Assembly (NCBI GenBank): GCA_001784435.1
Contig: MFQZ01000008.1
Location: forward strand, 23,347 to 87,346
Length of the DNA: 64,000 nt
Direction: 5' to 3'
Source of the DNA: Candidatus Magasanikbacteria bacterium RIFOXYC2_FULL_42_28
GTDB lineage: Bacteria; Patescibacteriota; Patescibacteriia; Magasanikbacterales; GWA2-37-8
Part shown: one piece after another, positions 1-64,000 of the stretch
Numbering within the stretch: position 1 is the first letter of the stretch
Layout of the letters: each line of letters starts with the position of its first letter
Notes under the pieces: model-generated
Told to the model about the DNA's origin: nothing
Seen by the model: the letters and a program-made list of their open reading frames with translations, nothing else
Databases searched by the model: none
Made by a program: the position numbers and the translations under genes

Positions 1-41
1 CCAAACCGGCTGCCAAAATAACCGCGCCCACATTGTTAAAA
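1..41 (-). CDS. 5' end (about 13 codons) of a minus-strand gene running out of the window; the N-terminus MSVDFNNVGAVILAAGL resembles sugar-nucleotidyltransferase N-termini
   Basis: ATG as the reverse complement of 39-41, immediately after the stop of the HAD gene; G-rich VILAAG motif; partial. Confidence 0.3.
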
Positions 42-773
42 TCAACTGACATATTTTTTAAATATTTTTAAAAGTTCAAGCAGGCCGTCGGCAATCACTA
101 TTCTGTCCTCATAATCAGCTCTTAAATTTGCCATAACTTTTTCACCGCTACTACGCTCGTCGCGAGTGTCGCGCCTTAAAAAAACCACTAAGTCATTAAA
201 CGCCAAAAGCAATTCGGCCGATTCATCCGCGCGGTCATTAAATAACACCGTATTTTTGCCGGTAAAATCTGCGCCAAACAGCGCGCGCAAGGCCTCGGCC
301 TTACCACCATTTTCTTTAACCGTAAACACCGTATTTTTATCACTAAAAATTTTATCAATTTTAACCCAACGCATTTTTTCCAACTGCCAATCACGCACGC
401 CCAAACTTAACAGATAATAATTTAATTTTTTTTGCTGACAAAATTCCAATAATTCGCGCGCCCCTGAAAGCAACAAACCCGCACCCTTTTTCTGAATTTC
501 ACCCACCACCGCGCCCGTCGCGATTTCGTCAATGTTTCTGCCTTCGACCTGACAACGACGACGAACCTCATCAACATAACGCGCTAAGGTAATAGCGATA
601 ATTCCATCCTGTTCATTACGCGCGGCCGAATAAAACGCGCGCGACTGTTCGTCCGAAAAACCATTCGCCTGGGCAATGGCGCGAAACAAAAATTTCAATT
701 GCATGGCGTCAAACAGCGTATTATCAAAATCAAACACCACTGTTGGTTTTTTACCAATTAAATTCTTTGCCAT
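42..773 (-). CDS. HAD-superfamily hydrolase
   Basis: N-terminal VVFDFDNTLFD (DxDxT HAD motif I); full ORF of 243 aa. Confidence 0.6.
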   Translation of the reverse strand: MAKNLIGKKPTVVFDFDNTLFDAMQLKFLFRAIAQANGFSDEQSRAFYSAARNEQDGIIAITLARYVDEVRRRCQVEGRNIDEIATGAVVGEIQKKGAGLLLSGARELLEFCQQKKLNYYLLSLGVRDWQLEKMRWVKIDKIFSDKNTVFTVKENGGKAEALRALFGADFTGKNTVLFNDRADESAELLLAFNDLVVFLRRDTRDERSSGEKVMANLRADYEDRIVIADGLLELLKIFKKYVS

Positions 774-1489
774 AAAGCATCAAATAATTTTTTTTGAGTT
801 TCAAACACGCCCGCGTTTTCAATTACCACGCCCCACGGATCGCCTTTGGCGTCCAAAGAAATATAAGCCACATGTCCGGGATAAATAATAATATAGGTGC
901 CGTGATCACCGCCCGCGAGCCACTTGCGTTCGTCCAAACCACGCAACTGTCCGCCCTCGCCCAAAGCAATTACTTTTACGGCCACGCTTTTGCCAATGCG
1001 CGCATCCGAAAATGTCGGCCAATTGTCGTACAAAAATTTCCGCACGCCTTCGGCGGAAAAAATCCGATAAGTTTTTTCAGCATCTTCCGCGCAAACATCC
1101 AGCACCTCTTCTAAAATTTTATTAATTTCATCTTTTTCAAAATACCGGGCAATTGGTCGCGCGCCCCCGCGGTTATATAGCGCCTCTAATTCCGTAGTCA
1201 TTTGCGCCAAACGTGTTTCTGTTTCTCGCCACGCGGACTGCTCTTCGCGCGCCAAACGAACCAAACGCTCCGGCGGTGTTGCCACAAACGACTGGCGCGT
1301 ATCTTTTTTATAAAATTCCACGAGCCCTTTTTGTTCCAGCCAATTTAAGGCCTCATAAACCGTACCCCGATTAAGCCCACAGGAATCAGCTAAATCACGC
1401 ACTGATGACGGGCCCAAACTTAATAATGCCAAATATACTTTGGAAAATTTGTCAGAAAAACCTAATTTTTTAAAAATCTCAATATCCAT
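758..1489 (-). CDS. TrmB-family (sugar-responsive) transcriptional regulator, wHTH plus C-terminal sensor domain
   Basis: N-terminal FSDKFSKVYLALLSLGPSSVRDLADSCGLNRGTVYEAL wHTH typical of TrmB; paralog at 46663-47397. Confidence 0.5.
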   Translation of the reverse strand: MDIEIFKKLGFSDKFSKVYLALLSLGPSSVRDLADSCGLNRGTVYEALNWLEQKGLVEFYKKDTRQSFVATPPERLVRLAREEQSAWRETETRLAQMTTELEALYNRGGARPIARYFEKDEINKILEEVLDVCAEDAEKTYRIFSAEGVRKFLYDNWPTFSDARIGKSVAVKVIALGEGGQLRGLDERKWLAGGDHGTYIIIYPGHVAYISLDAKGDPWGVVIENAGVFETQKKLFDALWQRI

Positions 1490-1578
1490 ATTTTGGCTAA
1501 TATTAGTATAATACTAAATAAAAAAACTGTCAACTTTTTGCTGACAGTTTCTGTGGATAACTACTAAATTTGGCTAAC

Positions 1579-2112
1579 TTACGCGATTTTAGCACGCGGA
1601 TCAATAACATTATTACGCAGTTCCTTCCAAGGATAGACCGGCCAGGCCTCAATTTCCCGACCGGAATAATCAGGGGTAAATTCTGACCAAGGTTGTTTGT
1701 AAAGCACGGCATAACGGACCTCTTGCGGTTGTTTCATATCCATATACGACTTCATCATTTTTAAAGTCGAACCCGACACGGCCATTTCATCCACCACCAA
1801 TATTTTTAACCCGCGCACATCTTTGGTTAATTCTTGGGTAATCACCGGTCGCTCCATTAAATCCTGTTCCTTACCATCTTGTTGAGTTTTGGAAAAATCA
1901 ATCTTAACAACATACAACTGTTTATTACCCAAAGTGTAAGCGATAAGCGCGGCGGGGATAAGACCAGAACGCGCGATTGACACTATCAAATCCGGCTCAA
2001 AATTATCGTGTTTCATGTCATCAATAATTTTTAACGTATCCTTTTCCACATCCTCCCAACTCAAACGTAATGTCCCAACATTCTTTTTATACAAATCAAT
2101 TGGTTTTGCCAT
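1579..2112 (-). CDS. phosphoribosyltransferase (purine/xanthine PRTase-like)
   Basis: PRPP-binding motif ILVVDEMAVSGSTL; start taken at MAKPIDLY, internal to the listed ORF. Confidence 0.6.
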   Translation of the reverse strand: MAKPIDLYKKNVGTLRLSWEDVEKDTLKIIDDMKHDNFEPDLIVSIARSGLIPAALIAYTLGNKQLYVVKIDFSKTQQDGKEQDLMERPVITQELTKDVRGLKILVVDEMAVSGSTLKMMKSYMDMKQPQEVRYAVLYKQPWSEFTPDYSGREIEAWPVYPWKELRNNVIDPRAKIA

Positions 2113-2169
2113 AGTAAATATGAAATACAAAGCTCGATTCCAAAACCGAGCTAATAAATAACAATTATA

Positions 2170-3009
2170 TTATAATCCCAACGCGATTTTCTTGATTTCC
2201 ACAAATCGTGGCTTCGCAATATTGTACAAAAAATTTTGCTTTTCGTCAATAGTTTTATAATCGCCAATCTCCTGCCAAATCGCCCGACCGGCCAAGAAAC
2301 CTTTACACCCAGCGGTCATTGCTTTTTTTAAATTATCTCTAAACACGTCGTATGAACCGCCGCCGGTCAAAAGTATCCACGGAATCGTCCCAAGCTTTTC
2401 GGTTATCCGCGCGCAAGCAGAATCATCACCTTCTGGATATTCTATCTTAAACACATCAGGTAAAATCCCGGCTTTTAAAAACATATCAACCGATCTTTCT
2501 ACCCACTCTCCCCGAGTCGCGCCAACCTCTTGGTAGCCATAAGTAACAATTTCAAAAAATAATGGCAATCCACTCGCGTGACTGTCGGCTAACGCTTCAC
2601 GCACAACATTCATTTGCTCTTTGACATTATCCGCTTCAGGATTAAAATATATTAATAATTTAGTTCCGCTCGCGCCCAGTTTTTTTAATTCTGCTGATTT
2701 ATATTCTAAAATAGTCAGCCGTCCTTGGTCAGTATTGGTATAACCGCTTTTTTCTAAACACAGCAAATACGGTTTGGTACGATTTTGATAGGCCGGCAAA
2801 CCCACTTCCGGATCCAATAACAGCCCGCTGCATTCGGAAGCGAAAACACCAATCACCAATTCCTTGGCGATAAGCGCTTCGTCGGCGCTGACTAATTCCG
2901 GATGCGCCGGGTTTAAAATTTTATTAAAACCTTGACGGTGGTCAAACGCCAGCATTAAATATTTATCGCTTTGGGTAAAAATTACTTTATTCATATTTTG
3001 CCATCCCAC
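2170..3009 (-). CDS. class I aldolase of the DeoC/LacD family (putative fructose-/tagatose-bisphosphate aldolase)
   Basis: LMLAFDHRQG motif and overall TIM-barrel aldolase-like profile; 279 aa. Confidence 0.5.
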   Translation of the reverse strand: MGWQNMNKVIFTQSDKYLMLAFDHRQGFNKILNPAHPELVSADEALIAKELVIGVFASECSGLLLDPEVGLPAYQNRTKPYLLCLEKSGYTNTDQGRLTILEYKSAELKKLGASGTKLLIYFNPEADNVKEQMNVVREALADSHASGLPLFFEIVTYGYQEVGATRGEWVERSVDMFLKAGILPDVFKIEYPEGDDSACARITEKLGTIPWILLTGGGSYDVFRDNLKKAMTAGCKGFLAGRAIWQEIGDYKTIDEKQNFLYNIAKPRFVEIKKIALGL

Positions 3010-3644
3010 TCGCGCAAGAATTGATCTAAATAAATTTTGGTAAATTGGACTTTTTCCTTGGCCATCTTTTTCGCGGTCTCGGTATTCATCATTTCAGATA
3101 ATTTCAAAATCTTTTCATAAAAAAAATTAATGCTGGTGCCTTCGATTTTTTTGTGCAAATAGACAACGCGGGGCAAACGTTTACGTGGTCGACGATCCGG
3201 ATCGTGAATAATGCGTTTCAAACGTCCGCCCGTCGCGAAAGTGCGAGCGATTCCAATCGCTCCCAAATTTTCCATCCAATCGGCGTCTTGAATTATTTTA
3301 CCTTCCAAAGTGGCCGGTGAAATGGTGTCGTCGCCGACAAACATGCTATCTTCCACGATCGTAATAATTTTTTTTTGAAAATCAGCGGGAATTTCTAAAA
3401 CATCCATCATCCCACGCAACACTAAAATGCCTTTTTGCTCATCAAACTCCAACTGCTTGTAATCACCTAAATCATGAAGTAACGCCGCTAATTCCACCAA
3501 TTCCAAATCGCCACCCTCAACCGCTTGAATTTTTTTGGCTGTTTCCCAAACACGTTTAACATGCCAATAATCATGGCCGGTGGGCTCATTGGCCAGTTGT
3601 TTTTTTACAAAAGCCAAAGTTTTTTTGACTAATTCTGTAGGCAT
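2991..3644 (-). CDS. HD-domain phosphohydrolase
   Basis: HDYWHVKRV ... LLHDLGD HD motif. Confidence 0.6.
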   Translation of the reverse strand: MPTELVKKTLAFVKKQLANEPTGHDYWHVKRVWETAKKIQAVEGGDLELVELAALLHDLGDYKQLEFDEQKGILVLRGMMDVLEIPADFQKKIITIVEDSMFVGDDTISPATLEGKIIQDADWMENLGAIGIARTFATGGRLKRIIHDPDRRPRKRLPRVVYLHKKIEGTSINFFYEKILKLSEMMNTETAKKMAKEKVQFTKIYLDQFLREWDGKI

Positions 3645-3723
3645 AGTTATTTAGTTTGCTCAATAATTATAACACGCCGCTGACATTCTGACAACTAATT
3701 TTTGCAATTAAAAAAGAGCCAAT

Positions 3724-3830
<107 letters not shown>

Positions 3831-3904
3831 AATATTGACTCTTTTTGGTTTAATTTGCGAATATTCTACGAATAAATAATTGGGTGCGGAACAATTCAAG
3901 CACA

Positions 3905-6890
<2,986 letters not shown>

Positions 6891-7140
6891 ACGAAAACAC
6901 TAAATAGTGCTTTCGCCTACAATTTAAAATTGCTTACCTACCCTATTATTTTATTCGTTGAATTTTTGAATTGTCAAAGTTCAGTCAGATCATTCGCAAG
7001 TATGTTACGAAATATTTTTCGCCTCATGCTTGCGCTTGCCTGAATTTTTTTCTTGTGGATTACACCGGCTCTGCCGGCGTTAAAAATTACCGCAAAATTT
7101 ATTTCGCCTTGGCTCGTAAATTTTGTTAATTTTTAAAAAA

Positions 7141-7165
7141 AGAACCGCTCTATTCAAGCGGTTCT
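7141..7165. terminator. hairpin AGAACCGCTCTATTCAAGCGGTTCT flanked by an A-run and a T/A-rich run; likely bidirectional terminator between tal and the rRNA promoter region
   Basis: perfect 9-bp stem seen directly. Confidence 0.4.
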
Positions 7166-7420
7166 TATAAAATACAGAAAAAGAATTCTGCTTTTAACCG
7201 CTTGGATATTTTGAGTAAGAATTAGAGATCAGTAACATGATGGTGTTAGATTCTTTTCCCGACTTAGTCGGGACTTACCCAGAGGTCCAAGCGAACGTTA
7301 GTTCAAGTCTTGTGGACGTGGTCCCGATTTATCGGGAAGTTAACGCACAGGCGATTATACAATAAATACAAAAAGCTGTCAAGGGAGGGTTGTGGATAAC
7401 CTGTATACAAATTGTATCCA

Positions 7421-8065
7421 CTACTTTTTGGCCTTTTCCCAGTCGGCCAAAAACTTGGTAATACCGGCATCGGTGAGCGGATGCTTAGTCATTTGTTCCA
7501 ATATTTTAAAGGGAATAGTAGCAATGTGCGCGCCTAAAATGGCCGCCTGTTTGGCATGCTCCAAACTACGCACTGAAGCCACAATTATCTGCGATTCATA
7601 ATTATAATTTTTTAATAAAACCACGGACTCGGCGATCATTTTCATACCGTCTTCACCGGCATCATCTAACCGTCCCACAAACGGACTAATAAAACTCGCG
7701 CCCGCTTTCGCGCACAGCAAAACCTGATTAACCGAAAACACCAAAGTAACATTTACTTTAATACCTTGGCCTTCTAAAATTTTTGTCGCTTTCAAACCGT
7801 CGGGCGTACAAGGAACTTTGACAATCACATTTTTGTGCCAAGCCGAAAATACATTCCCTTCTGCTACCATTTTGTCCGCCTCTAAACTAATCACCTCGGC
7901 CGAAACCGGCCCATCCACAATTTCACAAATCTCTAAAACTGTTTGTTTAAAATCCCGACCTTCTCGGGCGACGAGCGACGGATTGGTGGTAACGCCGTCT
8001 AAAATCCCCCAGCTGGCGGCGGTTTTAATTTCTGCTACATTGGCGGTGTCTAGAAAAATTTTCAT
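7421..8065 (-). CDS. tal: transaldolase / fructose-6-phosphate aldolase (short TalC/FsaA type)
   Basis: [10 protein letters not shown]...VTTNPSL...KVP motifs; 214 aa. Confidence 0.8.
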
Positions 8066-8155
8066 ATAATTTAAATTATTAACAACCTTAATTTAGCACA
8101 CTCTTTACATTTTAACAAGAAGGCGATAAAATATAGGCGTAAATTATTAAATTTT

Positions 8156-9256
8156 ATGTCCAAAACCAAATTTCAAAAACTATCTCCGGGCTTGCGCAAA
8201 TTTATTGTCCCCGAAACCAAACCGGCTTCGGCCGGCGGTTTAAACGCGCGCCTAAAAAATGTTAAGTCGCCGGTATCCGCTTTTGCCGAAACCACTTTGA
8301 ACCATTGCAACGGCGGCTCCACCATGCAGGCCGCTCTGTGGCTCAAAAATCACCTGGATAATGGGGGCAAACTAATGGTAACTTTGGCCGGTGCTTTGAG
8401 TTCGTTCCAAGTCGGCATTATGCTCGCCGAACTTATTCGCCAAGGCAAAGTCCATTTGGTTTCGGCCACCGGCGCTAATCACGAAGAATCATACTATCGC
8501 TATGTCGCCCATTCTCATTATGCCTATATCCCCCGCTATACCGAATTAACCCCGGAGCAAGAAGCGGAATTACGCGATACCGGTTTGCGCCGAATTACCG
8601 ACACTTTCTTACCGGAAGATGAAAGTGTGCGTATTATGGAACCACATTTGTTAAAGATGTGGAAAGAGGCGGAAAAAAACGGCAAAAGTTATTTACCGCA
8701 CGAATATTTCCGTAGATTATTTTCCGAAAAATTAATTTCACCTGACCCACAGGCCAACCCAGATGATTGCTGGGCGTATGCCGCGTATCAAAAAAATATC
8801 CCGATTGTGGTGCCGGGTTTTGAGGATTCTACGATGGGCAATATTTTCGCGAGTTATACTTATAACGGAGCGCACAAGAAAAAAGGCAACACCAGCGTGA
8901 GCCCAAACGTGATGAAATCCGGTTTGGATTATTTCCATCTGATGTATGATTGGTATATGAAAGAATCCCAAGACGCGCCGATTGCTTTCTTGCAATTAGG
9001 TGGTGGAATTTCGGCTGACTTTCCAATTTGCGTAGTGCCATCACTTAAACACGATCTGAAATTGAAAAAAGTCCGCGATTGGGCTGGATTTGTGGAAATT
9101 GGTTCGTCGCCGATGTCCTACGGCTCATATTCCGGCGCTGGCGGTAAAGAAAAAATCACCTGGGACAAATTATCAACCGAAAGTTATTATCAAATTATCC
9201 AAAGCGATGTGACAGTGGCTTTCCCTTGGATCGCGGCGGTGCTGTTGGGGTTGTAG
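8156..9256 (+). CDS. deoxyhypusine synthase-like protein
   Basis: 366 aa; LVSATGANHEES resembles the DHS-family TAGGxEED region; call from memory of the family, not verified. Confidence 0.45.
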   Translation: MSKTKFQKLSPGLRKFIVPETKPASAGGLNARLKNVKSPVSAFAETTLNHCNGGSTMQAALWLKNHLDNGGKLMVTLAGALSSFQVGIMLAELIRQGKVHLVSATGANHEESYYRYVAHSHYAYIPRYTELTPEQEAELRDTGLRRITDTFLPEDESVRIMEPHLLKMWKEAEKNGKSYLPHEYFRRLFSEKLISPDPQANPDDCWAYAAYQKNIPIVVPGFEDSTMGNIFASYTYNGAHKKKGNTSVSPNVMKSGLDYFHLMYDWYMKESQDAPIAFLQLGGGISADFPICVVPSLKHDLKLKKVRDWAGFVEIGSSPMSYGSYSGAGGKEKITWDKLSTESYYQIIQSDVTVAFPWIAAVLLGL

Positions 9257-9262
9257 AAATTG

Positions 9263-9345
9263 TGCCGACGGAGAGACTCGAACTCTCAATCCTTTTGAGA
9301 ACATGCTTCTAAGGCATGCGTGTATACCAATTCCACCACGTCGGC
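9263..9345 (-). tRNA. tRNA-Leu (anticodon TAG), long variable arm
   Basis: reverse complement GCCGACG..GTGGAATTGGTAT..ATGCCTTAGAAGCAT..variable arm..TTGAGAGTTCGAGTCTCTCCGTCGGCA folds as a class II tRNA. Confidence 0.75.
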
Positions 9346-9387
9346 TTAATTCACCGATATTTAACCATAAAAACATCCAAAAATCAA

Positions 9388-9418
9388 TAGACGGACCAAA
9401 TTGGCCCGTCTATTTTTT
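9388..9418. terminator. hairpin TAGACGGACCAAATTGGCCCGTCTA with flanking T-runs; terminator downstream of pnp
   Basis: seen directly; one mismatch in the stem. Confidence 0.4.
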
Positions 9419-9423
9419 ATCTC

Positions 9424-11637
9424 TTAGAATTTTCGTCCTCCGCCACCATGTCCACCACCGCCAAATCCACCACTACGTGGCGGACGGCGTTCAAATGGCG
9501 GTGGTTCTACAAAACCTTCTGGTTTTGGTATGAGCGCTTTCATGCTCAAATTAATCCGGCCTAAATTATCAACTTCTTTGACAACTACTTTTACTTTGTC
9601 GCCAATTTTCATCACATCGCGTGGGCTGTTGGTGCGACTCCAAGCAATATCAGAAACATGCACCATACCATCTTTACCCGGGACAATTTCCACAAACGCG
9701 CCAAAATCTTCAATGCGCACCACCGTGCCTTCAAATTGTTCGCCCGGCATCGGGTCGTGCGTTAAATCATGAATCCATTTCTTGGCTTTTAACATTCCTT
9801 CGGGTTCATGGGAAGTGATAAACACCGAACCATCTTGCTCAATGTCAATATCCACGCCGGTCTCGGCGATGATTTTGTTAATCATTTTTCCGCCCGGACC
9901 GATGACATCGCGGATCTTTTCCGGATCAATCATCATGATTTCAATACGTGGCGCGTATTTGGATAAATCCGCGCGCGGAGTGGAAATAATTTTTTCCATT
10001 GCGGTTAAAATTTCCAAACGTGCGGCTTTTGATTTGGTAAATGTCTCTTGCACAATTTCCCAACTCAAACCGGTGGTCTTGGTATCCATTTGGATAGCCG
10101 TAATACCATCGCGGGTGCCGGTAATTTTGAAATCCATACCGCCCGGTCCATCTTCTACATCTTGTAAATCCGTTAAAATTTTGTAACGGCCTTTTTCGTC
10201 GCTCGCTAATCCCATGGCAATTCCGCCCACCATTTTTTTAATTGGTACGCCAGCGTCCATTAAGGATAAAGTGGAGCCACAGGTAGAAGCCATGGAAGAC
10301 GAACCGTTTGAACCCAAAACCTCGGACACAACACGCATAGCATAAGGAAATGTCTTTTGATCAGGTAAAACCGGCTCTAACGCACGCTCTGCCAAGGCAC
10401 CGTGGCCAATGGAACGGTTGCCAGCGCCTCGAAGTGGCCCGGCCTCACCATAAGTGGCTGGGGTGTCATTGTAGTGGTGCATGTAGCGTTTGGTGCTGTC
10501 TTCGGACATCGTATCAATCGTTTGCACATCACCCGGCGCGCCCAAAGTAACAACCGACAACACTTGCGTATCGCCGCGTTGGAACAAACCGGAACCATGC
10601 GTGCGTGGCAATAATCCCACACCGATATTTAACGGACGAATCTGGTCTAATTTGCGATCGTCTAAACGCTGGCCCTTATCCAAAATTCGCGCGGTAATAA
10701 CTTTTTCTACATAAATTTTTACGCGTCCCAAAATTACTTTAGAAGTGTCGGCATCGGCCTCTTTGGTTTTTAACATTTCCGCGACGGCAGTGGAAAATCG
10801 GCTAATCATTTCCACACGCGCGCGACGATCCGGTTTAGGTGCGTCAAAAACCCAATCATTGGCATGTCCTTTCACAAACGCAATTACTTCGGTTTCAATA
10901 TCGCGTAATTTTTGTTCAGCTTCAGAAACATTTTTGGATAAATCCAATTTCTTTTCACCCACTTCGGCTTGAATTTTTTTAATAAAATTCACGACGGTCG
11001 CGAAATTTTCCGAACCAAATTTAATCGCTTCTAAAATTTCGTTATCGGCGACATCGTTCACGCCGGCTTCCACCATTACCACTTTGCCTTCGGAACCGGC
11101 CACCACCAAATCAAAATCAGATTTTGTACGCTGTTCAACGCTCGGATTCAAAATCAATTTACCATCAATGCGTCCCACGCGAGAAACCGAAATCGGACCA
11201 TCCCACGGCAAATTGGAAATTGATAACGCCACCGAAGCGGCAATCATCGCCGGCACTTGCGGGTCATTTTCACTATCATACGAAAGGGCGGTCAAAATAA
11301 CTTGCACATCGTTACGCAGTCGCTCATCAAACAACGGACGAATCGCACGGTCAACTAAACGACCGGACAAAATCGCGTCCTCGGTCGGACGGCCTTCGCG
11401 TTTGATAAATCGTGAGCCCTTGATTTTTCCGGCCGCGTAAAATTTTTCTTCAAAATTCACCATCAGCGGGAAAAAATCCAAACCCGGACGTAAATTCGGA
11501 CTCATGACAGCGGTTGCTAAAATTACCGTGTCGCCATAGCGCACAGTACAAGAGGCGTTTGTCTGTAAAGCCAAACGACCTGTTTCCACGGTAAGCGTTC
11601 TACCCGCCCACTCGGTGGACCAATTTTTAATATCCAT
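9424..11637 (-). CDS. pnp: polynucleotide phosphorylase with a Gly-rich C-terminal tail
   Basis: two RNase PH domains, KH and S1 domains; 737 aa; classic rpsO-pnp arrangement. Confidence 0.95.
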   Translation of the reverse strand: MDIKNWSTEWAGRTLTVETGRLALQTNASCTVRYGDTVILATAVMSPNLRPGLDFFPLMVNFEEKFYAAGKIKGSRFIKREGRPTEDAILSGRLVDRAIRPLFDERLRNDVQVILTALSYDSENDPQVPAMIAASVALSISNLPWDGPISVSRVGRIDGKLILNPSVEQRTKSDFDLVVAGSEGKVVMVEAGVNDVADNEILEAIKFGSENFATVVNFIKKIQAEVGEKKLDLSKNVSEAEQKLRDIETEVIAFVKGHANDWVFDAPKPDRRARVEMISRFSTAVAEMLKTKEADADTSKVILGRVKIYVEKVITARILDKGQRLDDRKLDQIRPLNIGVGLLPRTHGSGLFQRGDTQVLSVVTLGAPGDVQTIDTMSEDSTKRYMHHYNDTPATYGEAGPLRGAGNRSIGHGALAERALEPVLPDQKTFPYAMRVVSEVLGSNGSSSMASTCGSTLSLMDAGVPIKKMVGGIAMGLASDEKGRYKILTDLQDVEDGPGGMDFKITGTRDGITAIQMDTKTTGLSWEIVQETFTKSKAARLEILTAMEKIISTPRADLSKYAPRIEIMMIDPEKIRDVIGPGGKMINKIIAETGVDIDIEQDGSVFITSHEPEGMLKAKKWIHDLTHDPMPGEQFEGTVVRIEDFGAFVEIVPGKDGMVHVSDIAWSRTNSPRDVMKIGDKVKVVVKEVDNLGRINLSMKALIPKPEGFVEPPPFERRPPRSGGFGGGGHGGGGRKF

Positions 11638-11747
11638 AGGGATACCTTTCCAGAGCTGATTTGAGAGCTACAGACCAAAAAGGTCTATGTGTCCTCAAAC
11701 CAGCAATTAGTTAATAATTATTTTAAATTTATTTTTAGTTTTCTATT

Positions 11748-11824
11748 TGTCATCCCGATGAAAATCGGAATCTCTGTCCAATAGTGATTGCCGTGCGAAG
11801 ATCCCGATTTTCATCGGGATGACA
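11748..11824. repeat. perfect 21-bp inverted repeat TGTCATCCCGATGAAAATCGG / CCGATTTTCATCGGGATGACA around a 35-nt loop, followed by a degenerate GTGCGATGACA tandem; the left arm recurs at 43761-43792
   Basis: seen directly. Confidence 0.6.
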
Positions 11825-11867
11825 GTGACGAGTGCGATGACAATGGCGAGTGCAATGACAAATACAA

Positions 11868-12407
11868 CTATTTTCTAATAATATTTTTAATCAAAAACTT
11901 CCCCTTATCTTCACTCAAATCAATAAAATCGTCAGCCGCTTCTTTCAATTTACCTGACGCTGTTCCGCCAAAGGCCATCACTTCGGCTTGGCAGCCTTGA
12001 TTAAATTTCAAATATTCAACTAATGGTAAATAATCGCCGTCGCCGGAAACCAACACCACCGCGTCTAAACTGGAAGACAAACGAATCGCGTCCACCGTTA
12101 ACCCCACATCCCAATCCGCTTTTTTATCACCACCGTAAAAAATTTGCAACGGGCGTTCTTTGGTCTCAATTCCCAAATTATACAGCGCGTCAAAAAACGG
12201 CTGTTCGTCTTTACTTTCGGTAGAAACAACATAGGCAATCGCCCGAATCAATTTTCGCCCGGCCGTCGCTTCTTTGACAATATTGCCAAAATTAACTTTC
12301 GCGCCAAACAAATTTTTGGCGCTGTAATACATATTTTGGACATCAATAAACACCCCGACCCGTTGGTCGGGGTGTTTTAAAGGATGAGATGACTTATTCG
12401 GTAACAT
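11868..12407 (-). CDS. NYN-domain (LabA-like) protein
   Basis: VGVFIDVQNMYYS and LVSGDGDYLPL motifs. Confidence 0.65.
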   Translation of the reverse strand: MLPNKSSHPLKHPDQRVGVFIDVQNMYYSAKNLFGAKVNFGNIVKEATAGRKLIRAIAYVVSTESKDEQPFFDALYNLGIETKERPLQIFYGGDKKADWDVGLTVDAIRLSSSLDAVVLVSGDGDYLPLVEYLKFNQGCQAEVMAFGGTASGKLKEAADDFIDLSEDKGKFLIKNIIRK

Positions 12408-12753
12408 CTTCTTTAATATTTACGTCTTCTTCTTCGGCTTCCAAGTCAACCACTTCGCCTTTACTACCCGGTTTCAAAACAGCTTTCGGCTGTTTAATTT
12501 TGAGTTTTTTAGTCAATTGTTCGTAACTCTCGGCATTCTCTTTTTTTAAATGCTTCATCAAACGACGGCGCGCGCTTACTTTGCGCAGTAACCCCCGACG
12601 AGAAGAGTGATCTTTGGGGTGTAGTTTCAAATGCCCGATTAATTCATCAATTTCCGCAGTCAAAATGGCAATTTGTACCTCGCTACTGCCAGTATCCCCT
12701 TCGTGGGTCTGGTATTTCTTAATGACGGCCTGCTTTTTCTTGGTATTTAACAT
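12394..12753 (-). CDS. rpsO: 30S ribosomal protein S15 with an acidic C-terminal extension
   Basis: S15 core (HEGDTGSSEVQIAILTAEI...HLK.H.KDHSSRRGLL); 14-nt overlap with the downstream NYN gene. Confidence 0.9.
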   Translation of the reverse strand: MLNTKKKQAVIKKYQTHEGDTGSSEVQIAILTAEIDELIGHLKLHPKDHSSRRGLLRKVSARRRLMKHLKKENAESYEQLTKKLKIKQPKAVLKPGSKGEVVDLEAEEEDVNIKEDVTE

Positions 12754-12859
12754 ACATGCGTATTAGTTACCGCCGGTGTCGGAGCATGTTCCTAACCGTT
12801 CGGTCCCGACTAAGTCGGGATATTTAATGGGGTTATGATAGCAGAATATTAAAAATTTG

Positions 12860-13663
12860 TCAATCTGGTTGCCAGAAACAATACGGAGAATAATATCCAC
12901 ACATATCTTGCGTATCGGCTTCGGCACAAAGATCAGTTATGGAAAACCTCGTTTGCCCACCAGGTACTCCTTGACCATTTTCCATACTGCATGCTCCATC
13001 ACACACGCCAGCCACATCCTGATCCCTTTGTAAATTACAAAACGACGTACAAAATTGATCCGGCGAAATGTCGCCACCCATACATTTCCCTGGTACTTCG
13101 TCTAATATGTCTCCCCCTCCTTCTTTCCAATCACAATATGTGGTCTCTGCCAAGCATTGCTCTTCATCTTTATCGCCACACTGGGCTTGTTGAACCGCCA
13201 ACTGCTGTTCCGCAGTCATAACATCGGTATATTTTGGTGTGCATCCGACTTCGCCATGTCCTCCACTACCCCCCCCCGCCAACTTCCCAATCACCCAATT
13301 CCCCACGCCCAAAGAGACAAAAATTATCGCCATACCAATTAACGCCGCCTGAATTATATCTTGCGCTTTGGTGATATCTTCTTGGTTGCCGCGCGCGATT
13401 AACCACCGTCCACCACCATAAAGCATTAAGCCAAACAACGCCACCCCAATCATCGCCAAAACAATACCCAAGACCTGGCCAACCAAAGACAATAAATCCG
13501 CCCACTGGCCTACGTTAGGCTCCTTAGCATCAGCAATATACCCGGCTTTTGCTCCGCTATCAGACAATCCGTAATCTGCGGTCGTGGCCTTAGTCGCAAT
13601 AACAAAAAACGAAAACACGCCCAAAGCGACAACAAATAATAAAATAATAATTTTGAATTTCAT
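12860..13663 (-). CDS. T4SS-pilin-like (TrbC/VirB2-like two-TM) surface protein with a Cys-rich C-terminal domain; distant paralog of the 31.9-37.2 kb array
   Basis: signal peptide, core LYGGGRWLIARGNQEDITKAQDIIQAALIG, and a C-terminal domain with about 14 Cys; start taken at MKFKIIILLF (alternative MLNNT at 13687). Confidence 0.55.
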   Translation of the reverse strand: MKFKIIILLFVVALGVFSFFVIATKATTADYGLSDSGAKAGYIADAKEPNVGQWADLLSLVGQVLGIVLAMIGVALFGLMLYGGGRWLIARGNQEDITKAQDIIQAALIGMAIIFVSLGVGNWVIGKLAGGGSGGHGEVGCTPKYTDVMTAEQQLAVQQAQCGDKDEEQCLAETTYCDWKEGGGDILDEVPGKCMGGDISPDQFCTSFCNLQRDQDVAGVCDGACSMENGQGVPGGQTRFSITDLCAEADTQDMCGYYSPYCFWQPD

Positions 13664-13745
13664 AAATTTTATAGTGTTATTTAGCATTGTTATTATACCA
13701 CACCTTGATTTTTTCTTCAAAATCAGGTAAAATCGCTTTAGTTAT

Positions 13746-13818
13746 GACCCTGTAGTTCAATGGATAGAACAATAGCCTTCTAAGCTGTGGATCTTGGTTC
13801 GATTCCAAGCGGGGTCAC
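13746..13818 (+). tRNA. tRNA-Arg (anticodon TCT)
   Basis: cloverleaf: acceptor GACCCTG/CGGGGTC, anticodon loop CTTCTAA, T-loop TTCGATT. Confidence 0.8.
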
Positions 13819-13822
13819 ACGC

Positions 13823-13965
13823 CAAATTTCAAAATCCAAATTTCCAATGTCAAATCAATATCAAAGCCAAAATGTCAAACCAAACCAGGTAATACAGTTG
13901 GTATTGATTTTTTGTAAATAACCTGTTATAATCGTTTGGAAATTGGATATTGGAAATTTGAAATT
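13823..13965. repeat. AT-rich palindromic GGAAATT-family element (arms TTTCAAAATCCAAATTTCCAATGTCAAAT ... TTGGAAATTGGATATTGGAAATTTGAAAT) between two tRNAs
   Basis: seen directly; same family as 33945, 34588, 38643, 39681, 41887 and 62236. Confidence 0.6.
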
Positions 13966-13990
13966 CCCCCGACTAAGTCGGGGGCTACAC

Positions 13991-14063
13991 GGTGCCTATA
14001 GTGTAATGGTTAGCACGAGAGATTGTGGATCTCTCAGAATGGGTTCAAATCCCATTAGGCACC
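13991..14063 (+). tRNA. tRNA-His (anticodon GTG) with the extra 5' G(-1)
   Basis: G-1 pairs with C73; acceptor GTGCCTA/TAGGCAC; anticodon loop TTGTGGA; T-loop TTCAAAT. Confidence 0.8.
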
Positions 14064-15734
14064 CCAAACGGTATCTAATATAACCGAGTTCGGTTGATTG
14101 GATATCATTGCAGGAATCTCGGCAATTTGTCGGGATTTTTGCGTTTTAGGGGCAATCTTGGATTTTGATTTGCCAGCTATGAATGGTGTGAATTCTACGG
14201 CCAAGTCGGTTATTATTCTCGGACCGGTAATTTCTTTGTATTTCTTGGTAAAAACCATATCCTCAGCTTGCATCAGTCCTCTTATGATCGGTGATGGTAT
14301 TACGGTTTGGATTTTTTTGTCGGCTACCTCAAATCTTTCCCAGTAAAGCCCAAGGAATAATCGTTTCATTTCGTCCGGAGATTTAGTATAGGCTTCGTAA
14401 GCGTTGCGGACAAACAAGAGCATATCTTGCAGTTCATCGATCCTCATATTGAGTTTTTTATCTTGGACGTACAGTTCGTCTTGCAACAGCCCAAGCTGTT
14501 CTTTAATTTTCACTTTTATTCTGGTGAAGTCGTCATCGGTAATAAGTCCGGCAAATAGTTTTTCCTCGGCGGTGTCCCGTTTCTTTTCAAACATCATCTT
14601 TTGAGTATTCAAGCCTCGTTTGTCTTTATTGATCACTTCTTTGCGACCGCTGTAAATCTTTTCAATCTTGGTCACCAGTCTGTCGGTAAAATTGGGAGTA
14701 AATTCTATATACTTGAACAAGTTAGCAACTTGCTGTTCTATATCCCAGACTTCCACATATTTGTCTTGGCATTTAATCTGATCGCCAGACCGGTTGCAGT
14801 GATAATATGATTTATTTTTCTTAGGATGATGTTCGGCGGTGTATCTTTGTCCGCAGTTGGCACAAAAGGTTAGACCTCGCAGAATGAAATTGAATTTTTG
14901 CCGTCGGCAGGCATATCTATTGTGTTCGGCCATAACCAACTGGACTCGTTCCCACAAATCTTTATCTATAAGTGGTTTATGTTTTCCGGTGTTAACTAAT
15001 CCTCGCCACCTCATCTCACCATAATAAAAAGGATTTTTTAGTATCTCGATCATCTTACTGTGAGCCAATCGTTTATCGGCGTGTGTTCTAAAACCTTTTT
15101 TGTATAAAGCATCGCGAACTTCAAAGACTGAATAATCGCCAGTCACATACATTTTGAATGCTTCTTGAATAAGCGGTGCCCGTTCCTCATCTACAATAAT
15201 AATTCTTTTTTTCTCATCGTCCGGCTCGCCAGCATTTAAATAGCCGACAGCCACACCGGTCGGCCACCAACCCTCCCAGAATTTTAGCTCAAGACTTTTC
15301 AAAGTTTTTCTCGAAGTGATTTGGGATTGGAGTTGGTTCACACCGGCAATAACCAAGTCCATAAAGTTTCCCTCGGGGCTATCGGTAATGCCAGGTTGGG
15401 AGACAGAGAACAGTTCAACATCATGCTTTTTCATGATCGCTTTGATCTGCATGTGATCAAGAGCGTTTCTGGCTAGTCGGTCAGTGTCTTGAATAAAAAC
15501 CGCCCTGATTGTTTTGTCGTCTTGGATTTTAAGTAACATGTCTTGTAGACCGGGACGATTCATATTAGTGGCTGATCGTCCGGGGTCTTCAAAAACACCG
15601 TCATCTATCAGTTTGAATTTGTTACTTTCCTCGATCGCTCGTTTGCAGAGCTTGAGCTGAGTCGCAAGCGAGTGGTGGCCGTCCTCGGCCTGTTCCTCGG
15701 TTGAGACTCGGCAGTAAATTAATGCATGTTCCAT
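14055..15734 (-). CDS. large serine recombinase (integrase) of an integrated element; its 3' end overlaps the 3' end of tRNA-His
   Basis: N-terminal resolvase catalytic domain (ALIYCRVSTEEQ ... DRLARN), recombinase domain and Zn-ribbon-like C-terminus (CxxC...C) typical of large serine recombinases. Confidence 0.85.
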   Translation of the reverse strand: MEHALIYCRVSTEEQAEDGHHSLATQLKLCKRAIEESNKFKLIDDGVFEDPGRSATNMNRPGLQDMLLKIQDDKTIRAVFIQDTDRLARNALDHMQIKAIMKKHDVELFSVSQPGITDSPEGNFMDLVIAGVNQLQSQITSRKTLKSLELKFWEGWWPTGVAVGYLNAGEPDDEKKRIIIVDEERAPLIQEAFKMYVTGDYSVFEVRDALYKKGFRTHADKRLAHSKMIEILKNPFYYGEMRWRGLVNTGKHKPLIDKDLWERVQLVMAEHNRYACRRQKFNFILRGLTFCANCGQRYTAEHHPKKNKSYYHCNRSGDQIKCQDKYVEVWDIEQQVANLFKYIEFTPNFTDRLVTKIEKIYSGRKEVINKDKRGLNTQKMMFEKKRDTAEEKLFAGLITDDDFTRIKVKIKEQLGLLQDELYVQDKKLNMRIDELQDMLLFVRNAYEAYTKSPDEMKRLFLGLYWERFEVADKKIQTVIPSPIIRGLMQAEDMVFTKKYKEITGPRIITDLAVEFTPFIAGKSKSKIAPKTQKSRQIAEIPAMISNQPNSVILDTVWGA

Positions 15735-15818
15735 ATTATTTTCATTTTAATTTTGGCTAATAATTTTAGGCTTAGCTTTCAAACACAACATACGCTATTT
15801 TTGGCAACAAGCTAAGCG

Positions 15819-16253
15819 TTAGTTGCCCACAGGCTTTTTATTCTTGTATTTCTCTAAAATTTCCTCTATTTGACGACTACCTCTTTTGTATTCTTCGTCA
15901 TTACAATCATCATCTCTGCCTCCAGCCGGACCTCGGACAAAATCAAGAATGGTTTTGGCCGCTCGGAATTTCATGGCATCGCTTTTGGCGCCCATAAGAC
16001 TAACTAACATTTTGGATGCGGTCTCGGCGTGTTTCATTAGGACGGTATCGGTCTCTTTATCACGAACTTTATTTCTTTCTTTTTCGTATCGTTCGTACTC
16101 ATCCTTAAGTAAACCGTCTGACCGAAACCATCTCTTTACAGTAACGTGAGAGACTTTTAGCAGTTGGGCAATCTCTGAATAAGTAAAATCGCCGTATTTT
16201 AAGCGGATTGCATTCTGGTATTTTTCATTTTTTATGTCTACATTTTTTGCCAT
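15819..16253 (-). CDS. small HTH-domain protein (island cargo)
   Basis: YSEIAQLLKVSHVTVKRWF helix-turn-helix. Confidence 0.4.
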   Translation of the reverse strand: MAKNVDIKNEKYQNAIRLKYGDFTYSEIAQLLKVSHVTVKRWFRSDGLLKDEYERYEKERNKVRDKETDTVLMKHAETASKMLVSLMGAKSDAMKFRAAKTILDFVRGPAGGRDDDCNDEEYKRGSRQIEEILEKYKNKKPVGN

Positions 16254-16274
16254 TTGGGTATCATTTAGTATCTT

Positions 16275-17048
16275 TTAAAGGGTTAATAATTTATTGAAAT
16301 ATGCACCTCTATGCCGGATTTTGTCGCTTGGTTGATCCATTACAGACCGGTAGGCTTCCTCAATTCTTGCTAGTCCGTATTTCTTGAGAGATGATAAAAT
16401 AAAAGTCATATCTTTTTCTCCCAGCTCTTTGGCGATCTCCCAACATTTCTGTTCCTCATAAGACTTGGGAGTGAATTCTCTTACGGGTCGACCACGATTC
16501 GATCGGTTGTTTTTATTTTCTTTTTCGTTGTCGTTCTTGGAACTTCTGCCAAGCGAGCTTTCCGAACCGAAAGAAAACCTATCTACTAAAGCGTTTTTGT
16601 CACTTTCCAACTTCTGCCGAACGTCACTGACTTCTGTCGGTGCTTCTGCTGGTAATTGTGTATCAGTACCACCCTCACTTCTGCCATACTTCTGTTTGCT
16701 ACGGGTTTCAAGGTCTACAAAACCGCCATTTGATAAGGGGTAACGGGAGATATCAACATGGAACGAACTTCTGCGACCTTGCTGTATGGCAAACCATACC
16801 CACTTCTTACGCTTCAGGTTCAGCATCAGCCGATTGATGTGATTCTTGGAATACTTTTCTTTGAAGTCCTTGGAAAGTCCTGCGTAGCTGACATGAGCTT
16901 TTCCCATTCGTGGGTTGGCAGTGATCCATAACCAGACGAGGACCGAGTATTCCTCAAAACTCAAATAGCCGTCCACAAGGGCGGTCTTGATGCTTCGGGG
17001 AAGCTTTACGTAATCATTGTTATCTATTTCGAATGGCAAATTTTCCAT
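16275..17048 (-). CDS. hypothetical protein (island cargo; possible wHTH/replication-associated)
   Basis: ORF only; low-complexity basic middle region. Confidence 0.3.
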   Translation of the reverse strand: MENLPFEIDNNDYVKLPRSIKTALVDGYLSFEEYSVLVWLWITANPRMGKAHVSYAGLSKDFKEKYSKNHINRLMLNLKRKKWVWFAIQQGRRSSFHVDISRYPLSNGGFVDLETRSKQKYGRSEGGTDTQLPAEAPTEVSDVRQKLESDKNALVDRFSFGSESSLGRSSKNDNEKENKNNRSNRGRPVREFTPKSYEEQKCWEIAKELGEKDMTFILSSLKKYGLARIEEAYRSVMDQPSDKIRHRGAYFNKLLTL

Positions 17049-17067
17049 ATTTCATATTCAATTATTT

Positions 17068-17331
17068 TCAACTGATAGCGTCGTTATACATCAGTGATTT
17101 CAGCTCTTTGATCGCCAAGACAAATTCCTTGGCGTTCACGTCGGTATAACCTAAAAAATAACCCTCCACGAATTGGGGTCGTCCTGGTTGGTCAACAAAG
17201 ACAAAACGAAACCGGCGAGCATCGGTTTTATTTATACCAACAAGTTGGTATTTGTAGGCGAGCAAAAAAGCGGCCACATAGAAGTCGCTGGTAATAAAAT
17301 TATTGTCGGGTGTTTGGTTTTTCATATTCAT
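17068..17331 (-). CDS. DUF5659-like small protein, a type common in phage and mobile elements
   Basis: FYVAAFLLAYKYQLVGINKTDARRFRFVFVDQPG...FVLAIKELKSLMYN pattern recalled for DUF5659; not verified. Confidence 0.4.
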   Translation of the reverse strand: MNMKNQTPDNNFITSDFYVAAFLLAYKYQLVGINKTDARRFRFVFVDQPGRPQFVEGYFLGYTDVNAKEFVLAIKELKSLMYNDAIS

Positions 17332-17565
17332 TTTGATTATTAGATTGTTTTTCTTTCTCTTTTTGCTCGTAGCGATAATCCAAAAGTCGGACAATCAGAT
17401 CGGCTAATCTGTCCATGAAAATTTCCTCCATTTGAGCTGGGGTGAGGGGTGGTATTTTCTTTGTGATTATTGGCTTCGGCATATTGTTTGCCGGCCCGCA
17501 AATAAAAAAGCAGACCGTTTTCTTTCAGTCTGCTCTTTGCTGTCCGAATCAGGTCGGACTCCACC

Positions 17566-18162
17566 TTATCCAGCTTTGTAATCAATAAATATGCGCCTAA
17601 CTTTCCATTTCAAAAGCTTGTCTATCTCCAGCTTATGCTTCACTTTTTTATTTATCGCTCGCATAGCGTCATAGACACTGTCTTTGCTGTCTTTTGCCCA
17701 GTCCATTAAATCTAAAAAGTCTATTTCTTTGACCAGTGTGCCAAACGGGACTGCGAAAATAGTTTTGCATAGGAAGTATTGGTTGGTGTTAATCGGAATA
17801 GGGCAGGTTTTTCCTCCCATGTTTATTATTCCGGTTTTCTCATCAAACCTGATCTTAGTATCCACCGGCTTTTCCAGTTTTGGTTCAGGCTTGTCTTTCA
17901 GTTTGAAATAATAATCATTGAGCATGGACCGGCTCGGCTTAGAAACTACAAAGTCGCCGTCATCCAGTTTAAAGCTGGCAATAATCTTTTTCTTTTTCAG
18001 CTCGGTCATGACCGCCTTCTGTTCGGAAACATCCAGATCAGATATCGGGGAATTAAAATACACTTTTGCTGGTATTTTATGTGTGACGTCCGTGTAGGAT
18101 TCCACGCTCCCCAGCAGGGCATAAATAAAAACTAACTTTGCATTTTCATTTTTCATATTCAT
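17566..18162 (-). CDS. hypothetical protein (island cargo)
   Basis: ORF only. Confidence 0.3.
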   Translation of the reverse strand: MNMKNENAKLVFIYALLGSVESYTDVTHKIPAKVYFNSPISDLDVSEQKAVMTELKKKKIIASFKLDDGDFVVSKPSRSMLNDYYFKLKDKPEPKLEKPVDTKIRFDEKTGIINMGGKTCPIPINTNQYFLCKTIFAVPFGTLVKEIDFLDLMDWAKDSKDSVYDAMRAINKKVKHKLEIDKLLKWKVRRIFIDYKAG

Positions 18163-18512
18163 ATTCGTTAACGCCTCAACGAAAAGAGCTCGTGATCAAT
18201 TACCACAAAAAGTGATAACAATCACGAGCCCTTGAGCACGGAATACCATTCAGGTCGCCCCTTGAGGCGAAATTATTAAATTGTTGATTTTATTATAGCA
18301 CTGCTCAAAATTTCTCGGAAGTGTGTAAGGTGTTCGTTTTTCCGATATGAGACACTTTTGTCATATTGCTGAAACGGGGAGGATTGCTTGCTTTTATGGT
18401 CAAACTCGGTATATAATCTAGTGAATAGGAAGCAATATATGGTCTCCATTCACTAAATATTGACTTTTAAGTCGAAATCGCTTATACTAACCTTATAATT
18501 TTAACAAAACAT

Positions 18513-19415
18513 ATGGCTATAACAAAACCTATAAAAGACAGGCTTACAGCTCTAAAAAGCGAATATGACACCCTCCGCAAAGGCAAGGAGTCTCTTTTGG
18601 TGATGATTGACGAGGCCGAAGTGCCAGAAAGCGTCTATAACTCCAACGCTATTGAAAACTCCACCCTTACCCTCAAGGAAACTGAGAAGATCCTTTTGGA
18701 TATGGAGGTCTCCCGTGATGTTTCGTTGCGTGAAGTTTATGAGGCCAAAAACTTGGCTCGAGTTATCGGCTACATTCGCAACAAGAGTAAAGAAACGGAA
18801 ACTAACAAAGAGACAATCTTACTTTTGCATCAAATGCTTATCGGTGGCATCGACGACAAAATTGCCGGTCGTTTTAGAAAGCTCGGAGAATACGTCCGTG
18901 TTGGGACCCACGTTGCCCCAGCACCGGAACATGTTGAGAAAATGATTGAGGCAATCATCACTGAATACACCGGCGACCTCTCAAATTATTTCTTAGACAA
19001 GATCGCTAAATTCCATTTGGATTTTGAAACCGTTCACCCTTTCAACGATGGCAACGGCCGTATTGGTCGCGTGCTCATTTGTTTTCAGCTTCAGCGTCTT
19101 GGCTTTCCGATAATCATCATTCGTGATCGTGAAAAGAAAGAATACTATAAGTCATTTGCCGAATACCGTGATGAAAAAAACGCCAAAAATATGGAAAAGG
19201 TTATCGCCTTGGCTTTGATGGAATCATTGAGTAAGAGGATTACTTATCTCAAAGGTCAAAAGGTTATCACTTTGTCCGAGTATACAAAATTAAACAAACT
19301 ATCTGCCCCGGGCATGATTAACGCCGCTCGCCGTCAAAATATTCCGGCTTTCCGAGAGAAAGGTGTTTGGAAAATCGGCGAGGATTTTATTTATAACTCT
19401 CGCAAAGAAAAATAA
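18513..19415 (+). CDS. Fic-family protein (AMPylator/Doc-like)
   Basis: canonical Fic motif HPFNDGNGRIGR; TTGACT-18-TATACT promoter at 18460-18489. Confidence 0.8.
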   Translation: MAITKPIKDRLTALKSEYDTLRKGKESLLVMIDEAEVPESVYNSNAIENSTLTLKETEKILLDMEVSRDVSLREVYEAKNLARVIGYIRNKSKETETNKETILLLHQMLIGGIDDKIAGRFRKLGEYVRVGTHVAPAPEHVEKMIEAIITEYTGDLSNYFLDKIAKFHLDFETVHPFNDGNGRIGRVLICFQLQRLGFPIIIIRDREKKEYYKSFAEYRDEKNAKNMEKVIALALMESLSKRITYLKGQKVITLSEYTKLNKLSAPGMINAARRQNIPAFREKGVWKIGEDFIYNSRKEK

Positions 19416-19420
19416 AATAT

Positions 19421-21850
19421 ATGGCAATTAAAAAATCACAACTCTATAGCTCTATCTGGCAAGGATGCGACGAACTCCGTGGTGGTATGGATGCATCCCA
19501 GTATAAGGATTACGTCCTCGTGCTTTTGTTCGTTCGCTATGTCTCGGATAAATATGCCGGTAAGGCCAATCAGCTCGTAGACATTCCGGCTGGTGGCAGT
19601 TTTTCTGATTTGATAAAACTCAAAGGTAAACCGGATATCGGTGACGGGATCAATAAAGTTTTGAATAAGCTGGCCGAGGCCAATGGCTTGCAAGGTGTCA
19701 TCGATGCTGTTGATTTTAACGACGAAGACAAGCTTGGCAAAGGCAAGGACATGCAGGACCGCCTTTCCAATCTTATCGCTATCTTTGAAAATCCTGATTT
19801 AGATTTCAGCAAGAATCGTGCCGAAGGTGATGACCTCTTGGGCGATGCTTACGAATACTTGATGAAGCATTTCGCTGTTGAATCAGGAAAAAGCAAAGGA
19901 CAATTTTATACTCCGGCCGAAGTTTCTCGCATTATGGCCAAAGTGATTGAAGCTAACAAAGCCGACACCGGTATGCACACGGTTTACGATCCGACCTGCG
20001 GTTCCGGTTCACTTCTTTTGAAAGTCGCCGAGGAAGCTCAAAAAATTACAATCTACGGACAAGAGCTTGATAACGCTACTGCCGGACTCGCAACTCTTAA
20101 CATGTGGCTTCATGGCAAGCCCGAGGCTGAAATTAAGAAAGGTCAGAGCACGCTTTCTACTCCGCTTTTCACCGAACATAGTGCCCTCAAAACTTTTGAC
20201 TATGTCGTGGCCAATCCACCTTTTTCTTATAAGTCTTGGCGTAACGGCTTTGATCCTGATCACGATCAATACGGCCGTTTTGACGGCTTCGGTATTCCTC
20301 CCAAGAAAAATGGCGACTTCGCTTTTCTTTTGCATATTTTAAAGTCGCTCAAGAGTACTGGGACCGGTGCAGTCATTTTGCCTCATGGTGTTTTGTTCCG
20401 TGGCAATGCTGAAGCGGAAATTCGCAAAAATATTATTGAACGAGGATATATCAAAGGTATCATCGGCTTACCGGCCAACCTTTTCTACGGTACCGGCATT
20501 CCGGCGTGTATTATTGTTTTAGATAAAGCCGGAGCTAGTGATCGCAAAGGCATTTTTATGATTGATGCCTCCAAAGGTTTTGTTAAAGACGGTAATAAGA
20601 ATCGTTTGCGTGAGCAGGACATTCGCAAAATCGTGGACACTTGGAACGGCAAATTGGAAACCGCCAAGTTTTCTCGCTTTGTGGCCAATGAGGAGATAAA
20701 GAAAAACGAATATAACCTCAATCTCCCACGCTACATCGATACGCAAGAGCTGGAAGATATCCAAGACATCGAAGCACATCTCAAAGGTGGAATTCCTGAC
20801 GCTGACATTTCTGCTTTGTCCGCATATTGGGATATTTGCCCAACGCTTGAAAAATCTCTTTTCAAAGCCAATGGCCGAAAAGGATACAGCGAATTGCTTA
20901 TCGCTTCGGACGAAATAAAAAAGACTATTCTTACTCATCCGGAGTTTGAAGCTTTTAGAAAACAAACCCTGAATACTTTTGCCAAGTGGCAAAAAGCGTC
21001 AACTGATTTTCTCAAGAATATTGATACTGCCAATCATCCAAAAGCGGTCATTTATAAAATTGCCAGCGACCTGCTTTCAGCTTGTGCCAATCTCAAACTG
21101 GTTGATAAGTATGATATCTATCAGCACCTGATGGCTTATTGGGAAGAAGTGATGCAGGACGATACGCATATTATTACCATTGACGGCTGGAAAGCTGGCA
21201 AGGAAATAATCCGCTTACAAAAAGAAAATAAAGGCAAGAAAAAAGAGATTGAAGGACTTGTCGGTCTTGAAGGTCGCCTTATCCCGATCTCTTTGGCTAT
21301 CAAAACTTATTTTACCAAAGAGCAGAAAGCTCTTGATGATTTGAACGCTACCCTTGAACAGGTCGGCGTTGATATGGATTCGCTCAAAGACGAGCATGGC
21401 GGTGAGGAAGGCTTGCTCGAAGAAGTAATTGATAACGACAAAATCAGCAAGGCCAGTGTGCTTAAACGAATCAAAGAAATCAAAAACAGTGCGGACGATG
21501 TTGACGAGCTTGCTGTACTTGAAAAGTATTCAGCTTTGTTTGAAAAAGAAGCCGACACCAAGAAAGCGATCAAAGACGCCGAGAAAGACTTGGAGAAAAA
21601 AGTGCTGGTTAAATATCCGACTTTTACCGAAGCAGAAATCAAAACTTTGGTGGTTGAGAATAAATGGATGGACGAATTGTCTGCTCGAGTTTTAGGCGAA
21701 ATAGATCGTCTCTCCCAGACTCTCGCCGGCAGAGTTAAAGAATTAGCCGAGCGTTATGCCGAGCCAATGGCGGAAGTCACGAGCGAAGTGGAGACGCTTA
21801 CCAAAAAGGTTGAGGATCATCTCGCTAAGATGGGATTTAAGCTTAAATAA
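19421..21850 (+). CDS. hsdM: type I restriction-modification N6-adenine methyltransferase subunit with a roughly 300-aa coiled-coil C-terminal extension
   Basis: HsdM N-domain, AdoMet motif I (DPTCGSGSLL), motif IV NPPF; 809 aa. Confidence 0.9.
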   Translation: MAIKKSQLYSSIWQGCDELRGGMDASQYKDYVLVLLFVRYVSDKYAGKANQLVDIPAGGSFSDLIKLKGKPDIGDGINKVLNKLAEANGLQGVIDAVDFNDEDKLGKGKDMQDRLSNLIAIFENPDLDFSKNRAEGDDLLGDAYEYLMKHFAVESGKSKGQFYTPAEVSRIMAKVIEANKADTGMHTVYDPTCGSGSLLLKVAEEAQKITIYGQELDNATAGLATLNMWLHGKPEAEIKKGQSTLSTPLFTEHSALKTFDYVVANPPFSYKSWRNGFDPDHDQYGRFDGFGIPPKKNGDFAFLLHILKSLKSTGTGAVILPHGVLFRGNAEAEIRKNIIERGYIKGIIGLPANLFYGTGIPACIIVLDKAGASDRKGIFMIDASKGFVKDGNKNRLREQDIRKIVDTWNGKLETAKFSRFVANEEIKKNEYNLNLPRYIDTQELEDIQDIEAHLKGGIPDADISALSAYWDICPTLEKSLFKANGRKGYSELLIASDEIKKTILTHPEFEAFRKQTLNTFAKWQKASTDFLKNIDTANHPKAVIYKIASDLLSACANLKLVDKYDIYQHLMAYWEEVMQDDTHIITIDGWKAGKEIIRLQKENKGKKKEIEGLVGLEGRLIPISLAIKTYFTKEQKALDDLNATLEQVGVDMDSLKDEHGGEEGLLEEVIDNDKISKASVLKRIKEIKNSADDVDELAVLEKYSALFEKEADTKKAIKDAEKDLEKKVLVKYPTFTEAEIKTLVVENKWMDELSARVLGEIDRLSQTLAGRVKELAERYAEPMAEVTSEVETLTKKVEDHLAKMGFKLK

Positions 21851-21851
21851 T

Positions 21852-22604
21852 ATGGCAAATCTAACCACGAACGAAAAACAAATACTTGAGAAGCTATTCC
21901 AAATGAACGGTGGTTATGTTTTGAATTTCTCCGATAGGACTATGGGTGAATTTTTCAGGGATGATATTGGTATGGATATTTATAGTAAAAAGTATCTGTA
22001 CAGTAGTGGATCAAAGGCTAACCGTTTGAGAGGTTTGTGGTTGAATGGCGACGATAAAGTTGTCGGCAAGAGCGTTGTCAAGTTACTTGAATATGTTGAG
22101 AATCAAATCCTTATAGACAATCTTAAAAAGGAAGATTTTCCGGAGGACAGAATGAAAGCAGGCAAAAATGTTGCCGAGAGATTGTTGGGTAAAAAAACGG
22201 ATAAGAAAGAAAACAAGTCCGAAGCCACATTCAAAAACGGTAACATCAACATTCTTTTGCAGAAAGATATTTTTGACCACGTACAAAAACTTTTAAATGA
22301 CGGGCATTGTTTTAATGCTGTTGAGGAGGCTTACAAGGTTGTTAGAAAAAAATTGAAGGATGTTTCCGGCAAAGAAAAAGCGACTGACGCTTTTAGTGCC
22401 ACAAATTACGACAAGATTTTTGGTCACCAGCCTGTTGATGACGCAGAAAAAGACTTTTTCGAAGGTATTAAGTTTTTGCATATGGCCATCCAATTTTTGA
22501 GAAACGAGAAAGCCCACACACCAGCTCGTGATTTAGATAAGAATTTGGCTATCCATTACATCTCCCTAGCCAGCTTGGCCTACGATCTGATTAACAGGAA
22601 ATAA
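21852..22604 (+). CDS. RM-associated HEPN-like protein inserted between hsdM and hsdS
   Basis: C-terminal Rx4H motif (LRNEKAHT) in a predicted helical domain; ATG immediately after the hsdM stop. Confidence 0.45.
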   Translation: MANLTTNEKQILEKLFQMNGGYVLNFSDRTMGEFFRDDIGMDIYSKKYLYSSGSKANRLRGLWLNGDDKVVGKSVVKLLEYVENQILIDNLKKEDFPEDRMKAGKNVAERLLGKKTDKKENKSEATFKNGNINILLQKDIFDHVQKLLNDGHCFNAVEEAYKVVRKKLKDVSGKEKATDAFSATNYDKIFGHQPVDDAEKDFFEGIKFLHMAIQFLRNEKAHTPARDLDKNLAIHYISLASLAYDLINRK

Positions 22605-22605
22605 T

Positions 22606-23802
22606 ATGACAACAACTACACAAAAAATTCCATCAGGATATAAACAAACCGAGATCGGTGTGATTCCGGCCGATTGGGATGTCAAAAATTTAGGTAATGT
22701 TTGTGAAAAAATAACCACCGGAAAACTTAACGCCAATGCAATGGTTGAAGGTGGTGAGTATCGTTTTTATACGTGTGCCAAAGATTATTATCGAATAAAT
22801 CGTTATGCTTTTGATACTGAGGCACTGTTAGTTTCTGGTAATGGTGCAAATGTTGGATATGTACATTACTACAAAGGGAAATTTAATGCTTACCAAAGAA
22901 CGTATGTGCTATCTGATTTTTCAGCAGACATCCAATATATAAAATTATTTTTGGATAGAAATTTACAGGAAAGAATAAGAGTAGAAGTTAATGCAGGCAA
23001 TACCCCATATATCACAATGGGTACACTTACGGAAATGCAACTTGCAGTTCCTCCATTCAAAACTGAACAAACTGCAATTGCGACCACCATCTCCGATATA
23101 GGTATGTTGGTTGAAAAGTTTGAAAAATTAATTGGAAAGAAAAAGAATATCAAACAGGGTGTAATGCAGGAACTTCTTACTAAGAAGCGACGCCTTTCGG
23201 GATTTTCTAGTAAGTGGGAAACGAAAACCTTGGGTGATTTAGTTGATGTAAAAGACGGTACGCACCAAACACCAAGATATGTTGATGAGGGCGTACCTTT
23301 TTATAGTGTTGAAAGCGTTACCAGCAATGATTTTGAAAATACTAAATATATTAGTGAAACCGAACATAGACTATTAACCAAAAATTTCCGAATAGAAAAG
23401 GGTGATATTTTAATGACAAGAATCGGGTCTATTGGAGATTGCAAATTGATTACATGGGAACCGAATGCCAGTTTTTATGTGAGCTTGGCTTTGCTAAAAC
23501 CCAAAGATAAAAAGACCTCTCTTTATATCTACCATTTTTCTAAGACAGATTTCTTTAAAAAAGAATTAGAGGATAGATCCTTGCAATGGGCTGTGCCTAA
23601 AAAAATTAATCTCGGCGAGATTTCCAAAGTAAAAATTTATCTCCCAGTTGATCCTGAAGAACAAACCGCTATCGCCACTGTCTTGTCAGATATGGACACA
23701 GAAATTGAAAAACTGGAATCGCAACTTACCAAATACCAAAATATTAAACAAGGAATGATGCAAACACTTTTAACAGGCAAAATAAGATTACTTACAAAAT
23801 AA
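22606..23802 (+). CDS. hsdS: type I RM specificity subunit with two target-recognition domains
   Basis: central and C-terminal conserved repeats (QGVMQELLTKKRRL / QGMMQTLLTGKIRL). Confidence 0.85.
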   Translation: MTTTTQKIPSGYKQTEIGVIPADWDVKNLGNVCEKITTGKLNANAMVEGGEYRFYTCAKDYYRINRYAFDTEALLVSGNGANVGYVHYYKGKFNAYQRTYVLSDFSADIQYIKLFLDRNLQERIRVEVNAGNTPYITMGTLTEMQLAVPPFKTEQTAIATTISDIGMLVEKFEKLIGKKKNIKQGVMQELLTKKRRLSGFSSKWETKTLGDLVDVKDGTHQTPRYVDEGVPFYSVESVTSNDFENTKYISETEHRLLTKNFRIEKGDILMTRIGSIGDCKLITWEPNASFYVSLALLKPKDKKTSLYIYHFSKTDFFKKELEDRSLQWAVPKKINLGEISKVKIYLPVDPEEQTAIATVLSDMDTEIEKLESQLTKYQNIKQGMMQTLLTGKIRLLTK

Positions 23803-23806
23803 CAAT

Positions 23807-26800
23807 ATGGAAACACTAAACACAACTAAAGTCGGCCAGCTGGAACGCAAAACGCAAGATCGTATTGTGGCTTTGTTTCGTGATCGGCTTGGCTATGATT
23901 ATCTCGGCAACTTTGAAGAGCGAGAGGAAAACAACAATGTTGAAGAGGTCTATTTGCGCTCTTTTCTTTTGCGTTCCGGACACAGCGAAACTTTGATCAG
24001 CAAAGCCATTGAGAAGTTAAAGAAATGCACCAATCGTCCGCAGATGAGCTTGTATGATCTGAATAAAGAAACTTACAGCTTGCTTCGCTACAGTGCCAAA
24101 GAACGAGAGAAATTGGGAGAGCACAAGCAGGATGTTGAATTCATTGACTGGGAACATCCGGAGAATAATCATTTTGCGATTGCCGAGGAAGTGACGATCA
24201 AAGGCAACCGTACCAAACGGCCGGATATCGTGCTGTATGTAAACGGCATTGCTGTCGGTGTGATTGAACTCAAGCGAAGCATTGTTTCCGTGTCCGAAGG
24301 CATTCGCCAAAACATTGGCAATCAAAAAGAAGAATTTATCAAAACATTTTTCGGTACGATTCAGTTAGTTATGGCTGGTAATGACACTGAAGGTTTGCGT
24401 TATGGCACGACCGAAACTCCCGAACAACATTATTTGTCTTGGAAAGAGACAGGTCTCGGCAGTGAGTCCAGATTGGACCGAGCTATTTTGCAGATTTGCG
24501 ATAAGAAGCGTTTATTGGAAATTATCCACGACTTTATTGTTTTTGATAGCGGTATAAAAAAGACTTGCCGACATAATCAGTATTTTGGCGTTAAGGCCGC
24601 TCAGGATTATGTCAATCGTCACGAGGGTGGAATTGTTTGGCATACGCAAGGTAGTGGCAAGAGTTTGACGATGGTCTGGCTGGCTAAATGGATTCGCGAG
24701 AATATCAACGATGCTCGGGTGCTTTTACTTACCGACCGCACCGAACTTGATCAGCAAATCAAACAGGTTTTTGACGGCGTGAACGAAGAAATATATCGAG
24801 CACCAAGTGCCAGAGATTTATTGGACGAATTAAACAAAAAAGATAAGTGGTTGCTTTGTTCGCTCGTGCATAAATTTGGCCGAGTAAACGGGACCGGCGA
24901 GCTTGATGTTGATGACTATCTTTCAGAGATAAAGAAAAACTTGCCGAAGGACTTTTCTGCCAAAGGCAATTTGTTTGTGTTTGTGGATGAATGTCATCGC
25001 TCTCATACCGGCAAACTGCACGAAGCGATGAAGGAACTTTTGCCAACGGCAACATTCCTTGGCTTTACCGGCACTCCGCTTCTCAAGGTTGATAAATCAA
25101 ACAGCATCGGGGCGTTTGGACCGTATATCCATACTTATAAATATAACGAGGCCGTGGCCGACAAGGTGGTTTTGGATTTACGTTATGAAGCTCGCCGAGT
25201 TGATCAAAGTATCAGCTCCCAAGATAAGATCGACGAATGGTTTGAAGAACGCACCCAAGGGCTTACTGATGTCGCCAAAGCAGAACTCAAGCGACGTTGG
25301 GGTACGATGCAAAGTTTGCTCTCATCTCGATCACGACTGGAGAAAGTGGTTTTTGATATCTTAGATGACTTCTACAAAAAGGATCGCTTAGCCAGTGGTC
25401 GTGGCAATGCCATGCTCGTGGCCAGCAGTATCTATGAAGCTTGTCAGTATTATGAAATTTTCCAGACGATGGGCTTTACCAAGTGTGCCGTGGTGACTTC
25501 TTACGAACCCGGTGCTTTGTCTACCGATACTCGCGAATATGCGGTTTATCAGAAAATGTTAAACGGCAAGAGCACGGAAGATTTTGAGAAAGAAATCAAA
25601 AAGAAATTCATTGAAACTCCGGGTCAAATGCAACTGCTGATTGTGGTGGACAAACTTTTGACTGGTTTTGACGCACCGCCAGCTACTTATCTCTACATTG
25701 ATAAGAATATGCAGGATCACGGCTTGTTCCAAGCGATTTGTCGTGTGAACCGATTGGATGGCGAAGATAAAGAGTACGGCTATATTGTGGACTATCGGGA
25801 CCTATTCAAAAAACTAGAGAAAGCTGTCGGCGATTATACTGCCGGTGCTCTTGAGGGTTTTGATAAGGAAGACGTGCTCGGGCTTTTGAAGGATCGCATG
25901 GATGAAGGCAAAAAGGATTTGGATGAGGCAATGGAAATTGTGAAGGCACTTTGCGAGCCAGTCTCTCCGCCGAAAGATTCAGCCATGTATATCCGCTACT
26001 TCTGCGGTGATGTTGAAAACCCTTACTCCCTCAAAGAAAATGAAATCAAGCGAGTAAAACTTTATAAATCTGTCAGTCATTTGCTTCGAGCTTATGCCGA
26101 CTTGGCCAACGATATGGCTGATGCTGGTTATACCAAAGATCAGGCACAAGCGATTGAGCGAGAAGTTAGACACTACGAACAAGTACGAATGGAAGTTAAA
26201 CTTGCCAGCGGTGATTACATTGATCTGAAGAAATACGAACCGGCAATGCGAGTTTTGATTGACCGTTATATTTCGGCTACCGAAAGCGAGAAGTTGTCGG
26301 CTTTTGACGATATGACTTTGGTGGACTTAATTGTGAAGAAAGGTGAAGACGCTTTGAATGACTTGCCAGACGCTATTAAGCAAAGTCAGGAAGCGGTTGC
26401 CGAAACAATTGAGAACAACGTCCGCAAGCTGATCATTGATGAGATGCCGACTAACCCGAAGTATTATTTGCGAATGTCCGAACTCTTGGATGAGCTGGTC
26501 AAGAAACGCAAACAGGCTGACGTTGAGTATAAGGAATATTTAAAGCAGATTGTGGCTTTGTCCAAGAAAGTTAAAAACCCAATGGACGAGTCTGTTGGTG
26601 CGGAAATAAATACCTCTACTAAGCGAGCGATTTATGACAATCTTGGTCAGGATGTAAATAAGGCCGTGGCGGTGCATGAAGCCGTGATCGCTTCGAGGCA
26701 AGCCGACTGGCGTGGCAATCGTTTGAAAGAACGAGCAATCAAGATTGAAATCAAAAACGCTTTGCCCGAAATCACAGACGAGGAATTGAAAAACCTTTTT

Positions 26801-26830
26801 GAGATTATCAAGAATCAAAATGAGTACTAA
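23807..26830 (+). CDS. hsdR: type I restriction enzyme R subunit (SF2 helicase plus nuclease)
   Basis: Walker A QGSGKS, DECH box (FVDECHRSH), 1007 aa. Confidence 0.9.
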   Translation: METLNTTKVGQLERKTQDRIVALFRDRLGYDYLGNFEEREENNNVEEVYLRSFLLRSGHSETLISKAIEKLKKCTNRPQMSLYDLNKETYSLLRYSAKEREKLGEHKQDVEFIDWEHPENNHFAIAEEVTIKGNRTKRPDIVLYVNGIAVGVIELKRSIVSVSEGIRQNIGNQKEEFIKTFFGTIQLVMAGNDTEGLRYGTTETPEQHYLSWKETGLGSESRLDRAILQICDKKRLLEIIHDFIVFDSGIKKTCRHNQYFGVKAAQDYVNRHEGGIVWHTQGSGKSLTMVWLAKWIRENINDARVLLLTDRTELDQQIKQVFDGVNEEIYRAPSARDLLDELNKKDKWLLCSLVHKFGRVNGTGELDVDDYLSEIKKNLPKDFSAKGNLFVFVDECHRSHTGKLHEAMKELLPTATFLGFTGTPLLKVDKSNSIGAFGPYIHTYKYNEAVADKVVLDLRYEARRVDQSISSQDKIDEWFEERTQGLTDVAKAELKRRWGTMQSLLSSRSRLEKVVFDILDDFYKKDRLASGRGNAMLVASSIYEACQYYEIFQTMGFTKCAVVTSYEPGALSTDTREYAVYQKMLNGKSTEDFEKEIKKKFIETPGQMQLLIVVDKLLTGFDAPPATYLYIDKNMQDHGLFQAICRVNRLDGEDKEYGYIVDYRDLFKKLEKAVGDYTAGALEGFDKEDVLGLLKDRMDEGKKDLDEAMEIVKALCEPVSPPKDSAMYIRYFCGDVENPYSLKENEIKRVKLYKSVSHLLRAYADLANDMADAGYTKDQAQAIEREVRHYEQVRMEVKLASGDYIDLKKYEPAMRVLIDRYISATESEKLSAFDDMTLVDLIVKKGEDALNDLPDAIKQSQEAVAETIENNVRKLIIDEMPTNPKYYLRMSELLDELVKKRKQADVEYKEYLKQIVALSKKVKNPMDESVGAEINTSTKRAIYDNLGQDVNKAVAVHEAVIASRQADWRGNRLKERAIKIEIKNALPEITDEELKNLFEIIKNQNEY

Positions 26831-27545
26831 TTCTTATCTACAACTTGGCAGTGTTGAAGCATTGGTCGTCCGCAAGCCGATCAAGAATTTGCATCTTTCG
26901 GTTTTGCCTCCCAACGGTTGGGTGCGTGTCACTGCACCAGCAAATATGAAAGACGACGCTATCCGTACGCTCTTGGCTTTGAGATTGCCATGGATCAAGA
27001 AACAGCAAGCCAAATTTACTGGCCAAGAAAGGCAAACCAAGCGTGATTATTCCTCCGGTGAAAGCCATTACTTTTTTGGTAAACGCTATCGCCTTGAAGT
27101 GGTTTATAAAGACGAGGCACCTGTTGTTACCTTGAAAGGAAAAAATAAGATTATTTTACAGGTTCGACCGAAAAGTCCGGCGATCAAACGCCGAGAAGTG
27201 ATGATGGATTGGTATCGCAAGGAGTTGCACACGGTCGTTGATGAATTGATTGCCAAGTGGCAAAAGAAAATGGGCGTAGAGGTTAAATTTTGGGGTATTA
27301 AGCAGATGAAGACTCGTTGGGGTACCTGCAATCACAAGCGAGCTCGAGTCTTGATAAACCTAGAGCTAGCCAAAAAGCCGATCGCTTGCGTGGAGTATGT
27401 CGTAGTCCACGAGCTTTTGCATTTGATTGAGAAAAAACACAGCGACAAATTTGTCGCCCTAATGGCAAAATACATTCCGAAATGGAAAGGCATAAAAGAG
27501 GAACTGAACAGTTTTATTTTGTCGTACGAGGAGTGGAAGTATTAG
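26820..27545 (+). CDS. YgjP/DUF45-type (M48-like) zinc metallopeptidase, a type commonly linked to hsdR
   Basis: HExxH motif (VVVHELLHLIE); start overlaps the hsdR stop. Confidence 0.6.
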   Translation: MSTNSYLQLGSVEALVVRKPIKNLHLSVLPPNGWVRVTAPANMKDDAIRTLLALRLPWIKKQQAKFTGQERQTKRDYSSGESHYFFGKRYRLEVVYKDEAPVVTLKGKNKIILQVRPKSPAIKRREVMMDWYRKELHTVVDELIAKWQKKMGVEVKFWGIKQMKTRWGTCNHKRARVLINLELAKKPIACVEYVVVHELLHLIEKKHSDKFVALMAKYIPKWKGIKEELNSFILSYEEWKY

Positions 27546-27616
27546 TCTTGACTAGTAAAAATAGGCTGTAATTTGCTATCGAAAAATTTTCGATAAACTG
27601 ATATAATTATTGTAGT

Positions 27617-28687
27617 ATGAAATCACAATCCTCAAAAATTAAAGTCGTTGATTTATTTTGTGGCATTGGTGGACTGACTCACGGTCTTATCAAGGAGGGT
27701 TTAGATGTGGTGGCAGGAATTGATAACGATTCAAGTTGTAAATTTGGTTATGAATACAACAACAAGGCTCAATTTATTGATAGCGACATTCTTAAGGTAA
27801 CACCTGATCAAATAAATAAATTATTTGGTACAAAAAAGGGCACAATACGTGTTCTTGCTGGTTGTGCCCCTTGCCAGCCATTTTCAAGATTGAATCTAAA
27901 AAAAGTCACCGAAAAACAACTTGAGCCACTGGGTAAATTTGCTCAACTTATTGCGACTGTTCAGCCAGACATTGTCTCAATGGAAAATGTTAGTGGTTTA
28001 GCTGACACAAATAAATACCCCGTCTTTGCTAAATTTATAAAGACTCTGGAGGATAACGGATATAAATATAAATATGAAGTGGTAGATGTCTCAGAATTTG
28101 GCGTACCTCAAAAACGAAAACGATTAGTTTTATTGGCCTCAAAGTTTGGTGAAATTGAATTGATAAAAAGAACTCACAAAGACAAGCGAGTTACTGTTCG
28201 TGATGTTATAAAACACCTTGAACCAATCAAAGATGGTCAAACAAGTAAAAAAGACCCTCTTCATAAGGCAAGAAAACTTGATCCAATAAATCTTGATCGA
28301 ATCAAGGCGACTCCACATAATGGCGGGAATTCAGAAAGTTGGAGTGAAGATTTAATGCTTGATTGCCACAAAAAAGCTTCAGGAAAGACTTATCGAAGTA
28401 CCGTTTATGGCCGAATGAGATGGGACGAACCAGCACCGACTATGACAACTCAATGCATAGGTTTAGGGAATGGTCGTTTTGGTCACCCAACACAAAATCG
28501 TGCTATAAGTTTAAGGGAGGCCGCAATATTTCAAACATTCCCTGAAAATTATAAATTTACCGAGTCCGAAGACTCTATGGTGGTTACTAAAGTGGCAAAG
28601 TTTATTGGAAACGCAGTACCAGTAAGGCTGGGATCAGTCATTGGCAAGAGTATCAAGAATCACCTCAAATATTATGAAAAACAATAA
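27617..28687 (+). CDS. DNA (cytosine-5) methyltransferase
   Basis: motif I DLFCGIGG, motif IV GCAPCQPFS, motif VI ENV (SMENV). Confidence 0.85.
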   Translation: MKSQSSKIKVVDLFCGIGGLTHGLIKEGLDVVAGIDNDSSCKFGYEYNNKAQFIDSDILKVTPDQINKLFGTKKGTIRVLAGCAPCQPFSRLNLKKVTEKQLEPLGKFAQLIATVQPDIVSMENVSGLADTNKYPVFAKFIKTLEDNGYKYKYEVVDVSEFGVPQKRKRLVLLASKFGEIELIKRTHKDKRVTVRDVIKHLEPIKDGQTSKKDPLHKARKLDPINLDRIKATPHNGGNSESWSEDLMLDCHKKASGKTYRSTVYGRMRWDEPAPTMTTQCIGLGNGRFGHPTQNRAISLREAAIFQTFPENYKFTESEDSMVVTKVAKFIGNAVPVRLGSVIGKSIKNHLKYYEKQ

Positions 28688-30347
28688 TGATAATTTCTCT
28701 TTTGAGATTTCACTGAGCGTTTTGAATCACTTAGGAAGAAATCTGTACAGAAGTTTTGCTACAGTTCTCGGAGAAGCAATCTCTAATGCATGGGATGCTG
28801 ACGCAAAAAATGTCTCAATCTATATCAACAAGAAAGGCAACAGCTTTTTTATCAAAGATGACGGAGTTGGTATGACAAGTGATGATTTTCAAAATAAGTT
28901 TTTGAAAATTGGATACTCAAAGAGAAAAGATGGCGGTTCTGCTTCTCCCAAGGGCAGACCTTATATAGGCAGGAAAGGTATCGGTAAATTAGCTTTGCTG
29001 TCTTGTGCGGACAAAATAACCGTTATATCAAAAACTAAATCCAGCAAGTACATTGGTGGTGTCATTGATAACTCCGGTTTAGACAAAGCAATAACAGAAG
29101 ATCTTACTCCCAAGGAGTATTCTCTTGGATCATGGACAGAAAGCACTTTTGCCACCCATACAAAAGATCATAAACATGGCACAATAATTTATTTTGAAGG
29201 TATCAAGGACGGTATACAAAACAGCTTAGAGTTTTTGAAAAAGATTGTTGCTTTGTATTTTCGTTTTTCACTTTTAGATAAAACATTCAATATCTTTATT
29301 GATGGCGAAAAAATCACACATGAATCCCTTAATGATCTTGCTGAAAAAACAGAGTTTTTATGGAAAATAAATGAACACAAGGATCCTTACGTTCAAAGTC
29401 TTGAAAAGAGATTTACTCCAGAAAAAAACGAGCAAAGAGACATCGTCCTTAAAGGTACTAAAGTGAAGGGGTTTATTGCGTCAGTTGAACGACCAAGAGA
29501 TCTTAAAATAATGACGACAGAGGAAAGAATCGGAATCGACCTTTTTGTAAATGGAAGATTGCGAGAAAGAGATATCCTCAAACATATACCAACATCTCGA
29601 GTGGCCGAGAATTATTTGTATGGACAGATTCACTTCAATGAGCTTGATAGTGGCGATGATATATTTACTAGTAGCCGAGAGGGTGTGGTTGCTGATGATC
29701 CAAAATATAAAAAGTTTCTAGATACTCTGCGAAAAAGTGTGATATTAAAAATTGTTGAGGATTGGGACAAATGGAGAATAGCCCACAGGAAGGATGGCGA
29801 TTCAGAAAACGAGAGAATGACCCCTCGAGATAGAAAATCAATGGAGTTATTTAATACCGTTTCCAAAGAATATACAGTTACAGGAAAATCAAAACATAAA
29901 AAGAAAATTGACACATGGGTTAATGATCTTGCTGATGACGCTCAATACAATTTTGGCTCTTATGCGGAATGTTTTGTATCAGAAAATTTAATCAGAAATT
30001 ATATTGGCGAAAAGAAAATAACCTTGTCAAAGGAAGCAAAAACAGAAATTGCGAAATGGAAAAAAGTAGAAACGGAGTCTAAAAATAAAGGCAATGTTAG
30101 TATTGGTATCCGCAAAAATAATAGTGATTTGAGCTATCTATCTATGAATGATCTCGCATACCTTGTAGATAAAGCAAAAGATCCAACTAAAGAGGCTTGT
30201 CTTGCGAGAGATGCAAACGAGTATAAGCCAATTCGAGACTCGCTTGCTCACACAGCACTTCTAACTGATGCGGCGAAAAAGAAGTTAACCTCGGTTTATG
30301 AAAATATCAAAGGCAGACTCATTACATTACTGTCTGGGAAGGCCTAA
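28674..30347 (+). CDS. GHKL-superfamily (HATPase_c, MORC/MutL-like) ATPase with a large C-terminal domain of unknown function; 14-nt overlap with the upstream m5C methyltransferase gene
   Basis: N-box EAISNAWDA, G1 box DDGVGM, G2-like GRKGIGKLAL. Confidence 0.6.
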   Translation: MKNNNDNFSFEISLSVLNHLGRNLYRSFATVLGEAISNAWDADAKNVSIYINKKGNSFFIKDDGVGMTSDDFQNKFLKIGYSKRKDGGSASPKGRPYIGRKGIGKLALLSCADKITVISKTKSSKYIGGVIDNSGLDKAITEDLTPKEYSLGSWTESTFATHTKDHKHGTIIYFEGIKDGIQNSLEFLKKIVALYFRFSLLDKTFNIFIDGEKITHESLNDLAEKTEFLWKINEHKDPYVQSLEKRFTPEKNEQRDIVLKGTKVKGFIASVERPRDLKIMTTEERIGIDLFVNGRLRERDILKHIPTSRVAENYLYGQIHFNELDSGDDIFTSSREGVVADDPKYKKFLDTLRKSVILKIVEDWDKWRIAHRKDGDSENERMTPRDRKSMELFNTVSKEYTVTGKSKHKKKIDTWVNDLADDAQYNFGSYAECFVSENLIRNYIGEKKITLSKEAKTEIAKWKKVETESKNKGNVSIGIRKNNSDLSYLSMNDLAYLVDKAKDPTKEACLARDANEYKPIRDSLAHTALLTDAAKKKLTSVYENIKGRLITLLSGKA

Positions 30348-30366
30348 CTAAAGTAAATATGGGTTA

Positions 30367-30546
30367 TGGCCAACGATAACGATCCAATCAAAGACGACCC
30401 AGATGAAGAAGCTCCGGACGAGGAAGTCGCTGAGCTTATGGAAACCCACGATCTTGATAAAGACACGGCCGAGCGTGTGCAGGAGATCATGGAAGATTTG
30501 GGTGTGGACGAAGATGACGCCGTTGAGATCGAGGAGAGTCTTTAGT
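30367..30546 (+). CDS. 59-aa highly acidic small protein (MANDNDPIKDDPDEEAPDEE...)
   Basis: ORF below the 60-aa track cutoff, found by reading the sequence; ATG at 30367, TAG at 30544. Confidence 0.3.
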
Positions 30547-31114
30547 TAAGCAATTATGACTCGGTGCAATTTGCTTAACTTTTCCGAAGTTAAGCAAATA
30601 GTTCTAGGCTCGCAAATTTCGTCAAACCGGTGGGCTATGGTCGCAAGATGTGTCAAAGGTCTATCCGGGGTGCAAAGCTCGCCATAAGGGCAGACAAGGG
30701 GCAACAACGTTTTACTTTTTGGCTAACAGGAGATCGTAGTTGTAAAACTTGGCAACTTTCTTGATGTTATTCATTTTTTCGCGTAAAGTAACCATATACT
30801 CTTTATCCTCGAGCACTGTTATAAGACCCGACAGTGCCTGACCCCGAATTTTTTCTTATGTTGCCAAATGTTGCCAAAAACCGCTATGTTAACGCCTTAT
30901 TTTGGTTGATGTTTTTTTCGGCGGCCGTCCATATGGCGGTCTTATTTTTTCTGACGATAATCAACAATAATTGGCAAATTATAAATTATTTTAATATCTT
31001 GGATTTTGATTTAATCGCGCCTAATTTTCCTGGACTAAATAACTTAACTTTAGCCACATTTACCGGTTTAATAATTTATCTTTTAATATTTTTCTTCGGC
31101 ACAAAAAAAAATAA

Positions 31115-31843
31115 CTAACGCACATCGGACAGATAACCTTTTTGTTTACCGCTAAAATAATAACATAGAAATTGAAAAAAATATTCCCACAGCCCTTTAA
31201 ACACGCTCCCCTTAAACCGCCGACCGGAAAAAGCCACCGCCGGCGTCGGTAAAAAAACTATTTTACCCAATTTATTAAGACGAAAACCCAAGTCCAAATC
31301 TTCCATTGCCTGTAAATTCGGGTTAAACCCGCCCACGCACTCATAAGTTTCTTTATAAACGGCAAAACTAAACCCGGAGATAAAATAATTACCAAACAAG
31401 CGCCAATAAAACCAATTCCACTTTGGCCAAAACCAATTAAAAAACCGGCCGCGCCAATCTAACAAATCATTAATCATCACCGCTCCGGTTACCGCCGGGG
31501 CATTTGTTTTTTTAAGAGCACCAACCATTGCCTCCACCCAATTCGGTGGCGCGATCGTGTCGGCATCGGTTGATAAAATAATTTGGCCTTGGGCGCTGTT
31601 AAACCCAGCCGCCCGCGCCGCTCCTCGGCCTTGCTGATGTTCTGAAATAATACGCAAATTTAAACGCGACTGAAAGCGCGTGGCGACGGCGACAGTTTTG
31701 TCCGTAGAATTATTATCCACCACAATCACTTCAAAAATATAACCGGTTTTTTGCGCAACTAAAAATTCCAAACAGTCAGAAATTTTTTCTTCTTCATTAA
31801 AAGCGGGTATTACTACGGAAATTAAATTATTATCTGGATTCAT
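31115..31843 (-). CDS. family 2 glycosyltransferase
   Basis: VVIPAFNEE...VVDNNSTD...DAD motifs. Confidence 0.7.
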   Translation of the reverse strand: MNPDNNLISVVIPAFNEEEKISDCLEFLVAQKTGYIFEVIVVDNNSTDKTVAVATRFQSRLNLRIISEHQQGRGAARAAGFNSAQGQIILSTDADTIAPPNWVEAMVGALKKTNAPAVTGAVMINDLLDWRGRFFNWFWPKWNWFYWRLFGNYFISGFSFAVYKETYECVGGFNPNLQAMEDLDLGFRLNKLGKIVFLPTPAVAFSGRRFKGSVFKGLWEYFFQFLCYYFSGKQKGYLSDVR

Positions 31844-31922
31844 ACCATTTAAAAATCCTTCCCAAAAATATTTTCGGAAGGATTTTAAATTATCACAAAA
31901 CTACTGTTTGGGTAAATGACGA

Positions 31923-32423
31923 TTATCTCCTGAGCAAATTCACTTCACCAACCGGCACTCCGGAAGCATCGCTGTCATAAATCGGCGCTTTTTCCAAATC
32001 ATAGCGACGGATCTGACCATCCCAATAATCGGTATAATCACCTTTGGCCAATTTAATCGCGAATAGCGTGATGGAATAAGCGCTTAAAATTATCGCCAGT
32101 CCAATTACCGCTTGAGTTAAAAGCGATTTGGCTTTAGTTACCTGCTCATCGTTACCCCCGGCCGTCATCCACAAAAATCCGGCGTAAAGAGTAAACACAA
32201 AAAACAACATTCCCAAAAATTCCAAAGCCACGCGGATGATATTGGCGACAATTTGGCGGGGGTCTTTGACATCGGCCGGAGTATAGCCAGCGCCAGTGCC
32301 GGCCGCGCCCAATTGGCCCACGATATCCGGTCCGTCTAAAGCGCTCGCTTGGCGAGCGGAAAACAATCCTACACCCAACATAACAACCAACGCCGAGATA
32401 ATTAAAAATTTTGTAAATTTCAT
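31923..32423 (-). CDS. T4SS-pilin-like (TrbC/VirB2-like) two-TM protein, paralog 1
   Basis: signal peptide; core YAGFLWMTAGGNDEQVTKAKSLLTQAVIGLAIIL; variable N-domain. Confidence 0.6.
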   Translation of the reverse strand: MKFTKFLIISALVVMLGVGLFSARQASALDGPDIVGQLGAAGTGAGYTPADVKDPRQIVANIIRVALEFLGMLFFVFTLYAGFLWMTAGGNDEQVTKAKSLLTQAVIGLAIILSAYSITLFAIKLAKGDYTDYWDGQIRRYDLEKAPIYDSDASGVPVGEVNLLRR

Positions 32424-32429
32424 AAATTA

Positions 32430-33023
32430 TTAATCTACCGGCATGCAACAAGTGCCGGGTATTTCTTCTTGAGTTGCAGGATCAACTTGGCAACTGACAC
32501 CGCCAACCAAAGCATCAAACCAATCTACTATATCTCCAAAATCAGAATTGCTTTCCGGCTGATAGGCCTCTCCGCCTAATGCCGTGCAATTACTTTGGTG
32601 AGTTGTGCCACCGGCTGTTGTCCATCCCGCTGATGTGCCGGTAACACTCGTGAAACGCAAAGTGACAAAAAACGTAATACTGAAAGCCGCCAAGGCAATA
32701 ATCATACCAATAACCGATGCTTTTAAAATATTCACGGCTTTGGTAATCTGCTCATCGTTACCCCCGGCCGTCATCCACAAAAACCCGGCGTAAACAGCCA
32801 AAGCAAAAAATATCATGCCCACAAGCGACAATGTAACGCTAATAATATACCCAATCCCGCTGGATAGTTGATTGGCTTCGTTGCCGATTTCGTAACCGGA
32901 ACCTTTGGCCACCCCCTCCAATGTGTTTTGCCCAAAATCAACTGCGTTGGCATGATTCAATGCTGGCGCGCCTAAAAGCAAAATGCCGACAAAGATACTC
33001 ACCAAAATAAATTTAAGTCTCAT
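32430..33023 (-). CDS. T4SS-pilin-like protein, paralog 2, with a Cys-containing C-terminal tail
   Basis: core YAGFLWMTAGGNDEQITKAVNIL; shares a 47-nt near-identical DNA tract with paralog 1. Confidence 0.6.
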   Translation of the reverse strand: MRLKFILVSIFVGILLLGAPALNHANAVDFGQNTLEGVAKGSGYEIGNEANQLSSGIGYIISVTLSLVGMIFFALAVYAGFLWMTAGGNDEQITKAVNILKASVIGMIIALAAFSITFFVTLRFTSVTGTSAGWTTAGGTTHQSNCTALGGEAYQPESNSDFGDIVDWFDALVGGVSCQVDPATQEEIPGTCCMPVD

Positions 33024-33042
33024 AAATTTTATTATCTATTTG

Positions 33043-33540
33043 TTACTCTGGGCAACTTTCACCAGCACGCCAAACCCCATCGCCATTTGCACAATCAGCT
33101 TTGCTGATACCGCCCACAACTGTATCTATACATTCTTCCACACCATCGGCATCTGTTAACACGCACTTACCCCCCCCGCCACCCCCACCCACCAACCTAT
33201 TCGTCACAAACGCCGTAATCGCATATGCCAAAAATACAATTGTGATGCCGATTAAGGCCGCTTCCAAGGTGTCTTTGGCTTTAGTAACTTTTTCGTCATT
33301 GCCTTGAGCGGTCATCCAACGAATGCCGGCGTAAACCGTTAAGATGAAAAATACCGTGCCAATTAAAGCCAAAATCGTGTTGATTACTAAACCGGTGGTG
33401 CTTTCAAGATTAGGTGTCAAGCCGGTTTTTCCGCCGATTTGACTCAATTTTGTGCCAGCGTCATTAATTGTCAAAGCACTTACACTTAAAGGCACAAGTA
33501 AAACTGTGGCTAAAATGATAGTAAAAAAAATCTTACGCAT
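33043..33540 (-). CDS. T4SS-pilin-like protein, paralog 3, with poly-Gly linker and Cys-rich C-terminus
   Basis: core YAGIRWMTAQGNDEKVTKAKDTL. Confidence 0.6.
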   Translation of the reverse strand: MRKIFFTIILATVLLVPLSVSALTINDAGTKLSQIGGKTGLTPNLESTTGLVINTILALIGTVFFILTVYAGIRWMTAQGNDEKVTKAKDTLEAALIGITIVFLAYAITAFVTNRLVGGGGGGGKCVLTDADGVEECIDTVVGGISKADCANGDGVWRAGESCPE

Positions 33541-33552
33541 ATTTTAAAAAAA

Positions 33553-33933
33553 TTATTTCAAATTCAACGCGTTAAACACAAAGCGAGCAATGGCATAAGC
33601 GGCCAAAACTATTACCAAACCAATACTGGATGTTTCCAGCAATTCTTTCGCCTTGGTAACGCGCTCGCTATTGCCCAGGGCCGTCATCCACACGCCACCG
33701 GCGTATAAAGTCAAAACGAAAAATAACGCGCCGATAAGCGACAGGGCGATACCGACGATAGCGCCAATAAGGTCGATGACATTGGTGGCGTCGGCTACTT
33801 CTTGCGGTAATTTTGCTTCCTTGGCCGCTGTGCCTAAACCATATCCACCTGTGTAGGCCTCGGCCAAAACAAAAGTCGGGGCGAGCAGTAAAACACCGGC
33901 TAAAATTGTTAATGATATTTTTTTAAAAGACAT
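33553..33933 (-). CDS. T4SS-pilin-like protein, paralog 4 (minimal form)
   Basis: core YAGGVWMTALGNSERVTKAKELL. Confidence 0.6.
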   Translation of the reverse strand: MSFKKISLTILAGVLLLAPTFVLAEAYTGGYGLGTAAKEAKLPQEVADATNVIDLIGAIVGIALSLIGALFFVLTLYAGGVWMTALGNSERVTKAKELLETSSIGLVIVLAAYAIARFVFNALNLK

Positions 33934-33944
33934 AGTTTGATTAA

Positions 33945-34060
33945 TATCAAATTTCCAATGTCAAATGTCAAATCAATTTCAAAATCCAAATTTCAAAAAA
34001 CGATTTGACATTTAAATTTTGGATTTGATTGGAAATTGGAAATTTAGATTTTGACATTTC
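33945..34060. repeat. about 115-bp near-perfect AT-rich palindromic element of the GGAAATT family
   Basis: CAAATTTCCAATGTCAAATGTCAAATCAATTTCAAAATCCAAATTTC / GATTTGACATTTAAATTTTGGATTTGATTGGAAATTGGAAATTTAG; near-identical copy at 34588-34702. Confidence 0.7.
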
Positions 34061-34157
34061 ACTCAACCTATTTCCCGACAGGGGGTTGCGAGTTCGCCCA
34101 CAAACGCAACTGTTTAAAATTGCGAGCGAGCGCGCGAACCCCCTGCCGAAAAATATA

Positions 34158-34547
34158 CTACCCGGTAAACCCTGTTTTATCAACTAATTCTCCAACCACA
34201 AACTGCGCAATCGCGTAAGCGGACAAAATAATTGCGAGACCGATAATACCCGAGAATATCCATTTCTTGGCTTCGCCTACTTTTTCATCATTACCGCCGG
34301 CCGTCATCCAAGTAAAGCCGCCGATCAAAATAATGACGATGGCGACGATACCCAAAAAGCCGAGTACTACACTAATAATGTTACCAATAGTAGCGCGCAA
34401 ATCACCATCTCCCAAACCACTTGTTTTAGCAAAGCCCAGGCCCAAGTTCTCTTCTTGATCTGGCGTACTGCTTATAGCCAACACTGGCGTGGCAAACAAA
34501 GCCAAAGCCATCACGCCCAAAATTACTCCACTTAAAATCTTTTTCAT
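34158..34547 (-). CDS. T4SS-pilin-like protein, paralog 5
   Basis: core GGFTWMTAGGNDEKVGEAKKWI; strong SD (GGGGGTGAG) before the ATG. Confidence 0.6.
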   Translation of the reverse strand: MKKILSGVILGVMALALFATPVLAISSTPDQEENLGLGFAKTSGLGDGDLRATIGNIISVVLGFLGIVAIVIILIGGFTWMTAGGNDEKVGEAKKWIFSGIIGLAIILSAYAIAQFVVGELVDKTGFTG

Positions 34548-34587
34548 ATTCTCACCCCCTTTCGCAATTTTAATATCATATTATTAA

Positions 34588-34702
34588 TTTCAAATTTCCA
34601 ATGTCAAATGTCAAATCAATGTCAAAATCCAAATTTCAAAACGCGATTTGACATTTAAATTTTGGATTTGATTGGAAATTGGAAATTTGGATTTTGACAT
34701 TG
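34588..34702. repeat. palindromic GGAAATT-family element, copy nearly identical to 33945-34060
   Basis: seen directly. Confidence 0.7.
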
Positions 34703-34743
34703 CTAATATTATACCACATTTATTTTTTCGCCACAACTACAAA

Positions 34744-35556
34744 CTACTTTGGAAAATCACCCGTACCCAAATACGTCAAAACGCCATTTAAAAACAAATA
34801 ACTAAAAAACACGATGAACGCGCCCAAAGCCGCAAACGCCATCGTTTTCCCGCCGGCCTTAATTTTTTCCGGATTGCCGGCGGCCATGAGCCAGGCCTGC
34901 GCACCCCAAATAAACATCAAAAGCACGACCGCGCCGATTACGCCCAAAATGCCTTTAATTATTATACCGATAATAGTAGGGACGTCGGTAGTGCCACTGG
35001 CCAAGGGGTTGTCAAGACAAACCGAACCGGTTGGACAAGGTTCTTTTGTTTTTGAAGTATCAGGCGCTGACGCGGCGTCGGCGATTGGCGTTTCGGCAGG
35101 GGCGACAGTTGAACCAGGCACAACCGCTGTTTCCTCTAACTCTGCAGTGGCCAAATCAGGTGTCCAAATAGTAGTGACTGGGGCAGTTAAAGTTAGTTTG
35201 TCAGCCACAGTAACTTCACCCGAAATTGGCACTGTCACTACCGGCGGTATATTAAATTTCGCCATTAGTTCTTCCACTGTGCTAGATTCGTTTAATAACT
35301 CACAATCTGCTTGGAGATTTATTTCTTCCACATCAACATTGTTCCAAAAACAAGTTGCTTTTTCTGTAAGACCACCGGCATTATATGTTCCATGATATTG
35401 ACTACATGCAGATTCCAACGCGACACCTAATCCATAATCTATTTCCAATTCACCTGCAACTTCACAAACCCCCTCTGCCAATACCGGCGCCGCCGAAAAA
35501 AACAAAACAAAAAATGATAGTGGCACCAACAAAAAAGATAAGATAATTTTACGCAT
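34744..35556 (-). CDS. T4SS-pilin-like protein, paralog 6, with a long Cys-containing N-terminal ectodomain
   Basis: C-terminal core GAQAWLMAAGNPEKIKAGGKTM plus TM pair. Confidence 0.55.
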   Translation of the reverse strand: MRKIILSFLLVPLSFFVLFFSAAPVLAEGVCEVAGELEIDYGLGVALESACSQYHGTYNAGGLTEKATCFWNNVDVEEINLQADCELLNESSTVEELMAKFNIPPVVTVPISGEVTVADKLTLTAPVTTIWTPDLATAELEETAVVPGSTVAPAETPIADAASAPDTSKTKEPCPTGSVCLDNPLASGTTDVPTIIGIIIKGILGVIGAVVLLMFIWGAQAWLMAAGNPEKIKAGGKTMAFAALGAFIVFFSYLFLNGVLTYLGTGDFPK

Positions 35557-35560
35557 AAAT

Positions 35561-36529
35561 TTAAAACAAACTAAACAGCGAACGCACCAACCAATAAGCC
35601 GCCATTTGCACTATAATGGATAGCGTCGCCCAGAGCAAAATGTGTTTGGCTTTAGTTATTTGTTCGGCATTGCCTTGGGCGGTCATCCACAAAAAGCCGG
35701 CCCAGACATAAAACAAAAGTAAGAGCGAGCCAATTATGCCCATTAAAAAATAAATTACTTTACCGATAAATTCATTGACGCGACCGGTGGCCGTTGATTC
35801 TGTGAGCCATTTAAAAGGATTTAATTTTAATTTGGCGCTGGCTTGTAAACTTTTAAGATCGCCGGTTTTTAGGGTGGAGGTGATCGGATCGTGTTCGTAA
35901 GAAGCGCAGGTACCATCGGGACCCAAATCATTAACAATTGCGTCTTTTTCACAACCTATTACACAACTATTATCTTGTAATTTTTTAGGAGTTTCCACGC
36001 AACTGACTGATCCATCATCAACACTGCGCACACAACAACAATTGGGCTGTTCACCCTTAAAAAATTGGCATAGAATTCGGGGAGAAGCAAAATCATTAAT
36101 ATCTGTGGATGCCCCTCCCAATCTACCGACTCTATTAATTGGAGTAGTGATTTTAGTGCAAACGTCATTCAACATCGTCAAATTAAATTCCCAATCGGAT
36201 AAAAGACCATATAAACCGTTAACCTGTTTTAAATCTCCACTATATAATTTACTATTCTCGGTAAAAACTCCATAATAGATTGGCGCCACCCCAAACTTGT
36301 CCAAAATATTACCACCAAAACCACCGCCAGTAGAAAAATCAATAGAACAAACACAAGCACTTTTGTGTTGGCATTTATCGGAAAACAATTTGTCAAGTGC
36401 TGGCTCAGTTTTGGTAAAATTATTATGCAAAGTCCCGCCTGGCGTAATTTCGCCTGACGCAAAATCCGGCCCGATTGAAATTCCCAATAAAATGACAAAA
36501 ATAAAAACAGTAATTTTTTTCATAAACAT
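35561..36529 (-). CDS. T4SS-pilin-like protein, paralog 7, with a large Cys-rich N-terminal ectodomain (about 17 Cys)
   Basis: C-terminal core WAGFLWMTAQGNAEQITKAKHIL. Confidence 0.55.
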   Translation of the reverse strand: MFMKKITVFIFVILLGISIGPDFASGEITPGGTLHNNFTKTEPALDKLFSDKCQHKSACVCSIDFSTGGGFGGNILDKFGVAPIYYGVFTENSKLYSGDLKQVNGLYGLLSDWEFNLTMLNDVCTKITTPINRVGRLGGASTDINDFASPRILCQFFKGEQPNCCCVRSVDDGSVSCVETPKKLQDNSCVIGCEKDAIVNDLGPDGTCASYEHDPITSTLKTGDLKSLQASAKLKLNPFKWLTESTATGRVNEFIGKVIYFLMGIIGSLLLLFYVWAGFLWMTAQGNAEQITKAKHILLWATLSIIVQMAAYWLVRSLFSLF

Positions 36530-37213
36530 CTACTTTAACTTTAAACCAACACCCCCGAGCGACCCCACCCCTACCGCTTCGCTTAAAAATCCGACTAACA
36601 AATACGCGGAAAAAACCACGATTATGCCAATAATAGCCGCGAGCATGGCGTCGGTGCCTTTTTTAACGCGTTCGGGATTGCCTTCGGATATGATAAATAA
36701 AATTCCGCCGTAAATAAACATCAGGAGTGCGAGCGCGCCAATAATGCCAAATAGGTAATTGGCGATATTGATGCCGAGCAAAACAAAAATGCCAATATCG
36801 CGACAAGGCGAATCTTTGGGAAACTCATTGGCTAAAATACAAGCCGGTAAAAACGCGCTGGTATTGGCCTCAGTGCTGGAAACATCTTTGGTTAATTTGG
36901 TGCGGTGCGCGTCCCAGGTAATAAGAGCGTCTTTACAGCGTTGGTAGCCATCGTCAATACCACCGTCAAAAAATTTACAGCTGTCGAAGTCGTTAATATA
37001 CTCATAAGTTCCGGCCGTACTTTTACAGGCATCTTCATTGCTTGTAGTATTACATCCGCTATTTTTAGCATCTTTTAATTCTTCCGGAGTAACCCCGGTG
37101 TCTAAAGGTGAAGCGCAAAAACAATAACCACCCGCTTGGGCCGGAGTTGAAGTTAAAACCAAACCGGCGAAAGACAGGAGGGCGACTGATAAAATTATAA
37201 ATTTTTTGGACAT
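36530..37213 (-). CDS. T4SS-pilin-like protein, paralog 8, with a Cys-rich N-terminal ectodomain
   Basis: C-terminal core YGGILFIISEGNPERVKKGTDAM; start abuts the stop of paralog 7. Confidence 0.5.
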   Translation of the reverse strand: MSKKFIILSVALLSFAGLVLTSTPAQAGGYCFCASPLDTGVTPEELKDAKNSGCNTTSNEDACKSTAGTYEYINDFDSCKFFDGGIDDGYQRCKDALITWDAHRTKLTKDVSSTEANTSAFLPACILANEFPKDSPCRDIGIFVLLGINIANYLFGIIGALALLMFIYGGILFIISEGNPERVKKGTDAMLAAIIGIIVVFSAYLLVGFLSEAVGVGSLGGVGLKLK

Positions 37214-37224
37214 AAATTGTTATT

Positions 37225-38667
37225 TTATAACGTTTGGCCGACTTTGGCCACCGCGTTATTTAACACCCCTTGACGCGCTTCATCTTCTTTAGCAATCCCA
37301 GCCGGTATGGTGAGCCAATCATCTACCATATCACCCACGGCTTTGGCCGCGACCGAATAATTACTGCCCCGATACCAATTTTCGGCCATTAAAACCTGTT
37401 CTACAAACGGCGCCACTTTTAAGTCAGCCCGTTGCTCCTCGATATACGCGCGCAGTGCCGTCGGCCGACCGCTGGCATCTAAATAATCTTTGGTCGCTTT
37501 GGAATGAGCCAAATAATCTATCAAACCCCAGGCCTCATTTTGATGTTTGGATTTGGCGGTAACGGCCTGTAAATAATAATTAGCCACGTTCACCGGTTGA
37601 TCCGGATTTAATTGAAATAATGGTAATACGCCAATATTCAACTGGGGAGCGCGCGCTTTAATGGTCGGATAATCATAACTATATCCTACCATAAATCCAA
37701 CTTTTCCGCTAACAAACGCGTCCATGGCATTACCCATATTTTTATTCCAGCCATAAGTGTCACGCGTAGGATTGGCAAAATCAGTATAAAAATCTAACAC
37801 GCTAAACGAGGCGCTGTTGGCATCCGCGCGTCTGTCCCGCCCACTGCCAAATTGTAAACGACCAAAATTATCACTAAACGGCACGCCACTTTGGCGGAAT
37901 AAAACAAACAAAATATCATCAACCGCCGCGACATTTTTACCAGCGCCAAAAGCCACGCCCGATTGAGTGATTTTGTCGTTTACCCGATCATATTTATTAA
38001 TTTTTTTCACCGCGGCCTGAAATTCATCCCAATTTTTAGGCGCTTCCGGCACACCCGCGCGGTCCAATAAATCTTTGTTGTAATAAACAGCCAAAGTATC
38101 CAAAGACAGTGGCAAGCCATAAACCTTGTCGCCTATTACCGCGTCCTCTTTGACTACTTTTACATATTCGCGCTCCAATTGAGTCGGCGTTACGAGTGGT
38201 ATGGTGCCAACCTGAACGGTAGTTTCGTCGCCCCCCAGGGCGGTTTTGGTCGTAAGCAAACGCGCATCCGAGACACTGGCCGGCATCGGCGCGATTTTAC
38301 TCAAATACCCGCGCACCATCCGATTGGAAATAGAAATAATATCCGGACCTTTATCTTCGGCAAGAGCTTCAATCAATCGCTGATAAAATTCCGAAGCGCG
38401 CAATTGGCGAACATTAACAGTTAAGTAACTACGGCCATCCAATTTATATTTTTCAATATTAGTTTTAAGCGCGTCCACATCATCGGCCACAGTCCAATAT
38501 TCTAAAGTTAATGGTTTAACCAATTGTTGTTGATCGGCAGAGATGCCTTTACAGCCGAGACCAGAAGTAATTAGAAACGCAAAAATACCGCTTATAATAA
38601 GTAGGGGTAAAATTTTCTTATGCGACTTTGGCATAAATTTTAATGTCAAATTTCCAATCAAATCCAA
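37225..38667 (-). CDS. extracellular solute-binding protein (ABC sugar-type SBP family) with a lipoprotein-like N-terminus
   Basis: N-terminal TM/lipobox (SGLGC), 480 aa, SBP-family-1-like profile; call not verified. Confidence 0.45.
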   Translation of the reverse strand: MDLIGNLTLKFMPKSHKKILPLLIISGIFAFLITSGLGCKGISADQQQLVKPLTLEYWTVADDVDALKTNIEKYKLDGRSYLTVNVRQLRASEFYQRLIEALAEDKGPDIISISNRMVRGYLSKIAPMPASVSDARLLTTKTALGGDETTVQVGTIPLVTPTQLEREYVKVVKEDAVIGDKVYGLPLSLDTLAVYYNKDLLDRAGVPEAPKNWDEFQAAVKKINKYDRVNDKITQSGVAFGAGKNVAAVDDILFVLFRQSGVPFSDNFGRLQFGSGRDRRADANSASFSVLDFYTDFANPTRDTYGWNKNMGNAMDAFVSGKVGFMVGYSYDYPTIKARAPQLNIGVLPLFQLNPDQPVNVANYYLQAVTAKSKHQNEAWGLIDYLAHSKATKDYLDASGRPTALRAYIEEQRADLKVAPFVEQVLMAENWYRGSNYSVAAKAVGDMVDDWLTIPAGIAKEDEARQGVLNNAVAKVGQTL

Positions 38668-38745
38668 ATGTCAAATATCAAATTTTGACATTGTCCACCA
38701 CAGGCCGATCCGCCTTTGGCGGAGAAATTTGGATTTTGAAATTAC
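38643..38745. repeat. GGAAATT-family palindromic element with an inner CCGCCTTTGGCGG hairpin
   Basis: seen directly. Confidence 0.6.
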
Positions 38746-38750
38746 CAATA

Positions 38751-39611
38751 TTATACCACACTTTTCAAATATTTCCTAAAATCTTTTCCCAAAATCGGGC
38801 TACGGAGCGCAAAATCAACATTGGCCTGAATATAACCGAGCTTGGAACCGGTGTCATAATATTTACCATCTACTTCACAGGCGTAATAGGGGCGTTTTTT
38901 TAACACTTTGGCGTTAGCGTCAGCCAACCACAACTCCCCGCCTTTGCCCAATTTGGTAGTTTCTAAAGCAGTAAAAACATCCGGCGTTAAGATAAAGGCG
39001 CCAAACATACCAAGGCGTGAAGGTGATTTTTCTGGCCCGGGCTTTTCCACAATTTTTTTAACTTGATACACCCCTTTTTCCACTTCCACCCCATCAATCA
39101 TCCCATATTTTTTTGTGCCTTCATCATCGGTTTTTTGCGCGGTAATTACTGGATCGCCATATTTTTCATAAACATCCATTAATTGTTTTAGATGCGGTTT
39201 TTTAGGACAATAAAAAAATTCATCGCCCCACATAACCGCGAACGGCTCATCACCAATTATATCTTTGGCGCAGAGTACCGGTGTGCCGTTGCCATACGGC
39301 CCTTTTTGACGAATAAAAATAAAATTAGCGAGGTCGGCAATTTTTTTCAACTGTTCGGCCACCTCTTCTTTACCTTGTTTTTTTAATAAATTTACCAATT
39401 CATAATTTGGACTAAAATGATCTTCCACCGCGCGCTTACTGGGACCGGTTACCATAATAATGTCAGTGATTCCCGACCGCACCGCGTCTTCAACCACATA
39501 TTGAATAATCGGCTTGTCCACGATAGGGAGCATTTCTTTGGGTTGGGCCTTTGTTGCTGGCAAAAATCTTGTTCCTAAGCCAGCTACTGGAATGACAAGT
39601 TTTCTGATCAT
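38751..39611 (-). CDS. galU: UTP-glucose-1-phosphate uridylyltransferase
   Basis: VIPVAGLGTRFLPATKAQPKEMLPIVDKP signature. Confidence 0.85.
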   Translation of the reverse strand: MIRKLVIPVAGLGTRFLPATKAQPKEMLPIVDKPIIQYVVEDAVRSGITDIIMVTGPSKRAVEDHFSPNYELVNLLKKQGKEEVAEQLKKIADLANFIFIRQKGPYGNGTPVLCAKDIIGDEPFAVMWGDEFFYCPKKPHLKQLMDVYEKYGDPVITAQKTDDEGTKKYGMIDGVEVEKGVYQVKKIVEKPGPEKSPSRLGMFGAFILTPDVFTALETTKLGKGGELWLADANAKVLKKRPYYACEVDGKYYDTGSKLGYIQANVDFALRSPILGKDFRKYLKSVV

Positions 39612-39680
39612 AATTTTAAGTGATTATTTCATTGAAAATATTATAGCTTTTTTAACTTTATTTTACAAGAGAGAACTTTA

Positions 39681-39790
39681 ATTTCAAAATCCAAATTTCC
39701 AATTTCCAATCAAATCCAAAATCCTAATATCAAATTTGACATTTTGGCTTTGACATTGATTTGACATTGGAAATTGGAAATTTGACATTT
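39681..39790. repeat. GGAAATT-family palindromic element immediately upstream of the PilX-like gene
   Basis: seen directly. Confidence 0.6.
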
Positions 39791-41167
39791 TCACTCTATC
39801 TCTTCCCAACTCACCAAAAAATATTCCGACCCAACCGGAAAACCGGGGGGTGGATTTAGAGTTAAATTGGCATCGTAAGTGGCATAGGTATTTTTGTAAC
39901 CCGACACCACCGACCCGCCACCGGACACATAACTCCAAGTCCACAAATCATTGGAAATTATCGAACCATAAATAGTTAAACTTTCCCGTTTATTGCCCAT
40001 ATAAAAATATCGCTTGGCCGCGCCGGTTTGGGCGAGCATGGCCGCGTCCACTTCCAAGTAATTAGGCGCGATGTAGGGCAACAAAATATTTTTCTCAGCA
40101 ATCAATCCCAAAACATTAGTGCCGTCTTTCGCTAAATAAGTTAAATTATTGTTAATAACAATTGATTTGTCATCCGCCGTGCCGACCGTCGCCCGACCGT
40201 TGACAATCCCGTCCACCCATACCATATCTTCTACATATATATAGCCATTGGTCGGCATATCATATACCACTGCCGTGCCAAAAGTGGCGGCGTCAATGCA
40301 AAACCAGCCAAAGCGCGCGTGGCCATTGCCCCAATAATCTTGGCCGTAATAACAATCCGTGGTATTAACTTTGTAAATATTAATTTTGCCATCAGCGCGA
40401 AATTCCAGCCGATATCCTTGCTTACCGGACGATGTTAAATAAATACCATTAATTTCCGCCTCGCGTTTAATTTCGGCCAGTTTGGCGGTAACGCGCGAAA
40501 AATCTTGCGCCGGCACCGGAAATTCCCACAAACTCTCGTCGCCGTCGCCCCACACTCCGGGTTTTTCTTGATTACCGCAACCGTGATGTTGTTTACATAT
40601 ATAAGTAGGCACCGCCGAGGTAATGGGTGCGTTGCCAATGCCGTCAAAGCGCGCCCCGCCGTTAGCATGCAGTTTGCCGTTGGCGGTTTCGCTGTCGCCA
40701 ATCCAAATATCCACATTGGTAAGATACGCAAAATCCGTTAAAGCCGGAAACCCGACGCGCGCTTTTAAAGTGCGTTTGCTATCGGGCTGTAAATCCAACC
40801 AGCCGGTGGATTCAATCGTAACGACCGTGGAACCGCTTTGGGGTGGAATAATATTTAAAGAATAATGGCCGATGACATTGCCATCTTTATCTTCGTATTC
40901 GTGGATGTATGGCCCAACCGCGCCCGTGCCGTCTTGATAATCAGTTTTATCATGCGCCAAATGCCAGCGATAATAATTCACGCCCGCCTCGGCAATTTGA
41001 AAAGCCATTTCGCGATTATGTTTATGAACCGAAGCCCGATTTTCCAAAACCGCGTAACCGGTAACACCGACGACAATTAAACTAAAACTAATGGCGCCGA
41101 AGATGAGGGCAAAGAGTAATGCTGTTCCCCTTTTGTCAAATTTTAATTTTTTATAAATATTCAGCAT
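39791..41167 (-). CDS. PilX-like type IV pilus minor-pilin/assembly protein (large secreted protein)
   Basis: N-terminus KRGTALLFALIFGAISFSLIVVG resembles the PilX_N domain; 458 aa. Confidence 0.4.
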   Translation of the reverse strand: MLNIYKKLKFDKRGTALLFALIFGAISFSLIVVGVTGYAVLENRASVHKHNREMAFQIAEAGVNYYRWHLAHDKTDYQDGTGAVGPYIHEYEDKDGNVIGHYSLNIIPPQSGSTVVTIESTGWLDLQPDSKRTLKARVGFPALTDFAYLTNVDIWIGDSETANGKLHANGGARFDGIGNAPITSAVPTYICKQHHGCGNQEKPGVWGDGDESLWEFPVPAQDFSRVTAKLAEIKREAEINGIYLTSSGKQGYRLEFRADGKINIYKVNTTDCYYGQDYWGNGHARFGWFCIDAATFGTAVVYDMPTNGYIYVEDMVWVDGIVNGRATVGTADDKSIVINNNLTYLAKDGTNVLGLIAEKNILLPYIAPNYLEVDAAMLAQTGAAKRYFYMGNKRESLTIYGSIISNDLWTWSYVSGGGSVVSGYKNTYATYDANLTLNPPPGFPVGSEYFLVSWEEIE

Positions 41168-41289
41168 GCTAATAACTATTAATAATTCACTAAGTCCTAA
41201 TTCGCTAATTAACTAATCAAATACCAAAGTATTCAAGAATTGAAAATTTTATTAGCGAATTAGTTAATTAGTGAATTAGTTAATTTTCG

Positions 41290-41922
41290 TCAATTTGTCT
41301 TAAGATTTCTAATCGCCGCCTTGGTCTCAATCGCAAACGGCACCGGCGCCACATTAGGTTTTTCTTCTAATAATAAATTTATGCCAATCACCCGCACCAG
41401 CGCCGGATCAATCGGTGCTGACATCGGCGTGCCGGTCGCGCCGGTATAATCCTCATCATAATAATAAAACAGCGACGAGGTGGTATTGGCGACATCATGA
41501 ACAATATCAGTAACAGTTTCGCTCCCTAAATTATACGCGAGCGGTGTGCCGGTCGCTTTCACTATCCCCACTTTCAACGTCGTGCTCACCAAAAAATATC
41601 TAATCCTCTCCCGAAAAGAATCCGCGTCTAAATTGGAATAAAAAACCACCTCTTGGGCACCAGCCGACTCCAAACCATAACCGCCCGTGGCCGACTGCCC
41701 GGCGCGACGCAATTGATTAACAAAATCCTGCACCACCTTACGCCCTTCGTTTTGGGTGGACAACTGCTCCCACACCACATCGCGCCCCCGAAATCCCCAT
41801 ATAAAAATTTCCATCGTGCCCGCTGACACAATCAAAAAGATTCCAATCGCCACAAGGATTTCAATAATGGACATGCCGCGGGTATCAGTTTTGAATTTGG
41901 GATTTTGGATTTGATTTGACAT
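41290..41922 (-). CDS. prepilin-type N-terminal cleavage/methylation domain protein (pseudopilin)
   Basis: class III signal RG-MSIIEILVAIGIFLIV. Confidence 0.6.
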   Translation of the reverse strand: MSNQIQNPKFKTDTRGMSIIEILVAIGIFLIVSAGTMEIFIWGFRGRDVVWEQLSTQNEGRKVVQDFVNQLRRAGQSATGGYGLESAGAQEVVFYSNLDADSFRERIRYFLVSTTLKVGIVKATGTPLAYNLGSETVTDIVHDVANTTSSLFYYYDEDYTGATGTPMSAPIDPALVRVIGINLLLEEKPNVAPVPFAIETKAAIRNLKTN

Positions 41923-41945
41923 TGGAAATTTGGATTTTGAAATTA
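41887..41945. repeat. half-copy of a GGAAATT-family element, overlapping the 5' end of 41290-41922 and reaching the stop of 41943-43745
   Basis: GATTTGACATTGGAAATTTGGATTTTGAAATT. Confidence 0.5.
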
Positions 41946-43745
41946 CAACGTGGACATATTAACAAACGTATCCGCGTTCCCGACAACATCCACCTGACCG
42001 GCATTATTCGCATACCCCGAACGCGTTACCGTCACGGTATAAGAACTGGCGGATAAACCGCTAAAAAACGCCTGCCCGGGCGGGGTGCAACTATTAGTAT
42101 AGGTAATGGACAATTCGGATAAAATGGGGGTGTAGTTGTTGTTAGTAGTGCTTAAATACGCCTTATAGCGCAAATAACGCTTATCACTCAAAGAAGCCGG
42201 AATAGTGGGATTAGCAACCGTAAAATAGGTGCCGGCGGTGCCGTCCGGACCGACAAAACTCCAACTGGCCGGCGTGGAAGAATTGGAAGTGGCTAATTGA
42301 AATTTCAAAGAATTAGCGCCGGTTTGCGACGGCTGGGTCAAGGGGTTAATTACCAAATTGCGCAAAGTTATAGGCGCGCCAAAATCAAAAGTAGATGATT
42401 CTAAATTACCGCTAAGATAATATTTAGAACCATTCTTTTTTAATTTGACATTGCCGGCCGTGGCGCCGGACACATTAATCGTGCCACTATCGCTAAAATA
42501 TTTATTTTCAATTACATAAGCCACCTGTCCGGTTCCGCCCGACCAATCGGTCTGACGCAAGTAACCGACGCCCGTGGATAAGGTCTGATCATAACCGCCT
42601 CCGCCGGTCAAACGCACAGACGCGTCCGACAAGGGCAAACCGGTGCCGGAATCAAACACTTTTACCAATAAAGAATTAGCGCTATGCGGTTGTAAAATCG
42701 CGGTAACATCTTGCGTAGCGCCCGCGTGTAAAACAATCGGCAAGGGTGGAATCGTGCCAGCAATATCATAAACACCACTCGTGGCACTGATATGATAATC
42801 ATTAAATTCCAAATTATTCAAAGCAATACTGCCGGCGCCACCCGTTAAAAAATTTTGATTATATTTATAAACATCCGGATCAATACTCAACATTTTTTCA
42901 CTGCCGTACATATTAAAATTCGCGTTGCCGACCGCGACGCAGGTGGCGTTAACGGAATTAAAATTAATACTCCCCAATAAATCAATGGAAAAACTGATAT
43001 CAGTCACGGTTTGCTCATTAACATTAGACGGTGGTTTAACCGGAGCCGGTACCGCTGGCGAAGTCGCTACCGTATAATCAGAAGAATACCCGTCTTTGGA
43101 CACCGTAATATGATAAGCCAAAGTGCCGGTGGGAGTATCAATAATCCGCAAATAACCATTGGCATCAGTGGTGTCATCAATAATTAAATCCGGATTTAAA
43201 TCAGTATTAGCCACATGAACATCAGCCCCGGCCACGGGTAAACCATCTTCGCCAAACACCTCAATAAAAAGCGCGCCATTACTGCTCGCCCCTTCTAGTT
43301 GTCGCGGCGACACCATCGTACTTAATTTAATCGGCATGGCCTGACCGCAACCAAAACAAATTGCCGACATTTCCACTAATTTATAATCGGCCGGTGAAGT
43401 GTCATTCGGGCTACCGCCGATGGTACCGTCAAAAGCATCATCAATATTGCGCACCGTGGCCGTTATCAAAAAATCCAAATTATTACGTGTGACGGTTTTC
43501 GTGCGCGCCAGTGCCCCCACCGGCACACCGTTTAAAATACCAACACTTTCATATGGCAAATTGCGCGCCACTTCCAATTCTTCTGACAGTAAAGCCGTTT
43601 CCAAAATTTTAATGCGCGATTGATAAACAATTTTAAAAACCAGCGATAATCCGCTATAAATCCCAATCGCGAATAACAAAAATATGGCCGAGGCGACCAC
43701 GGCTTCCACGAGAGTGAATCCTTGGTGGGATTTTATTTTTGGCAT
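41943..43745 (-). CDS. large (600 aa) prepilin-type minor pilin / pilus-associated adhesin-like protein
   Basis: class III signal QG-FTLVEAVVASAIFLL, then a long beta-rich Thr/Ser/Gly-rich domain. Confidence 0.55.
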   Translation of the reverse strand: MPKIKSHQGFTLVEAVVASAIFLLFAIGIYSGLSLVFKIVYQSRIKILETALLSEELEVARNLPYESVGILNGVPVGALARTKTVTRNNLDFLITATVRNIDDAFDGTIGGSPNDTSPADYKLVEMSAICFGCGQAMPIKLSTMVSPRQLEGASSNGALFIEVFGEDGLPVAGADVHVANTDLNPDLIIDDTTDANGYLRIIDTPTGTLAYHITVSKDGYSSDYTVATSPAVPAPVKPPSNVNEQTVTDISFSIDLLGSINFNSVNATCVAVGNANFNMYGSEKMLSIDPDVYKYNQNFLTGGAGSIALNNLEFNDYHISATSGVYDIAGTIPPLPIVLHAGATQDVTAILQPHSANSLLVKVFDSGTGLPLSDASVRLTGGGGYDQTLSTGVGYLRQTDWSGGTGQVAYVIENKYFSDSGTINVSGATAGNVKLKKNGSKYYLSGNLESSTFDFGAPITLRNLVINPLTQPSQTGANSLKFQLATSNSSTPASWSFVGPDGTAGTYFTVANPTIPASLSDKRYLRYKAYLSTTNNNYTPILSELSITYTNSCTPPGQAFFSGLSASSYTVTVTRSGYANNAGQVDVVGNADTFVNMSTL

Positions 43746-43933
43746 AAATATTTAAACACTTGTCATCCCGATGAAAATCGGGATCTCTGTCCCACTTTGT
43801 ATATTATACCAGAAAAATCACCCGCTGTCATTCCGAACAAATGTGCAATAAAAAAACGTCTCGCGAATAATGCGAAACGTTTGAAATTTTCAATAAACCA
43901 ATTTACAATTTTCAATCAATTTTCATTTTTCAA

Positions 43934-44242
43934 TTAAACAATCCTAATGCCGGTCTTTTTAATCTCATTAACCATCGGATTGTTTTTATCGTTAAAATCA
44001 GCGACGGTGAAACCGTGGGGTTCAATTCGCCCATCCACATTACTACCGGCCATCCACAGGGCGGAACTATTTTCAAACCGACGTAACTTATCAGAAAATA
44101 TCGCCACATCAATATCACTAAATTTATTAGCCAAACCTTTGGCGGTGGAACCAAACCAAAAAATACTGGCAAACGGAAAATTGCTTTTTTTTAATTCGGC
44201 CGCGTAAGAACAAACAATTTTTTTTACTTTATCTTTTGACAT
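43934..44242 (-). CDS. nucleotidyltransferase (MNT) component of a HEPN/MNT toxin-antitoxin pair
   Basis: GSTAKGLANKFSDIDVAIF (GS...SDxD polymerase-beta-type NTase motif). Confidence 0.65.
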   Translation of the reverse strand: MSKDKVKKIVCSYAAELKKSNFPFASIFWFGSTAKGLANKFSDIDVAIFSDKLRRFENSSALWMAGSNVDGRIEPHGFTVADFNDKNNPMVNEIKKTGIRIV

Positions 44243-44613
44243 AACTGGTTGTATAATTTTTTGATTTTACCGTGGTATTTTTTGGTAAATTCCCCGGTGC
44301 ATTTTTTGTAAAAATCCAATTTGTATTCCGGGTATCTGGTACGGATATTAAACTCGTTTACCTGCCCTAAAAAAATCATCAAATCGTCATCACTTTCTAA
44401 TTTAGCCAATTCATAAAGCCGAATTAAATTGTGAATATAAGGCGCGTCTTTTTTGGTTTCTTGCACCACGAGCGCCTTTAAAATTTTCTCCAAAACAATG
44501 TGGCCAAAAAACAAACAAGCCGAATAACGTTTACTTCGATATAACGCCAGCATCGTATCATAATCATGCTCGGCAGTTTTAACCCAATATTTTACTAGTC
44601 CTTTTTTGTCCAT
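44224..44613 (-). CDS. HEPN-domain protein, partner of the MNT gene (19-nt overlap)
   Basis: classical HEPN helix pattern (YRSKRYSACLFFGHIVLEKILKALVV). Confidence 0.6.
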   Translation of the reverse strand: MDKKGLVKYWVKTAEHDYDTMLALYRSKRYSACLFFGHIVLEKILKALVVQETKKDAPYIHNLIRLYELAKLESDDDLMIFLGQVNEFNIRTRYPEYKLDFYKKCTGEFTKKYHGKIKKLYNQLCQKIK

Positions 44614-44638
44614 AGTTGTCCAAATTATTTTTTCACCA

Positions 44639-44890
44639 TTATAATAACTCCATAAATTTCCCCATCAACTTATCTCCGCCAACCGTTTTCAATTCTTTAA
44701 TAATTTGATGCTGTACTTTTAATTCATTGTGCCTCGGAATCATTATAAACGGCCGATGTCCGGCTGGAATTAAATAATTTTTTGGAAAAGCATATTTATC
44801 ATGACTACCGGTGCGATCATTGTTTAAATAAAAACCTAATTTTTTAAGCGCAAATACGCACTGCCGTTTGTTGAAATTATAGTCCCCCAT
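44639..44890 (-). CDS. hicA: HicA-family mRNA interferase toxin
   Basis: ALKKLGFYLNNDRTGSHDKYAF (HicA/YcfA signature). Confidence 0.55.
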   Translation of the reverse strand: MGDYNFNKRQCVFALKKLGFYLNNDRTGSHDKYAFPKNYLIPAGHRPFIMIPRHNELKVQHQIIKELKTVGGDKLMGKFMELL

Positions 44891-44902
44891 ATCTATAATT
44901 TT

Positions 44903-45244
44903 TTAAGTGGGCTGGGTTTGCAATTGTGCTTCGTAACGAATTACTTCGTTATTGGCCATTCTAAATTCATTGAAAATAAAATCCGACTCTCTTTTCGGCA
45001 CCCCAAAATAAGTAAGTACGGCATCGTTTACCATATCCAACAATTCTTTCTTTGACTGGGCTTGAGTGAAAATACCCGACAAATCTTTGCATTCGGCTAC
45101 AAACCAACCGTCCGGAGTAATCTCCACAGTCCAATCTAATCGATCGGGAATACCATATTTTTGTTTGATAAAGACCGGATCTTTTTGAACGACAAAATAC
45201 CGATAAGCCCGATTAAACGTTTGTTGTATTTTTGCGGTAAGCAT
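44903..45244 (-). CDS. hicB: HicB-family antitoxin
   Basis: DGWFVAECKDLSGIFTQAQSKKELLDMVNDAVLTYF matches the HicB N-terminal domain. Confidence 0.55.
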   Translation of the reverse strand: MLTAKIQQTFNRAYRYFVVQKDPVFIKQKYGIPDRLDWTVEITPDGWFVAECKDLSGIFTQAQSKKELLDMVNDAVLTYFGVPKRESDFIFNEFRMANNEVIRYEAQLQTQPT

Positions 45245-45461
45245 ACTATTTGTGGATATTTTTTTACATTGATATTATACTATAAATTATGGTAAATGTC
45301 AAAATTACAAACACAAAACCACGCGATTAAACGTGGTTTTATATTACTCTTTGACAACTAATTTAATTACCAAAGAATGATGCCACTTTTGAACGTGTGT
45401 GGCGCACGGGTGATTTTGAAAGGTTAATCACGAACCATTGAGGAAGGCGATGCTGGAACAC

Positions 45462-46310
45462 CTACGTACGACGATGCAAAACCAGAATCAGGTCATCTTT
45501 GGCAAAATATTTTCTGGTAAAACCCATGACCCACCCAATGACCCAATTCTGTGTCGTTTTGTCATACACGAGACATTCGCACAAATACCCTTGATAGGGG
45601 TGCCAATGGCCAGTCAGCAAATAGTAATTTTGCAGGTTGGTCGGAATTTCCGACTGACCTTCCAACACGAACATAATATCCTTCCCCGAGGGTAAGTCAG
45701 TCACTTCAGCCAGCATCTCTTTCGGAGTCATGGGCATCTTGTCAAACGAACCACCAACGACTTCATACCGCCTTCCCTCAACCGAGAATTCAACCCGAAC
45801 AGGTTCTACAGCCACCTCTTTCAGTGGCAACGGAATTGGCACCTTATTGAGTCGATGCACTACAAGAACGCTCCCCCACTGCCGCATGATCTCGCCGTTC
45901 GCGAAAAACTGCACAGCGTCTCGACCGCTTTGTGGAAAATAGCCACGAGGAATTCGTTCTATCCTACGATTCCACCTTGACCCCTCCCAAGTAAAGTACA
46001 CACTGTACCCGGGGTCTTCTTCATCCCTTGAGTTGGTCAACAGTTTGGAACAGTAGCGCAAAACAGATGGCAGCTGATCCAAACGATCAGCCAAAAACTT
46101 GCAATCCTCGTCTCCGATCCCCACGGAGTTCAAAGTAGACACCAAGACAGAAAGATCAATGTAGGTCGGTCCTTCTACCAACCCGCCCATGGCCTCATAC
46201 CATCGTCCTTCAACCTCAAACTGGATCGTTTTGGTATTGCCTTTTCTAACTGCTTTAGCACCTTTAGTCGTTGTTTTTGCCTTCATTACAGCATCTCCTC
46301 CCGTTTTCAA
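45462..46310 (-). CDS. hypothetical protein with an internal duplication and locally elevated GC
   Basis: two similar modules (IQFEVEGRWYEAMGGLVEGP / VRVEFSVEGRRYEVVGGSFD); no recognisable family. Confidence 0.3.
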   Translation of the reverse strand: MKTGGDAVMKAKTTTKGAKAVRKGNTKTIQFEVEGRWYEAMGGLVEGPTYIDLSVLVSTLNSVGIGDEDCKFLADRLDQLPSVLRYCSKLLTNSRDEEDPGYSVYFTWEGSRWNRRIERIPRGYFPQSGRDAVQFFANGEIMRQWGSVLVVHRLNKVPIPLPLKEVAVEPVRVEFSVEGRRYEVVGGSFDKMPMTPKEMLAEVTDLPSGKDIMFVLEGQSEIPTNLQNYYLLTGHWHPYQGYLCECLVYDKTTQNWVIGWVMGFTRKYFAKDDLILVLHRRT

Positions 46311-46489
46311 AGAACTTGTTTACCACACGCGACCCCATGTCACGTTTGGCAGAACATCATAGCATATACCGTTTTGTTCGCATTGTCAAGATAATTGACC
46401 CGATATATTACTTTTGATTAAATTGTCATAATTTATTTAAAATTAGCCAAAATATAGTCATTTTTAATTACTATTCTGTGTCAAAAAAC

Positions 46490-46518
46490 TTGACAGATGT
46501 TAAAATATGTGTTATAAT
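46490..46518 (+). promoter_or_regulatory. perfect consensus sigma70 promoter TTGACA-17-TATAAT upstream of the TrmB-like gene, with a roughly 145-nt CA-rich leader
   Basis: TTGACA at 46490-46495 and TATAAT at 46513-46518, counted directly. Confidence 0.5.
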
Positions 46519-46662
46519 AGCCAAAGTTATACTGTTATATTGTCCACAAGAAATCCTGCAATAACCAACTTTAAGGGATTCCTCCACTCGCTACAGCTCG
46601 GTCGGAATGACAATAACCACTCGCACCAATAAACCACTAAACTAATAAACCAATCAACCGCC

Positions 46663-47397
46663 ATGTCCGACACTACTCTTAATTTAGCTCTACAAAACCT
46701 CGGTCTAGATGACAAAGAAGCCAAAATCTATTTGGCGCTTTTGGAATTAGGCAAAGGCACTGTCGCCGATGTTGCTAAACAGTCCGGCGTCAAACGCACG
46801 AACATTTACAATTTTATCGGTCCGATGAAAGACAAACATATCATCGGTGAAATAATACAGGACAAACAAATTATTCTTATCCCCGAAAATCCCCAAGCCC
46901 TAATCAAACGCGCCGAACAAAATTTTGTTGACATCAAAAATCTTTTACCAAATTTATTATCCATTTTTAACACCCCCGAATCAAAACCAAAAGTAAAATT
47001 TTTTGACGGGGCGCAAGGAATTAAAAACGCTTGGGATGATATGACCACGAGTGGTGAAAATATTTACGGTTTTTCTGACTATGAAAAAATGTTTGGCGTT
47101 TTTCCAGATGATTGGCTCGGGCAAATACCTAAAACCCGCGCGCAGAACAAACAATTTTATTATTGTATTGCCAAAGACGGTCCCTGGGGCAAAAAAATTA
47201 AATCCAGAGACAAAAAACAATTGCGCCAAACCAAATTAGTCAAAAATTTAAATTTAGACACCGAAATAAACATTTACGGCGGAAAAGTTTTGCTAATAAG
47301 TTTCCGCAAACCGTATTCCGCGATTATAATAGAAGAAAGAGCCATTGCCATGTCGTTAAAATCAATTTGGCAATTGATTTGGGATGGGTTGAAGTAG
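46663..47397 (+). CDS. TrmB-family transcriptional regulator (second copy)
   Basis: DDKEAKIYLALLELGKGTVADVAKQSGVKRTNIYNFI wHTH. Confidence 0.5.
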   Translation: MSDTTLNLALQNLGLDDKEAKIYLALLELGKGTVADVAKQSGVKRTNIYNFIGPMKDKHIIGEIIQDKQIILIPENPQALIKRAEQNFVDIKNLLPNLLSIFNTPESKPKVKFFDGAQGIKNAWDDMTTSGENIYGFSDYEKMFGVFPDDWLGQIPKTRAQNKQFYYCIAKDGPWGKKIKSRDKKQLRQTKLVKNLNLDTEINIYGGKVLLISFRKPYSAIIIEERAIAMSLKSIWQLIWDGLK

Positions 47398-47569
47398 TTA
47401 TGCACAGCGCCAGTTTTACGAAAATGTGGTATAATATGTGTGAAATACTAAACCCTAAATCCTAAACTCTAAAGAAGTCCAAATATTTAAATTCAAAAAA
47501 AACAAAAATTTTGACATTTTTATTTGGAATTTGTTTAGAACTTAGTGTTTAGAATTTAGAATTTTTATT

Positions 47570-49915
47570 GTGTCTCGTCCTCGTCGCATGATCCACTACC
47601 AAAAACGCCCGGCCGCGCCGCGTTTTAATCTTAATCCCGAATTAAACAACGGCATTATTGCGGTTTTGCTTTTTATTTTGGCTGGCATTGCCACTTTGAG
47701 TTTTTTCCAAATGGCCGGCGTGCTCGGACAATTTGTGGATTCATTTTTGGCATTGCTGTTTGGCCAAGTACGCTACTGCGTCCCCTTGGTTTTAATCACC
47801 GCTTCCATCTTACTCGTCAAAGACATTGAATATAACTATCGCCACACCCACTCGGTCGGCGCGATTTTATTTTTCTTAAGTTTCAACGGCCTCGTGCATT
47901 TACAATATCCGCTTGCCGATATGGCCTCAACGGCGCAACAAGGTTACGGTGGCGGTATGATTGGCTTTGCCCTCGCCTGGGTAATGGCCTCGTATGTTGG
48001 CTATTGGGGCGGGATGTTAATTTTAATCGGACTTTTGATTGTCTCACTCATATTTTTGTTCAACACCACGCTCGCGCAAATGGTGGAAATTCACAAAAAA
48101 TTATTTTTAACTTTGGGCTGGCTCGGACGCGAGATTGTTGCGTTTTTTGGCAGTTTTAAAAACCCGTCTTCGCCTTGGGCTACGCCGGGTAAACCCGTAA
48201 AATTTGCTATCAAGGGTGATTATGAAAATCAAACTCAACCCGAAGATAATATTAACGAAACCGATGGCGAAGAAGAGCGCGTCTTTAAACAAAAATCGAT
48301 TGCTCAAACTGACGACACCGACGAAACAGAAGAAGAACCAGCCGAAGCCGAACCGGAAGAGGAAAAAGTGGTGGGCGTGCCTCAAGCCGTTATTCGCGAT
48401 TTACCAAATTTAGATTTATTATTCACCTCCAAATCCAAACCATCGGCCGGTGATATCAAAGGCAATGCCGAGACCATTAAAAGCACTTTGAAAAATTTTG
48501 GCATTGAAGTAGAAATGGGTGAGGTGCGCGTTGGTCCGACGGTAACGCAATATTCTTTCAAACCAGCGGCCGGCATTAAATTAACCCGCATCACTACTTT
48601 ATCAAATGATTTAGCGCTCGCTTTGGCCGCCCACCCAATTCGTATTGAAGCGCCAATTCCAGGCCAAAGTTTAGTCGGCGTGGAAGTTCCCAACCAAAAA
48701 GTGGCGATGGTAACACTGCGCGAATTATTAGAATCTGAAGAATTTACCAAACGCCCGCACAACATGATGATCGCGTTAGGCAAAGATGTCGCCGGTAAAG
48801 TTTGGTGGACGGACTTATTAAAAATGCCCCACCTACTCGTCGCCGGCGCCACTGGTTCAGGCAAAACCGTTTGTATCAATGCGATTATCACCAGTCTACT
48901 TTATCAAAATACCGCCGAAACTTTGCGCTTTATAATGGTAGACCCTAAACGGGTGGAGTTGACGCTCTACGACGGCATCCCCCATTTATTAACGCCGGCA
49001 ATAACCACTCCGGCCAAATGTGTGAACGCGCTAAAATGGACTATCAACGAAATGGAACGCCGTTTTGATGTTTTAGCCAAAGCCGGCAAACGCGATATTG
49101 CTTCTTTTAATAAATCCTCGTCCGAACCACTTCCATATATAGTATTTGTCATTGACGAATTAGCGGACTTAATGTCCCAAGCCAGCGCCGAAGTGGAAGC
49201 CGGAATAATTCGCATTGCCCAAATGGCGCGCGCGGTCGGTATTCATTTAATTGTCGCCACCCAACGCCCGAGTGTGGAAGTGATTACCGGTTTAATGAAA
49301 GCCAATATCCCCGGGCGCATCGCCTTTTCGGTGGCTTCAATTATTGATTCGCGCACAATTTTAGATTGCCCGGGCGCGGAAAAATTATTAGGCCGCGGCG
49401 ATATGTTGCTCCTGACCGCTGACATGTCTAAACCAAAACGCGTACAAGGCGCGTTTATTTCCGAAGAAGAAATTGATCATGTAGTGGAACATTTGAAAGG
49501 CGACGAACCACCCACTTACGACGACGCGATTGTGGCCAAAGGCGATAACAGTGGCGGCACCTTAAATATGTTTACCGGTGGCACCGATGACCAAGACGCG
49601 TTATTTGATGATGCCAAAAGATGTGTAATTGAAAGTGGCAAAGCATCCGCTTCATTATTACAACGTCGCTTAAAAGTGGGCTACGCCCGCGCCGCGAGAT
49701 TATTAGATGAATTAGAAAATGCCGGCATCGTCGGGCCCGCTGACGGCGCCAAACCGCGCGAGGTGTTTACCGAACATATTGGCAATGGACACCATATGCC
49801 CGCGCCCGAAGCCGAAATTCCGGCGGACGAGCAGACGATGGATTTGGGTGGGGTGGTGTTGGATGATAATAAACCGAAAGAATCAGAAGCCGAAGAAGAA
49901 CCACCAACACAATAA
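47570..49915 (+). CDS. ftsK: DNA translocase FtsK/SpoIIIE
   Basis: N-terminal TM segments, linker, Walker A VAGATGSGKT, Walker B, C-terminal gamma wHTH. Confidence 0.9.
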   Translation: MSRPRRMIHYQKRPAAPRFNLNPELNNGIIAVLLFILAGIATLSFFQMAGVLGQFVDSFLALLFGQVRYCVPLVLITASILLVKDIEYNYRHTHSVGAILFFLSFNGLVHLQYPLADMASTAQQGYGGGMIGFALAWVMASYVGYWGGMLILIGLLIVSLIFLFNTTLAQMVEIHKKLFLTLGWLGREIVAFFGSFKNPSSPWATPGKPVKFAIKGDYENQTQPEDNINETDGEEERVFKQKSIAQTDDTDETEEEPAEAEPEEEKVVGVPQAVIRDLPNLDLLFTSKSKPSAGDIKGNAETIKSTLKNFGIEVEMGEVRVGPTVTQYSFKPAAGIKLTRITTLSNDLALALAAHPIRIEAPIPGQSLVGVEVPNQKVAMVTLRELLESEEFTKRPHNMMIALGKDVAGKVWWTDLLKMPHLLVAGATGSGKTVCINAIITSLLYQNTAETLRFIMVDPKRVELTLYDGIPHLLTPAITTPAKCVNALKWTINEMERRFDVLAKAGKRDIASFNKSSSEPLPYIVFVIDELADLMSQASAEVEAGIIRIAQMARAVGIHLIVATQRPSVEVITGLMKANIPGRIAFSVASIIDSRTILDCPGAEKLLGRGDMLLLTADMSKPKRVQGAFISEEEIDHVVEHLKGDEPPTYDDAIVAKGDNSGGTLNMFTGGTDDQDALFDDAKRCVIESGKASASLLQRRLKVGYARAARLLDELENAGIVGPADGAKPREVFTEHIGNGHHMPAPEAEIPADEQTMDLGGVVLDDNKPKESEAEEEPPTQ

Positions 49916-50350
49916 ACTGTCTCGCTGTCTTTCCCCTCCTTTTCAAGGAGGGGACCAAGGGGCGGTTCACTCACCAACAAAAAAATATCCGCCTCACAGC
50001 GAATATTTTTATTATAGAAGCAAAACCACCCTCGCCAAAATTAAACTATTTTAATTCTAACGAGGTAGGGGTGGTCTTGCGATGTTCTGTAAGTCCGCCC
50101 ATACCTTTTCTTCGTCATTTTTTGTCCTCACCCTCTTGATCGTTGGCGCCCTCACTTCTCAACGACTCTGCGTAGTCGTTGTCGGACTGTAGCTTTTCCA
50201 ACTGTTCTTTTTCATCTTCTTCTTTTGTTTTTTTTGACTTCTTTTTGAAATCGGACGACATTCGCCCTCCTTTTGCCAGAGAGTGATTTCTCGGTCTCGG
50301 AAACTCTAACAAATAACTCTCTCTCTCTGTCAAATATCCCCCCCCCCCCA

Positions 50351-50393
50351 CGCTTAGCGTGGGTTATGGGACGCTTAGCGACAACGCTTAGCG
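50351..50393. promoter_or_regulatory. three copies of the 9-bp palindrome CGCTTAGCG (50351-50359, 50372-50380, 50385-50393), candidate operator sites, directly after a C12 tract (50338-50349)
   Basis: seen directly. Confidence 0.45.
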
Positions 50394-50398
50394 TCCCC

Positions 50399-50427
50399 TT
50401 GACAAAACCACCAAGATAGTATATAAT
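50399..50427 (+). promoter_or_regulatory. perfect consensus sigma70 promoter TTGACA-17-TATAAT, with its -10 only about 12 nt before the ATG of 50440 (near-leaderless transcript)
   Basis: TTGACA at 50399-50404 and TATAAT at 50422-50427. Confidence 0.5.
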
Positions 50428-50439
50428 ATACTATATACT

Positions 50440-51210
50440 ATGTATTCCGACACCAAACAACAAATCCTTAATATCATTAAGGAAAACAACGGCACCAGCC
50501 CCCACTCTCTTATTACCACCCTAAACAAAAACGCCTCGGGAATTTTTCGCCATCTAAAAAAATTAATTGAAACCAGCCAAATCACCAAGGTTGGCAAACC
50601 GCCAAAAGTGGTGTATTATTACTCTGCTAATAAAAATAATATGAACGAAAATCAAACTGCCGGTGACAAAATTTTAAACTGGGCGACTACCGGCAACACT
50701 ACCACAGTCCAACCGAATTGGACTTGTCAAACGCGCGATGTTTTTCAAGCCCGGCACGATCGTTTGTTAAATGAATTAAAAAAGAAATTCAGCGAAAATG
50801 TTGCTTTCACCGTTGCCGCGATTACCGGCGAAATCGGCAATAATTCCTTTGACCATAATTTGGGAAATTGGCGTGATGTAATGGGAGTAGTATTTGAAAT
50901 TAATTTGGAAAAACGTGAAATTATTTTAGCTGACCGTGGCCAAGGGATACTGGCGTCAATTAGACGTGTGCGCCCCCAAACGACCGATGACGCCGATGCG
51001 CTCCAAGTCGCGTTTACCGAAGTAATTTCCGGACGATTCCCCGAACAGCGCGGCAATGGCCTAAAATATGTCGCCAAAAATATCAAAGCCAATAATTTTT
51101 CCCTAAAATTTTATTCTGGCAATTCCAGCTGTGAAATTATCGATAATCAAATGACAATTAAAAAAACTAATCAACTAACTCCGGGAACATTGGCAATCAT
51201 TAACTTCTAA
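50440..51210 (+). CDS. wHTH plus GHKL-type ATPase (RsbW/SpoIIAB-like serine-kinase/anti-sigma-factor fold) protein
   Basis: N-terminal wHTH; N-box ITGEIGNNSFDH, G1 DRGQGI, G2 GNGLKYV. Confidence 0.5.
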   Translation: MYSDTKQQILNIIKENNGTSPHSLITTLNKNASGIFRHLKKLIETSQITKVGKPPKVVYYYSANKNNMNENQTAGDKILNWATTGNTTTVQPNWTCQTRDVFQARHDRLLNELKKKFSENVAFTVAAITGEIGNNSFDHNLGNWRDVMGVVFEINLEKREIILADRGQGILASIRRVRPQTTDDADALQVAFTEVISGRFPEQRGNGLKYVAKNIKANNFSLKFYSGNSSCEIIDNQMTIKKTNQLTPGTLAIINF

Positions 51211-51213
51211 AAT

Positions 51214-51483
51214 ATGCGTATTGAATTAAAAAAATTTGGCAACAATCTATCCTCCCGCCCAGCTGGCAAAGAGGCCTATTTGAGCGCGCGCGCCTATATC
51301 TTGCCCAAGGATAAAAACGAAAAAGTAGAAATTGATTTTACCGGCGTAGATGTTTTGACCCCATCTTGGGCCGACGAATTTTTAACACCAATTAAAAAAG
51401 AATTCGGTGATAATTTGGTTTTGTTACCATCGAATAATGTGACAATTAAATCAACTTTGGAATTTTTGGAGGAGATTAAATAA
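51214..51483 (+). CDS. small STAS-like (anti-sigma-antagonist-like, DUF4325-type) protein, probable partner of the upstream ATPase
   Basis: IDFTGVDVLTPSWADEFL resembles the STAS core; 89 aa; 3-nt intergenic gap. Confidence 0.4.
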   Translation: MRIELKKFGNNLSSRPAGKEAYLSARAYILPKDKNEKVEIDFTGVDVLTPSWADEFLTPIKKEFGDNLVLLPSNNVTIKSTLEFLEEIK

Positions 51484-51500
51484 TACCACCCAAAAATTTC

Positions 51501-52172
51501 ATGTCCATCTTCTGCATAAAAAAATTAGAACCGCCGGAATCAGTGGGAGCGCGCTTAAAACGCAAACGCGCGGAATTAGGCGAACACCTTACGGCCATAT
51601 CCGCGCGCATTGGCGTAGCGGAAAATCATTTGACCGCGCTGGAAACCGGCCACCACCGCGAACTCCCCTTAACTATCGCCCATCGCTCGGCTTATTTAAA
51701 AAAATACGCGACCGCGCTCGGATTAAACCCGGACATGCTCTGGAAACAATTTGTCCAAGAGGGCGGAACCGCTGATATCAAAACCGGCCATCCGGCCCAA
51801 GCGTTAAAAAATATTCGCTTTGATTCTTTGGCCTCGCTTATTCGCAACCTCGGCATCGCTACGCTCGTAATTATTTTCGCCGGCTATTTAATTTGGCAAA
51901 TTCGCGGAATTTTAACTCCGCCACTCCTCGTTGTATACACGCCGATGGAAGGCACCGTTACCAGCCACACGAGCATCGTCGTGCAAGGCATAACCGACAA
52001 AGAAGCGCACCTATCCATCAACGGCAAAGATATTATGATCGACGAAGACGGAAAATTTTCCGTAGAAATTTCCTTAGCCCCCGGCGTTAATTCCATTACG
52101 ATAACCACCATAAAAAAACACGGCAAAACGACCACAGTCGCGCGCCATGTGGTGGTAAAAGAGAAAAAATAG
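51501..52172 (+). CDS. RodZ-like HTH (XRE) plus single-TM membrane protein
   Basis: N-terminal XRE-type HTH, central TM (IATLVIIFAGYLIW), C-terminal beta domain. Confidence 0.45.
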   Translation: MSIFCIKKLEPPESVGARLKRKRAELGEHLTAISARIGVAENHLTALETGHHRELPLTIAHRSAYLKKYATALGLNPDMLWKQFVQEGGTADIKTGHPAQALKNIRFDSLASLIRNLGIATLVIIFAGYLIWQIRGILTPPLLVVYTPMEGTVTSHTSIVVQGITDKEAHLSINGKDIMIDEDGKFSVEISLAPGVNSITITTIKKHGKTTTVARHVVVKEKK

Positions 52173-52284
52173 CCCCCAGTTTTATCCACTTGCGTAATAT
52201 TGCCCGTTTGATTATAATACCCGAACTAATATCCGCCAGAGGCGGACCAGCCTGTGGCTGGAACTAATCCATAATATAAACTCT

Positions 52285-53346
52285 ATGCCCAAAGTAAGCG
52301 AAGAAGTAAAAAACAAATTAAAAGCCGCCGAAGCCGCCATTGAACAAATTAAGGCCAAATTTGGCGAAGGTGCCATTATGACCTTTGGCGATAGTAAAGC
52401 GATGGATATAGACACGGTTTCTACCGGTTGTTTATCAGTTGACCTAGCACTTGGCGTTGGCGGTGCGCCCCGTGGTCGTATTATGGAGGTTTATGGACCA
52501 GAAAGTTCTGGTAAAACAACATTAGCGCTCCATACTATCTCCGAAGTCCAAAAATTAGGTGGGATTGCGGCGTTTGTGGACGCTGAACACGCTTTTGATC
52601 CGGACTATGCTCGCAAAATCGGTTTAAAAGTGGAAGAACTTTTAATGTCCCAACCCGACACTGGCGAACAGGCCTTGGATATCGTGGAAACACTGGTGCG
52701 CTCTAACGCCGTGGATATTATTGTCGTGGACTCGGTGGCCGCGCTCGTGCCCAGAGCTGAAATCGAAGGCGACATGGGCGACAGTCATATGGGTTTGCAA
52801 GCACGTTTAATGAGCCAAGCCCTACGCAAATTAACCGGCATTATTTCCAAATCAAAAACCATTTTGGTTTTCATTAACCAAACCCGCATGAAAATCGGCA
52901 TTGTCTATGGCAACCCCGAAACCACTACCGGTGGCACGGCTTTGAAATTTTATTCAAGTATCAGAATCGAAGTTCGTCGCGCCGCCCAAATTAAACAAGG
53001 TGACAAAGTTATTGGCAATCGCGTCAAAGTCAAAGTTGTCAAAAACAAAGTCGCCGCCCCGTTCCGCACCACGGAATTTGATATTATGTATAACGAAGGC
53101 ATTTCCATTTCCGGCGATGTACTAGACACCGGCGCAATCTATCAAGTAATTTCCAAACGTGGCAACACCTATGCCTATGGCGAAGAAAAATTAGGCGTCG
53201 GAAGAGAAGCAGCCAAAAAATTCTTAAAAGATAACCCCAAATTATTAAAAGAAATTTCAACCAAAGTAAAAGAGGTAGTCGCGCGTGGCGAAGCGCCGGA
53301 AGAAGAAGCCCCGATTGAGGAAGCGCCGTTGCCGGAGGAGGAATAG
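52285..53346 (+). CDS. recA: recombinase RecA
   Basis: full RecA core ([19 protein letters not shown], ...) with an acidic C-terminal tail. Confidence 0.95.
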
Positions 53347-53476
53347 CGCTTCGCCTGCGGCTACGCACTATAAATTAGCGCTTAATACAGTATTGCCAGT
53401 TTACAGGGCGTAGTCCGCCCAAGGCGGACGAAGCCCTGAGGAATCCCTTTACGAAAATTCACATCCATAACCAACA

Positions 53477-53507
53477 CAAAAAACCGTCACAATCGTGGCG
53501 GTTTTTT
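53477..53507. terminator. A-run/hairpin/T-run element AAAAAACCGTCACAATCGTGGCGGTTTTTTT; copy 1 of a 4-copy terminator repeat (others at 54685-54713, 57212-57246 and 58945-58975)
   Basis: seen directly. Confidence 0.55.
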
Positions 53508-53530
53508 TGTATAAAAATTGCGCGCCACAA

Positions 53531-54586
53531 CTAACCAACCACATAAGAAGTCGACTTGCCCTTGCCGGTCGCCTTAATCATTTTAAGTTTTTTTAATTTT
53601 TGCAATTGCAACTGCGCTGATCGACGCGGACAAGATAAAATATCTTCCGCATCGGCAACGGTAATCCGGCCGACCTGATCCAAGAAATCAATAATTTTTA
53701 ACTGTTCCGGCGAAAGATAAATTTGTGATTTTATTTTACCAGCAACATTACGAGCGGACAATGGCAACACCTTACTCTTCACCTCATCAATTTCCGCTTT
53801 AAATCCTTTTACAAAATATTCCAACCAAGAAGTGAGGTCAGTACGCCTGGCTTCATAAGTTTTACCTAAATTAATCGCTTTATAATATGACGATCGGTCG
53901 GTATTATAATAATCCTCCAAGGCAAACAATCGCCGAAAGTCATACCCGCGCTGATAAAGTATTAAGGTCGCCAAAGCGCGCGCGGTACGCCCATTACCAT
54001 CGTTAAATGGATGAATAGCGGCAAGCTCCATATGAGCAACGGCCGCCACAATCACCGGGCTTATTTCCTTCTCCTCACTGTCTTTAATCCAAGTAACAAA
54101 TTCTGCCATAAGTTGCGGTACTCGCTTTGCCTCCGGCCCGGTATATAAAATTTCTTGTGGCATGCCCAAACGCCGACGCACCACATAAATCGGGCCGGGA
54201 CGATAATGGCCGGAAAACTGTGAATTTAATGTTTTATCAGTCACTAATTTATGCATTTTTAAAATCACTTTTTCCGTTATTAGCTGTTTTTCGGCCACTA
54301 TTTTTTCAATAAATTTCAAAACATTTAAATAATTTTTTACTTCATAAATATCTCGATCCGGCGCGTCAATTTTCTTGTTAGCATAAAGCGCCTCCACCTG
54401 CACCATATTCAGTTGGTTCCCTTCAATTTCAGTGGAATGATGGGTCATACGGATAATCGCTTGCCGGCGTAATTTTATTTCTTGTTGCGGTAAAATTTTA
54501 GCACGATCAATAATGCCTTTGGCTTCGGCGATAGCAGTAAGGTCGCTCAAAATCTTGTCGGTATATTTAAATATTGGAGTAAACAT
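53531..54586 (-). CDS. Fic-family protein with a C-terminal wHTH
   Basis: Fic motif HPFNDGNGRTAR. Confidence 0.75.
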   Translation of the reverse strand: MFTPIFKYTDKILSDLTAIAEAKGIIDRAKILPQQEIKLRRQAIIRMTHHSTEIEGNQLNMVQVEALYANKKIDAPDRDIYEVKNYLNVLKFIEKIVAEKQLITEKVILKMHKLVTDKTLNSQFSGHYRPGPIYVVRRRLGMPQEILYTGPEAKRVPQLMAEFVTWIKDSEEKEISPVIVAAVAHMELAAIHPFNDGNGRTARALATLILYQRGYDFRRLFALEDYYNTDRSSYYKAINLGKTYEARRTDLTSWLEYFVKGFKAEIDEVKSKVLPLSARNVAGKIKSQIYLSPEQLKIIDFLDQVGRITVADAEDILSCPRRSAQLQLQKLKKLKMIKATGKGKSTSYVVG

Positions 54587-54684
54587 ATGATTTGTATTAT
54601 TTTATAACTACACCAGTATTATAGCATAAAATTACGATTCGCGCAAGATTCGCGCAACAATCGCGCAAAACTTTATGAAGTTTT

Positions 54685-54713
54685 AAAAAACCGTCACAAT
54701 CGTGACGGTTTTT
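54685..54713. terminator. terminator repeat copy 2 (AAAAAACCGTCACAATCGTGACGGTTTTT)
   Basis: seen directly. Confidence 0.5.
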
Positions 54714-54743
54714 AATAACAAACCAATAATCTCTATACTGAAT

Positions 54744-55037
54744 TTATCGCCAAAGATAATTGGCGATACCATTTTCTTCATCCTCTCTCTTCTTGTTATA
54801 TTCAGCAAAATGAATATTTTTCTTTAACTCATCTTGCCAATCCTCTGGTAATTGATCCCAATTATCAAGAAGGTGGCCGGCGGCGTCCCATTCTACGATA
54901 GTGTTATTTCCGCCTTCCACAAAAAATAATCCAGCCACTTGGCCAGCCCAGTCCTTCAATGCTCCACTTAATGGTGGATAATTTTTTTCTTTCTCCACCG
55001 ACGGTTGTGCTACCCCTGGTTGCGGTCGTTTATCCAT
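54744..55037 (-). CDS. hypothetical small protein (Trp/Asp-rich)
   Basis: ORF only. Confidence 0.3.
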   Translation of the reverse strand: MDKRPQPGVAQPSVEKEKNYPPLSGALKDWAGQVAGLFFVEGGNNTIVEWDAAGHLLDNWDQLPEDWQDELKKNIHFAEYNKKREDEENGIANYLWR

Positions 55038-55085
55038 ATTTTTTATATTAAAAATAAAATTGCTTTTGATTAATACTATTATTCT

Positions 55086-55652
55086 TTATTTAGGCTCAGT
55101 AGCCAACAGCAGATTTTCCATATAGAACCCGCCTGGCCAATGAGTACTTTCACCATCATCGTCAACGGGAATTATTTTTGTCTCTTCAATCTGATTTTTT
55201 AATCTATTGTGAGGCAATGCTGATGTTGAAACAACGAATACTATATCTTCTGCCTTATTTTTACCTCTTCTCACCCGACCGTACGCATCGCGGGCCATTG
55301 GCTCTGATCTAGTTACGACAACACATGGTGTCTCACCCTCCATGAGCTCGCTATTTAAAAATGCTTGACCAACGGGAGAAAGGGAAACTTCTGGGTAAAC
55401 CATTATTTTTGTTCCCTGCCCCCTCCATTCGGCAATTTGCTTGGCTAATGCCAACCGGCCTGACCCATCGCCGTGTATCTGGAGCACCTTCCAACCACTG
55501 GGAAGTTCGTCAAAATTCAATTCTGGAGCTTGTTCTTGTCCCTCTTTTAATAAATAAGCCTGAAAATTTTCAGCTGTATTATCTATTAAAGTATCCAAAC
55601 TCAGAATTTCCGGCTGTGGTTCGCCACGTATTTTCCCTTCGCTTATTGTCAT
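55086..55652 (-). CDS. hypothetical protein expressed from a poly-C-containing repeat promoter
   Basis: ORF; no recognisable family. Confidence 0.35.
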   Translation of the reverse strand: MTISEGKIRGEPQPEILSLDTLIDNTAENFQAYLLKEGQEQAPELNFDELPSGWKVLQIHGDGSGRLALAKQIAEWRGQGTKIMVYPEVSLSPVGQAFLNSELMEGETPCVVVTRSEPMARDAYGRVRRGKNKAEDIVFVVSTSALPHNRLKNQIEETKIIPVDDDGESTHWPGGFYMENLLLATEPK

Positions 55653-55734
55653 ATATTTTTTAAATTAAAAATAAATTTTTCCCTATTAAGTATACCCCCC
55701 CCCCAACCGCTTTTGGCAAATTAGTTATCCACAG
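55653..55734 (-). promoter_or_regulatory. 82-bp repeat copy 1, read in minus orientation: DnaA box TGTGGATAA, -35 TTGCCA, G10 tract in the spacer, -10 TATACT, AT-rich leader, ATG
   Basis: near-identical to 57723-57804; C-run at 55695-55704. Confidence 0.5.
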
Positions 55735-55809
55735 ATCGCCACCCTTTGGGCTATGACCTTTTTGCAAGGCAGGGCAACCAAAGAGTGAAAAAAATATAAA
55801 AACAGCCGT

Positions 55810-56523
55810 TTAATTTAACACCGATAGATAATTTTTTAACAAAAACACGACCTCCGCGCGCAAATGATTTTTAACCCACGCTTTTTCTTTTTCACTTGGT
55901 AAAAGCTCGGCCAATCCGTGTAAAATTTCATTGTCTTTGACGGCCGCAATTACCGCGATACAATCAGCCAAATGTTCTTTGACGGTTTTGTCGGTTCTGG
56001 CTCGAAGCACATCGGTATTAATATCCCAATTATTTTTAGCAAAAAACCAAATATCGTAAATATCGCGCACTGCCAATGTTTTTCTATCAGTCAAAGCCGC
56101 CAGTTTACTCGCAAATAGATAATCTTGCTTGCCAACCAGCATCGAAATTCCCAAATAATCTTTCAATTCGTAATGTTCTTTAATATTAGGCATTAAAATT
56201 CTAACATTCACTTCAATTTTGACATTGTGGTCAGTGTCGCCATAAGAAAGTAGAAAAAAAACAGTATTTCGTTTGATATAACTATCCTTGACCTCCCCAT
56301 ATTTTCTAAGCATACCGCCAATTTTTTCCGATACCAATTTTTGCGTGGGCTCATCAGTAATAAATAAATCAAAATCCAAATCCACCGAAAATCTGCCCAG
56401 GGCATAAAAAAAATATATACAGGTTCCACCTTTAAATCCGATGAGCGATGAAATGGAAGTGTCGGAATAAATATCACGCAGAATCTGTCCCATGATAAGT
56501 TGATGTTTTTCTTTATTGAGCAT
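55810..56523 (-). CDS. AbiEii-family (DUF1814) nucleotidyltransferase toxin
   Basis: FKGGTCIYFFYALGRFSVDLDFD matches the AbiEii N-terminal signature. Confidence 0.6.
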   Translation of the reverse strand: MLNKEKHQLIMGQILRDIYSDTSISSLIGFKGGTCIYFFYALGRFSVDLDFDLFITDEPTQKLVSEKIGGMLRKYGEVKDSYIKRNTVFFLLSYGDTDHNVKIEVNVRILMPNIKEHYELKDYLGISMLVGKQDYLFASKLAALTDRKTLAVRDIYDIWFFAKNNWDINTDVLRARTDKTVKEHLADCIAVIAAVKDNEILHGLAELLPSEKEKAWVKNHLRAEVVFLLKNYLSVLN

Positions 56524-57088
56524 ATTTTTGGTAGGTATTTAATCGCTTTATTAATTGCTTATTATCATAAATTTTTACCAATTCAAAACACTGCTCCCAA
56601 TTAATGGATCGTAAATTATCAAAATAAAATTTGGGTGATAAATAAATCGTATCAAGAAACGCTCGTTCTGGCGTGGCGATACAACAATTTTTTTCGTTTC
56701 TAACACCAAGCGCGTTATAAAGCACGCTATTTTTTAATTTTCTATATACAATTTTATTATCATCAATTTCTTTTTTCATTGGATAAGGCCCAGCGACAAA
56801 AATTGAATCATATTGCTGAAAAATAATCCCGGCCTCGCGCAAAACTGTTTCAAAACTTACATAGGACGGGGTATAAATACTGGTCGCTAATTCTTTAACA
56901 TCATATTCCTTGTTCTTGGCAAAAACTCCACGAGTTAAACGAATTAACGACCCCTGATTGGTATAATATTTAAGCTTGGAAAATAAATTCACATTATTGG
57001 TTTCCTCCCAAATCAAAGCAACATCCTTGACGGTAAGGATTGTTTTGGGGGATTCATATAATTTGGCGATTAGGTTGTCGGTGGCCAT
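56513..57088 (-). CDS. AbiEi-type antitoxin/transcriptional regulator, partner of AbiEii (11-nt overlap)
   Basis: position and size; 191 aa. Confidence 0.5.
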   Translation of the reverse strand: MATDNLIAKLYESPKTILTVKDVALIWEETNNVNLFSKLKYYTNQGSLIRLTRGVFAKNKEYDVKELATSIYTPSYVSFETVLREAGIIFQQYDSIFVAGPYPMKKEIDDNKIVYRKLKNSVLYNALGVRNEKNCCIATPERAFLDTIYLSPKFYFDNLRSINWEQCFELVKIYDNKQLIKRLNTYQKYAQ

Positions 57089-57211
57089 ATTACAATATAT
57101 TTAATGGAAAGGTGATATTCTCACCTTTCCATTGTATATTATTTAGACAACTCTGCCAAGTGGACTGGTGGGGATAAGTTAAGTATGTTAACAATTAGTG
57201 CTAAATTAAGC

Positions 57212-57246
57212 AAAAAACCGTCACAATCGTGGCGGTTTTTAAAAAA
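57212..57246. terminator. terminator repeat copy 3
   Basis: AAAAAACCGTCACAATCGTGGCGGTTTTTAAAAAA. Confidence 0.5.
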
Positions 57247-57269
57247 TTACACTATAATTAATATGTTAG

Positions 57270-57722
57270 TCAATTTACAATTCTGTAACCTTGTTCAATA
57301 AGTATCTCATTAACAGCGCGAAGTAGTGTGCCCGCTGATGCCTGCTCTTCGTGAATCAGAGTTGTTTTAACTTCAAGAGTGCCAGATTCTTCGGTATCAT
57401 CCTTAGCAACTTCAATTTCTACTGATTGTCCGTGATACAAACCAAGCCCATTAAAATCAATTTGGAATTTTTTTGAATTTACAACAGTGTAAGAAAATCC
57501 TTGACTTCTGCCTTCACTGTCTACCGATTTTCCTTCTTCATACGGCCGATCTGGAGCAAGCGCTTCATTTTCGTATTTATGAACCAATTGTAGTAAATCT
57601 GCTTTATGTTGTGAAAGCGTATCAACTATTTCGCGTGTTTGATGGTCTAACTCCGGAAGTTTTTTGTCTTTTGAGACAGAGGAATGCCCAAAGTCTACTT
57701 CCCGATTATGCTGTATGTCCAT
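57270..57722 (-). CDS. hypothetical acidic protein expressed from the second poly-C repeat promoter
   Basis: ORF only. Confidence 0.35.
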   Translation of the reverse strand: MDIQHNREVDFGHSSVSKDKKLPELDHQTREIVDTLSQHKADLLQLVHKYENEALAPDRPYEEGKSVDSEGRSQGFSYTVVNSKKFQIDFNGLGLYHGQSVEIEVAKDDTEESGTLEVKTTLIHEEQASAGTLLRAVNEILIEQGYRIVN

Positions 57723-57804
57723 AATATTTTTAAATTAAAAATAAATTTTTCCCTATTAAGTATACCCCCCCCCCCAGCCACTTTTGGCAAATTAGTTATC
57801 CACA
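57723..57804 (-). promoter_or_regulatory. 82-bp repeat copy 2 (G11 tract in the spacer; DnaA box TTATCCACA at 57796-57804)
   Basis: seen directly. Confidence 0.5.
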
Positions 57805-57979
57805 GGGCTACACCCCGTAAACTACAAAAGCAGTAAAATTCTGGGACAAGAAAATATTTAAAAATAGTCCCAATTTAGTCGGGACTATTTTTTTGTTTAT
57901 TTTTCTCACTATCGTTTTTTATAAATATTATGCGAGCCGGTATCAAGCAGATTCACAACATCGGGAGCGGAGAACTCAA

Positions 57980-58222
57980 TTATGCCCGCAAGGCAGATAT
58001 CAAACTGCGTGCGGTTTTGTGAGAAGTGTAATCGCCCAGCGCGTAGTCAAGCCGCGCTGACCCGATAATTTCGTCTAGTGTTTTGGCATCATTCACCCGC
58101 ACAATATCATCCGTGGCGATTTCCACCACGATTTTTTTCTCACGTGGATAACGAGAAAGATAGCGCAAAGCCGACAAAGGTAATTTGACCATTGCCTCTT
58201 TGGTTTTTTGAATAGTGGCCAT
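57980..58222 (-). CDS. hypothetical small protein (possible antitoxin-like)
   Basis: start taken at MATIQKTK; weak resemblance only. Confidence 0.25.
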   Translation of the reverse strand: MATIQKTKEAMVKLPLSALRYLSRYPREKKIVVEIATDDIVRVNDAKTLDEIIGSARLDYALGDYTSHKTARSLISALRA

Positions 58223-58366
58223 ATAATTTGGATTAAGTAATTTATGATTAAAGATTATCATATTATTACAAAAAAACAAGGGAACGCACCACCATTTTAC
58301 ATCGTCATCTTTCTATTGTATAATTCATATGCTTCATCGTGGCTAAACTAATTTACACAAAACAAT

Positions 58367-58594
58367 ATGATGAACTTTGGATTTTGGCCTTTTGCCTCTT
58401 TCGGCTGGATTTTTATGATGCTCTGGTGGGTTTTGATTATCGCGGGAGTAATAGCTTTAATAAGATGGTTTGCTAACCAATCCGGCAACTCTCGTCCTAA
58501 CGAAAAATCAGCGTTAGAAATTTTACGCGAACGCTATGCCAAAGGCGAAATTGAAAAAAAAGAATTTGAAGAAAAAAAGAAAGATTTAATTTAA
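58367..58594 (+). CDS. SHOCT-domain small membrane protein
   Basis: N-terminal TM plus C-terminal ILRERYAKGEIEKKEFEEKKKDL. Confidence 0.5.
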   Translation: MMNFGFWPFASFGWIFMMLWWVLIIAGVIALIRWFANQSGNSRPNEKSALEILRERYAKGEIEKKEFEEKKKDLI

Positions 58595-58597
58595 AAT

Positions 58598-58924
58598 ATG
58601 AAACTTGGAATAATTTTACAATCCAATAAACCAGAACATGTTTGGAATACTTTCCGTTTAGGCATTGCCTCGCTTAAAGAAGGCCACGTCGTCCAGATCA
58701 ATCTTATGAGCGAAGGGGTGGAAGCGGAAGACCTGCCCGATACCGAACATTTTGATATTTCTCAAAAAATTCAGGAATTCAAAATCCTAAAAGGCGAACT
58801 ACTGGCCTGTGGCACTTGCTTGAAAATTCGATCCAAATCAGAAAGCAAAGTTTGTCCGACTTCCACGATGCAAAATTTGGCAAAGATGGTGGCGGAATAT
58901 GATAAAGTGTTGGTGTTCGGGTAA
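58598..58924 (+). CDS. DsrE/DsrF-like family protein
   Basis: size and MKLGIILQSN ... CGTC pattern; not verified. Confidence 0.4.
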   Translation: MKLGIILQSNKPEHVWNTFRLGIASLKEGHVVQINLMSEGVEAEDLPDTEHFDISQKIQEFKILKGELLACGTCLKIRSKSESKVCPTSTMQNLAKMVAEYDKVLVFG

Positions 58925-58944
58925 AATAACTAAAAATGATCGTC

Positions 58945-58975
58945 AAAAAACCGTCACAAAATCGCGACGGTTTTT
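58945..58975. terminator. terminator repeat copy 4 (variant loop)
   Basis: AAAAAACCGTCACAAAATCGCGACGGTTTTT. Confidence 0.45.
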
Positions 58976-58993
58976 ATTTTACACAAACTATCC

Positions 58994-59251
58994 CTATTTC
59001 TTAATACTCACATTATGCATCCAAGCAACATACGCCCCGGCCACACCCGACCAAACAGCGACAGTCAACGCCCCAAAAAACCAACTGCCAAAATTTACGC
59101 CGGTGAACCCCGGGAACAACGCAAACAAAGAGGCATGCAATTCGGCTGCCGCGCCACTTAAAAATTTTCCATATACCATACAAACGGTATAGGCGATTTC
59201 GCCACCAAACAAACACAGCGACGCATATTTTTTGATAGAAAGTTCGTGCAT
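58994..59251 (-). CDS. small hydrophobic membrane protein
   Basis: ORF; two predicted TM segments. Confidence 0.3.
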   Translation of the reverse strand: MHELSIKKYASLCLFGGEIAYTVCMVYGKFLSGAAAELHASLFALFPGFTGVNFGSWFFGALTVAVWSGVAGAYVAWMHNVSIKK

Positions 59252-59372
59252 ATTTCCACCCCCCTTCTAATTAAAATTTATCTTATATTTTTTACCTTGT
59301 AATAATAACGTGTTCAATGCTACACCAATTATTCACCTACTACCGGTAGTATACCCCCATATTTAATCAATG

Positions 59373-59954
59373 TTAAGTACTGGTTTTATGATTGTTGGGC
59401 TGGACAATTTCGCAAACCGCGCCCGAGTTAATTTTTTGCGCGACAATGTAAATGGAAAAAAATAAACTAATAACCGCGAATAAACCAAACTCGCTCCCCC
59501 GCAACGGCAACGCGCCTAACATATTCGTGGCAATGGAGAATCCAAAGACGGAAGACAATATCACTGAACCACAAGAAGCGCAACCGACACCGAGTAGCCC
59601 TGCCAACATCCCGGCCACGCTCACACCCGCCGCTTTTTGCCACACCGCGCGTTGTTTAAAATAATAAATCAAAAGCGCGCCGTTCAAACCCACAAGCAAC
59701 GCCGTCAAAAATGTCAGTATCAAGGTGGCGGGCCCGAAAGTGGTCAGAAATAGAGTGGTGGCACTACCTAAAATAGAAACACGGTCGCGCCACGAGAACG
59801 CGTCCGAGTGATAAACAAATAAAATCAACGAATAACTGGCCAACCACATTTCCAACAAGGCAAAAATAAGCGCGCTACCAAAAACCGCCCAACGATATTT
59901 GGCCGATGATAGGACAACGCGACAAACACCAATAACATTGGATATTTTCCCCAT
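59373..59954 (-). CDS. polytopic membrane protein with an intramembrane CxxC (GCASCG); possible thiol-disulfide partner of the adjacent DsbA-like gene
   Basis: start taken at MGKISNV; multiple hydrophobic segments. Confidence 0.3.
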   Translation of the reverse strand: MGKISNVIGVCRVVLSSAKYRWAVFGSALIFALLEMWLASYSLILFVYHSDAFSWRDRVSILGSATTLFLTTFGPATLILTFLTALLVGLNGALLIYYFKQRAVWQKAAGVSVAGMLAGLLGVGCASCGSVILSSVFGFSIATNMLGALPLRGSEFGLFAVISLFFSIYIVAQKINSGAVCEIVQPNNHKTST

Positions 59955-60032
59955 AATCAAATTATTTTTCCGGCCATTAAACAAACCCGGGTGGCACTGC
60001 GTTACGCGATGCCACCCGCGCCACACCATATT

Positions 60033-60797
60033 TTAACGAAGCGCCGCGTCAATCGCCGTTTTAATCTGTTCAAACGGCAACGCACCGGGAATAAGCTGTG
60101 CTTGACCGTCTTTACCAATAATGAATGTCCCCGGGGTGCCACTCACGCCCGCGGCCGAACCGGAATTTGTTTCATCTTGAATATGTTGTGCGTATTTACC
60201 GCTATCAAGACAAGTTTTAAACTTACTTTCATTAAGGCCGAGCTCTTTGGCCAAAGAAACGAGCGCGTCAAGCGCGAATCCGGTACCGTTAGAAGTGGTG
60301 CGTTCAAACAACGCATCCAGATATTTCCAAAAAGCGTCATTACCGCCTAACTCATTGGCACATTCCGTGGCTTCGGCTTCTTTTTGAGCGTTAGCATGAA
60401 ATGATAATGGGTAATGGCGATAGACCCACTTTACTTTTCCTTTAAATTCATTCATTACCTGTAACATGGTCGGGTGGAAACGTTTGCAATATGGACATTC
60501 AATATCCGAATATTCAACCAATGTTACCGACCCACTACCGCGCACATGATCGGCTTTCGTGAGTGGCGGAACCGAACCGCTCGGCACGGGCGCGGCCGGT
60601 TGGTTGGGCGCGCTCGGTGCTTGCGCCCCGGCGACAGGAATAGAGTTGCCAACTCCAACAATATTTTTGCTGTTGCCATTTCGCCAATACAGACCAAGCA
60701 AAACTACAAAACCAATAGTGCACAATACCATCACCCCACCAATCAACCCGACAATCAAGGCGCTTTTGGGAGAAAGTTTGTTGAAAAAATCATTCAT
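60033..60797 (-). CDS. DsbA-like thioredoxin-fold thiol:disulfide oxidoreductase with an N-terminal membrane anchor
   Basis: CPYC active site (ECPYCKRFHP); start taken at MNDFFNKL. Confidence 0.7.
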   Translation of the reverse strand: MNDFFNKLSPKSALIVGLIGGVMVLCTIGFVVLLGLYWRNGNSKNIVGVGNSIPVAGAQAPSAPNQPAAPVPSGSVPPLTKADHVRGSGSVTLVEYSDIECPYCKRFHPTMLQVMNEFKGKVKWVYRHYPLSFHANAQKEAEATECANELGGNDAFWKYLDALFERTTSNGTGFALDALVSLAKELGLNESKFKTCLDSGKYAQHIQDETNSGSAAGVSGTPGTFIIGKDGQAQLIPGALPFEQIKTAIDAALR

Positions 60798-60875
60798 ACT
60801 ATAATAATTTTTAATTATTAATATCAAACACGGTGTTTTTAAAAAATCAAAACACCAACACAACCGGTTAACCGC

Positions 60876-61259
60876 CTAAAAAACTTTACCGTGAAGCACG
60901 CCGCCGCTAAATAAAAGAATAAAATAATTCCATATTTCCGCGTTTCCATAACATCGCCGCAACCATAACCAACACCATTTGGGCACGACAATTATCACAG
61001 ACATTGCCGCCAGCGCCATTGCCAAAGAAATCGGTGCGGTCAAATCAAAAATTGCGGAACGAATAAAAGCAACAACCGTGGCGCTGTGAGAGGCGGGATG
61101 AATTTGTTTATCCAAGATATCACAACAAGTAACACCGGGTATGCTAATAATTTGATCCGACACCACAGCCGCAGACGCGCTATGGCAAGAAAATAACGCC
61201 GCACTAATAATTAGCGCTACGAAAAATTTAATTATTGTCGGATTTTTGGACATTGCCAT
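60876..61259 (-). CDS. hypothetical secreted/membrane protein
   Basis: signal-like N-terminus; Cys/Trp-rich. Confidence 0.3.
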   Translation of the reverse strand: MAMSKNPTIIKFFVALIISAALFSCHSASAAVVSDQIISIPGVTCCDILDKQIHPASHSATVVAFIRSAIFDLTAPISLAMALAAMSVIIVVPKWCWLWLRRCYGNAEIWNYFILLFSGGVLHGKVF

Positions 61260-61268
61260 AAATTAAAT

Positions 61269-63644
61269 TTACCCCATCCGACTCAACCTTGCGAAAACAA
61301 AAAATATCACACTAAACCCAACCCCCATCACAACCGGCGCGAAGAGCGACAACCAATTGGTTTTCCCCGGCCGAAACCGACGCAAAAATAATGAATTAAT
61401 AACAACCGATACCGAAGACAACGCCATGGCCAATCCGGCCAATTCCGGTTTTAACACCAAACCAATGCCGGCAAAAACTCGCGCGGCAATTGGAATGCCG
61501 ATGACATTATAGAACAACGCAAAAAACATATTTTGTTTTATTTTGCCCATGGTCTCGCGGCTTAATTGAATCGCGGTCAGCACATCGCGCAAATCGTTTT
61601 TGATAATTACGATGCCACCAGTTTCCATCGCCACGTCTGTGCCACTACCCATTGCAATTCCCAGATCCGCCTGCGCCAACGCCGGCGCGTCGTTTATGCC
61701 GTCCCCCACCATGGCGACTTTCACACCCGCGCTTTGTAATTTTTTCACCTCGTTCGCTTTTTCTTCCGGCAACACCTCGGCCAATACATTTTTAATTCCC
61801 GCTTGACGCGCGATTGCTTCGGCCGTCCGACGATTATCACCGGTAATCATATATACTTCTAGCCCACGCTTCTGCAACATTTTTACCGCTTCCACTGTTG
61901 TCTCTTTAATTGTGTCCGCGACGGCAATCAACCCAACCAAATCATTTTCAATAACCAAAAACATTACGGTCTTCCCCTCTTTTTCCAACTGCTCTACGAC
62001 ATAATTATTAGCGGGCGCAATCACCAAATTATTATCAGCCAATAATTTCCGATTTCCCAATAAAATTTTCTGCTCATTAATTTTACCAACTACACCATGC
62101 CCGGGAACTGCGCTAAATTCCTGTACCTCCAAAAGCACTAAATTTTTCTCCTTGGCCTTATTCACAATCGCATCAGCCAAAGGATGTTCTGACTTGGATT
62201 CTATGGAAGCGGCAATTTGAAGAATTTGATCATTGGGATTTGAAAATTGATTGGAAATTGGAAATTGGAAATTGGAAATTGCGATGATATCCGTCAATTC
62301 CGGCTCTCCCTTAGTCAAAGTCCCGGTTTTATCAAAAACAATCACTTTAATTTTACATGCCGCTTCCAATGGCTCACCCCCTTTGATAAGTACGCCGTGT
62401 TCTGCACCTTTACCCGTGCCAACCATAATCGCGGTCGGCGTGGCGAGGCCCAAAGCGCACGGACAAGCAATAACGATAACGGAGGTAAACGCCATTAACG
62501 CGAACGCGAGCGACGCGCCCAAGAAAAAATACCATACCAAACCGGTCAAAATCGCAATGCCAATTACCGCCGGCACAAAGTAAGCGGAAATTTTATCCGC
62601 GAACGCCGCAATGGGCGCTTTGCTCCCCTGCGCGTCTTCCACCACGCGAATAATTTGCGCGAGCATAGTTTCGCCTCCGACTTTCGTCGCGACAAATTCA
62701 AAACTGCCGTGCTTATTTATGGTGGAACCGATTACCACATCGCCCACATTTTTTTCCACCGGAATACTTTCACCCGTAATCATACTTTCGTCCACAGCTG
62801 ACTGGCCTTTGGCAATTTTTCCATCCACCGGAATTTTTTCACCCGGACGCACGACAATGACATCGCCCGCGACCACCTGTTCAATCGGTACATCCGCCGT
62901 TACACCATTTTTAATTACGCGCGCAGTTTTGGCTTGCAAACCCATTAATTTTTTAATCGCGTCCGAGGTCTGGCCTTTGGTTTTTGCTTCCAACCATTTA
63001 CCTAACACCACGAAAGTAATTAGAAACGCCGCGGTCTCAAAATATAATTCCGGAATTTTCGCGCCGTTTAAGCCGATAAAACTATTGGTGATCCGAACAT
63101 AATTAAGATATTGTACTAAACTGTAAAAGAACGCGGTGCTCGTGCCAATCGCAATCAAACTATCCATGTTGAAAGTTTTCATTTTCAAACTACTCCACAT
63201 TCCTTTGTAAAATCCGGTGCCAATAATAAACTGCACCGGAATGGTCAAAATCAAAGAAATTATTCCGACATAAGGCAATAGTGCCGCTCGGAGTGGAATA
63301 AATGAAAAGAAATCAAACAACATGAAATACAACATCGGCAAAGACAACCCAAAACTCCACCAGAATTTTTTGCCATATCCGGTTAACACAGTCGCGCGCT
63401 CGCGTCTATCCGCCTCCGGATCAGAGTTATCATTCAAACGCGCTTTGTAACCGGCCTTTTCCACCGCCGAAATTAATTGCGCGACGGTCGTGAGCGAAGT
63501 ATCAAACACCACCCGCGCTTTTTCCGCGGCAAAATTTACATTGGCGGTTTGAACGCCCGTCACCTCTTTTAATCCCCGCTCAATCAAAGTGGCGCAAGAC
63601 GCGCAGTGCATGCCTGACAAATTTAATTGTTTATTATCGATCAT
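61269..63644 (-). CDS. copA: copper-translocating P1B-type ATPase with an in-frame repeat-derived insertion in the N-domain
   Basis: HMA domain [11 protein letters not shown] motif, [17 protein letters not shown]; start taken at MIDNKQ. Confidence 0.9.
62236..62282. repeat. GGAAATT-family repeat segment ((TTGGAAA)x4) embedded in-frame in copA, encoding [14 protein letters not shown]
   Basis: seen directly. Confidence 0.6.
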
Positions 63645-63654
63645 ATTTTTATAA

Positions 63655-63999
63655 TTATTGAGAAATACCACTACCACAACCATCAAGCGAACAGGAAATA
63701 TTATCAGCATTTTCTGTTGTGTTAGTATTGGCATTAACCGCTGTATTTTTATCTTCTACCACAATAAATTTCCCACGATACATCCCCATGGAACAAGAAA
63801 ATGGAATCGTGCCCACTTCGGTCGGTGTAAAATTAATAATATTTTCACCGGCGTTAAGCCCTTGATTAATTCCAAATTTGCGCATCACAATCGACGCGGC
63901 GCAAGAATATTGCGAAGTGGAATTGATTATCCATTTAACCGGCCGGCCTTTCACCACGGTAAAAGTATCAGGCGTGTAACCATTATTATTTTGCGTCAT
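63655..63999 (-). CDS. cupredoxin-like copper-binding domain protein, probably N-terminally truncated at the window edge
   Basis: [12 protein letters not shown] resembles a type-1 Cu site region; adjacent to copA. Confidence 0.35.
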
Positions 64000-64000
64000 G

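What the first reader, a model, noticed from the sequence alone, without database searches (positions are those of the whole stretch)
14055..30600. Integrated defense island at tRNA-His carrying a large serine recombinase
The 3' end of the recombinase gene overlaps the 3' end of tRNA-His(GTG). This is the classic geometry of an integrative element inserted in a tRNA gene.

The following roughly 16.5 kb is lower in GC than the flanking pnp/rpsO and pilin regions. Its cargo reads: an HTH protein, a DUF5659-like protein and two hypotheticals, then Fic, type I RM (hsdM, HEPN-like ORF, hsdS, hsdR), a YgjP-like peptidase, an m5C methyltransferase, a GHKL ATPase and a tiny acidic ORF. That mix is typical of a defense-loaded mobile element.

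The island appears to end near the AGTTAAGCAA hairpin cluster at 30550-30615, before a host GT2 gene.
Basis: partly seen in the sequence, partly recalled or inferred. Interest (0 to 1): 0.65.

Follow-up and report, generated by a model that had tools for sequence, protein, structure and literature searches.

The report
Serine-integrase defence island in tRNA-His
A 16.8-kb mobile element carrying anti-phage genes sits at the end of a histidine tRNA gene in a tiny groundwater (CPR) bacterium; it was inserted by a serine integrase, a type rarely seen at tRNA genes, and the insertion cuts off the end of that integrase's own gene.

Summary
The finding is real and its interpretation holds, with corrections. 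The window comes from a Candidatus Magasanikbacteria (CPR) genome. A large serine recombinase (LSR) gene (14055-15734, minus) ends 12 nt inside tRNA-His (13992-14066).

In 28 of 32 related genomes, tRNA-His is followed within 0.1-3.3 kb by the glycosyltransferase/pilin genes. In the window these lie about 17 kb away. None of those genomes has an island gene there.

An intact attP junction in a related element fixes both ends. A 5-bp core, ACCCC (tRNA positions 71-75), occurs at 14061-14065 (attL) and 30841-30845 (attR).

The LSR reading frame crosses attP. Integration replaces its last 42 codons, which now lie at 30712-30840 (minus), with one alanine and a stop in the antisense tRNA.

Relatives in other CPR lineages share the LSR and a four-gene module but carry different defence cargo. 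One distant relative sits in tRNA-Asn.

GC differs only slightly (40.9 vs 43.1%), but tetranucleotide usage is distinct.

The closest precedent is the Dehalococcoides ssrA islands. I rate this a new variant of a known kind.

The parts
13992..14066 (+). tRNA-His(GTG). It is the host target, its 3' part forms the B arm of attL, and the gene stays intact.
   Evidence: ARAGORN; Rfam tRNA 65.7 bits; a promoter-like site at 13904-13932 lies upstream.
14061..14065 (+). attL core ACCCC, which is tRNA-His positions A71-C75. The crossover lies somewhere within these 5 bp.
   Evidence: Comparison of attL, attR and attP. The same sequence TGGGGT is present at every attL read (window, L067, L068, L069, L072).
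14055..15734 (-). Large serine recombinase, integrated (truncated) form of 559 aa. Residues 1-558 are element-encoded. The final alanine and the stop codon are read from the antisense tRNA.
   Evidence: Pfam Resolvase, Recombinase and Zn_ribbon_recom; PHROG integrase 1.5e-79; 559/559 aa identical to the L069 copy despite 93 synonymous differences.
15819..16253 (-). 144-aa HTH protein of the conserved core module. It resembles a small terminase subunit. Candidate roles are directionality factor, regulator or packaging protein.
   Evidence: Sigma70_r4_2/HTH_23; phrog_2538 'terminase small subunit' at 1.4e-10 over the full length, matched by 26 of 26 family members. The model has low confidence and Foldseek gave no significant hit.
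16275..17048 (-). 257-aa core-module protein of unknown function.
   Evidence: No Pfam, PHROG or NCBIfam hit. The family comprises 402 clusters at 50% identity; 10 sampled members had no Pfam domain. The AF2 model has pLDDT 55. The gene is conserved next to the LSR in L067, L068, L069 and L072.
17068..17325 (-). DUF5659 protein (85 aa as called on public contigs) of the core module.
   Evidence: PF18903 at 3.2e-8. It occupies the same position in L067, L068, L069 and L072.
17566..18162 (-). 196/198-aa core-module protein of unknown function. It is the most variable core gene.
   Evidence: No family hit. It is 66% identical between window and L069, whereas its neighbours are 96-100% identical.
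18163..18512 (.). Divergent intergenic region between the core module (minus strand) and the cargo (plus strand).
   Evidence: Promoter-like sites at 18460-18499 (+) and 18525-18498 (-). These are consensus matches only.
18513..19415 (+). Fic-domain protein (300 aa), candidate defence gene.
   Evidence: PF02661 at 3.4e-19; PADLOC PDC-S04 1.3e-35 and SoFic 6.9e-27; motif HPFNDGNGRIGR.
19421..26830 (+). Type I restriction-modification operon: hsdM (19421-21850), Hypoth_Ymh protein (21852-22604), hsdS (22606-23802) and hsdR (23807-26830).
   Evidence: Pfam; PADLOC MTase_I, Specificity_I and REase_I at E = 0 to 1e-79; TIGR02391 at 4.4e-25.
26820..27545 (+). YgjP-like metallopeptidase-fold protein.
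   Evidence: PF01863 at 6.2e-60.
27617..30347 (+). Probable type II restriction-modification pair: m5C methyltransferase (27617-28687) and a GHKL-domain restriction-enzyme-like protein (28674-30347).
   Evidence: PF00145 at 4.1e-58 and HATPase_c_3; PADLOC MTase_II and REase_II; NCBIfam BbrUII/HgiDII family 2.6e-92, N-terminal part only and below the curated cut-off.
30366..30545 (+). 59-aa acidic ORF, the last cargo gene, of unknown function.
   Evidence: Called as a gene on public contigs. No family hit.
30569..30711 (-). Conserved right-end non-coding stretch. In the attP form it is the 3' untranslated region of the LSR gene. It ends in a 13-bp-stem hairpin (30569-30599).
   Evidence: 87% identical to the attP-form copy in L070/L071. 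Folding is not significant beyond the hairpin (z = -0.9 and -1.2). No Rfam family.
30712..30843 (-). Severed 3' end of the LSR gene: the shared Gly codon, 42 codons (QALSGLITVLEDKEYMVTLREKMNNIKKVAKFYNYDLLLAKK) and the stop codon.
   Evidence: Translation. It matches the tail of P0123 and of L070. Against L070 there are 12 synonymous and 3 non-synonymous codon changes and the frame is intact.
30841..30845 (+). attR core ACCCC. Host sequence resumes at 30846 (GAATTTTTT...).
   Evidence: Homology to attP stops exactly at this point.

Best explanation
Window 14061-30845 is an integrated 16,780-bp mobile element in a Candidatus Magasanikbacteria chromosome. It has no capsid, tail, large-terminase, relaxase or secretion genes.

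A large serine recombinase (LSR) recombined the element's attP with an attB made of the 3' end of tRNA-His, through a 5-bp core ACCCC (tRNA positions 71-75). This leaves the tRNA intact (shown by sequence comparison).

The element has three parts:
1. A conserved minus-strand module next to attL: the LSR, a small-terminase-like HTH protein, a 257-aa unknown, DUF5659 and a 198-aa unknown.
2. A variable plus-strand cargo. Here it is a Fic protein, a type I restriction-modification (RM) operon with Ymh and YgjP-like accessory genes, and an m5C type II RM pair.
3. A conserved 277-bp right end.

attP lies inside the LSR reading frame. The excised circle would therefore encode a 600-aa enzyme, while the integrated copy encodes 559 aa: the last 42 residues are replaced by one alanine (shown).

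Inferred, not shown: the full-length and truncated enzymes differ in activity or stability. Integration state would then feed back on recombination. For example, only the circle would make an integration-competent enzyme, and excision would need a partner protein from the core module.

The cargo gives the host restriction-type and Fic-type phage defence (inferred from family membership). How the element moves between cells is unknown.
For: Insertion:
- Synteny in 32 relatives, 28 with GT2/pilin genes 87-3306 bp after tRNA-His, and no island gene in any.
- Distinct tetranucleotide usage across the island.

Ends:
- attP DNA in L070/L071 reads ...GATACCGTTTGGGGTCAGGCACTGTC...
- The window's attL (reverse complement) reads GATACCGTTTGGGGTGCCTAATGGGA.
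- The window's attR (reverse complement) reads AAAAAATTCGGGGTCAGGCACTGTCGG.
- Homology to attP runs from 30845 to 30569.

Split gene:
- The Gly codon falls in the same phase in both cores.
- The tail is read at 30712-30843.
- P0123 carries the joined form.
- The tail motif is conserved in relatives down to 44% identity.

Family:
- L067, L068, L069 and L072 all have the LSR 3' end inside tRNA-His and share the core module. They carry different cargo: SNF2/Bro-N/N6_N4 methyltransferase/ResIII; AbiEii/DpnI/HEPN_AbiV; AbiE/RM/SIR2/DUF87.
- P0089 sits in tRNA-Asn with ThsB_TIR and AlwI RM cargo.
- 111 of 157 relatives end in an antisense-tRNA-like tail or stop just after the junction glycine.

Mobility and function:
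- The cluster of LSRs at 90% identity or more carries source names from Falkowbacteria, Buchananbacteria and Parcubacteria, and a neighbouring cluster (86% to the window) from Giovannonibacteria; the window itself is Magasanikbacteria.
- The same element (92% nt identity) sits in a different tRNA-His in L069.
- dN/dS is 0.002 for the LSR and 0.009 for Fic.
- The severed tail still shows mostly synonymous change.
Against: - No empty attB and no circular junction was found for this species. All five public contigs that carry the flanking genes also carry the island.
- The attP sequence comes from a related element (87-91% nt identity), and there it lies inside what looks like a tandem array rather than a free circle.
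- The exact crossover dinucleotide inside ACCCC is not determined.
- Arm symmetry of attP and attB is not statistically significant.
- Any functional consequence of the truncation is untested.
- No directionality factor, replication function or transfer function was identified. Structure predictions for two core proteins had low confidence.
Confidence: 0.88

Rival explanations
1. The element is a phage satellite. It excises when a helper phage infects and uses its small-terminase-like HTH protein to be packaged into helper capsids. Its defence cargo would play the same role as the cargo in PICI and P4-type satellites.
For: - HTH144 matches PHROG small-terminase families (phrog_2538 at 1.4e-10 over its full length, in 26 of 26 family members; also phrog_3218 and phrog_7344).
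- Its best hit in isolated phages is an annotated small terminase at the genome start of Enterococcus phage IME197 (E = 2e-3).
- The predicted N-terminal HTH followed by long helices fits the general small-terminase layout.
- The element is small, has an integrase and has no structural genes.
- Near-identical copies occur in several CPR lineages.
Against: - The HTH part alone could explain the profile hits. Excisionase and generic DNA-binding families also match.
- Model confidence is low and Foldseek found no significant match.
- There was no match in IMG/VR viral contigs to the LSR or to the attP arm.
- No helper phage, pac/cos site, primase or capsid-remodelling gene was identified.
Confidence: 0.15
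2. The island is a fixed, no longer mobile remnant. It entered by LSR integration, but the truncated recombinase can no longer excise it, and it is now inherited vertically as a host defence locus.
For: - Every public contig of this species holds the island.
- No attB or circle was found.
- The integrated LSR lacks 42 conserved C-terminal residues.
- SSV1-type proviruses with split integrase genes are thought to depend on episomal copies for excision (from memory).
Against: - The LSR has 0 amino-acid changes against 93 synonymous ones when compared with a copy in another host's tRNA-His.
- The detached tail keeps an open frame with 12 synonymous against 3 non-synonymous codon changes. Selection can act on the tail only when it is rejoined to the gene.
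- Nearly identical elements occur across several CPR lineages.
Confidence: 0.12
3. The block is a prophage or a conjugative element.
For: - The LSR matches a phage integrase PHROG.
- T4SS_pilin genes flank the region.
Against: - No capsid, portal, tail, large terminase, relaxase, coupling protein or secretion ATPase was found among the ORFs scanned with Pfam (all main island ORFs) and PHROGs (ten of them).
- The pilin genes are host genes. They are present at the same place in 28 relatives that lack the island.
- 16.8 kb is too small for either kind of element.
Confidence: 0.02
4. The block is ancestral and was lost in all compared relatives, so the recombinase/tRNA overlap is a coincidence.
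For: - ORFs can run antisense into tRNA-His by chance, as in L050.
- GC content is close to that of the flanks.
Against: - attL, attR and attP fit exactly.
- The same recombinase sits at tRNA-His in unrelated host contexts with other cargo.
- Tetranucleotide usage differs from the flanks.
- This reading would need loss in 32 of 32 relatives.
Confidence: 0.01

Closest known systems
Dehalococcoides ssrA-specific genomic islands with the serine recombinase DsiB (McMurdie et al. 2011, PMC3146451)
   Same: - A CcrB-like large serine recombinase sits at the island edge next to a stable-RNA gene.
[quoted passage not shown] The authors already wondered whether it is fully functional only on the circle.
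- There is a conserved reverse-strand integration module next to attL, variable cargo and tandem arrays.
- The islands have no transfer genes and were classed as integrative mobilisable elements.
   Different: - The target there is the tmRNA gene, cut in the T-loop, with a 20-bp direct repeat. Here it is tRNA-His (or tRNA-Asn in a relative) at positions 71-75 with a 5-bp core.
- The Dehalococcoides module has a second small serine recombinase (DsiA), ParB and a Mom homologue. None of these is found here.
- Cargo there is reductive dehalogenases. Here it is anti-phage defence.
- The host here is CPR.
- Here the joined full-length gene is actually observed and its tail is conserved.
- Sequence relatedness between DsiB and this LSR was not tested.
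Classical tRNA-gene genomic islands and prophages (Islander type; PMC4383910, PMC7192596)
   Same: Integration at the 3' part of a tRNA gene, the integrase gene at the island edge next to the tRNA, the tRNA kept functional, and foreign cargo.
   Different: - Those use tyrosine integrases and leave a displaced tRNA fragment as a direct repeat. For tRNA genes the repeat block is typically under 100 bp (PMC7192596).
- Here a serine recombinase leaves only 5 shared bases.
- In the TIGER survey only 14 of 297 serine-integrase elements lay in t(m)RNA genes. The authors called this unreported and needing proof (PMC7192596).
Integration-dependent immunity of mycobacteriophages (attP inside the repressor gene; PMC8092301)
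   Same: attP lies inside a coding sequence. Integration at a tRNA 3' end gives a C-terminally truncated product with a stop codon supplied at attL, and the tRNA is transcribed towards the truncated gene. The truncation changes protein behaviour and so reports integration state.
   Different: There the split gene is the repressor and the enzyme is a tyrosine integrase. The lost tail is a degradation tag. Here the split gene is the serine recombinase itself, and the role of the tail is unknown.
SSV1-type archaeal integrases, whose gene is partitioned by integration into a tRNA gene (from memory; the review PMC8371274 was listed in a literature search but its text was not retrieved: the one look-up returned an error)
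   Same: attP lies within the integrase gene, so the integrated copy is split in two at a tRNA gene.
   Different: That is a tyrosine recombinase of archaeal viruses and plasmids, and the split removes a large part of the enzyme. Here only the last 42 of 600 residues of a bacterial serine recombinase are removed.
Defence-carrying phage satellites (PICI, P4-like, PICMI; from memory)
   Same: A small integrated element with an integrase, a possible small-terminase-like protein and a variable defence cargo slot.
   Different: No helper phage, induction, packaging signal or replication module has been shown here. The resemblance rests on one profile match.

Membership tests
Large serine recombinase (serine integrase) | N-terminal resolvase catalytic domain with the active-site serine | tested here: met
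   PF00239 at 4.3e-25 over residues 4-151. The motif IYCRVSTEEQ is present. The domain aligns to the TP901-1 integrase catalytic domain 3bvp (1.1e-8).
Large serine recombinase (serine integrase) | Recombinase domain plus zinc-ribbon domain C-terminal to the catalytic domain | tested here: met
   PF07508 at 5.1e-17 (residues 183-270) and PF13408 at 7.1e-10 (residues 284-338). The cysteines of CANCG...HCN...IKC are visible in the translation.
Large serine recombinase (serine integrase) | Short att sites that share only a few central bases, with no long direct repeats at the element ends | tested here: met
   A 5-bp core ACCCC is shared by attL, attR and attP. No longer repeat was found.
Large serine recombinase (serine integrase) | Catalyses attP x attB recombination, with reversal needing a directionality factor | not testable with these tools
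   This needs a recombination assay. No directionality factor could be named by homology.
Classical tRNA-targeting island (tyrosine integrase type) | Tyrosine integrase (Phage_integrase domain) in the element | tested here: not met
   No island ORF has PF00589. The only recombinase is of the serine type.
Classical tRNA-targeting island (tyrosine integrase type) | Displaced fragment of the tRNA gene as a direct repeat at the far end | tested here: not met
   Only 5 bases are repeated (8 with one mismatch: ACCCCAAA vs ACCCCGAA).
Dehalococcoides ssrA-GI type element | Serine recombinase gene reading across attL into the target RNA gene | tested here: met
   The LSR stop lies 12 nt inside tRNA-His. 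The same holds in L067, L068, L069, L072 and L075. The description of the family comes from PMC3146451.
Dehalococcoides ssrA-GI type element | Target is the tmRNA gene, with a 20-bp direct repeat | tested here: not met
   The target is tRNA-His and the core is 5 bp.
Dehalococcoides ssrA-GI type element | Second small serine recombinase (DsiA) and ParB in the integration module | tested here: not met
   The core-module proteins have no Resolvase or ParB hit.
Prophage | Capsid, portal, tail and large-terminase genes | tested here: not met
   None was found among the island ORFs scanned with Pfam (all main ORFs) and PHROGs (ten of them).
Integrative conjugative or mobilisable element | Relaxase/oriT, with or without a type IV secretion system | tested here: not met
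   There is no relaxase or secretion-system hit in island ORFs. The flanking T4SS_pilin genes are host genes, present in relatives that lack the island. oriT cannot be tested.
Phage satellite (PICI/PICMI/P4-like) | Own small terminase or other packaging-redirection gene | tested here: inconclusive
   HTH144 matches three PHROG TerS families (best 1.4e-10; phrog_2538 in 26 of 26 members). It also matches HTH and excisionase families. Structure comparison was not significant.
Phage satellite (PICI/PICMI/P4-like) | Helper-phage-dependent excision and packaging | not testable with these tools
   No CPR helper phage or virion data were available. There was no match in IMG/VR.
Type I restriction-modification system | hsdM, hsdS and hsdR together in one operon | tested here: met
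   Pfam and PADLOC full-length matches (MTase_I E = 0, Specificity_I 1e-78, REase_I E = 0).
Type II restriction-modification system (BbrUII/HgiDII type) | m5C methyltransferase next to a BbrUII/HgiDII-family endonuclease | tested here: inconclusive
   The methyltransferase is clear (4.1e-58). The endonuclease matches only profile positions 1-369 of 659 and scores 310 bits against a curated cut-off of 550. PADLOC REase_II gives 1.4e-44.
Fic-type defence (SoFic / PDC-S04) | Fic domain with the HxFx(D/E)GNGRxxR motif | tested here: met
   HPFNDGNGRIGR is present. PDC-S04 gives 1.3e-35 and SoFic 6.9e-27. A defence role itself was not tested.

The most novel reading that the evidence does not exclude
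[quoted passage not shown] In this family the integrase gene is built across its own attP. Only the excised circle encodes the full 600-aa enzyme. The integrated copy makes a version lacking a conserved 42-residue tail.

This would be a built-in sensor of integration state. It could set the direction or level of recombination, in the way split repressor genes do in integration-dependent immunity.

The elements would serve as the main exchangeable defence cassettes of these reduced genomes, and might travel as phage satellites.
Probability: 0.35. Interest if true: 0.72.

Novelty: new variant of a known kind. Interest (0 to 1): 0.6.

Why it matters
- CPR/Patescibacteria have tiny genomes, few CRISPR systems (as stated in the abstract of PMC6509639, seen) and almost no described mobile elements. 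In this window and in four related loci, restriction, abortive-infection-type and Fic-type genes are the variable cargo of one element family. Near-identical recombinases of that family are named from several CPR lineages.\n- The family gives a clear, sequence-resolved case of serine integrases using tRNA genes as targets. A 2020 survey regarded that as unreported and unproven.\n- It shows directly that the integrase reading frame spans attP. The joined and the split forms are both seen. That turns an old speculation about the Dehalococcoides ssrA islands into a testable hypothesis.\n- The core ACCCC covers the tRNA-His identity elements (C73 plus CC), which are near-invariant. This may explain the broad host range.\n- The defined attP/attB pair could be tried as an orthogonal integration tool.

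Tried and rejected
1. A search for a displaced tRNA fragment or other direct or inverted repeats at the island ends found only chance-level matches.\n2. Local alignment of attL arms against the right end looked suggestive by eye. The motif GTTATA...AGA..CCG scored 13, against background scores of 22-24 elsewhere in the window, so arm symmetry is not claimed.\n3. Look-ups of flank proteins, to find an empty site in the same species, returned only island-bearing contigs or short fragments. The Logan contig that ends at 30817 is therefore uninformative. A hypothetical empty-site ORF could not be looked up.\n4. An exact-pattern scan of JGI metagenomes with the tRNA-His 3' end hit two unrelated CPR contigs only.\n5. 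IMG/VR scans with the LSR and with the attP arm found nothing.\n6. Rfam found no RNA family in the island, and folding of the conserved right end was not significant beyond one hairpin.\n7. AlphaFold models of hyp257 (pLDDT 55) and HTH144 (pLDDT 61) gave no significant Foldseek hit in PDB. PDB sequence searches matched only the LSR catalytic domain.\n8. A profile search of 1.8 billion proteins enlarged the hyp257 family to 402 clusters, but 10 sampled members had no Pfam domain.\n9. GC content as an island marker was rejected as too weak.\n10. The idea that the T4SS_pilin genes belong to the island was rejected by synteny.

Full report
**What is in the window**

ARAGORN finds tRNA-Arg (13746-13818) and tRNA-His(GTG) (13992-14066) on the plus strand, and Rfam confirms both. 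A 559-aa ORF on the minus strand (14055-15734) carries the three Pfam domains of a large serine recombinase (LSR): Resolvase, Recombinase and Zn_ribbon_recom. Its stop codon lies 12 nt inside the 3' end of tRNA-His.

- Minus strand: an HTH protein (144 aa), a 257-aa unknown, DUF5659 and a 198-aa unknown.
- Plus strand: Fic (with a canonical HPFNDGNGRIGR motif), hsdM, a Hypoth_Ymh protein, hsdS, hsdR, a YgjP-like protein, an m5C methyltransferase, a GHKL-domain protein and a 59-aa acidic ORF.

The GHKL protein is more than an ATPase. Its first 369 residues match the BbrUII/HgiDII restriction-enzyme family (2.6e-92, below the full-length cut-off) and PADLOC type II endonuclease models. It is therefore probably the nuclease partner of the methyltransferase.

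**Host and proof of insertion**

The PNPase next to the tRNAs retrieves 57 loci from species-representative genomes. Most are titled Magasanikbacteria or Patescibacteria; many others are titled 'uncultured Gammaproteobacteria'. The closest (L050) is 90% identical.

In 32 of these loci tRNA-His lies near pnp (30 in the window's orientation), and most also keep rpsO, a pilin-like gene and tRNA-Arg in between. In 28 of them the next recognisable genes after tRNA-His are the glycosyltransferase or the T4SS_pilin array, 87-3306 bp away. In the window the same genes start about 17 kb away. No island gene has a homologue next to tRNA-His in any of these loci.

GC content is a weak marker: 40.9% against 43.1%. 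Tetranucleotide usage, by contrast, is clearly different across the whole block (Mann-Whitney p = 1.7e-5). The only comparable outlier in the window is the 23S rRNA gene.

**The ends**

There is no displaced tRNA fragment. That is expected for a serine recombinase.

The boundaries came from the recombinase's relatives. All close homologues (83-100% identity) with an intact C-terminal reading frame share the sequence ...ILDTVWG and then diverge. Most continue with one to about 35 residues that are the antisense translation of different tRNA T-arms, such as AYRDLNPS or GQRDLNPQPLEPQSS.

One homologue (P0123, from a Buchananbacteria contig) continues instead with QALSNLITVLEDKPYMVTLREKMNNIKKVAKFYNYDILLAKK. 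That sequence is encoded, with three substitutions, on the minus strand at the far end of the window's island (30712-30840).

At the DNA level the junctions are as follows.
- The Buchananbacteria copy reads GATACCGTTT-GGGGT-CAGGCACTGTC.
- The window's attL (reverse complement) reads GATACCGTTT-GGGGT-GCCTAATGGGA.
- The window's attR (reverse complement) reads AAAAAATTC-GGGGT-CAGGCACTGTCGG.
- Homology between the window's right end and that junction starts exactly at the core. It then runs for 277 bp, through the recombinase tail and a non-coding stretch, to a 13-bp-stem hairpin (30569-30599).

The core ACCCC is therefore at 14061-14065 and 30841-30845, and the element is 16,780 bp long. The inferred empty site is ...TCCCATTAGGC-ACCCC-GAATTTTTTCTT. 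The core corresponds to tRNA-His positions A71-C75, which include C73 and the first two bases of CCA. The tRNA is not altered.

The 94-aa ORF called at 30834 starts in the junction. Its real start, if it is a gene at all, is more likely the ATG at 30858.

**The recombinase gene spans attP**

The glycine codon GGT occupies the same phase in both copies of the core. Rejoining the ends would therefore give a continuous 600-aa frame. The integrated gene encodes residues 1-558 plus one alanine, with the stop supplied by the antisense tRNA.

The lost tail is a real part of the protein. Relatives down to 44% identity that do not end in tRNA antisense carry the same motif (I-I-T-L-L-x-D-x-x-Y-[LM]-x-x-L-[KR]-E-[KR]-L-x-x-I-[KR]). 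The detached copy in the window keeps its frame, with 12 synonymous against 3 non-synonymous codon changes relative to the joined copy.

The body of the gene is under very strong constraint. Against the copy in L069 it shows 93 synonymous differences and no amino-acid change (dN/dS 0.002). Fic gives dN/dS 0.009.

Whether the two protein forms behave differently is not known. I propose that they do, so that integration state feeds back on recombination. This step is inference.

**A family, not a single case**

- L067 (Hainich groundwater), L068 (a JGI metagenome) and L072 (Buchananbacteria) each have an 85-87% identical LSR ending inside tRNA-His. Each also has the same four-gene module beside it. 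Their opposite-strand cargo differs:
  - L067: SNF2 helicase, Bro-N, N6_N4 methyltransferase and ResIII.
  - L068: AbiEii, DpnI and HEPN_AbiV.
  - L072: AbiE, restriction-modification genes, SIR2_2 and DUF87.
- L069 carries the window's element (92% nt identity, same Fic and hsdM) in a tRNA-His that differs at roughly a dozen positions, which points to another host.
- The LSR cluster at 90% identity or more has 140 members. Source names in it include Falkowbacteria, Buchananbacteria and the Parcubacteria group, and a neighbouring cluster (86% to the window) includes Giovannonibacteria.
- A 49% identical relative overlaps tRNA-Asn and carries ThsB_TIR and an AlwI-type restriction system.
- Of 157 relatives examined, 111 end in an antisense-tRNA-like tail or stop right after the junction glycine.
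- The Buchananbacteria contig that supplied attP looks like a tandem array: tRNA-His, LSR-A, core, cargo, an attP junction, then the 3' part of a second, interrupted LSR.

**What stays unknown**

The core module could not be assigned.
- HTH144 consistently matches PHROG small-terminase families (26 of 26 members, best 1.4e-10). It also weakly matches an annotated small terminase of an Enterococcus phage. However, it matches HTH and excisionase families too, and its model is of low confidence.
- hyp257 belongs to a family of about 400 clusters, and none of 10 sampled members has a Pfam domain.
- No relaxase, replication gene, capsid or large-terminase gene is present.

The transfer route is therefore open. 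A satellite lifestyle is possible but weakly supported. No empty site or circle was found for this species.

**Comparison with what is known**

- The nearest precedent is the ssrA-specific islands of Dehalococcoides (PMC3146451). [quoted passage not shown] It is accompanied by a conserved reverse-strand module, variable cargo and tandem arrays. The authors speculated that DsiB is fully functional only on the circle. The present element differs in several ways:
  - Target: a tRNA at positions 71-75, not the tmRNA T-loop.
  - Core length: 5 bp against 20 bp.
  - Module content: no DsiA or ParB.
  - Cargo and host lineage.
  - Here both the joined and the split gene are observed.
- A survey of integrative elements found serine integrases in t(m)RNA genes in only 14 of 297 cases, and called such use unreported and in need of proof (PMC7192596).
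- Integration-dependent immunity of mycobacteriophages (PMC8092301) is the closest functional analogue of a gene truncated at attL next to a tRNA. SSV1-type split integrases (from memory) are another analogue. Both involve tyrosine integrases.

**Verdict**

The real right end is 30845. The GC argument is weak, and the 'classic' label does not fit a serine recombinase.

The element is a new variant of a known kind: a CPR-wide, tRNA-targeting, serine-integrase defence element whose integrase gene is split by integration.

Interest is 0.6. A specialist would find the tRNA specificity, the split integrase and the spread across CPR lineages notable. The general phenomenon of a defence island at a tRNA gene is ordinary.

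Noticed in passing
window 53531-57088 (minus strand): A second low-GC patch (33-40%). It holds another Fic protein (351 aa), an AbiEii toxin (237 aa) and an upstream 191-aa ORF that could be its antitoxin. No recombinase was seen nearby.
   Followed up: partly
L050 5051-6385 (+) and tRNA-His 6315-6389 (-): In the closest related species a 444-aa glycosyltransferase-like ORF reads antisense through the whole tRNA-His. An ORF overlapping a tRNA is therefore not evidence of integration on its own.
   Followed up: partly
L070 1-1224 and L072 (one 45.5-kb Buchananbacteria contig): A tandem arrangement of two elements at one tRNA-His, with an internal attP junction. The second recombinase copy breaks off at about codon 250. 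At that point a stretch of about 50 bp (...ATATCCACCTAATACAGTTGTCCAGTACCTGGGGACATTATA) occurs twice, just before the contig end. This may be the end of an insertion element.
   Followed up: partly
window 17566-18162 compared with L069 1791-2372: The 198-aa core protein is only 66% identical between two elements whose neighbouring genes are 96-100% identical. DNA identity drops to about 70% at 17750-18250. This may be a specificity or immunity determinant.
   Followed up: no
proteins P0006, P0052, P0061, P0074, P0075: Five recombinase relatives (50-87% identical) share a third kind of C-terminal tail...G(A/D)VVEDVRTVFE(R/K)xNDA(T/S)IYIP. It is neither antisense tRNA T-arm nor the attP-form tail. 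It could reflect a conserved alternative target or an alternative element end.
   Followed up: no
window 14058-15734 compared with L069 4203-5879: 559 of 559 amino acids are identical despite 93 synonymous nucleotide differences (dS 0.33). This is an unusually strict constraint for a mobile-element recombinase.
   Followed up: yes
L075 10001-11644: A 49% identical recombinase overlaps the 3' end of tRNA-Asn by 40 nt. A different small module and ThsB_TIR, 8xMP, HTH and AlwI-type restriction cargo lie beside it.
   Followed up: partly
window 12860-13720 and 31923-36529: At least nine tandem T4SS_pilin-like (PF18895) paralogues flank the insertion site. The array is conserved at this position in 28 related genomes, so it is host-encoded and typical of these CPR bacteria.
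   Followed up: partly
L072 11752-12198: A LAGLIDADG_3 homing-endonuclease-like ORF lies between tRNA-His and two tRNA-Arg genes in the Buchananbacteria host.
   Followed up: no
window 3725-6891 (minus strand): 23S and 5S rRNA genes. They explain the high-GC composition outlier at 4-6 kb.
   Followed up: yes

What the first reader, a model, noticed from the sequence alone, without database searches (positions are those of the whole stretch)
21852..22604. HEPN-like ORF inserted between hsdM and hsdS of the type I RM operon
A 251-aa ORF starts 2 nt after the hsdM stop and ends 2 nt before hsdS, so it is translationally coupled inside the RM operon. Its C-terminus carries an Rx4H motif (LRNEKAHT) in a helical context, as in HEPN RNases (RM-associated HEPN families such as DUF4145 / TIGR02391, from memory).

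This suggests an abortive-infection/RNase back-up layer built into the type I system.
Basis: partly seen in the sequence, partly recalled or inferred. Interest (0 to 1): 0.6.

Follow-up and report, generated by a model that had tools for sequence, protein, structure and literature searches.

The report
Optional HEPN toxin cassette in restriction operon

Summary
The ORF is real. It spans 21852-22604 (+) and encodes 250 aa. One nucleotide separates it from the hsdM stop, and one separates its own stop from the hsdS start.

Residues 136-249 pass the curated cut-offs of TIGR02391 (88.6 bits) and Pfam PF09509 Hypoth_Ymh (52.2 bits). Anantharaman et al. 2013 classed this family as HEPN and noted that it occurs in R-M operons. 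The RNEKAH motif (R217, N218, H222) is invariant in 50 distinct orthologous genes.

Residues 1-112 form a second domain with no Pfam model. It occurs in 1,703 protein clusters, fused to AbiJ-type HEPN, TIR, DUF4145, Mrr, PLD and kinase effectors. That is the fusion spectrum published for "AbiJ-NTD1/2".

The gene is an optional cassette with ORF-precise boundaries. In sister operons (HsdM mostly 73-98% identical) the hsdM-hsdS junction is empty (about 25 loci), holds Ymh (about 10) or holds another small gene (about 10). The same protein also sits inside type III, EcoRI-like MTase/GmrSD and non-RM loci.

The most likely function is a self-contained sensor plus RNase abortive-infection module that is co-expressed with RM. 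It is probably not a PrrC-style partner specific to type I enzymes. No RNase activity or defence was shown here or in the papers I could search.

Verdict: new member of a known kind. Interest is low to moderate.

The parts
21852..22604 (+). The gene itself: a 250-aa two-domain TIGR02391/Ymh family protein (stop codon included in the coordinates).
   Evidence: ORF and sequence. More than 1,500 homologues; the best 120 are full length and 76-93% identical. Strong purifying selection.
21852..22187 (+). N-terminal domain, aa 1-112. AbiJ-NTD1/2-like sensor or adaptor module with conserved motifs GYVLNFSDRT and SGSKANRLRGLW.
   Evidence: No Pfam, NCBIfam, PADLOC or PHROG model matches it. Present in 1,703 representative clusters and almost always N-terminal. 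Fused to Abi_C, TIR, DUF4145, Mrr, PLD, kinase and other effectors. AF2 pLDDT is above 90. On plasmids it sits in proteins annotated 'abortive infection family protein' and 'restriction endonuclease'.
22188..22256 (+). Linker (aa 113-123, low confidence) followed by a predicted beta-hairpin (aa 124-135) that precedes the HEPN domain.
   Evidence: AF2 model 2: pLDDT is below 50 at residues 115-119, with strands at 124-128 and 131-135. F127, G130, N131 and I132 are invariant among close relatives.
22257..22601 (+). C-terminal Ymh (TIGR02391/PF09509) domain, aa 136-250: the predicted HEPN RNase domain.
   Evidence: HMM matches above the curated cut-offs. All-helical model with helices at 138-149, 153-172, 177-190, 197-221 and 230-248. 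The best compact PDB matches are HEPN proteins, but they are weak.
22500..22517 (+). RNEKAH (R217-N218-E-K-A-H222), the Rx4H motif and predicted catalytic site.
   Evidence: Read directly from the sequence. R217, N218 and H222 are invariant in 72 diverse family members and in 50 distinct genes from the fetched loci.
21848..21854 (+). Upstream junction TAA-T-ATG: hsdM stop, 1 nt, Ymh start.
   Evidence: The same ORF-precise junction occurs in sister operons, and the empty site reads ...GAAA TAA TT ATG(hsdS).
22602..22608 (+). Downstream junction TAA-T-ATG: Ymh stop, 1 nt, hsdS start. An AGGA Shine-Dalgarno-like sequence lies inside the end of the Ymh gene.
   Evidence: In 41 of 47 evaluable loci a co-directional ORF starts within 8 nt of the Ymh stop, whatever that ORF encodes.
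18513..19415 (+). Context: Fic/DOC-family gene, first gene of the operon.
   Evidence: PF02661, 69.9 bits. PADLOC PDC-S04 and SoFic. Its presence does not depend on whether Ymh is present.
19421..21850 (+). Context: hsdM (809 aa).
   Evidence: PF02384 and PF12161; TIGR00497; PADLOC MTase_I, 1197 bits.
22606..23802 (+). Context: hsdS (398 aa).
   Evidence: PF01420, two stretches. Only about 37% identical in operons that are otherwise 96-99% identical.
23807..26830 (+). Context: hsdR (1007 aa).
   Evidence: TIGR00348, 537 bits; PADLOC REase_I, 1377 bits.
26799..27545 (+). Context: YgjP-like metallopeptidase gene that overlaps the end of hsdR; last gene of the inferred transcription unit.
   Evidence: PF01863, 203 bits. 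Conserved in the same position in sister operons.

Best explanation
The gene encodes a self-contained, single-polypeptide abortive-infection-type module made of two parts.
- The N-terminal part is a widely reused sensor or adaptor domain of the AbiJ-NTD1/2 type.
- The C-terminal part is a Ymh-family HEPN domain. Its invariant R217/N218/H222 residues would form a metal-independent RNase site, probably across a HEPN dimer interface.

Proposed mechanism:
1. The gene is co-transcribed and translationally coupled with the restriction operon, so it is made whenever the RM system is made.
2. The RNase is held inactive by the N-terminal domain.
3. An infection cue switches it on.
4. It then cuts cellular and/or phage RNA and stops growth. 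This acts as a second line of defence when restriction fails.

It is a portable, optional cassette that occupies a variable slot at the hsdM-hsdS junction. It is not a dedicated subunit of the type I enzyme.

Shown here: domain identity, motif invariance, purifying selection, operon coupling, presence/absence polymorphism, promiscuity of context, and promiscuity of N-terminal domain fusions.

Inferred: RNase activity, autoinhibition, the trigger, toxicity and defence.
For: - Family membership is above curated cut-offs. The family is classed as HEPN with a conserved Rx4-6H motif and linked to R-M operons (PMC3710099).
- The motif is invariant.
- Constraint is strong on both domains.
- The N-terminal domain is fused to many alternative effectors: Abi_C 18, TIR_2 17, TIR 8, DUF4145 6, Mrr 5, and also PLD, kinase and CHAT. 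This is the sensor-plus-swappable-effector pattern of Abi-like proteins. It matches the published AbiJ-NTD1/2 fusion list, which includes Ymh fusions.
- The same protein is embedded in non-homologous RM types and in some non-RM loci. This argues for autonomous action.
- The slot in sister operons is empty, filled by Ymh, or filled by other small genes. Two of those look HEPN-like: L078 with an RNAFAH motif (motif only) and L087 with a sub-threshold AbiJ_NTD4 match.
- Genes embedded in type I RM systems are often independent defence systems, and one embedded HEPN protein was validated with a mutant of the motif histidine (preprint 10.1101/2024.01.29.577857).
- Lactococcal AbiJ, the namesake of the N-terminal domain class, is an experimentally demonstrated Abi protein (PMC13064643).
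Against: - No experiment on any Ymh/TIGR02391 protein was found.
- The protein matches no PADLOC model.
- My profile-profile test against AbiJ-type HEPN domains was not significant.
- Both domains are unusually conserved for a phage sensor. That fits a conserved ligand or host target better than a fast-evolving phage protein.
- The gene nearly always sits immediately upstream of another gene (41 of 47 loci). This could mean a functional tie to its neighbours that a purely autonomous model does not explain.
Confidence: 0.55

Rival explanations
1. PrrC-style latch. The HEPN RNase binds the type I HsdM/S/R complex, which keeps it silent. It is released when a phage anti-restriction factor inactivates the enzyme.
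For: - The gene sits inside the hsdM-hsdS-hsdR operon with 1-nt spacers, as prrC sits inside EcoprrI.
- The 2013 paper proposes this analogy for RM-linked HEPN genes in general.
- Tight coupling to the downstream gene is conserved.
Against: - The same protein, 60-98% identical with synonymous sites saturated, is embedded in type III mod-res operons, EcoRI-like MTase/GmrSD-HNH operons, ISP-like operons and loci without RM genes. A specific contact with HsdM/S/R is therefore unlikely.
- It lacks the ABC ATPase domain of PrrC.
- About half of the near-identical type I operons work without it.
Confidence: 0.15
2. Addiction or stabilisation toxin. The RNase acts as a post-segregational killer that stabilises the mobile defence island, not as a phage sensor.
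For: - The operon lies on an apparent integrative island next to tRNA-His, with a large serine recombinase.
- HEPN toxins are common in toxin-antitoxin modules (PMC3710099).
- In many loci a 65-aa HTH gene directly precedes Ymh. It could be an antitoxin or a controller.
Against: - No antitoxin candidate (MNT or HTH) is adjacent in this window.
- Fic does not co-vary with Ymh.
- The N-terminal domain is a reused module fused to many effectors, which points to regulated activation within one polypeptide.
Confidence: 0.08
3. Operon-internal regulator. The protein processes the polycistronic RM transcript, or its translation sets the level of the downstream gene product (HsdS, Mod or the MTase). 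It would tune methylation against restriction and would not kill the cell.
For: - The gene is nearly always immediately upstream of, and coupled to, another gene (41 of 47 loci). That gene is often the methyltransferase or the specificity subunit.
Against: - Sister operons function with hsdS coupled directly to hsdM.
- The downstream partners are unrelated to one another: HsdS, EcoRI-like MTase, Mod, Res, RadC and DUF4145.
- The N-terminal domain is otherwise fused to classical killing effectors such as TIR, PLD and REase.
Confidence: 0.07
4. Non-catalytic HEPN. The C-terminal domain binds a nucleotide or a protein but does not cleave RNA, as in some HEPN families.
For: - Several HEPN families are non-catalytic (PMC3710099, Table 1).
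- No activity data exist for Ymh.
Against: - R217, N218 and H222 are invariant over saturated synonymous divergence.
- The 2013 table lists the motif as conserved ('Yes') in the Ymh family.
Confidence: 0.05

Closest known systems
Ymh / TIGR02391 / PF09509 HEPN family, including the AbiJ-NTD1/2-Ymh fusions described by Anantharaman, Makarova, Burroughs, Koonin and Aravind 2013 (PMC3710099)
   Same: The C-terminal domain matches the family models above their cut-offs. The Rx4H motif is conserved. The gene lies in an R-M operon. The N-terminal module has the published AbiJ-NTD fusion spectrum, and a DOC/Fic gene is in the same operon, as in the paper's 'three-level defence'.
   Different: Nothing essential differs. 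Three things are new here. First, this subfamily is centred on Patescibacteria. Second, the gene is shown to be an optional, ORF-precise occupant of the hsdM-hsdS junction. Third, one orthologous group serves type I, II-like and III operons. Which N-terminal domain it is (NTD1 or NTD2) could not be checked against the authors' alignments.
PrrC-EcoprrI (anticodon nuclease embedded in a type Ic RM operon)
   Same: Both are HEPN-type RNase genes nested inside an hsdMSR operon, and both are proposed as a back-up when restriction is defeated.
   Different: PrrC has an N-terminal ABC ATPase and is latched by its cognate RM complex. This protein has an unrelated 112-aa N-terminal domain. It also occurs with unrelated RM types and without RM.
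Lactococcal AbiJ (Abi_C/PF14355 HEPN with an AbiJ N-terminal domain)
   Same: Both are single-polypeptide Abi proteins of about 250-290 aa, with an N-terminal module followed by a C-terminal HEPN domain. 18 of the 150 closest carriers of this N-terminal domain have an Abi_C C-terminus.
   Different: The C-terminal HEPN domain here is Ymh (RNxxAH), not Abi_C (RNxxSxAH type). I found no significant profile-profile link between them. Which N-terminal domain L. lactis AbiJ itself carries was not determined.
HEC-08 and other 'embedded' defence genes (Payne et al. 2024 preprint, 10.1101/2024.01.29.577857)
   Same: Both are single genes nested inside a multi-gene defence system. HEC-08 is a HEPN protein whose defence depends on the motif histidine.
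   Different: HEC-08 has a DUF3644 HEPN domain plus zinc ribbons, and it was found in Hma systems. The Ymh family is not in that paper's held supplements, and the protein matches no model of the PADLOC library used here.
HepT-MntA (HEPN-MNT type VII toxin-antitoxin)
   Same: Both have a HEPN Rx4H RNase as the toxin.
   Different: There is no MNT partner here. The Fic AMPylase in the operon does not co-vary with Ymh.

Membership tests
TIGR02391 / Pfam PF09509 (Hypoth_Ymh) | Match to the family HMM above the curated cut-off | tested here: met
   TIGR02391: 88.6 bits against 39.45, residues 136-249 covering model positions 1-122 of 125. PF09509: 52.2 bits against 25. Public records name the homologues 'TIGR02391 family protein'.
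HEPN superfamily | Conserved Rx4-6H motif with a polar residue after R | tested here: met
   RNEKAH. R217, N218 and H222 are invariant in 72 diverse members and in 50 distinct genes.
HEPN superfamily | Four-helix up-and-down bundle fold similar to solved HEPN domains | tested here: inconclusive
HEPN superfamily | Profile-level sequence link to other HEPN families | tested here: inconclusive
   Local hhalign against AbiJ-type C-terminal domains gave E=0.23. The alignment still places RNEK-AH on RNxxSxAH over 97 columns. The published link rests on the 2013 HHpred/PSI-BLAST analysis.
HEPN superfamily | Metal-independent endoribonuclease activity | not testable with these tools
   Needs biochemistry. 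No published assay of a Ymh protein was found.
AbiJ-NTD1/2 (N-terminal modules of Anantharaman et al. 2013) | N-terminal module of about 100-140 aa, shared between AbiJ-family HEPN proteins and other effectors (DUF4145, Ymh, Mrr REase, HKD/PLD, kinase, deoxyribosyltransferase, TIR) | tested here: met
   The fusion spectrum among the 150 closest carriers matches this list (one search compared). The module is N-terminal in nearly all of them.
AbiJ-NTD1/2 (N-terminal modules of Anantharaman et al. 2013) | Direct sequence match to the authors' reference sequences or alignment | not testable with these tools
   The held supplement is only an index page. No Pfam model for NTD1 or NTD2 matched. Pfam models for NTD3 and NTD4 exist (seen) and do not match this domain.
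AbiJ family proper (Abi_C, PF14355) | C-terminal Abi_C HEPN domain | tested here: not met
   The C-terminus matches PF09509, not PF14355.
PrrC/RloC anticodon nucleases | N-terminal ABC (Rad50/SbcC-like) ATPase fused to the HEPN domain | tested here: not met
   No ATPase domain is present. The N-terminal domain is a 112-aa helical module with no P-loop family match.
HEPN-MNT (HepT/MntA) toxin-antitoxin | Adjacent minimal nucleotidyltransferase antitoxin gene | tested here: not met
   The neighbours are hsdM and hsdS. Fic in the operon is independent of Ymh.

The most novel reading that the evidence does not exclude
The hsdM-hsdS junction of this operon family is a dedicated, ORF-precise 'expansion slot' that exchanges single-gene abortive-infection cassettes. 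The Ymh cassette would be an RM-type-agnostic sentinel. Its extremely conserved N-terminal domain (near-invariant G-x-V-L-x-F and S-K-A-x3-R-x2-W positions across the 150 closest representatives of its 1,703 clusters) would sense a universal cue. That cue could be a nucleotide, a nucleic-acid end, or a conserved host factor perturbed whenever any restriction system is overwhelmed, as opposed to a particular phage protein. If so, this would define a common trigger for a very large, uncharacterised class of N-terminal-domain-plus-effector immune proteins.
Probability: 0.15. Interest if true: 0.55.

Novelty: new member of a known kind. Interest (0 to 1): 0.25.

Why it matters
It confirms that a sequence-only reading can correctly pick out a toxin-type defence gene nested in a restriction operon.

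The wider value is modest but real:
- The Ymh/TIGR02391 family is large. I found more than 1,500 close relatives of this subfamily alone, and no experimental study of any member.
- This locus offers a clean natural experiment. Near-identical operons exist with the slot empty, filled by Ymh, or filled by other small genes. This gives matched constructs for testing whether embedded HEPN genes add a second defence layer.
- The N-terminal module (1,703 clusters, no Pfam model) is fused to TIR, HEPN, REase, PLD and kinase effectors. Finding its trigger would inform many predicted immune proteins at once.
- It adds to the evidence that Patescibacteria, with their tiny genomes, invest in layered, mobile defence islands.

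Tried and rejected
1. Sequence searches against solved structures found nothing usable. These used the protein, the family profile and a profile from the 150 N-terminal-domain carriers. The only hits were noise at E>=0.07.

2. Fold searches:
- Foldseek against PDB gave no hit at E<=1e-3 for either model.
- The viral BFVD library gave nothing.
- No fold assignment is possible for the N-terminal domain.

3. Local hhalign of the Ymh C-terminal domain against AbiJ-type and 'RDFRNYIH'-type C-terminal domains was not significant.

4. PADLOC and PHROGs gave no match for the protein. Only 1 of 2.9 million viral contigs encodes it, so it is not a phage gene.

5. I tested whether the operon's Fic AMPylase is the neutralising partner of the HEPN domain, by analogy with MntA-HepT. 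I rejected this because Fic is present or absent independently of what occupies the slot.

6. I tested whether the neighbouring GHKL ATPase protein (28641-30347), which has RDSLAH near its C-terminus, is a paraMORC-Ymh fusion as described in 2013. No similarity was detected by Pfam, BLASTP, hmmsearch or hhalign.

7. I tested whether conserved DNA repeats at the cassette ends indicate a site-specific insertion mechanism. Both junctions do share AAATAAT-ATG. However, this is equally expected from stop/start coupling in AT-rich genes. Exchange by homologous recombination through the conserved hsdM 3' end and hsdS 5' end explains the data, so I make no claim of a dedicated mechanism.

8. The 2013 paper's supplement holds no alignments. 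The 2024 embedding preprint's supplements do not mention Ymh, PF09509 or TIGR02391.

Full report
**Observation.** The ORF exists as described. The hsdM stop codon is at 21848-21850 and a single T follows. The ORF runs from ATG 21852 to TAA 22602-22604, another single T follows, and hsdS starts at 22606. The product is 250 aa. The mechanical ORF list shows a longer 282-aa version starting at 21756 inside hsdM. That version is an artefact, because every homologue begins MANLTT at the 21852 ATG. RNEKAH occupies nt 22500-22517 (residues 217-222).

**Flanking genes.** The neighbours are a standard type I system: HsdM (PF02384/TIGR00497), HsdS (PF01420) and HsdR (TIGR00348). A Fic/DOC gene precedes them and a YgjP-like metallopeptidase gene follows. 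The best promoter-like sites on the + strand lie just upstream of Fic, and there is no convincing internal terminator. This fits one Fic-to-YgjP transcription unit, although the site counts do not exceed shuffled controls.

**C-terminal half.** Residues 136-249 match TIGR02391 (88.6 bits, cut-off 39.45, E=3.3e-25) and Pfam PF09509 Hypoth_Ymh (52.2 bits, cut-off 25). Anantharaman et al. 2013 (PMC3710099) list Ymh (PF09509) among the HEPN families. They describe it as having the Rx4-6H motif conserved, as occurring solo or fused to paraMORC, AbiJ-NTD1 and AbiTii, and as found 'in operon with R-M'.

R217, N218 and H222 are invariant in an alignment of 72 family members down to about 37% identity. 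They are also invariant in 50 distinct genes recovered from genomes.

My independent tests of the HEPN fold are only weakly supportive:
- The second AlphaFold model is good (mean pLDDT 87.3) and its C-terminal domain is all-helical.
- Foldseek found no PDB hit at E<=1e-3. The only compact, high-probability match is the HEPN protein 2hsb (probability 0.85, TM 0.54 over 116 columns). The poorer first model also weakly matched the HEPN proteins 2q00, 4nqf, 1o3u and Csx1.
- A local hhalign against AbiJ-type HEPN domains was not significant, although it lines up the two motifs.

HEPN superfamily membership therefore rests mainly on the motif and the published profile analysis.

**N-terminal half.** It matches no Pfam, NCBIfam, PADLOC or PHROG model and no solved structure.

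An exhaustive search with this domain alone found 1,703 representative clusters. The domain is nearly always at the N-terminus, on proteins of 94-679 aa. Pfam scans of the 150 best carriers show it fused to Abi_C (the AbiJ HEPN; 18 proteins), TIR_2 (17) and TIR (8), DUF4145 (6), Mrr (5), CAP12-type TIR (4), SEFIR (4), Ymh (3), CHAT, PLD, protein kinase and nucleoside deoxyribosyltransferase. This is the fusion list published for AbiJ-NTD1 and AbiJ-NTD2, and that list explicitly includes Ymh fusions. On plasmids the domain sits in proteins annotated 'abortive infection family protein' and 'restriction endonuclease'.

I could not align it to the authors' reference sequences, because the held supplement is only an index page. 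The assignment to NTD1 or NTD2 is therefore an inference from architecture. The overall design, a reused N-terminal module followed by a swappable killing effector, is that of single-polypeptide Abi or immune sensors.

**Relatives and their contexts.** The full-length protein has more than 1,500 detectable homologues, and the best 120 are 76-93% identical over all 250 residues. They come mostly from Patescibacteria MAGs, with scattered Omnitrophota, Elusimicrobiota, Margulisbacteria, Planctomycetia and others.

The high identity is not due to recent transfer. Synonymous sites are saturated in most pairs while pN stays at 0.03-0.28. In the one unsaturated comparison (L017), dN/dS is 0.07 for the N-terminal domain and 0.004 for the C-terminal domain.

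The contexts are strikingly varied:
- About 16 of the 61 genome loci are type I operons, and 12 of these have hsdM directly upstream.
- 14 loci have Ymh directly upstream of an EcoRI-like methyltransferase and a GmrSD/HNH gene, often preceded by a 65-aa HTH gene.
- Others are type III operons (mod-Ymh-res or Ymh-mod-res).
- Others are ISP-like: Ymh followed by an HsdR-like gene and an MTase/S fusion.
- Some have a RadC-OLD-MutH group, a DUF4145 HEPN gene or a PD-(D/E)XK nuclease as neighbours, with no methyltransferase.

In 41 of 47 evaluable loci a co-directional gene starts within 8 nt of the Ymh stop. In 26 of 46 a co-directional gene ends within 8 nt of its start.

**Is it an insertion?** Yes. 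A metagenome scan seeded with the HsdM C-terminus recovered 51 sister operons. Where the junction could be read, it falls into three classes:
- In about 25 loci hsdS follows hsdM directly.
- In about 10 loci the junction holds Ymh.
- In about 10 loci it holds a different ORF of 178-280 aa. These include one with its own RNAFAH motif (L078), one with a sub-threshold AbiJ_NTD4 match and a GIRHHND C-terminal motif (L087), a Bro-N protein (L101), a membrane protein (L089) and two families with no match.

At nucleotide level the empty site reads ...GAAA TAA TT ATG(hsdS). The filled site adds exactly one ORF with its own AAA TAA T spacer. The hsdM 3' end and the first codons of hsdS are conserved, whereas HsdS as a whole is only about 37% identical in operons whose other genes are 96-99% identical. 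The simplest reading is cassette and specificity-domain exchange by homologous recombination through those conserved flanks. I found no evidence for a dedicated insertion mechanism.

**Mechanism.** The best-supported model is an autonomous sensor-RNase module that is co-expressed with RM as a second layer (confidence about 0.55).

The PrrC-type alternative is a nuclease latched by its cognate type I enzyme. It is weakened because one tightly conserved orthologous group serves non-homologous RM types and some non-RM loci, because half of the sister operons lack the gene, and because the PrrC ATPase domain is absent.

I also tested whether the operon's Fic AMPylase might neutralise the HEPN domain as MntA neutralises HepT. 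Fic presence is independent of slot content, so I rejected this.

Two features are not fully explained by the autonomous model. First, both domains are unusually conserved for a phage sensor. Second, the gene is almost always coupled to a downstream gene. The first suggests a conserved ligand or host target. The second suggests that co-expression with the neighbouring system matters.

RNase activity, toxicity, the trigger and defence are all inferred. No experimental paper on any Ymh/TIGR02391 protein turned up.

**Comparison with what is known, and novelty.** The interpretation 'RNase back-up layer in an RM operon' is the hypothesis of the 2013 HEPN paper. That paper even describes DOC + HEPN + RM operons as three-level defence. 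The general principle that genes embedded in type I RM, BREX, DISARM and Hma systems are defence genes has experimental support, including a HEPN example that depends on its motif histidine (preprint 10.1101/2024.01.29.577857). Ymh does not appear in that study's held supplements, and the protein matches no model in the PADLOC library used here.

This locus is therefore a new member of a known kind. The new details are the Patescibacteria-centred subfamily, the ORF-precise optional slot with alternative occupants, and the use of one orthologue across RM types.

**Verdict.** Interest is 0.25.

Noticed in passing
window 13746-31100: The RM operon sits on what looks like a 16.8-kb integrative island. 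From left to right it holds tRNA-Arg and tRNA-His (13746-14066), a large serine recombinase (14055-15734, minus strand), an HTH gene, a DUF5659 gene and unknown small genes, then the plus-strand defence cargo, and finally a host glycosyltransferase gene (31115-31843). GC skew is positive only between 18 and 30 kb. An exact 17-bp direct repeat, ATCTTGGATTTTGATTT, occurs at 14155 and 30996 (expected by chance about 6e-5) and does not extend further. It is a candidate att core.
   Followed up: partly
window 22606-23802; L015-L017, L078-L085: HsdS is only about 35-40% identical in operons whose Fic, HsdM, Ymh, HsdR and YgjP are 96-99% identical, while its first codons are conserved. This is classic specificity-subunit (TRD) swapping. 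Several sister loci have split or frameshifted hsdS genes (L082, L086, L088).
   Followed up: partly
window 28641-30347 (+): A 568-aa GHKL ATPase (HATPase_c_3; PADLOC 'REase_II'; phrog_6203) lies downstream of a Dcm methylase gene (27617-28687). It has an RDSLAH (Rx4H) motif about 40 residues from its C-terminus. The 2013 paper describes paraMORC-Ymh fusions, but no similarity to Ymh or to any HEPN Pfam family was detected, so this remains a motif only.
   Followed up: partly
L078:4648-5349, L087:5086-5928, L089:5755-6291, L091:5508-6272, L092:1914-2579, L101:5767-6606: These are alternative occupants of the same hsdM-hsdS slot in sister operons. They include a 233-aa protein with an RNAFAH motif and no Pfam match, a 280-aa AbiJ_NTD4-like protein (below the Pfam threshold), a 178-aa membrane protein, a protein family of about 253 aa and another of 221 aa with no Pfam match, and a Bro-N/DinD-like protein. 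Several may be uncharacterised defence genes.
   Followed up: partly
window 26799-27545 (+): A YgjP-like zinc metallopeptidase gene overlaps the last ~30 nt of hsdR. It is conserved in that position in sister operons (58-97% identity). It is a constant fifth gene of this type I operon family, and its role is unknown.
   Followed up: no
L013:4141-12525: One Margulisbacteria operon carries Ymh between hsdM and hsdS. It also has an 847-aa AAA_13/SMC_N ABC ATPase, which is in the position and size range of PrrC/RloC-like proteins, between hsdS and hsdR. SMODS and DUF6602 genes lie just upstream. This would make several putative abortive modules in one operon. I did not check the ATPase for a HEPN domain.
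   Followed up: no
L001:8753-13067: No gene is called in a 4.3-kb stretch immediately downstream of the Ymh gene on a 371-kb contig. I did not examine it.
   Followed up: no
window 21852-22187 (protein aa 1-112): The N-terminal module has no Pfam or NCBIfam model and no solved relative, even though it occurs in 1,703 clusters at 50% identity. It has near-invariant positions G21, V23, L24, F26, F34, S54, K55, A56, R60 and W63. It is a large uncharacterised domain family that would merit a model and a structure.
   Followed up: partly

What the first reader, a model, noticed from the sequence alone, without database searches (positions are those of the whole stretch)
27617..30347. m5C-methyltransferase plus MORC-like GHKL ATPase two-gene module
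A canonical Dcm-type methyltransferase (motifs I, IV PCQ, VI ENV) overlaps by 14 nt a 557-aa protein. The N-terminus of that protein is a Bergerat-fold ATPase (N-box EAISNAWDA, G1 DDGVGM, G2 GRKGIGKLAL). It is followed by about 350 aa with no recognisable family.

GHKL/MORC-like ATPases have been proposed as restriction-side components of RM-like systems. This pairing sits inside the island right after a type I system, so it is a good candidate for a poorly characterised modification-dependent or modification-protected defense module.
Basis: partly seen in the sequence, partly recalled or inferred. Interest (0 to 1): 0.7.

Follow-up and report, generated by a model that had tools for sequence, protein, structure and literature searches.

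The report
Methylase paired with ATPase–HEPN nuclease
This is a small mobile two-gene cassette in which a DNA cytosine methylase is coupled to an ATPase related to known restriction enzymes, except that the usual DNA-cutting end has been replaced by a domain of the kind that normally cuts RNA. It probably works as a methylation-guarded self-defence or suicide switch, and nobody has tested it.

Summary
An m5C methyltransferase (27617-28687) overlaps by 14 nt a 557-aa protein (28674-30347) with an intact GHKL ATP-binding site.

Residues 8-376 are homologous to BbrUII/HgiDII (SalI-type) restriction enzymes (NF050001, 310 bits, below the 550-bit cut-off). Those enzymes carry a different C-terminal domain, probably Shedu/NucS-like. 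The methylase belongs to the same family as theirs (about 50% identity, recognition region conserved).

The cassette is mobile and widespread (more than 4,800 homologues across phyla). In 66 of 70 informative loci the methylase lies directly upstream, and it is nearby in the other four. A Vsr gene follows directly in 48 of 76 loci.

My best reading is a restriction-modification-like module whose effector is an ATP-driven HEPN RNase, licensed by unmethylated DNA. That step is inferred. The architecture was predicted computationally in 2008 and 2013 for a different (Ymh) HEPN family. I rate this a new variant of a known kind, of moderate to high interest.

The parts
27532..30527 (+). Extent of the mobile cassette. 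This is the only stretch shared with another Candidatus Magasanikiibacteriota contig (L001), whose flanks are unrelated.
   Evidence: blastn of L001 against the window gives 92% identity over 27532-30527 only, plus a 54-nt piece at 30569-30622. In L001 the cassette sits beside two Dam-like methylases and an AlwI-type enzyme instead of the type I system.
27577..27607 (+). Best promoter-like site (TCGAAA, 17 nt, TG-n-TATAAT), overlapped by a perfect 19-bp palindrome TATCGAAAA-A-TTTTCGATA (27577-27595). It ends 10 nt before the methylase start codon and is a possible operator.
   Evidence: Promoter scan scores 10 of 12 with an extended -10, but promoter-like sites are not enriched in the region. 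Palindrome found. It is conserved only in the closest relatives L001 and L018-L021. Function is inferred.
27617..28687 (+). m5C DNA methyltransferase, 356 aa, of the M.HgiDII/M.BbrUII-like family.
   Evidence: PF00145 E 4e-58 and TIGR00675 140 bits. It is 46-52% identical to the methylases paired with HEPN-type proteins, and 50% and 49% identical to the methylases paired with the BbrUII/HgiDII-type proteins in L014 (a full member) and L015 (a truncated copy). The region between motifs VIII and IX is conserved.
28674..29273 (+). GHKL (Bergerat-fold) ATPase domain of the 557-aa protein, about aa 1-200.
   Evidence: PF13589 E 1e-21. N-box, G1, G2 and the GT motif are invariant. The AlphaFold model has mean pLDDT 80.6, and Foldseek matches Hsp90/TRAP1/GRP94 and MORC2 at E 1e-11 to 5e-13.
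29274..29699 (+). S5/transducer-like middle domain, about aa 201-342, containing the invariant DLFVNGRxRE motif.
   Evidence: Foldseek alignments to Hsp90/TRAP1 N+M domains and MORC2 span about 400 columns. The region is homologous to BbrUII/HgiDII enzymes: NF050001 profile positions 1-369 and 34% identity to a true member over aa 8-353. The likeness of FVNGR to the MutL motif is from my own knowledge.
29700..29930 (+). Helical linker, about aa 343-419.
   Evidence: Long helices H343-370, H384-398 and H409-417 in the model. No family assignment.
29931..30347 (+). HEPN domain, about aa 420-557, with the catalytic-type motif R521-D-S-L-A-H526-T. E437, N438 and R441 are also invariant.
30366..30545 (+). 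59-aa, extremely acidic ORF directly after the ATPase gene. It travels with the cassette in the closest relatives only, and its role is unknown.
   Evidence: Translation. It is called as a gene on L018 and L019. tblastn finds it only in L001 and L018-L021.
30569..30599 (+). Perfect 13-bp stem with a 5-nt loop downstream of the small ORF, a possible transcript end.
   Evidence: Found. It is conserved in L001 at 87%. There is no T-tract, so it is not a canonical terminator.

Best explanation
This is a mobile restriction-modification-like cassette.

**Methylase.** The first gene is a DNA m5C methyltransferase of the M.HgiDII/M.BbrUII family. It marks host DNA, plausibly at GTCGAC or a closely related site.

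**Partner protein.** The second gene is translationally coupled to the first. It encodes a GHKL ATPase plus an S5-type transducer, homologous to the front two-thirds of BbrUII/HgiDII restriction enzymes. The nuclease end of those enzymes has been replaced by a HEPN domain.

**Proposed mechanism.** The GHKL-S5 module binds ATP, dimerises and engages unmethylated cognate DNA, either from an incoming phage or plasmid, or from the host chromosome if the methylase is lost. This brings two HEPN domains into an active dimer that cuts RNA (tRNA, rRNA or mRNA). The result is growth arrest or abortive infection rather than cleavage of the invader's DNA. Methylation of host sites keeps the enzyme silent.

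**What is shown.** Gene content, domain architecture, the homologies, conservation of catalytic-type residues, mobility, and the near-obligate linkage to the methylase (and often to Vsr).

**What is inferred.** The methylation target, activation by unmethylated DNA, RNA as the substrate, and the defence phenotype.
For: - **Architecture.** PF00145 methylase and PF13589 ATPase with a 14-nt overlap. NF050001 BbrUII/HgiDII profile positions 1-369 match aa 8-376 at 310 bits. A true family member (L014, 801 bits) aligns at 34% identity over aa 8-353 only.
- **Intact ATP site.** All GHKL motifs are invariant.
- **Linkage.** The methylase is directly upstream on the same strand in 66 of 70 loci and nearby in the other 4. 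Vsr is directly downstream in 48 of 76 loci. The genes overlap by 4-14 nt in all inspected loci.
- **Same methylase family as true BbrUII/HgiDII systems**.
- **Composite loci.** In L041 the HEPN-type gene sits beside a complete BbrUII-type M-R-Vsr operon and has no methylase of its own. In L024 and L101 one methylase precedes a second GHKL paralogue, Vsr and the HEPN-type gene. This suggests one methylation mark serves two non-redundant effectors.
- **Mobility.** The cassette alone is shared with L001. Flanks are unrelated housekeeping genes elsewhere. Copies occur on a conjugative Paracoccus plasmid and on 8 IMG/VR contigs.
- **Published prediction.** HEPN domains fused to paraMORC ATPases in R-M neighbourhoods were proposed to be functional analogues of the anticodon nucleases PrrC and RloC (PMC3710099).
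- **Established knowledge (my own).** Characterised HEPN nucleases are RNases that act as dimers, and GHKL ATPases dimerise on binding ATP.
Against: - No experiment exists for any member, and none was found in the literature.
- No sequence profile links the domain to a known HEPN family: Pfam finds nothing and hhalign against Ymh gives 1.7% probability.
- The nearest characterised relatives cut DNA, and the genetic layout is that of a classical type II system.
- Avoidance of the GTCGAC site gave no signal: 3 observed against 7.3 expected in the window, not significant, and rank 7 of 64 palindromes in pooled loci.
- The window copy lacks Vsr.
Confidence: 0.55

Rival explanations
1. It is a conventional, though ATP-using, type II restriction endonuclease. 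It cleaves unmethylated DNA at the methylase's site. The C-terminal helical domain serves either as an unusual DNase or only as a dimerisation or DNA-binding element.
For: The N-terminal 370 aa are homologous to BbrUII/HgiDII restriction enzymes. The methylase family is the same. The M-R(-Vsr) operon layout and selfish mobility are classical. PADLOC matches only REase_II models.
Against: The domain that probably cuts DNA in BbrUII/HgiDII is absent. That domain gives weak SduA_C/NucS_C hits and has the pattern HPWLLDPSWE...D...DLK. The replacement carries the Rx4H signature of RNases, and from my own knowledge no characterised HEPN nuclease is a DNase. In L041 the protein sits beside a complete BbrUII-type enzyme, which argues against a redundant function. 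In my locus samples it diverges much less than the BbrUII-type enzymes do at equal methylase divergence (biased sample).
Confidence: 0.2
2. It is mainly an addiction (post-segregational killing) module. The methylase acts as an antidote and the ATPase-HEPN protein as a toxin, released when methylation lapses. This would stabilise the mobile element, with little or no role in phage defence.
For: The linkage is near-obligate and the genes are translationally coupled. The cassette shows the mobility of a selfish element. HEPN domains are frequent toxins (PMC3710099).
Against: This is not exclusive of a defence role, since classical R-M systems do both. The cassette lies in R-M/defence clusters in two different genomes.
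Confidence: 0.12
3. It is a MutL-like accessory of very-short-patch repair. The ATPase would assist Vsr in repairing T:G mismatches created by deamination of the 5-methylcytosine made by the neighbouring methylase, so it would not be an immune or toxic function.
For: Vsr follows directly in 48 of 76 loci. The GHKL+S5 module is MutL-like, and public records name the protein "DNA mismatch repair protein". From my own knowledge, MutL stimulates Vsr in E. coli. The analogy is noted in PMC2292703.
Against: About a third of the loci, including this window, lack an adjacent Vsr. An invariant HEPN catalytic motif has no role in such a repair pathway. The homologous BbrUII/HgiDII proteins are restriction enzymes. 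Vsr accompanies m5C methylases in general.
Confidence: 0.06
4. It is a signalling histidine kinase or an Hsp90-type chaperone that happens to lie next to a methylase.
For: Structural and PDB sequence matches are to Hsp90/TRAP1/HtpG.
Against: There is no histidine-kinase dimerisation/phosphoacceptor (HisKA) domain and no chaperone C-terminal domain. The best sequence family is a restriction enzyme. The methylase linkage is conserved across phyla.
Confidence: 0.01

Closest known systems
BbrUII/HgiDII family type II restriction enzymes (NCBIfam NF050001; SalI isoschizomers, GTCGAC) with M.HgiDII/M.BbrUII
   Same: The N-terminal GHKL + S5-like region is homologous (34-37% identity over about 350 aa). 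The partner m5C methylase is of the same family (about 50% identity). The M-then-R gene order, frequent Vsr and mobility are shared.
   Different: The score is 310 bits against a 550-bit cut-off, because profile positions 370-659 are unmatched. The C-terminal domain of that family, probably Shedu/NucS-like, is replaced here by a HEPN domain. The protein is about 100 aa shorter. In my locus samples it is also far more conserved relative to its methylase (median 61% against 37% identity at equal methylase divergence; biased sample).
R.NmeAIP-type / paraMORC-Ymh fusions (GHKL ATPase with a C-terminal Hypoth_Ymh HEPN domain, beside an m5C methylase and Vsr). Predicted in PMC2441816 and PMC3710099.
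   Same: The overall architecture and gene order are the same. I saw this directly in a decayed N. gonorrhoeae copy: methylase, then HATPase_c_3, then Hypoth_Ymh, then Vsr. The proposed logic is also the same, namely a PrrC/RloC-like RNase tied to an R-M system. Both have an R-[ND]-x-x-A/Q-H motif.
   Different: The HEPN domain here is not recognised by PF09509. It aligns to Ymh profiles only at the catalytic motif (hhalign probability 0.7-1.7%). phmmer over 1.84 billion cluster representatives finds the domain only in this one architecture.
PrrC / RloC anticodon nucleases linked to type I R-M systems
   Same: An NTPase module is fused to a C-terminal HEPN RNase and is genetically tied to a restriction-modification system. 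This is latent suicide RNase logic (PMC3710099).
   Different: The NTPase there is an ABC/Rad50-like ATPase, not a GHKL ATPase. The partner is a type I system rather than a single m5C methylase. No homology was detected.
[quoted passage not shown]
   Different: Sacsin is a giant eukaryotic chaperone-like protein with three repeats, a DnaJ domain and no methylase partner. All sequence links here are below threshold.
MORC / paraMORC GHKL ATPases of prokaryotic R-M systems (Iyer et al. 2008, PMC2292703)
   Same: A GHKL + S5 module with intact ATP motifs, encoded beside cytosine methylases and Vsr, and laterally mobile.
   Different: There is no superfamily II helicase or separate endonuclease gene in the cassette. 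Which of the paraMORC1-5 families it belongs to could not be determined with these tools.

Membership tests
GHKL ATPase superfamily | Bergerat-fold motifs: N-box (E...N), G1 (DxGxG), G2 (GxxGxG) and the GT motif | tested here: met
   PF13589 E 1e-21. E34, N38, D62-G66, G99-K105 and G169-T170 are invariant in 56 sequences. Foldseek matches Hsp90/TRAP1/MORC2.
GHKL+S5 (MutL / MORC / paraMORC / Hsp90-type) module | A transducer (S5-like or middle) domain directly after the ATPase domain | tested here: met
   Foldseek alignments of about 400 columns to TRAP1/Hsp90 N+M domains and MORC2, E 5e-13 to 1e-10. An alpha/beta region spans aa 201-342 in the model.
MORC family in the strict sense (Iyer 2008) | A MORC-specific sequence motif and association with a superfamily II helicase and an endonuclease gene | tested here: inconclusive
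   There is no helicase or separate nuclease in the cassette. MORC2 ranks only 36th among fold hits. The family-specific motif could not be checked, because no MORC profile was available.
BbrUII/HgiDII family restriction enzyme (NF050001) | Full-length match above the curated cut-off (550 bits) | tested here: not met
   310 bits, covering profile positions 1-369 of 659 only. True members score 729-805 bits.
BbrUII/HgiDII family restriction enzyme (NF050001) | The C-terminal domain of that family (about 290 aa, probably a Shedu/NucS-like nuclease) | tested here: not met
   BLASTP finds no similarity beyond aa 353. PADLOC model PDLC03419 covers the C-terminus of L014 but not that of the window protein.
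BbrUII/HgiDII family restriction enzyme (NF050001) | An adjacent M.HgiDII-like m5C methyltransferase | tested here: met
   The window methylase is 50% identical to the methylase of a true member (L014), with the variable region conserved.
HEPN superfamily | A four-helix up-down core with an insert between helices 2 and 3 | tested here: met
HEPN superfamily | A conserved Rx4-6H motif at the end of helix 3 | tested here: met
   R521-D-S-L-A-H526 lies at the end of helix 510-525. It is invariant in 56 close and 29 divergent members. The expected position is taken from PMC3710099.
HEPN superfamily | Metal-independent endoribonuclease activity | not testable with these tools
   Requires biochemistry.
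Ymh HEPN family (PF09509 / TIGR02391), as in the published paraMORC-Ymh fusions | A significant match to the Hypoth_Ymh profile | tested here: not met
   Pfam gives no hit at E up to 10. hhalign against Ymh alignments gives probability 0.7% and 1.7%, with only the Rx4H motif aligned. Positive controls were detected: the window's own Ymh gene and the N. gonorrhoeae fusion.
Type II restriction-modification system | A methyltransferase and a cognate effector encoded together and inherited together | tested here: met
   The methylase is directly upstream in 66 of 70 loci and nearby in the other 4. The reading frames overlap.
Type II restriction-modification system | Site-specific cleavage of unmethylated DNA | not testable with these tools
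   Site-avoidance statistics were uninformative. The domain content argues against a DNase, but that is an inference.

The most novel reading that the evidence does not exclude
This is a widespread class of restriction-modification systems that discriminates self from non-self by DNA cytosine methylation but "restricts" by cutting RNA. An ATP-driven GHKL clamp reads unmethylated sites and switches on a HEPN RNase of a previously unrecognised family. As a bolder corollary, this bacterial GHKL-S5-HEPN architecture may be the prokaryotic relative of the sacsin design (Hsp90-like ATPase plus HEPN).
Probability: 0.4. Interest if true: 0.78.

Novelty: new variant of a known kind. Interest (0 to 1): 0.6.

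Why it matters
**Mechanism.** If the mechanism holds, it joins two branches of bacterial immunity in one compact two-gene unit. One branch is epigenetic self/non-self marking, as in restriction-modification. The other is RNA-targeting abortive infection, as in PrrC, Cas13 or Csm6.

**An annotation gap.** The family is very common. Members occur in candidate-phyla-radiation bacteria (CPR), Planctomycetota, Bacteroidota, Actinomycetota, Nitrospirota-like "Manganitrophus" and Alphaproteobacteria. It is unusually conserved, yet it is annotated only as "ATP-binding protein" or, wrongly, "DNA mismatch repair protein". The 2023 PADLOC models do not cover its C-terminus.

**Effector swapping.** The family gives a clean natural experiment, because the same methylase and GHKL-S5 chassis carries a probable Shedu/NucS-like nuclease, a HEPN domain or other C-terminal ends.

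**A long-standing question.** It bears on what GHKL/MORC-type ATPases actually do in DNA-methylation-linked silencing and defence.

Tried and rejected
1. **Pfam on the C-terminal 357 and 157 aa at E up to 10.** Only noise.
2. **PDB sequence search with the whole protein.** Only weak Hsp90 N-domain hits.
3. **phmmer of the C-terminal 181 aa against 1.84 billion cluster representatives.** It returned 195 hits, all in the same architecture or fragments of it. It found no bridge to other families.
4. **hhalign of the C-terminal family profile against Ymh alignments.** Tried twice, the second time with a larger alignment. Only the Rx4H motif aligned (probability 0.7% and 1.7%), so I reject membership of the Ymh family.
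5. **Foldseek of the C-terminal model against the PDB.** Nothing significant. The afdb50 library was unavailable.
6. **Search for a Vsr gene or remnant in the window.** None found.
7. **Inferring the methylation site from palindrome avoidance.**
   - GTCGAC occurs 3 times against 7.3±2.6 expected in the window.
   - In about 645 kb of pooled HEPN-type loci, GTCGAC ranks 7th of 64 palindromes (O/E 0.63) and CTCGAG is the most depleted (O/E 0.43).
   - The positive control, loci of the BbrUII type, shows no GTCGAC signal either (rank 21).
   - The test therefore lacks power and I draw no conclusion.
8. **First genome-contig scan with the single protein.** It gave only 3 loci, because exact peptide patterns were used. 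The alignment-based metagenome and viral scans replaced it.
9. **Homologue search with the N. gonorrhoeae Ymh fragment.** Only 3 hits.
10. **PDB sequence search with the BbrUII-type C-terminus.** Nothing. Its nuclease assignment rests on sub-threshold SduA_C/NucS_C Pfam hits and my reading of the motif.
11. **TIR-like C-terminus in the L024 paralogue.** I suspected this, but Pfam did not support it, so it stays unassigned.
12. **A Dnmt2-like role, with the methylase protecting tRNA from the HEPN RNase.** Rejected. The methylase's variable region is that of the DNA methylase family of M.HgiDII, and the Vsr linkage implies 5-methylcytosine in DNA.
13. **An att-type repeat of the tRNA-His 3' end, to bound the island.** None found.
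Full report
**1.

ORF listing and translation show a 356-aa protein at 27617-28687 and a 557-aa protein from the ATG at 28674 to 30347. The methylase stop codon lies at 28685-28687, so the overlap is 14 nt.

The first protein matches the C-5 cytosine DNA methylase family end to end (PF00145, E 4e-58; TIGR00675, 140 bits). It shows motifs I, IV (PCQ) and VI (ENV).

The second protein matches HATPase_c_3 at aa 27-125 (E 1e-21). Pfam finds nothing after residue 125, even at permissive thresholds. In that limited sense the "350 aa of no recognisable family" is correct.

**2. What the 557-aa protein is**

*The front two-thirds.* NCBIfam's BbrUII/HgiDII restriction-enzyme model (NF050001) matches aa 8-376 to profile positions 1-369 of 659, at 310 bits. 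That is strong, but below the 550-bit cut-off because the back of the profile is unmatched. PADLOC's REase_II models behave the same way. A genuine family member from a Halobaculum plasmid (801 bits) is 34% identical over aa 8-353 and unrelated afterwards.

*The fold.* An AlphaFold model built from 56 homologues (mean pLDDT 80.6, pTM 0.75) aligns over about 400 columns to the N-terminal and middle domains of TRAP1, Hsp90 and GRP94, and to MORC2 (E 5e-13 to 1e-10). The first 340 residues or so are therefore a GHKL ATPase followed by an S5/transducer-type domain. This is the arrangement of MutL, MORC and Hsp90.

*The C-terminal end.* I modelled the last 181 aa on their own (pLDDT 73). The result is all-helical.
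- About a dozen other HEPN structures follow among the best 55 hits: TT1696, AF0298, HI0074, ST0689, HEPN-MNT toxins, YutE, SO_3166 and Csm6.
- The motif R521-D-S-L-A-H526-T sits at the end of the third core helix. That is where the HEPN Rx4-6H motif lies according to the reference survey (PMC3710099).
- When members as divergent as about 30% identity are added, the residues still invariant in this domain are Y430, E437, N438, R441, L494, R521 and H526.

*Weaknesses of the HEPN call.*
- Foldseek finds nothing significant. Its best hit, a toxin-antitoxin complex (7bxo) that I recall to be a HEPN-MNT pair, has E 0.56.
- No sequence profile links the domain to a named HEPN family.
- phmmer over 1.84 billion cluster representatives finds the domain only in this one architecture (195 hits).

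I rate the HEPN assignment at roughly 80-85%.

**3. The cassette is a conserved, mobile unit**

*Source and abundance.* The window comes from a Candidatus Magasanikbacteria genome of the candidate phyla radiation (CPR). There the protein is deposited as "DNA mismatch repair protein" (OGH88005.1). A homologue search returned more than 4,800 significant hits. The top 120 are all 548-569 aa long, cover 97-100% of the query and are 66-99% identical. They come from Bacteroidota, Actinomycetota, Ignavibacteria, "Manganitrophus" and other groups, and are named at most "ATP-binding protein".

*Mobility.* Another Magasanikiibacteriota contig shares only 27532-30527 with the window, at 92% nucleotide identity. 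There the cassette lies next to two Dam-like methylases and an AlwI-type enzyme instead of the type I system. Other genomes show the same gene pair in unrelated flanks:
- Manganitrophus, Pirellulales and several metagenome-assembled genomes, among housekeeping genes, with reading frames overlapping by 4-14 nt;
- a conjugative Paracoccus plasmid.

*Linkage statistics.* I scanned 88 family loci from metagenomes and IMG/VR with locally built HMMs.
- Of the 70 loci with enough upstream sequence, 66 have the methylase directly upstream on the same strand.
- The other four still have a methylase nearby, in a rearranged order.
- Vsr follows directly in 48 of 76 loci and lies elsewhere in the locus in 17 more.
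- The window copy has no Vsr.

**4. Relation to the DNA-cutting relatives**

*The methylases.* Methylases paired with HEPN-type proteins and those paired with BbrUII/HgiDII-type proteins (L014, a full member, and L015, a truncated copy) are all about 46-52% identical to the window's. The region between motifs VIII and IX, where target recognition resides, is well conserved. M.HgiDII is reported to methylate GTCGAC (PMC5867850). A GTCGAC-like target is a reasonable but untested guess, and palindrome-avoidance statistics could not confirm it.

*The swapped domain.* The C-terminus of the BbrUII/HgiDII type was "unassigned to any known fold" in 2008 (PMC2441816). It now gives sub-threshold hits to the Shedu SduA_C and NucS_C nuclease families, and it shows the pattern HPWLLDPSWE...D...DLK. 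I read this as a PD-(D/E)XK nuclease. The window's family is therefore best described as the same chassis (methylase plus GHKL-S5) with a probable DNase swapped for a HEPN domain.

*Composite loci.*
- In L041 a complete BbrUII-type operon (methylase, an 805-bit R protein and Vsr) lies divergently next to a HEPN-type gene that has no methylase of its own.
- In L024 and L101 one methylase is followed by a different GHKL paralogue with an unassigned C-terminus, then Vsr, then the HEPN-type gene.

This looks like one methylation mark serving two different effectors.

*Relative conservation.* At equal methylase divergence (median 53% and 52%), HEPN-type proteins are far more alike (median 61%) than BbrUII-type ones (37%). 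The locus sets were picked by similarity to the query, so this contrast is biased and should be re-measured.

**5. How it most likely works**

*Shown:*
- a methylase and an ATPase-HEPN protein are co-inherited and probably co-translated;
- the ATP site and the HEPN catalytic-type residues are both conserved.

*Established knowledge (my own):*
- GHKL ATPases dimerise through their N-termini when ATP binds;
- characterised HEPN nucleases are RNases that need two Rx4-6H motifs brought together.

*Inferred:* the GHKL-S5 part engages unmethylated cognate DNA and uses ATP-driven dimerisation to arrange the HEPN domains into an active RNase. Cutting cellular or phage RNA then stops growth. Host methylation keeps the enzyme off. 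Loss of the cassette would unleash it, which gives an addiction effect.

This is the logic proposed in 2013 for paraMORC-Ymh fusions, by analogy with PrrC and RloC. The main rival is that it is simply a DNA-cutting restriction enzyme with an odd catalytic or dimerisation domain. I give that about 20%. A role in very-short-patch repair alongside Vsr is unlikely, and a kinase or chaperone role is excluded.

**6. Comparison with what is known**

*Published predictions.*
- GHKL-containing putative restriction proteins beside m5C methylases have been catalogued since 2008. That catalogue includes R.NmeAIP, with a C-terminal Hypoth_Ymh domain (PMC2441816).
- Iyer et al. defined the paraMORC ATPases in R-M operons with cytosine methylases and Vsr (PMC2292703).
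- Anantharaman et al. recognised Ymh as a HEPN family and noted the fusions to paraMORCs.

*Direct check.* I saw that architecture in a decayed N. gonorrhoeae locus, in the order methylase, HATPase_c_3, Hypoth_Ymh, Vsr.

*How the window's family differs.*
- Its HEPN domain is not detectable as Ymh: Pfam finds nothing, and hhalign gives 0.7-1.7% probability with only the R-[ND]-x-x-A-H-T motif aligned.
- PADLOC has no model for that domain.

*Experimental work.* I found none on any GHKL-HEPN protein. The HATPase-containing "Ambrosia" system in a 2025 preprint has a different architecture.

**7. Verdict**

- Novelty: a new variant of a known, so far purely predicted, kind.
- Interest: 0.6. The general idea is not new. 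But the family is abundant, strongly conserved and mis-annotated, and it makes a crisp, testable prediction of a methylation-gated RNase.

Noticed in passing
window 21756-22604 (+): A Hypoth_Ymh/TIGR02391 (HEPN) gene sits between hsdM and hsdS of the type I system, so the island holds two R-M-linked HEPN proteins. Homologues are about 250 aa long and 76-93% identical, many from CPR bacteria. The true start is therefore probably about 32 codons downstream of the listed ATG.
   Followed up: partly
window 18513-19415 (+): A Fic/DOC-family gene lies immediately upstream of hsdM (PF02661, E 3e-19). PMC3710099 describes this DOC + type I R-M + HEPN neighbourhood.
   Followed up: no
window 13746-15734: tRNA-Arg (13746-13818) and tRNA-His (13992-14066) abut a large serine recombinase gene (14055-15734, minus strand). 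This is a likely integration point for the island that carries the R-M systems. No att-type repeat of the tRNA end was found in the window.
   Followed up: partly
window 26799-27545 (+): A YgjP-like / SprT-like zinc metallopeptidase gene follows hsdR (E 6e-60). An SprT-like gene also follows the BbrUII-type pair on the Halobaculum plasmid.
   Followed up: no
window 30366-30545 (+): A 59-aa, extremely acidic ORF (MANDNDPIKDDPDEEAPDEE...) lies directly after the ATPase-HEPN gene. It moves with the cassette in the closest relatives only (83-100% identity in L001 and L018-L021). It could be a DNA mimic or a regulator, or unrelated.
   Followed up: partly
window 27577-27595: A perfect 19-bp palindrome TATCGAAAA-A-TTTTCGATA overlaps the -35 of the best promoter-like site, just upstream of the methylase gene. 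It is conserved in the five closest loci and is a possible operator.
   Followed up: partly
L041 (638-5644); L024 (602-5662); L101: These are composite loci. In L041 a complete BbrUII/HgiDII-type operon (methylase, R protein, Vsr) lies back to back with a HEPN-type gene that has no methylase of its own. In L024 and L101 the order is methylase, a 624-aa GHKL paralogue with an unassigned C-terminus, Vsr, then the HEPN-type gene.
   Followed up: partly
L109, L179 and other IMG/VR loci L109-L180: BbrUII/HgiDII-family enzymes are common on predicted viral or prophage contigs. Their C-terminal domain, "unassigned" in 2008, gives sub-threshold SduA_C (Shedu) and NucS_C hits.
   Followed up: partly
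pooled HEPN-type loci L002-L108 (about 645 kb): CTCGAG is the most depleted 6-bp palindrome (O/E 0.43, 71 observed against 167 expected), and GTCGAC ranks 7th (O/E 0.63). Both share the TCGA core. The control set shows no GTCGAC signal, so the meaning is unclear.
   Followed up: no
window 31115-33540 (minus strand): Downstream of the cassette lie a family-2 glycosyltransferase gene and three T4SS_pilin-like genes, two of which share an 86-nt repeat at 86% identity.
   Followed up: no
window 3725-6891 (minus strand): 23S rRNA (3917-6891) and 5S rRNA (3725-3831) genes are present, but no 16S rRNA gene was detected anywhere in the window.
   Followed up: no
L017 (N. gonorrhoeae, 2586-5551): A decayed copy of the NmeAI-type system, with the methylase and the GHKL-Ymh genes broken into fragments but the Vsr ORF uninterrupted (140 aa). 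The record is labelled a 2.17-Mb "plasmid" in the collection, which by its size looks like a chromosome.
   Followed up: partly
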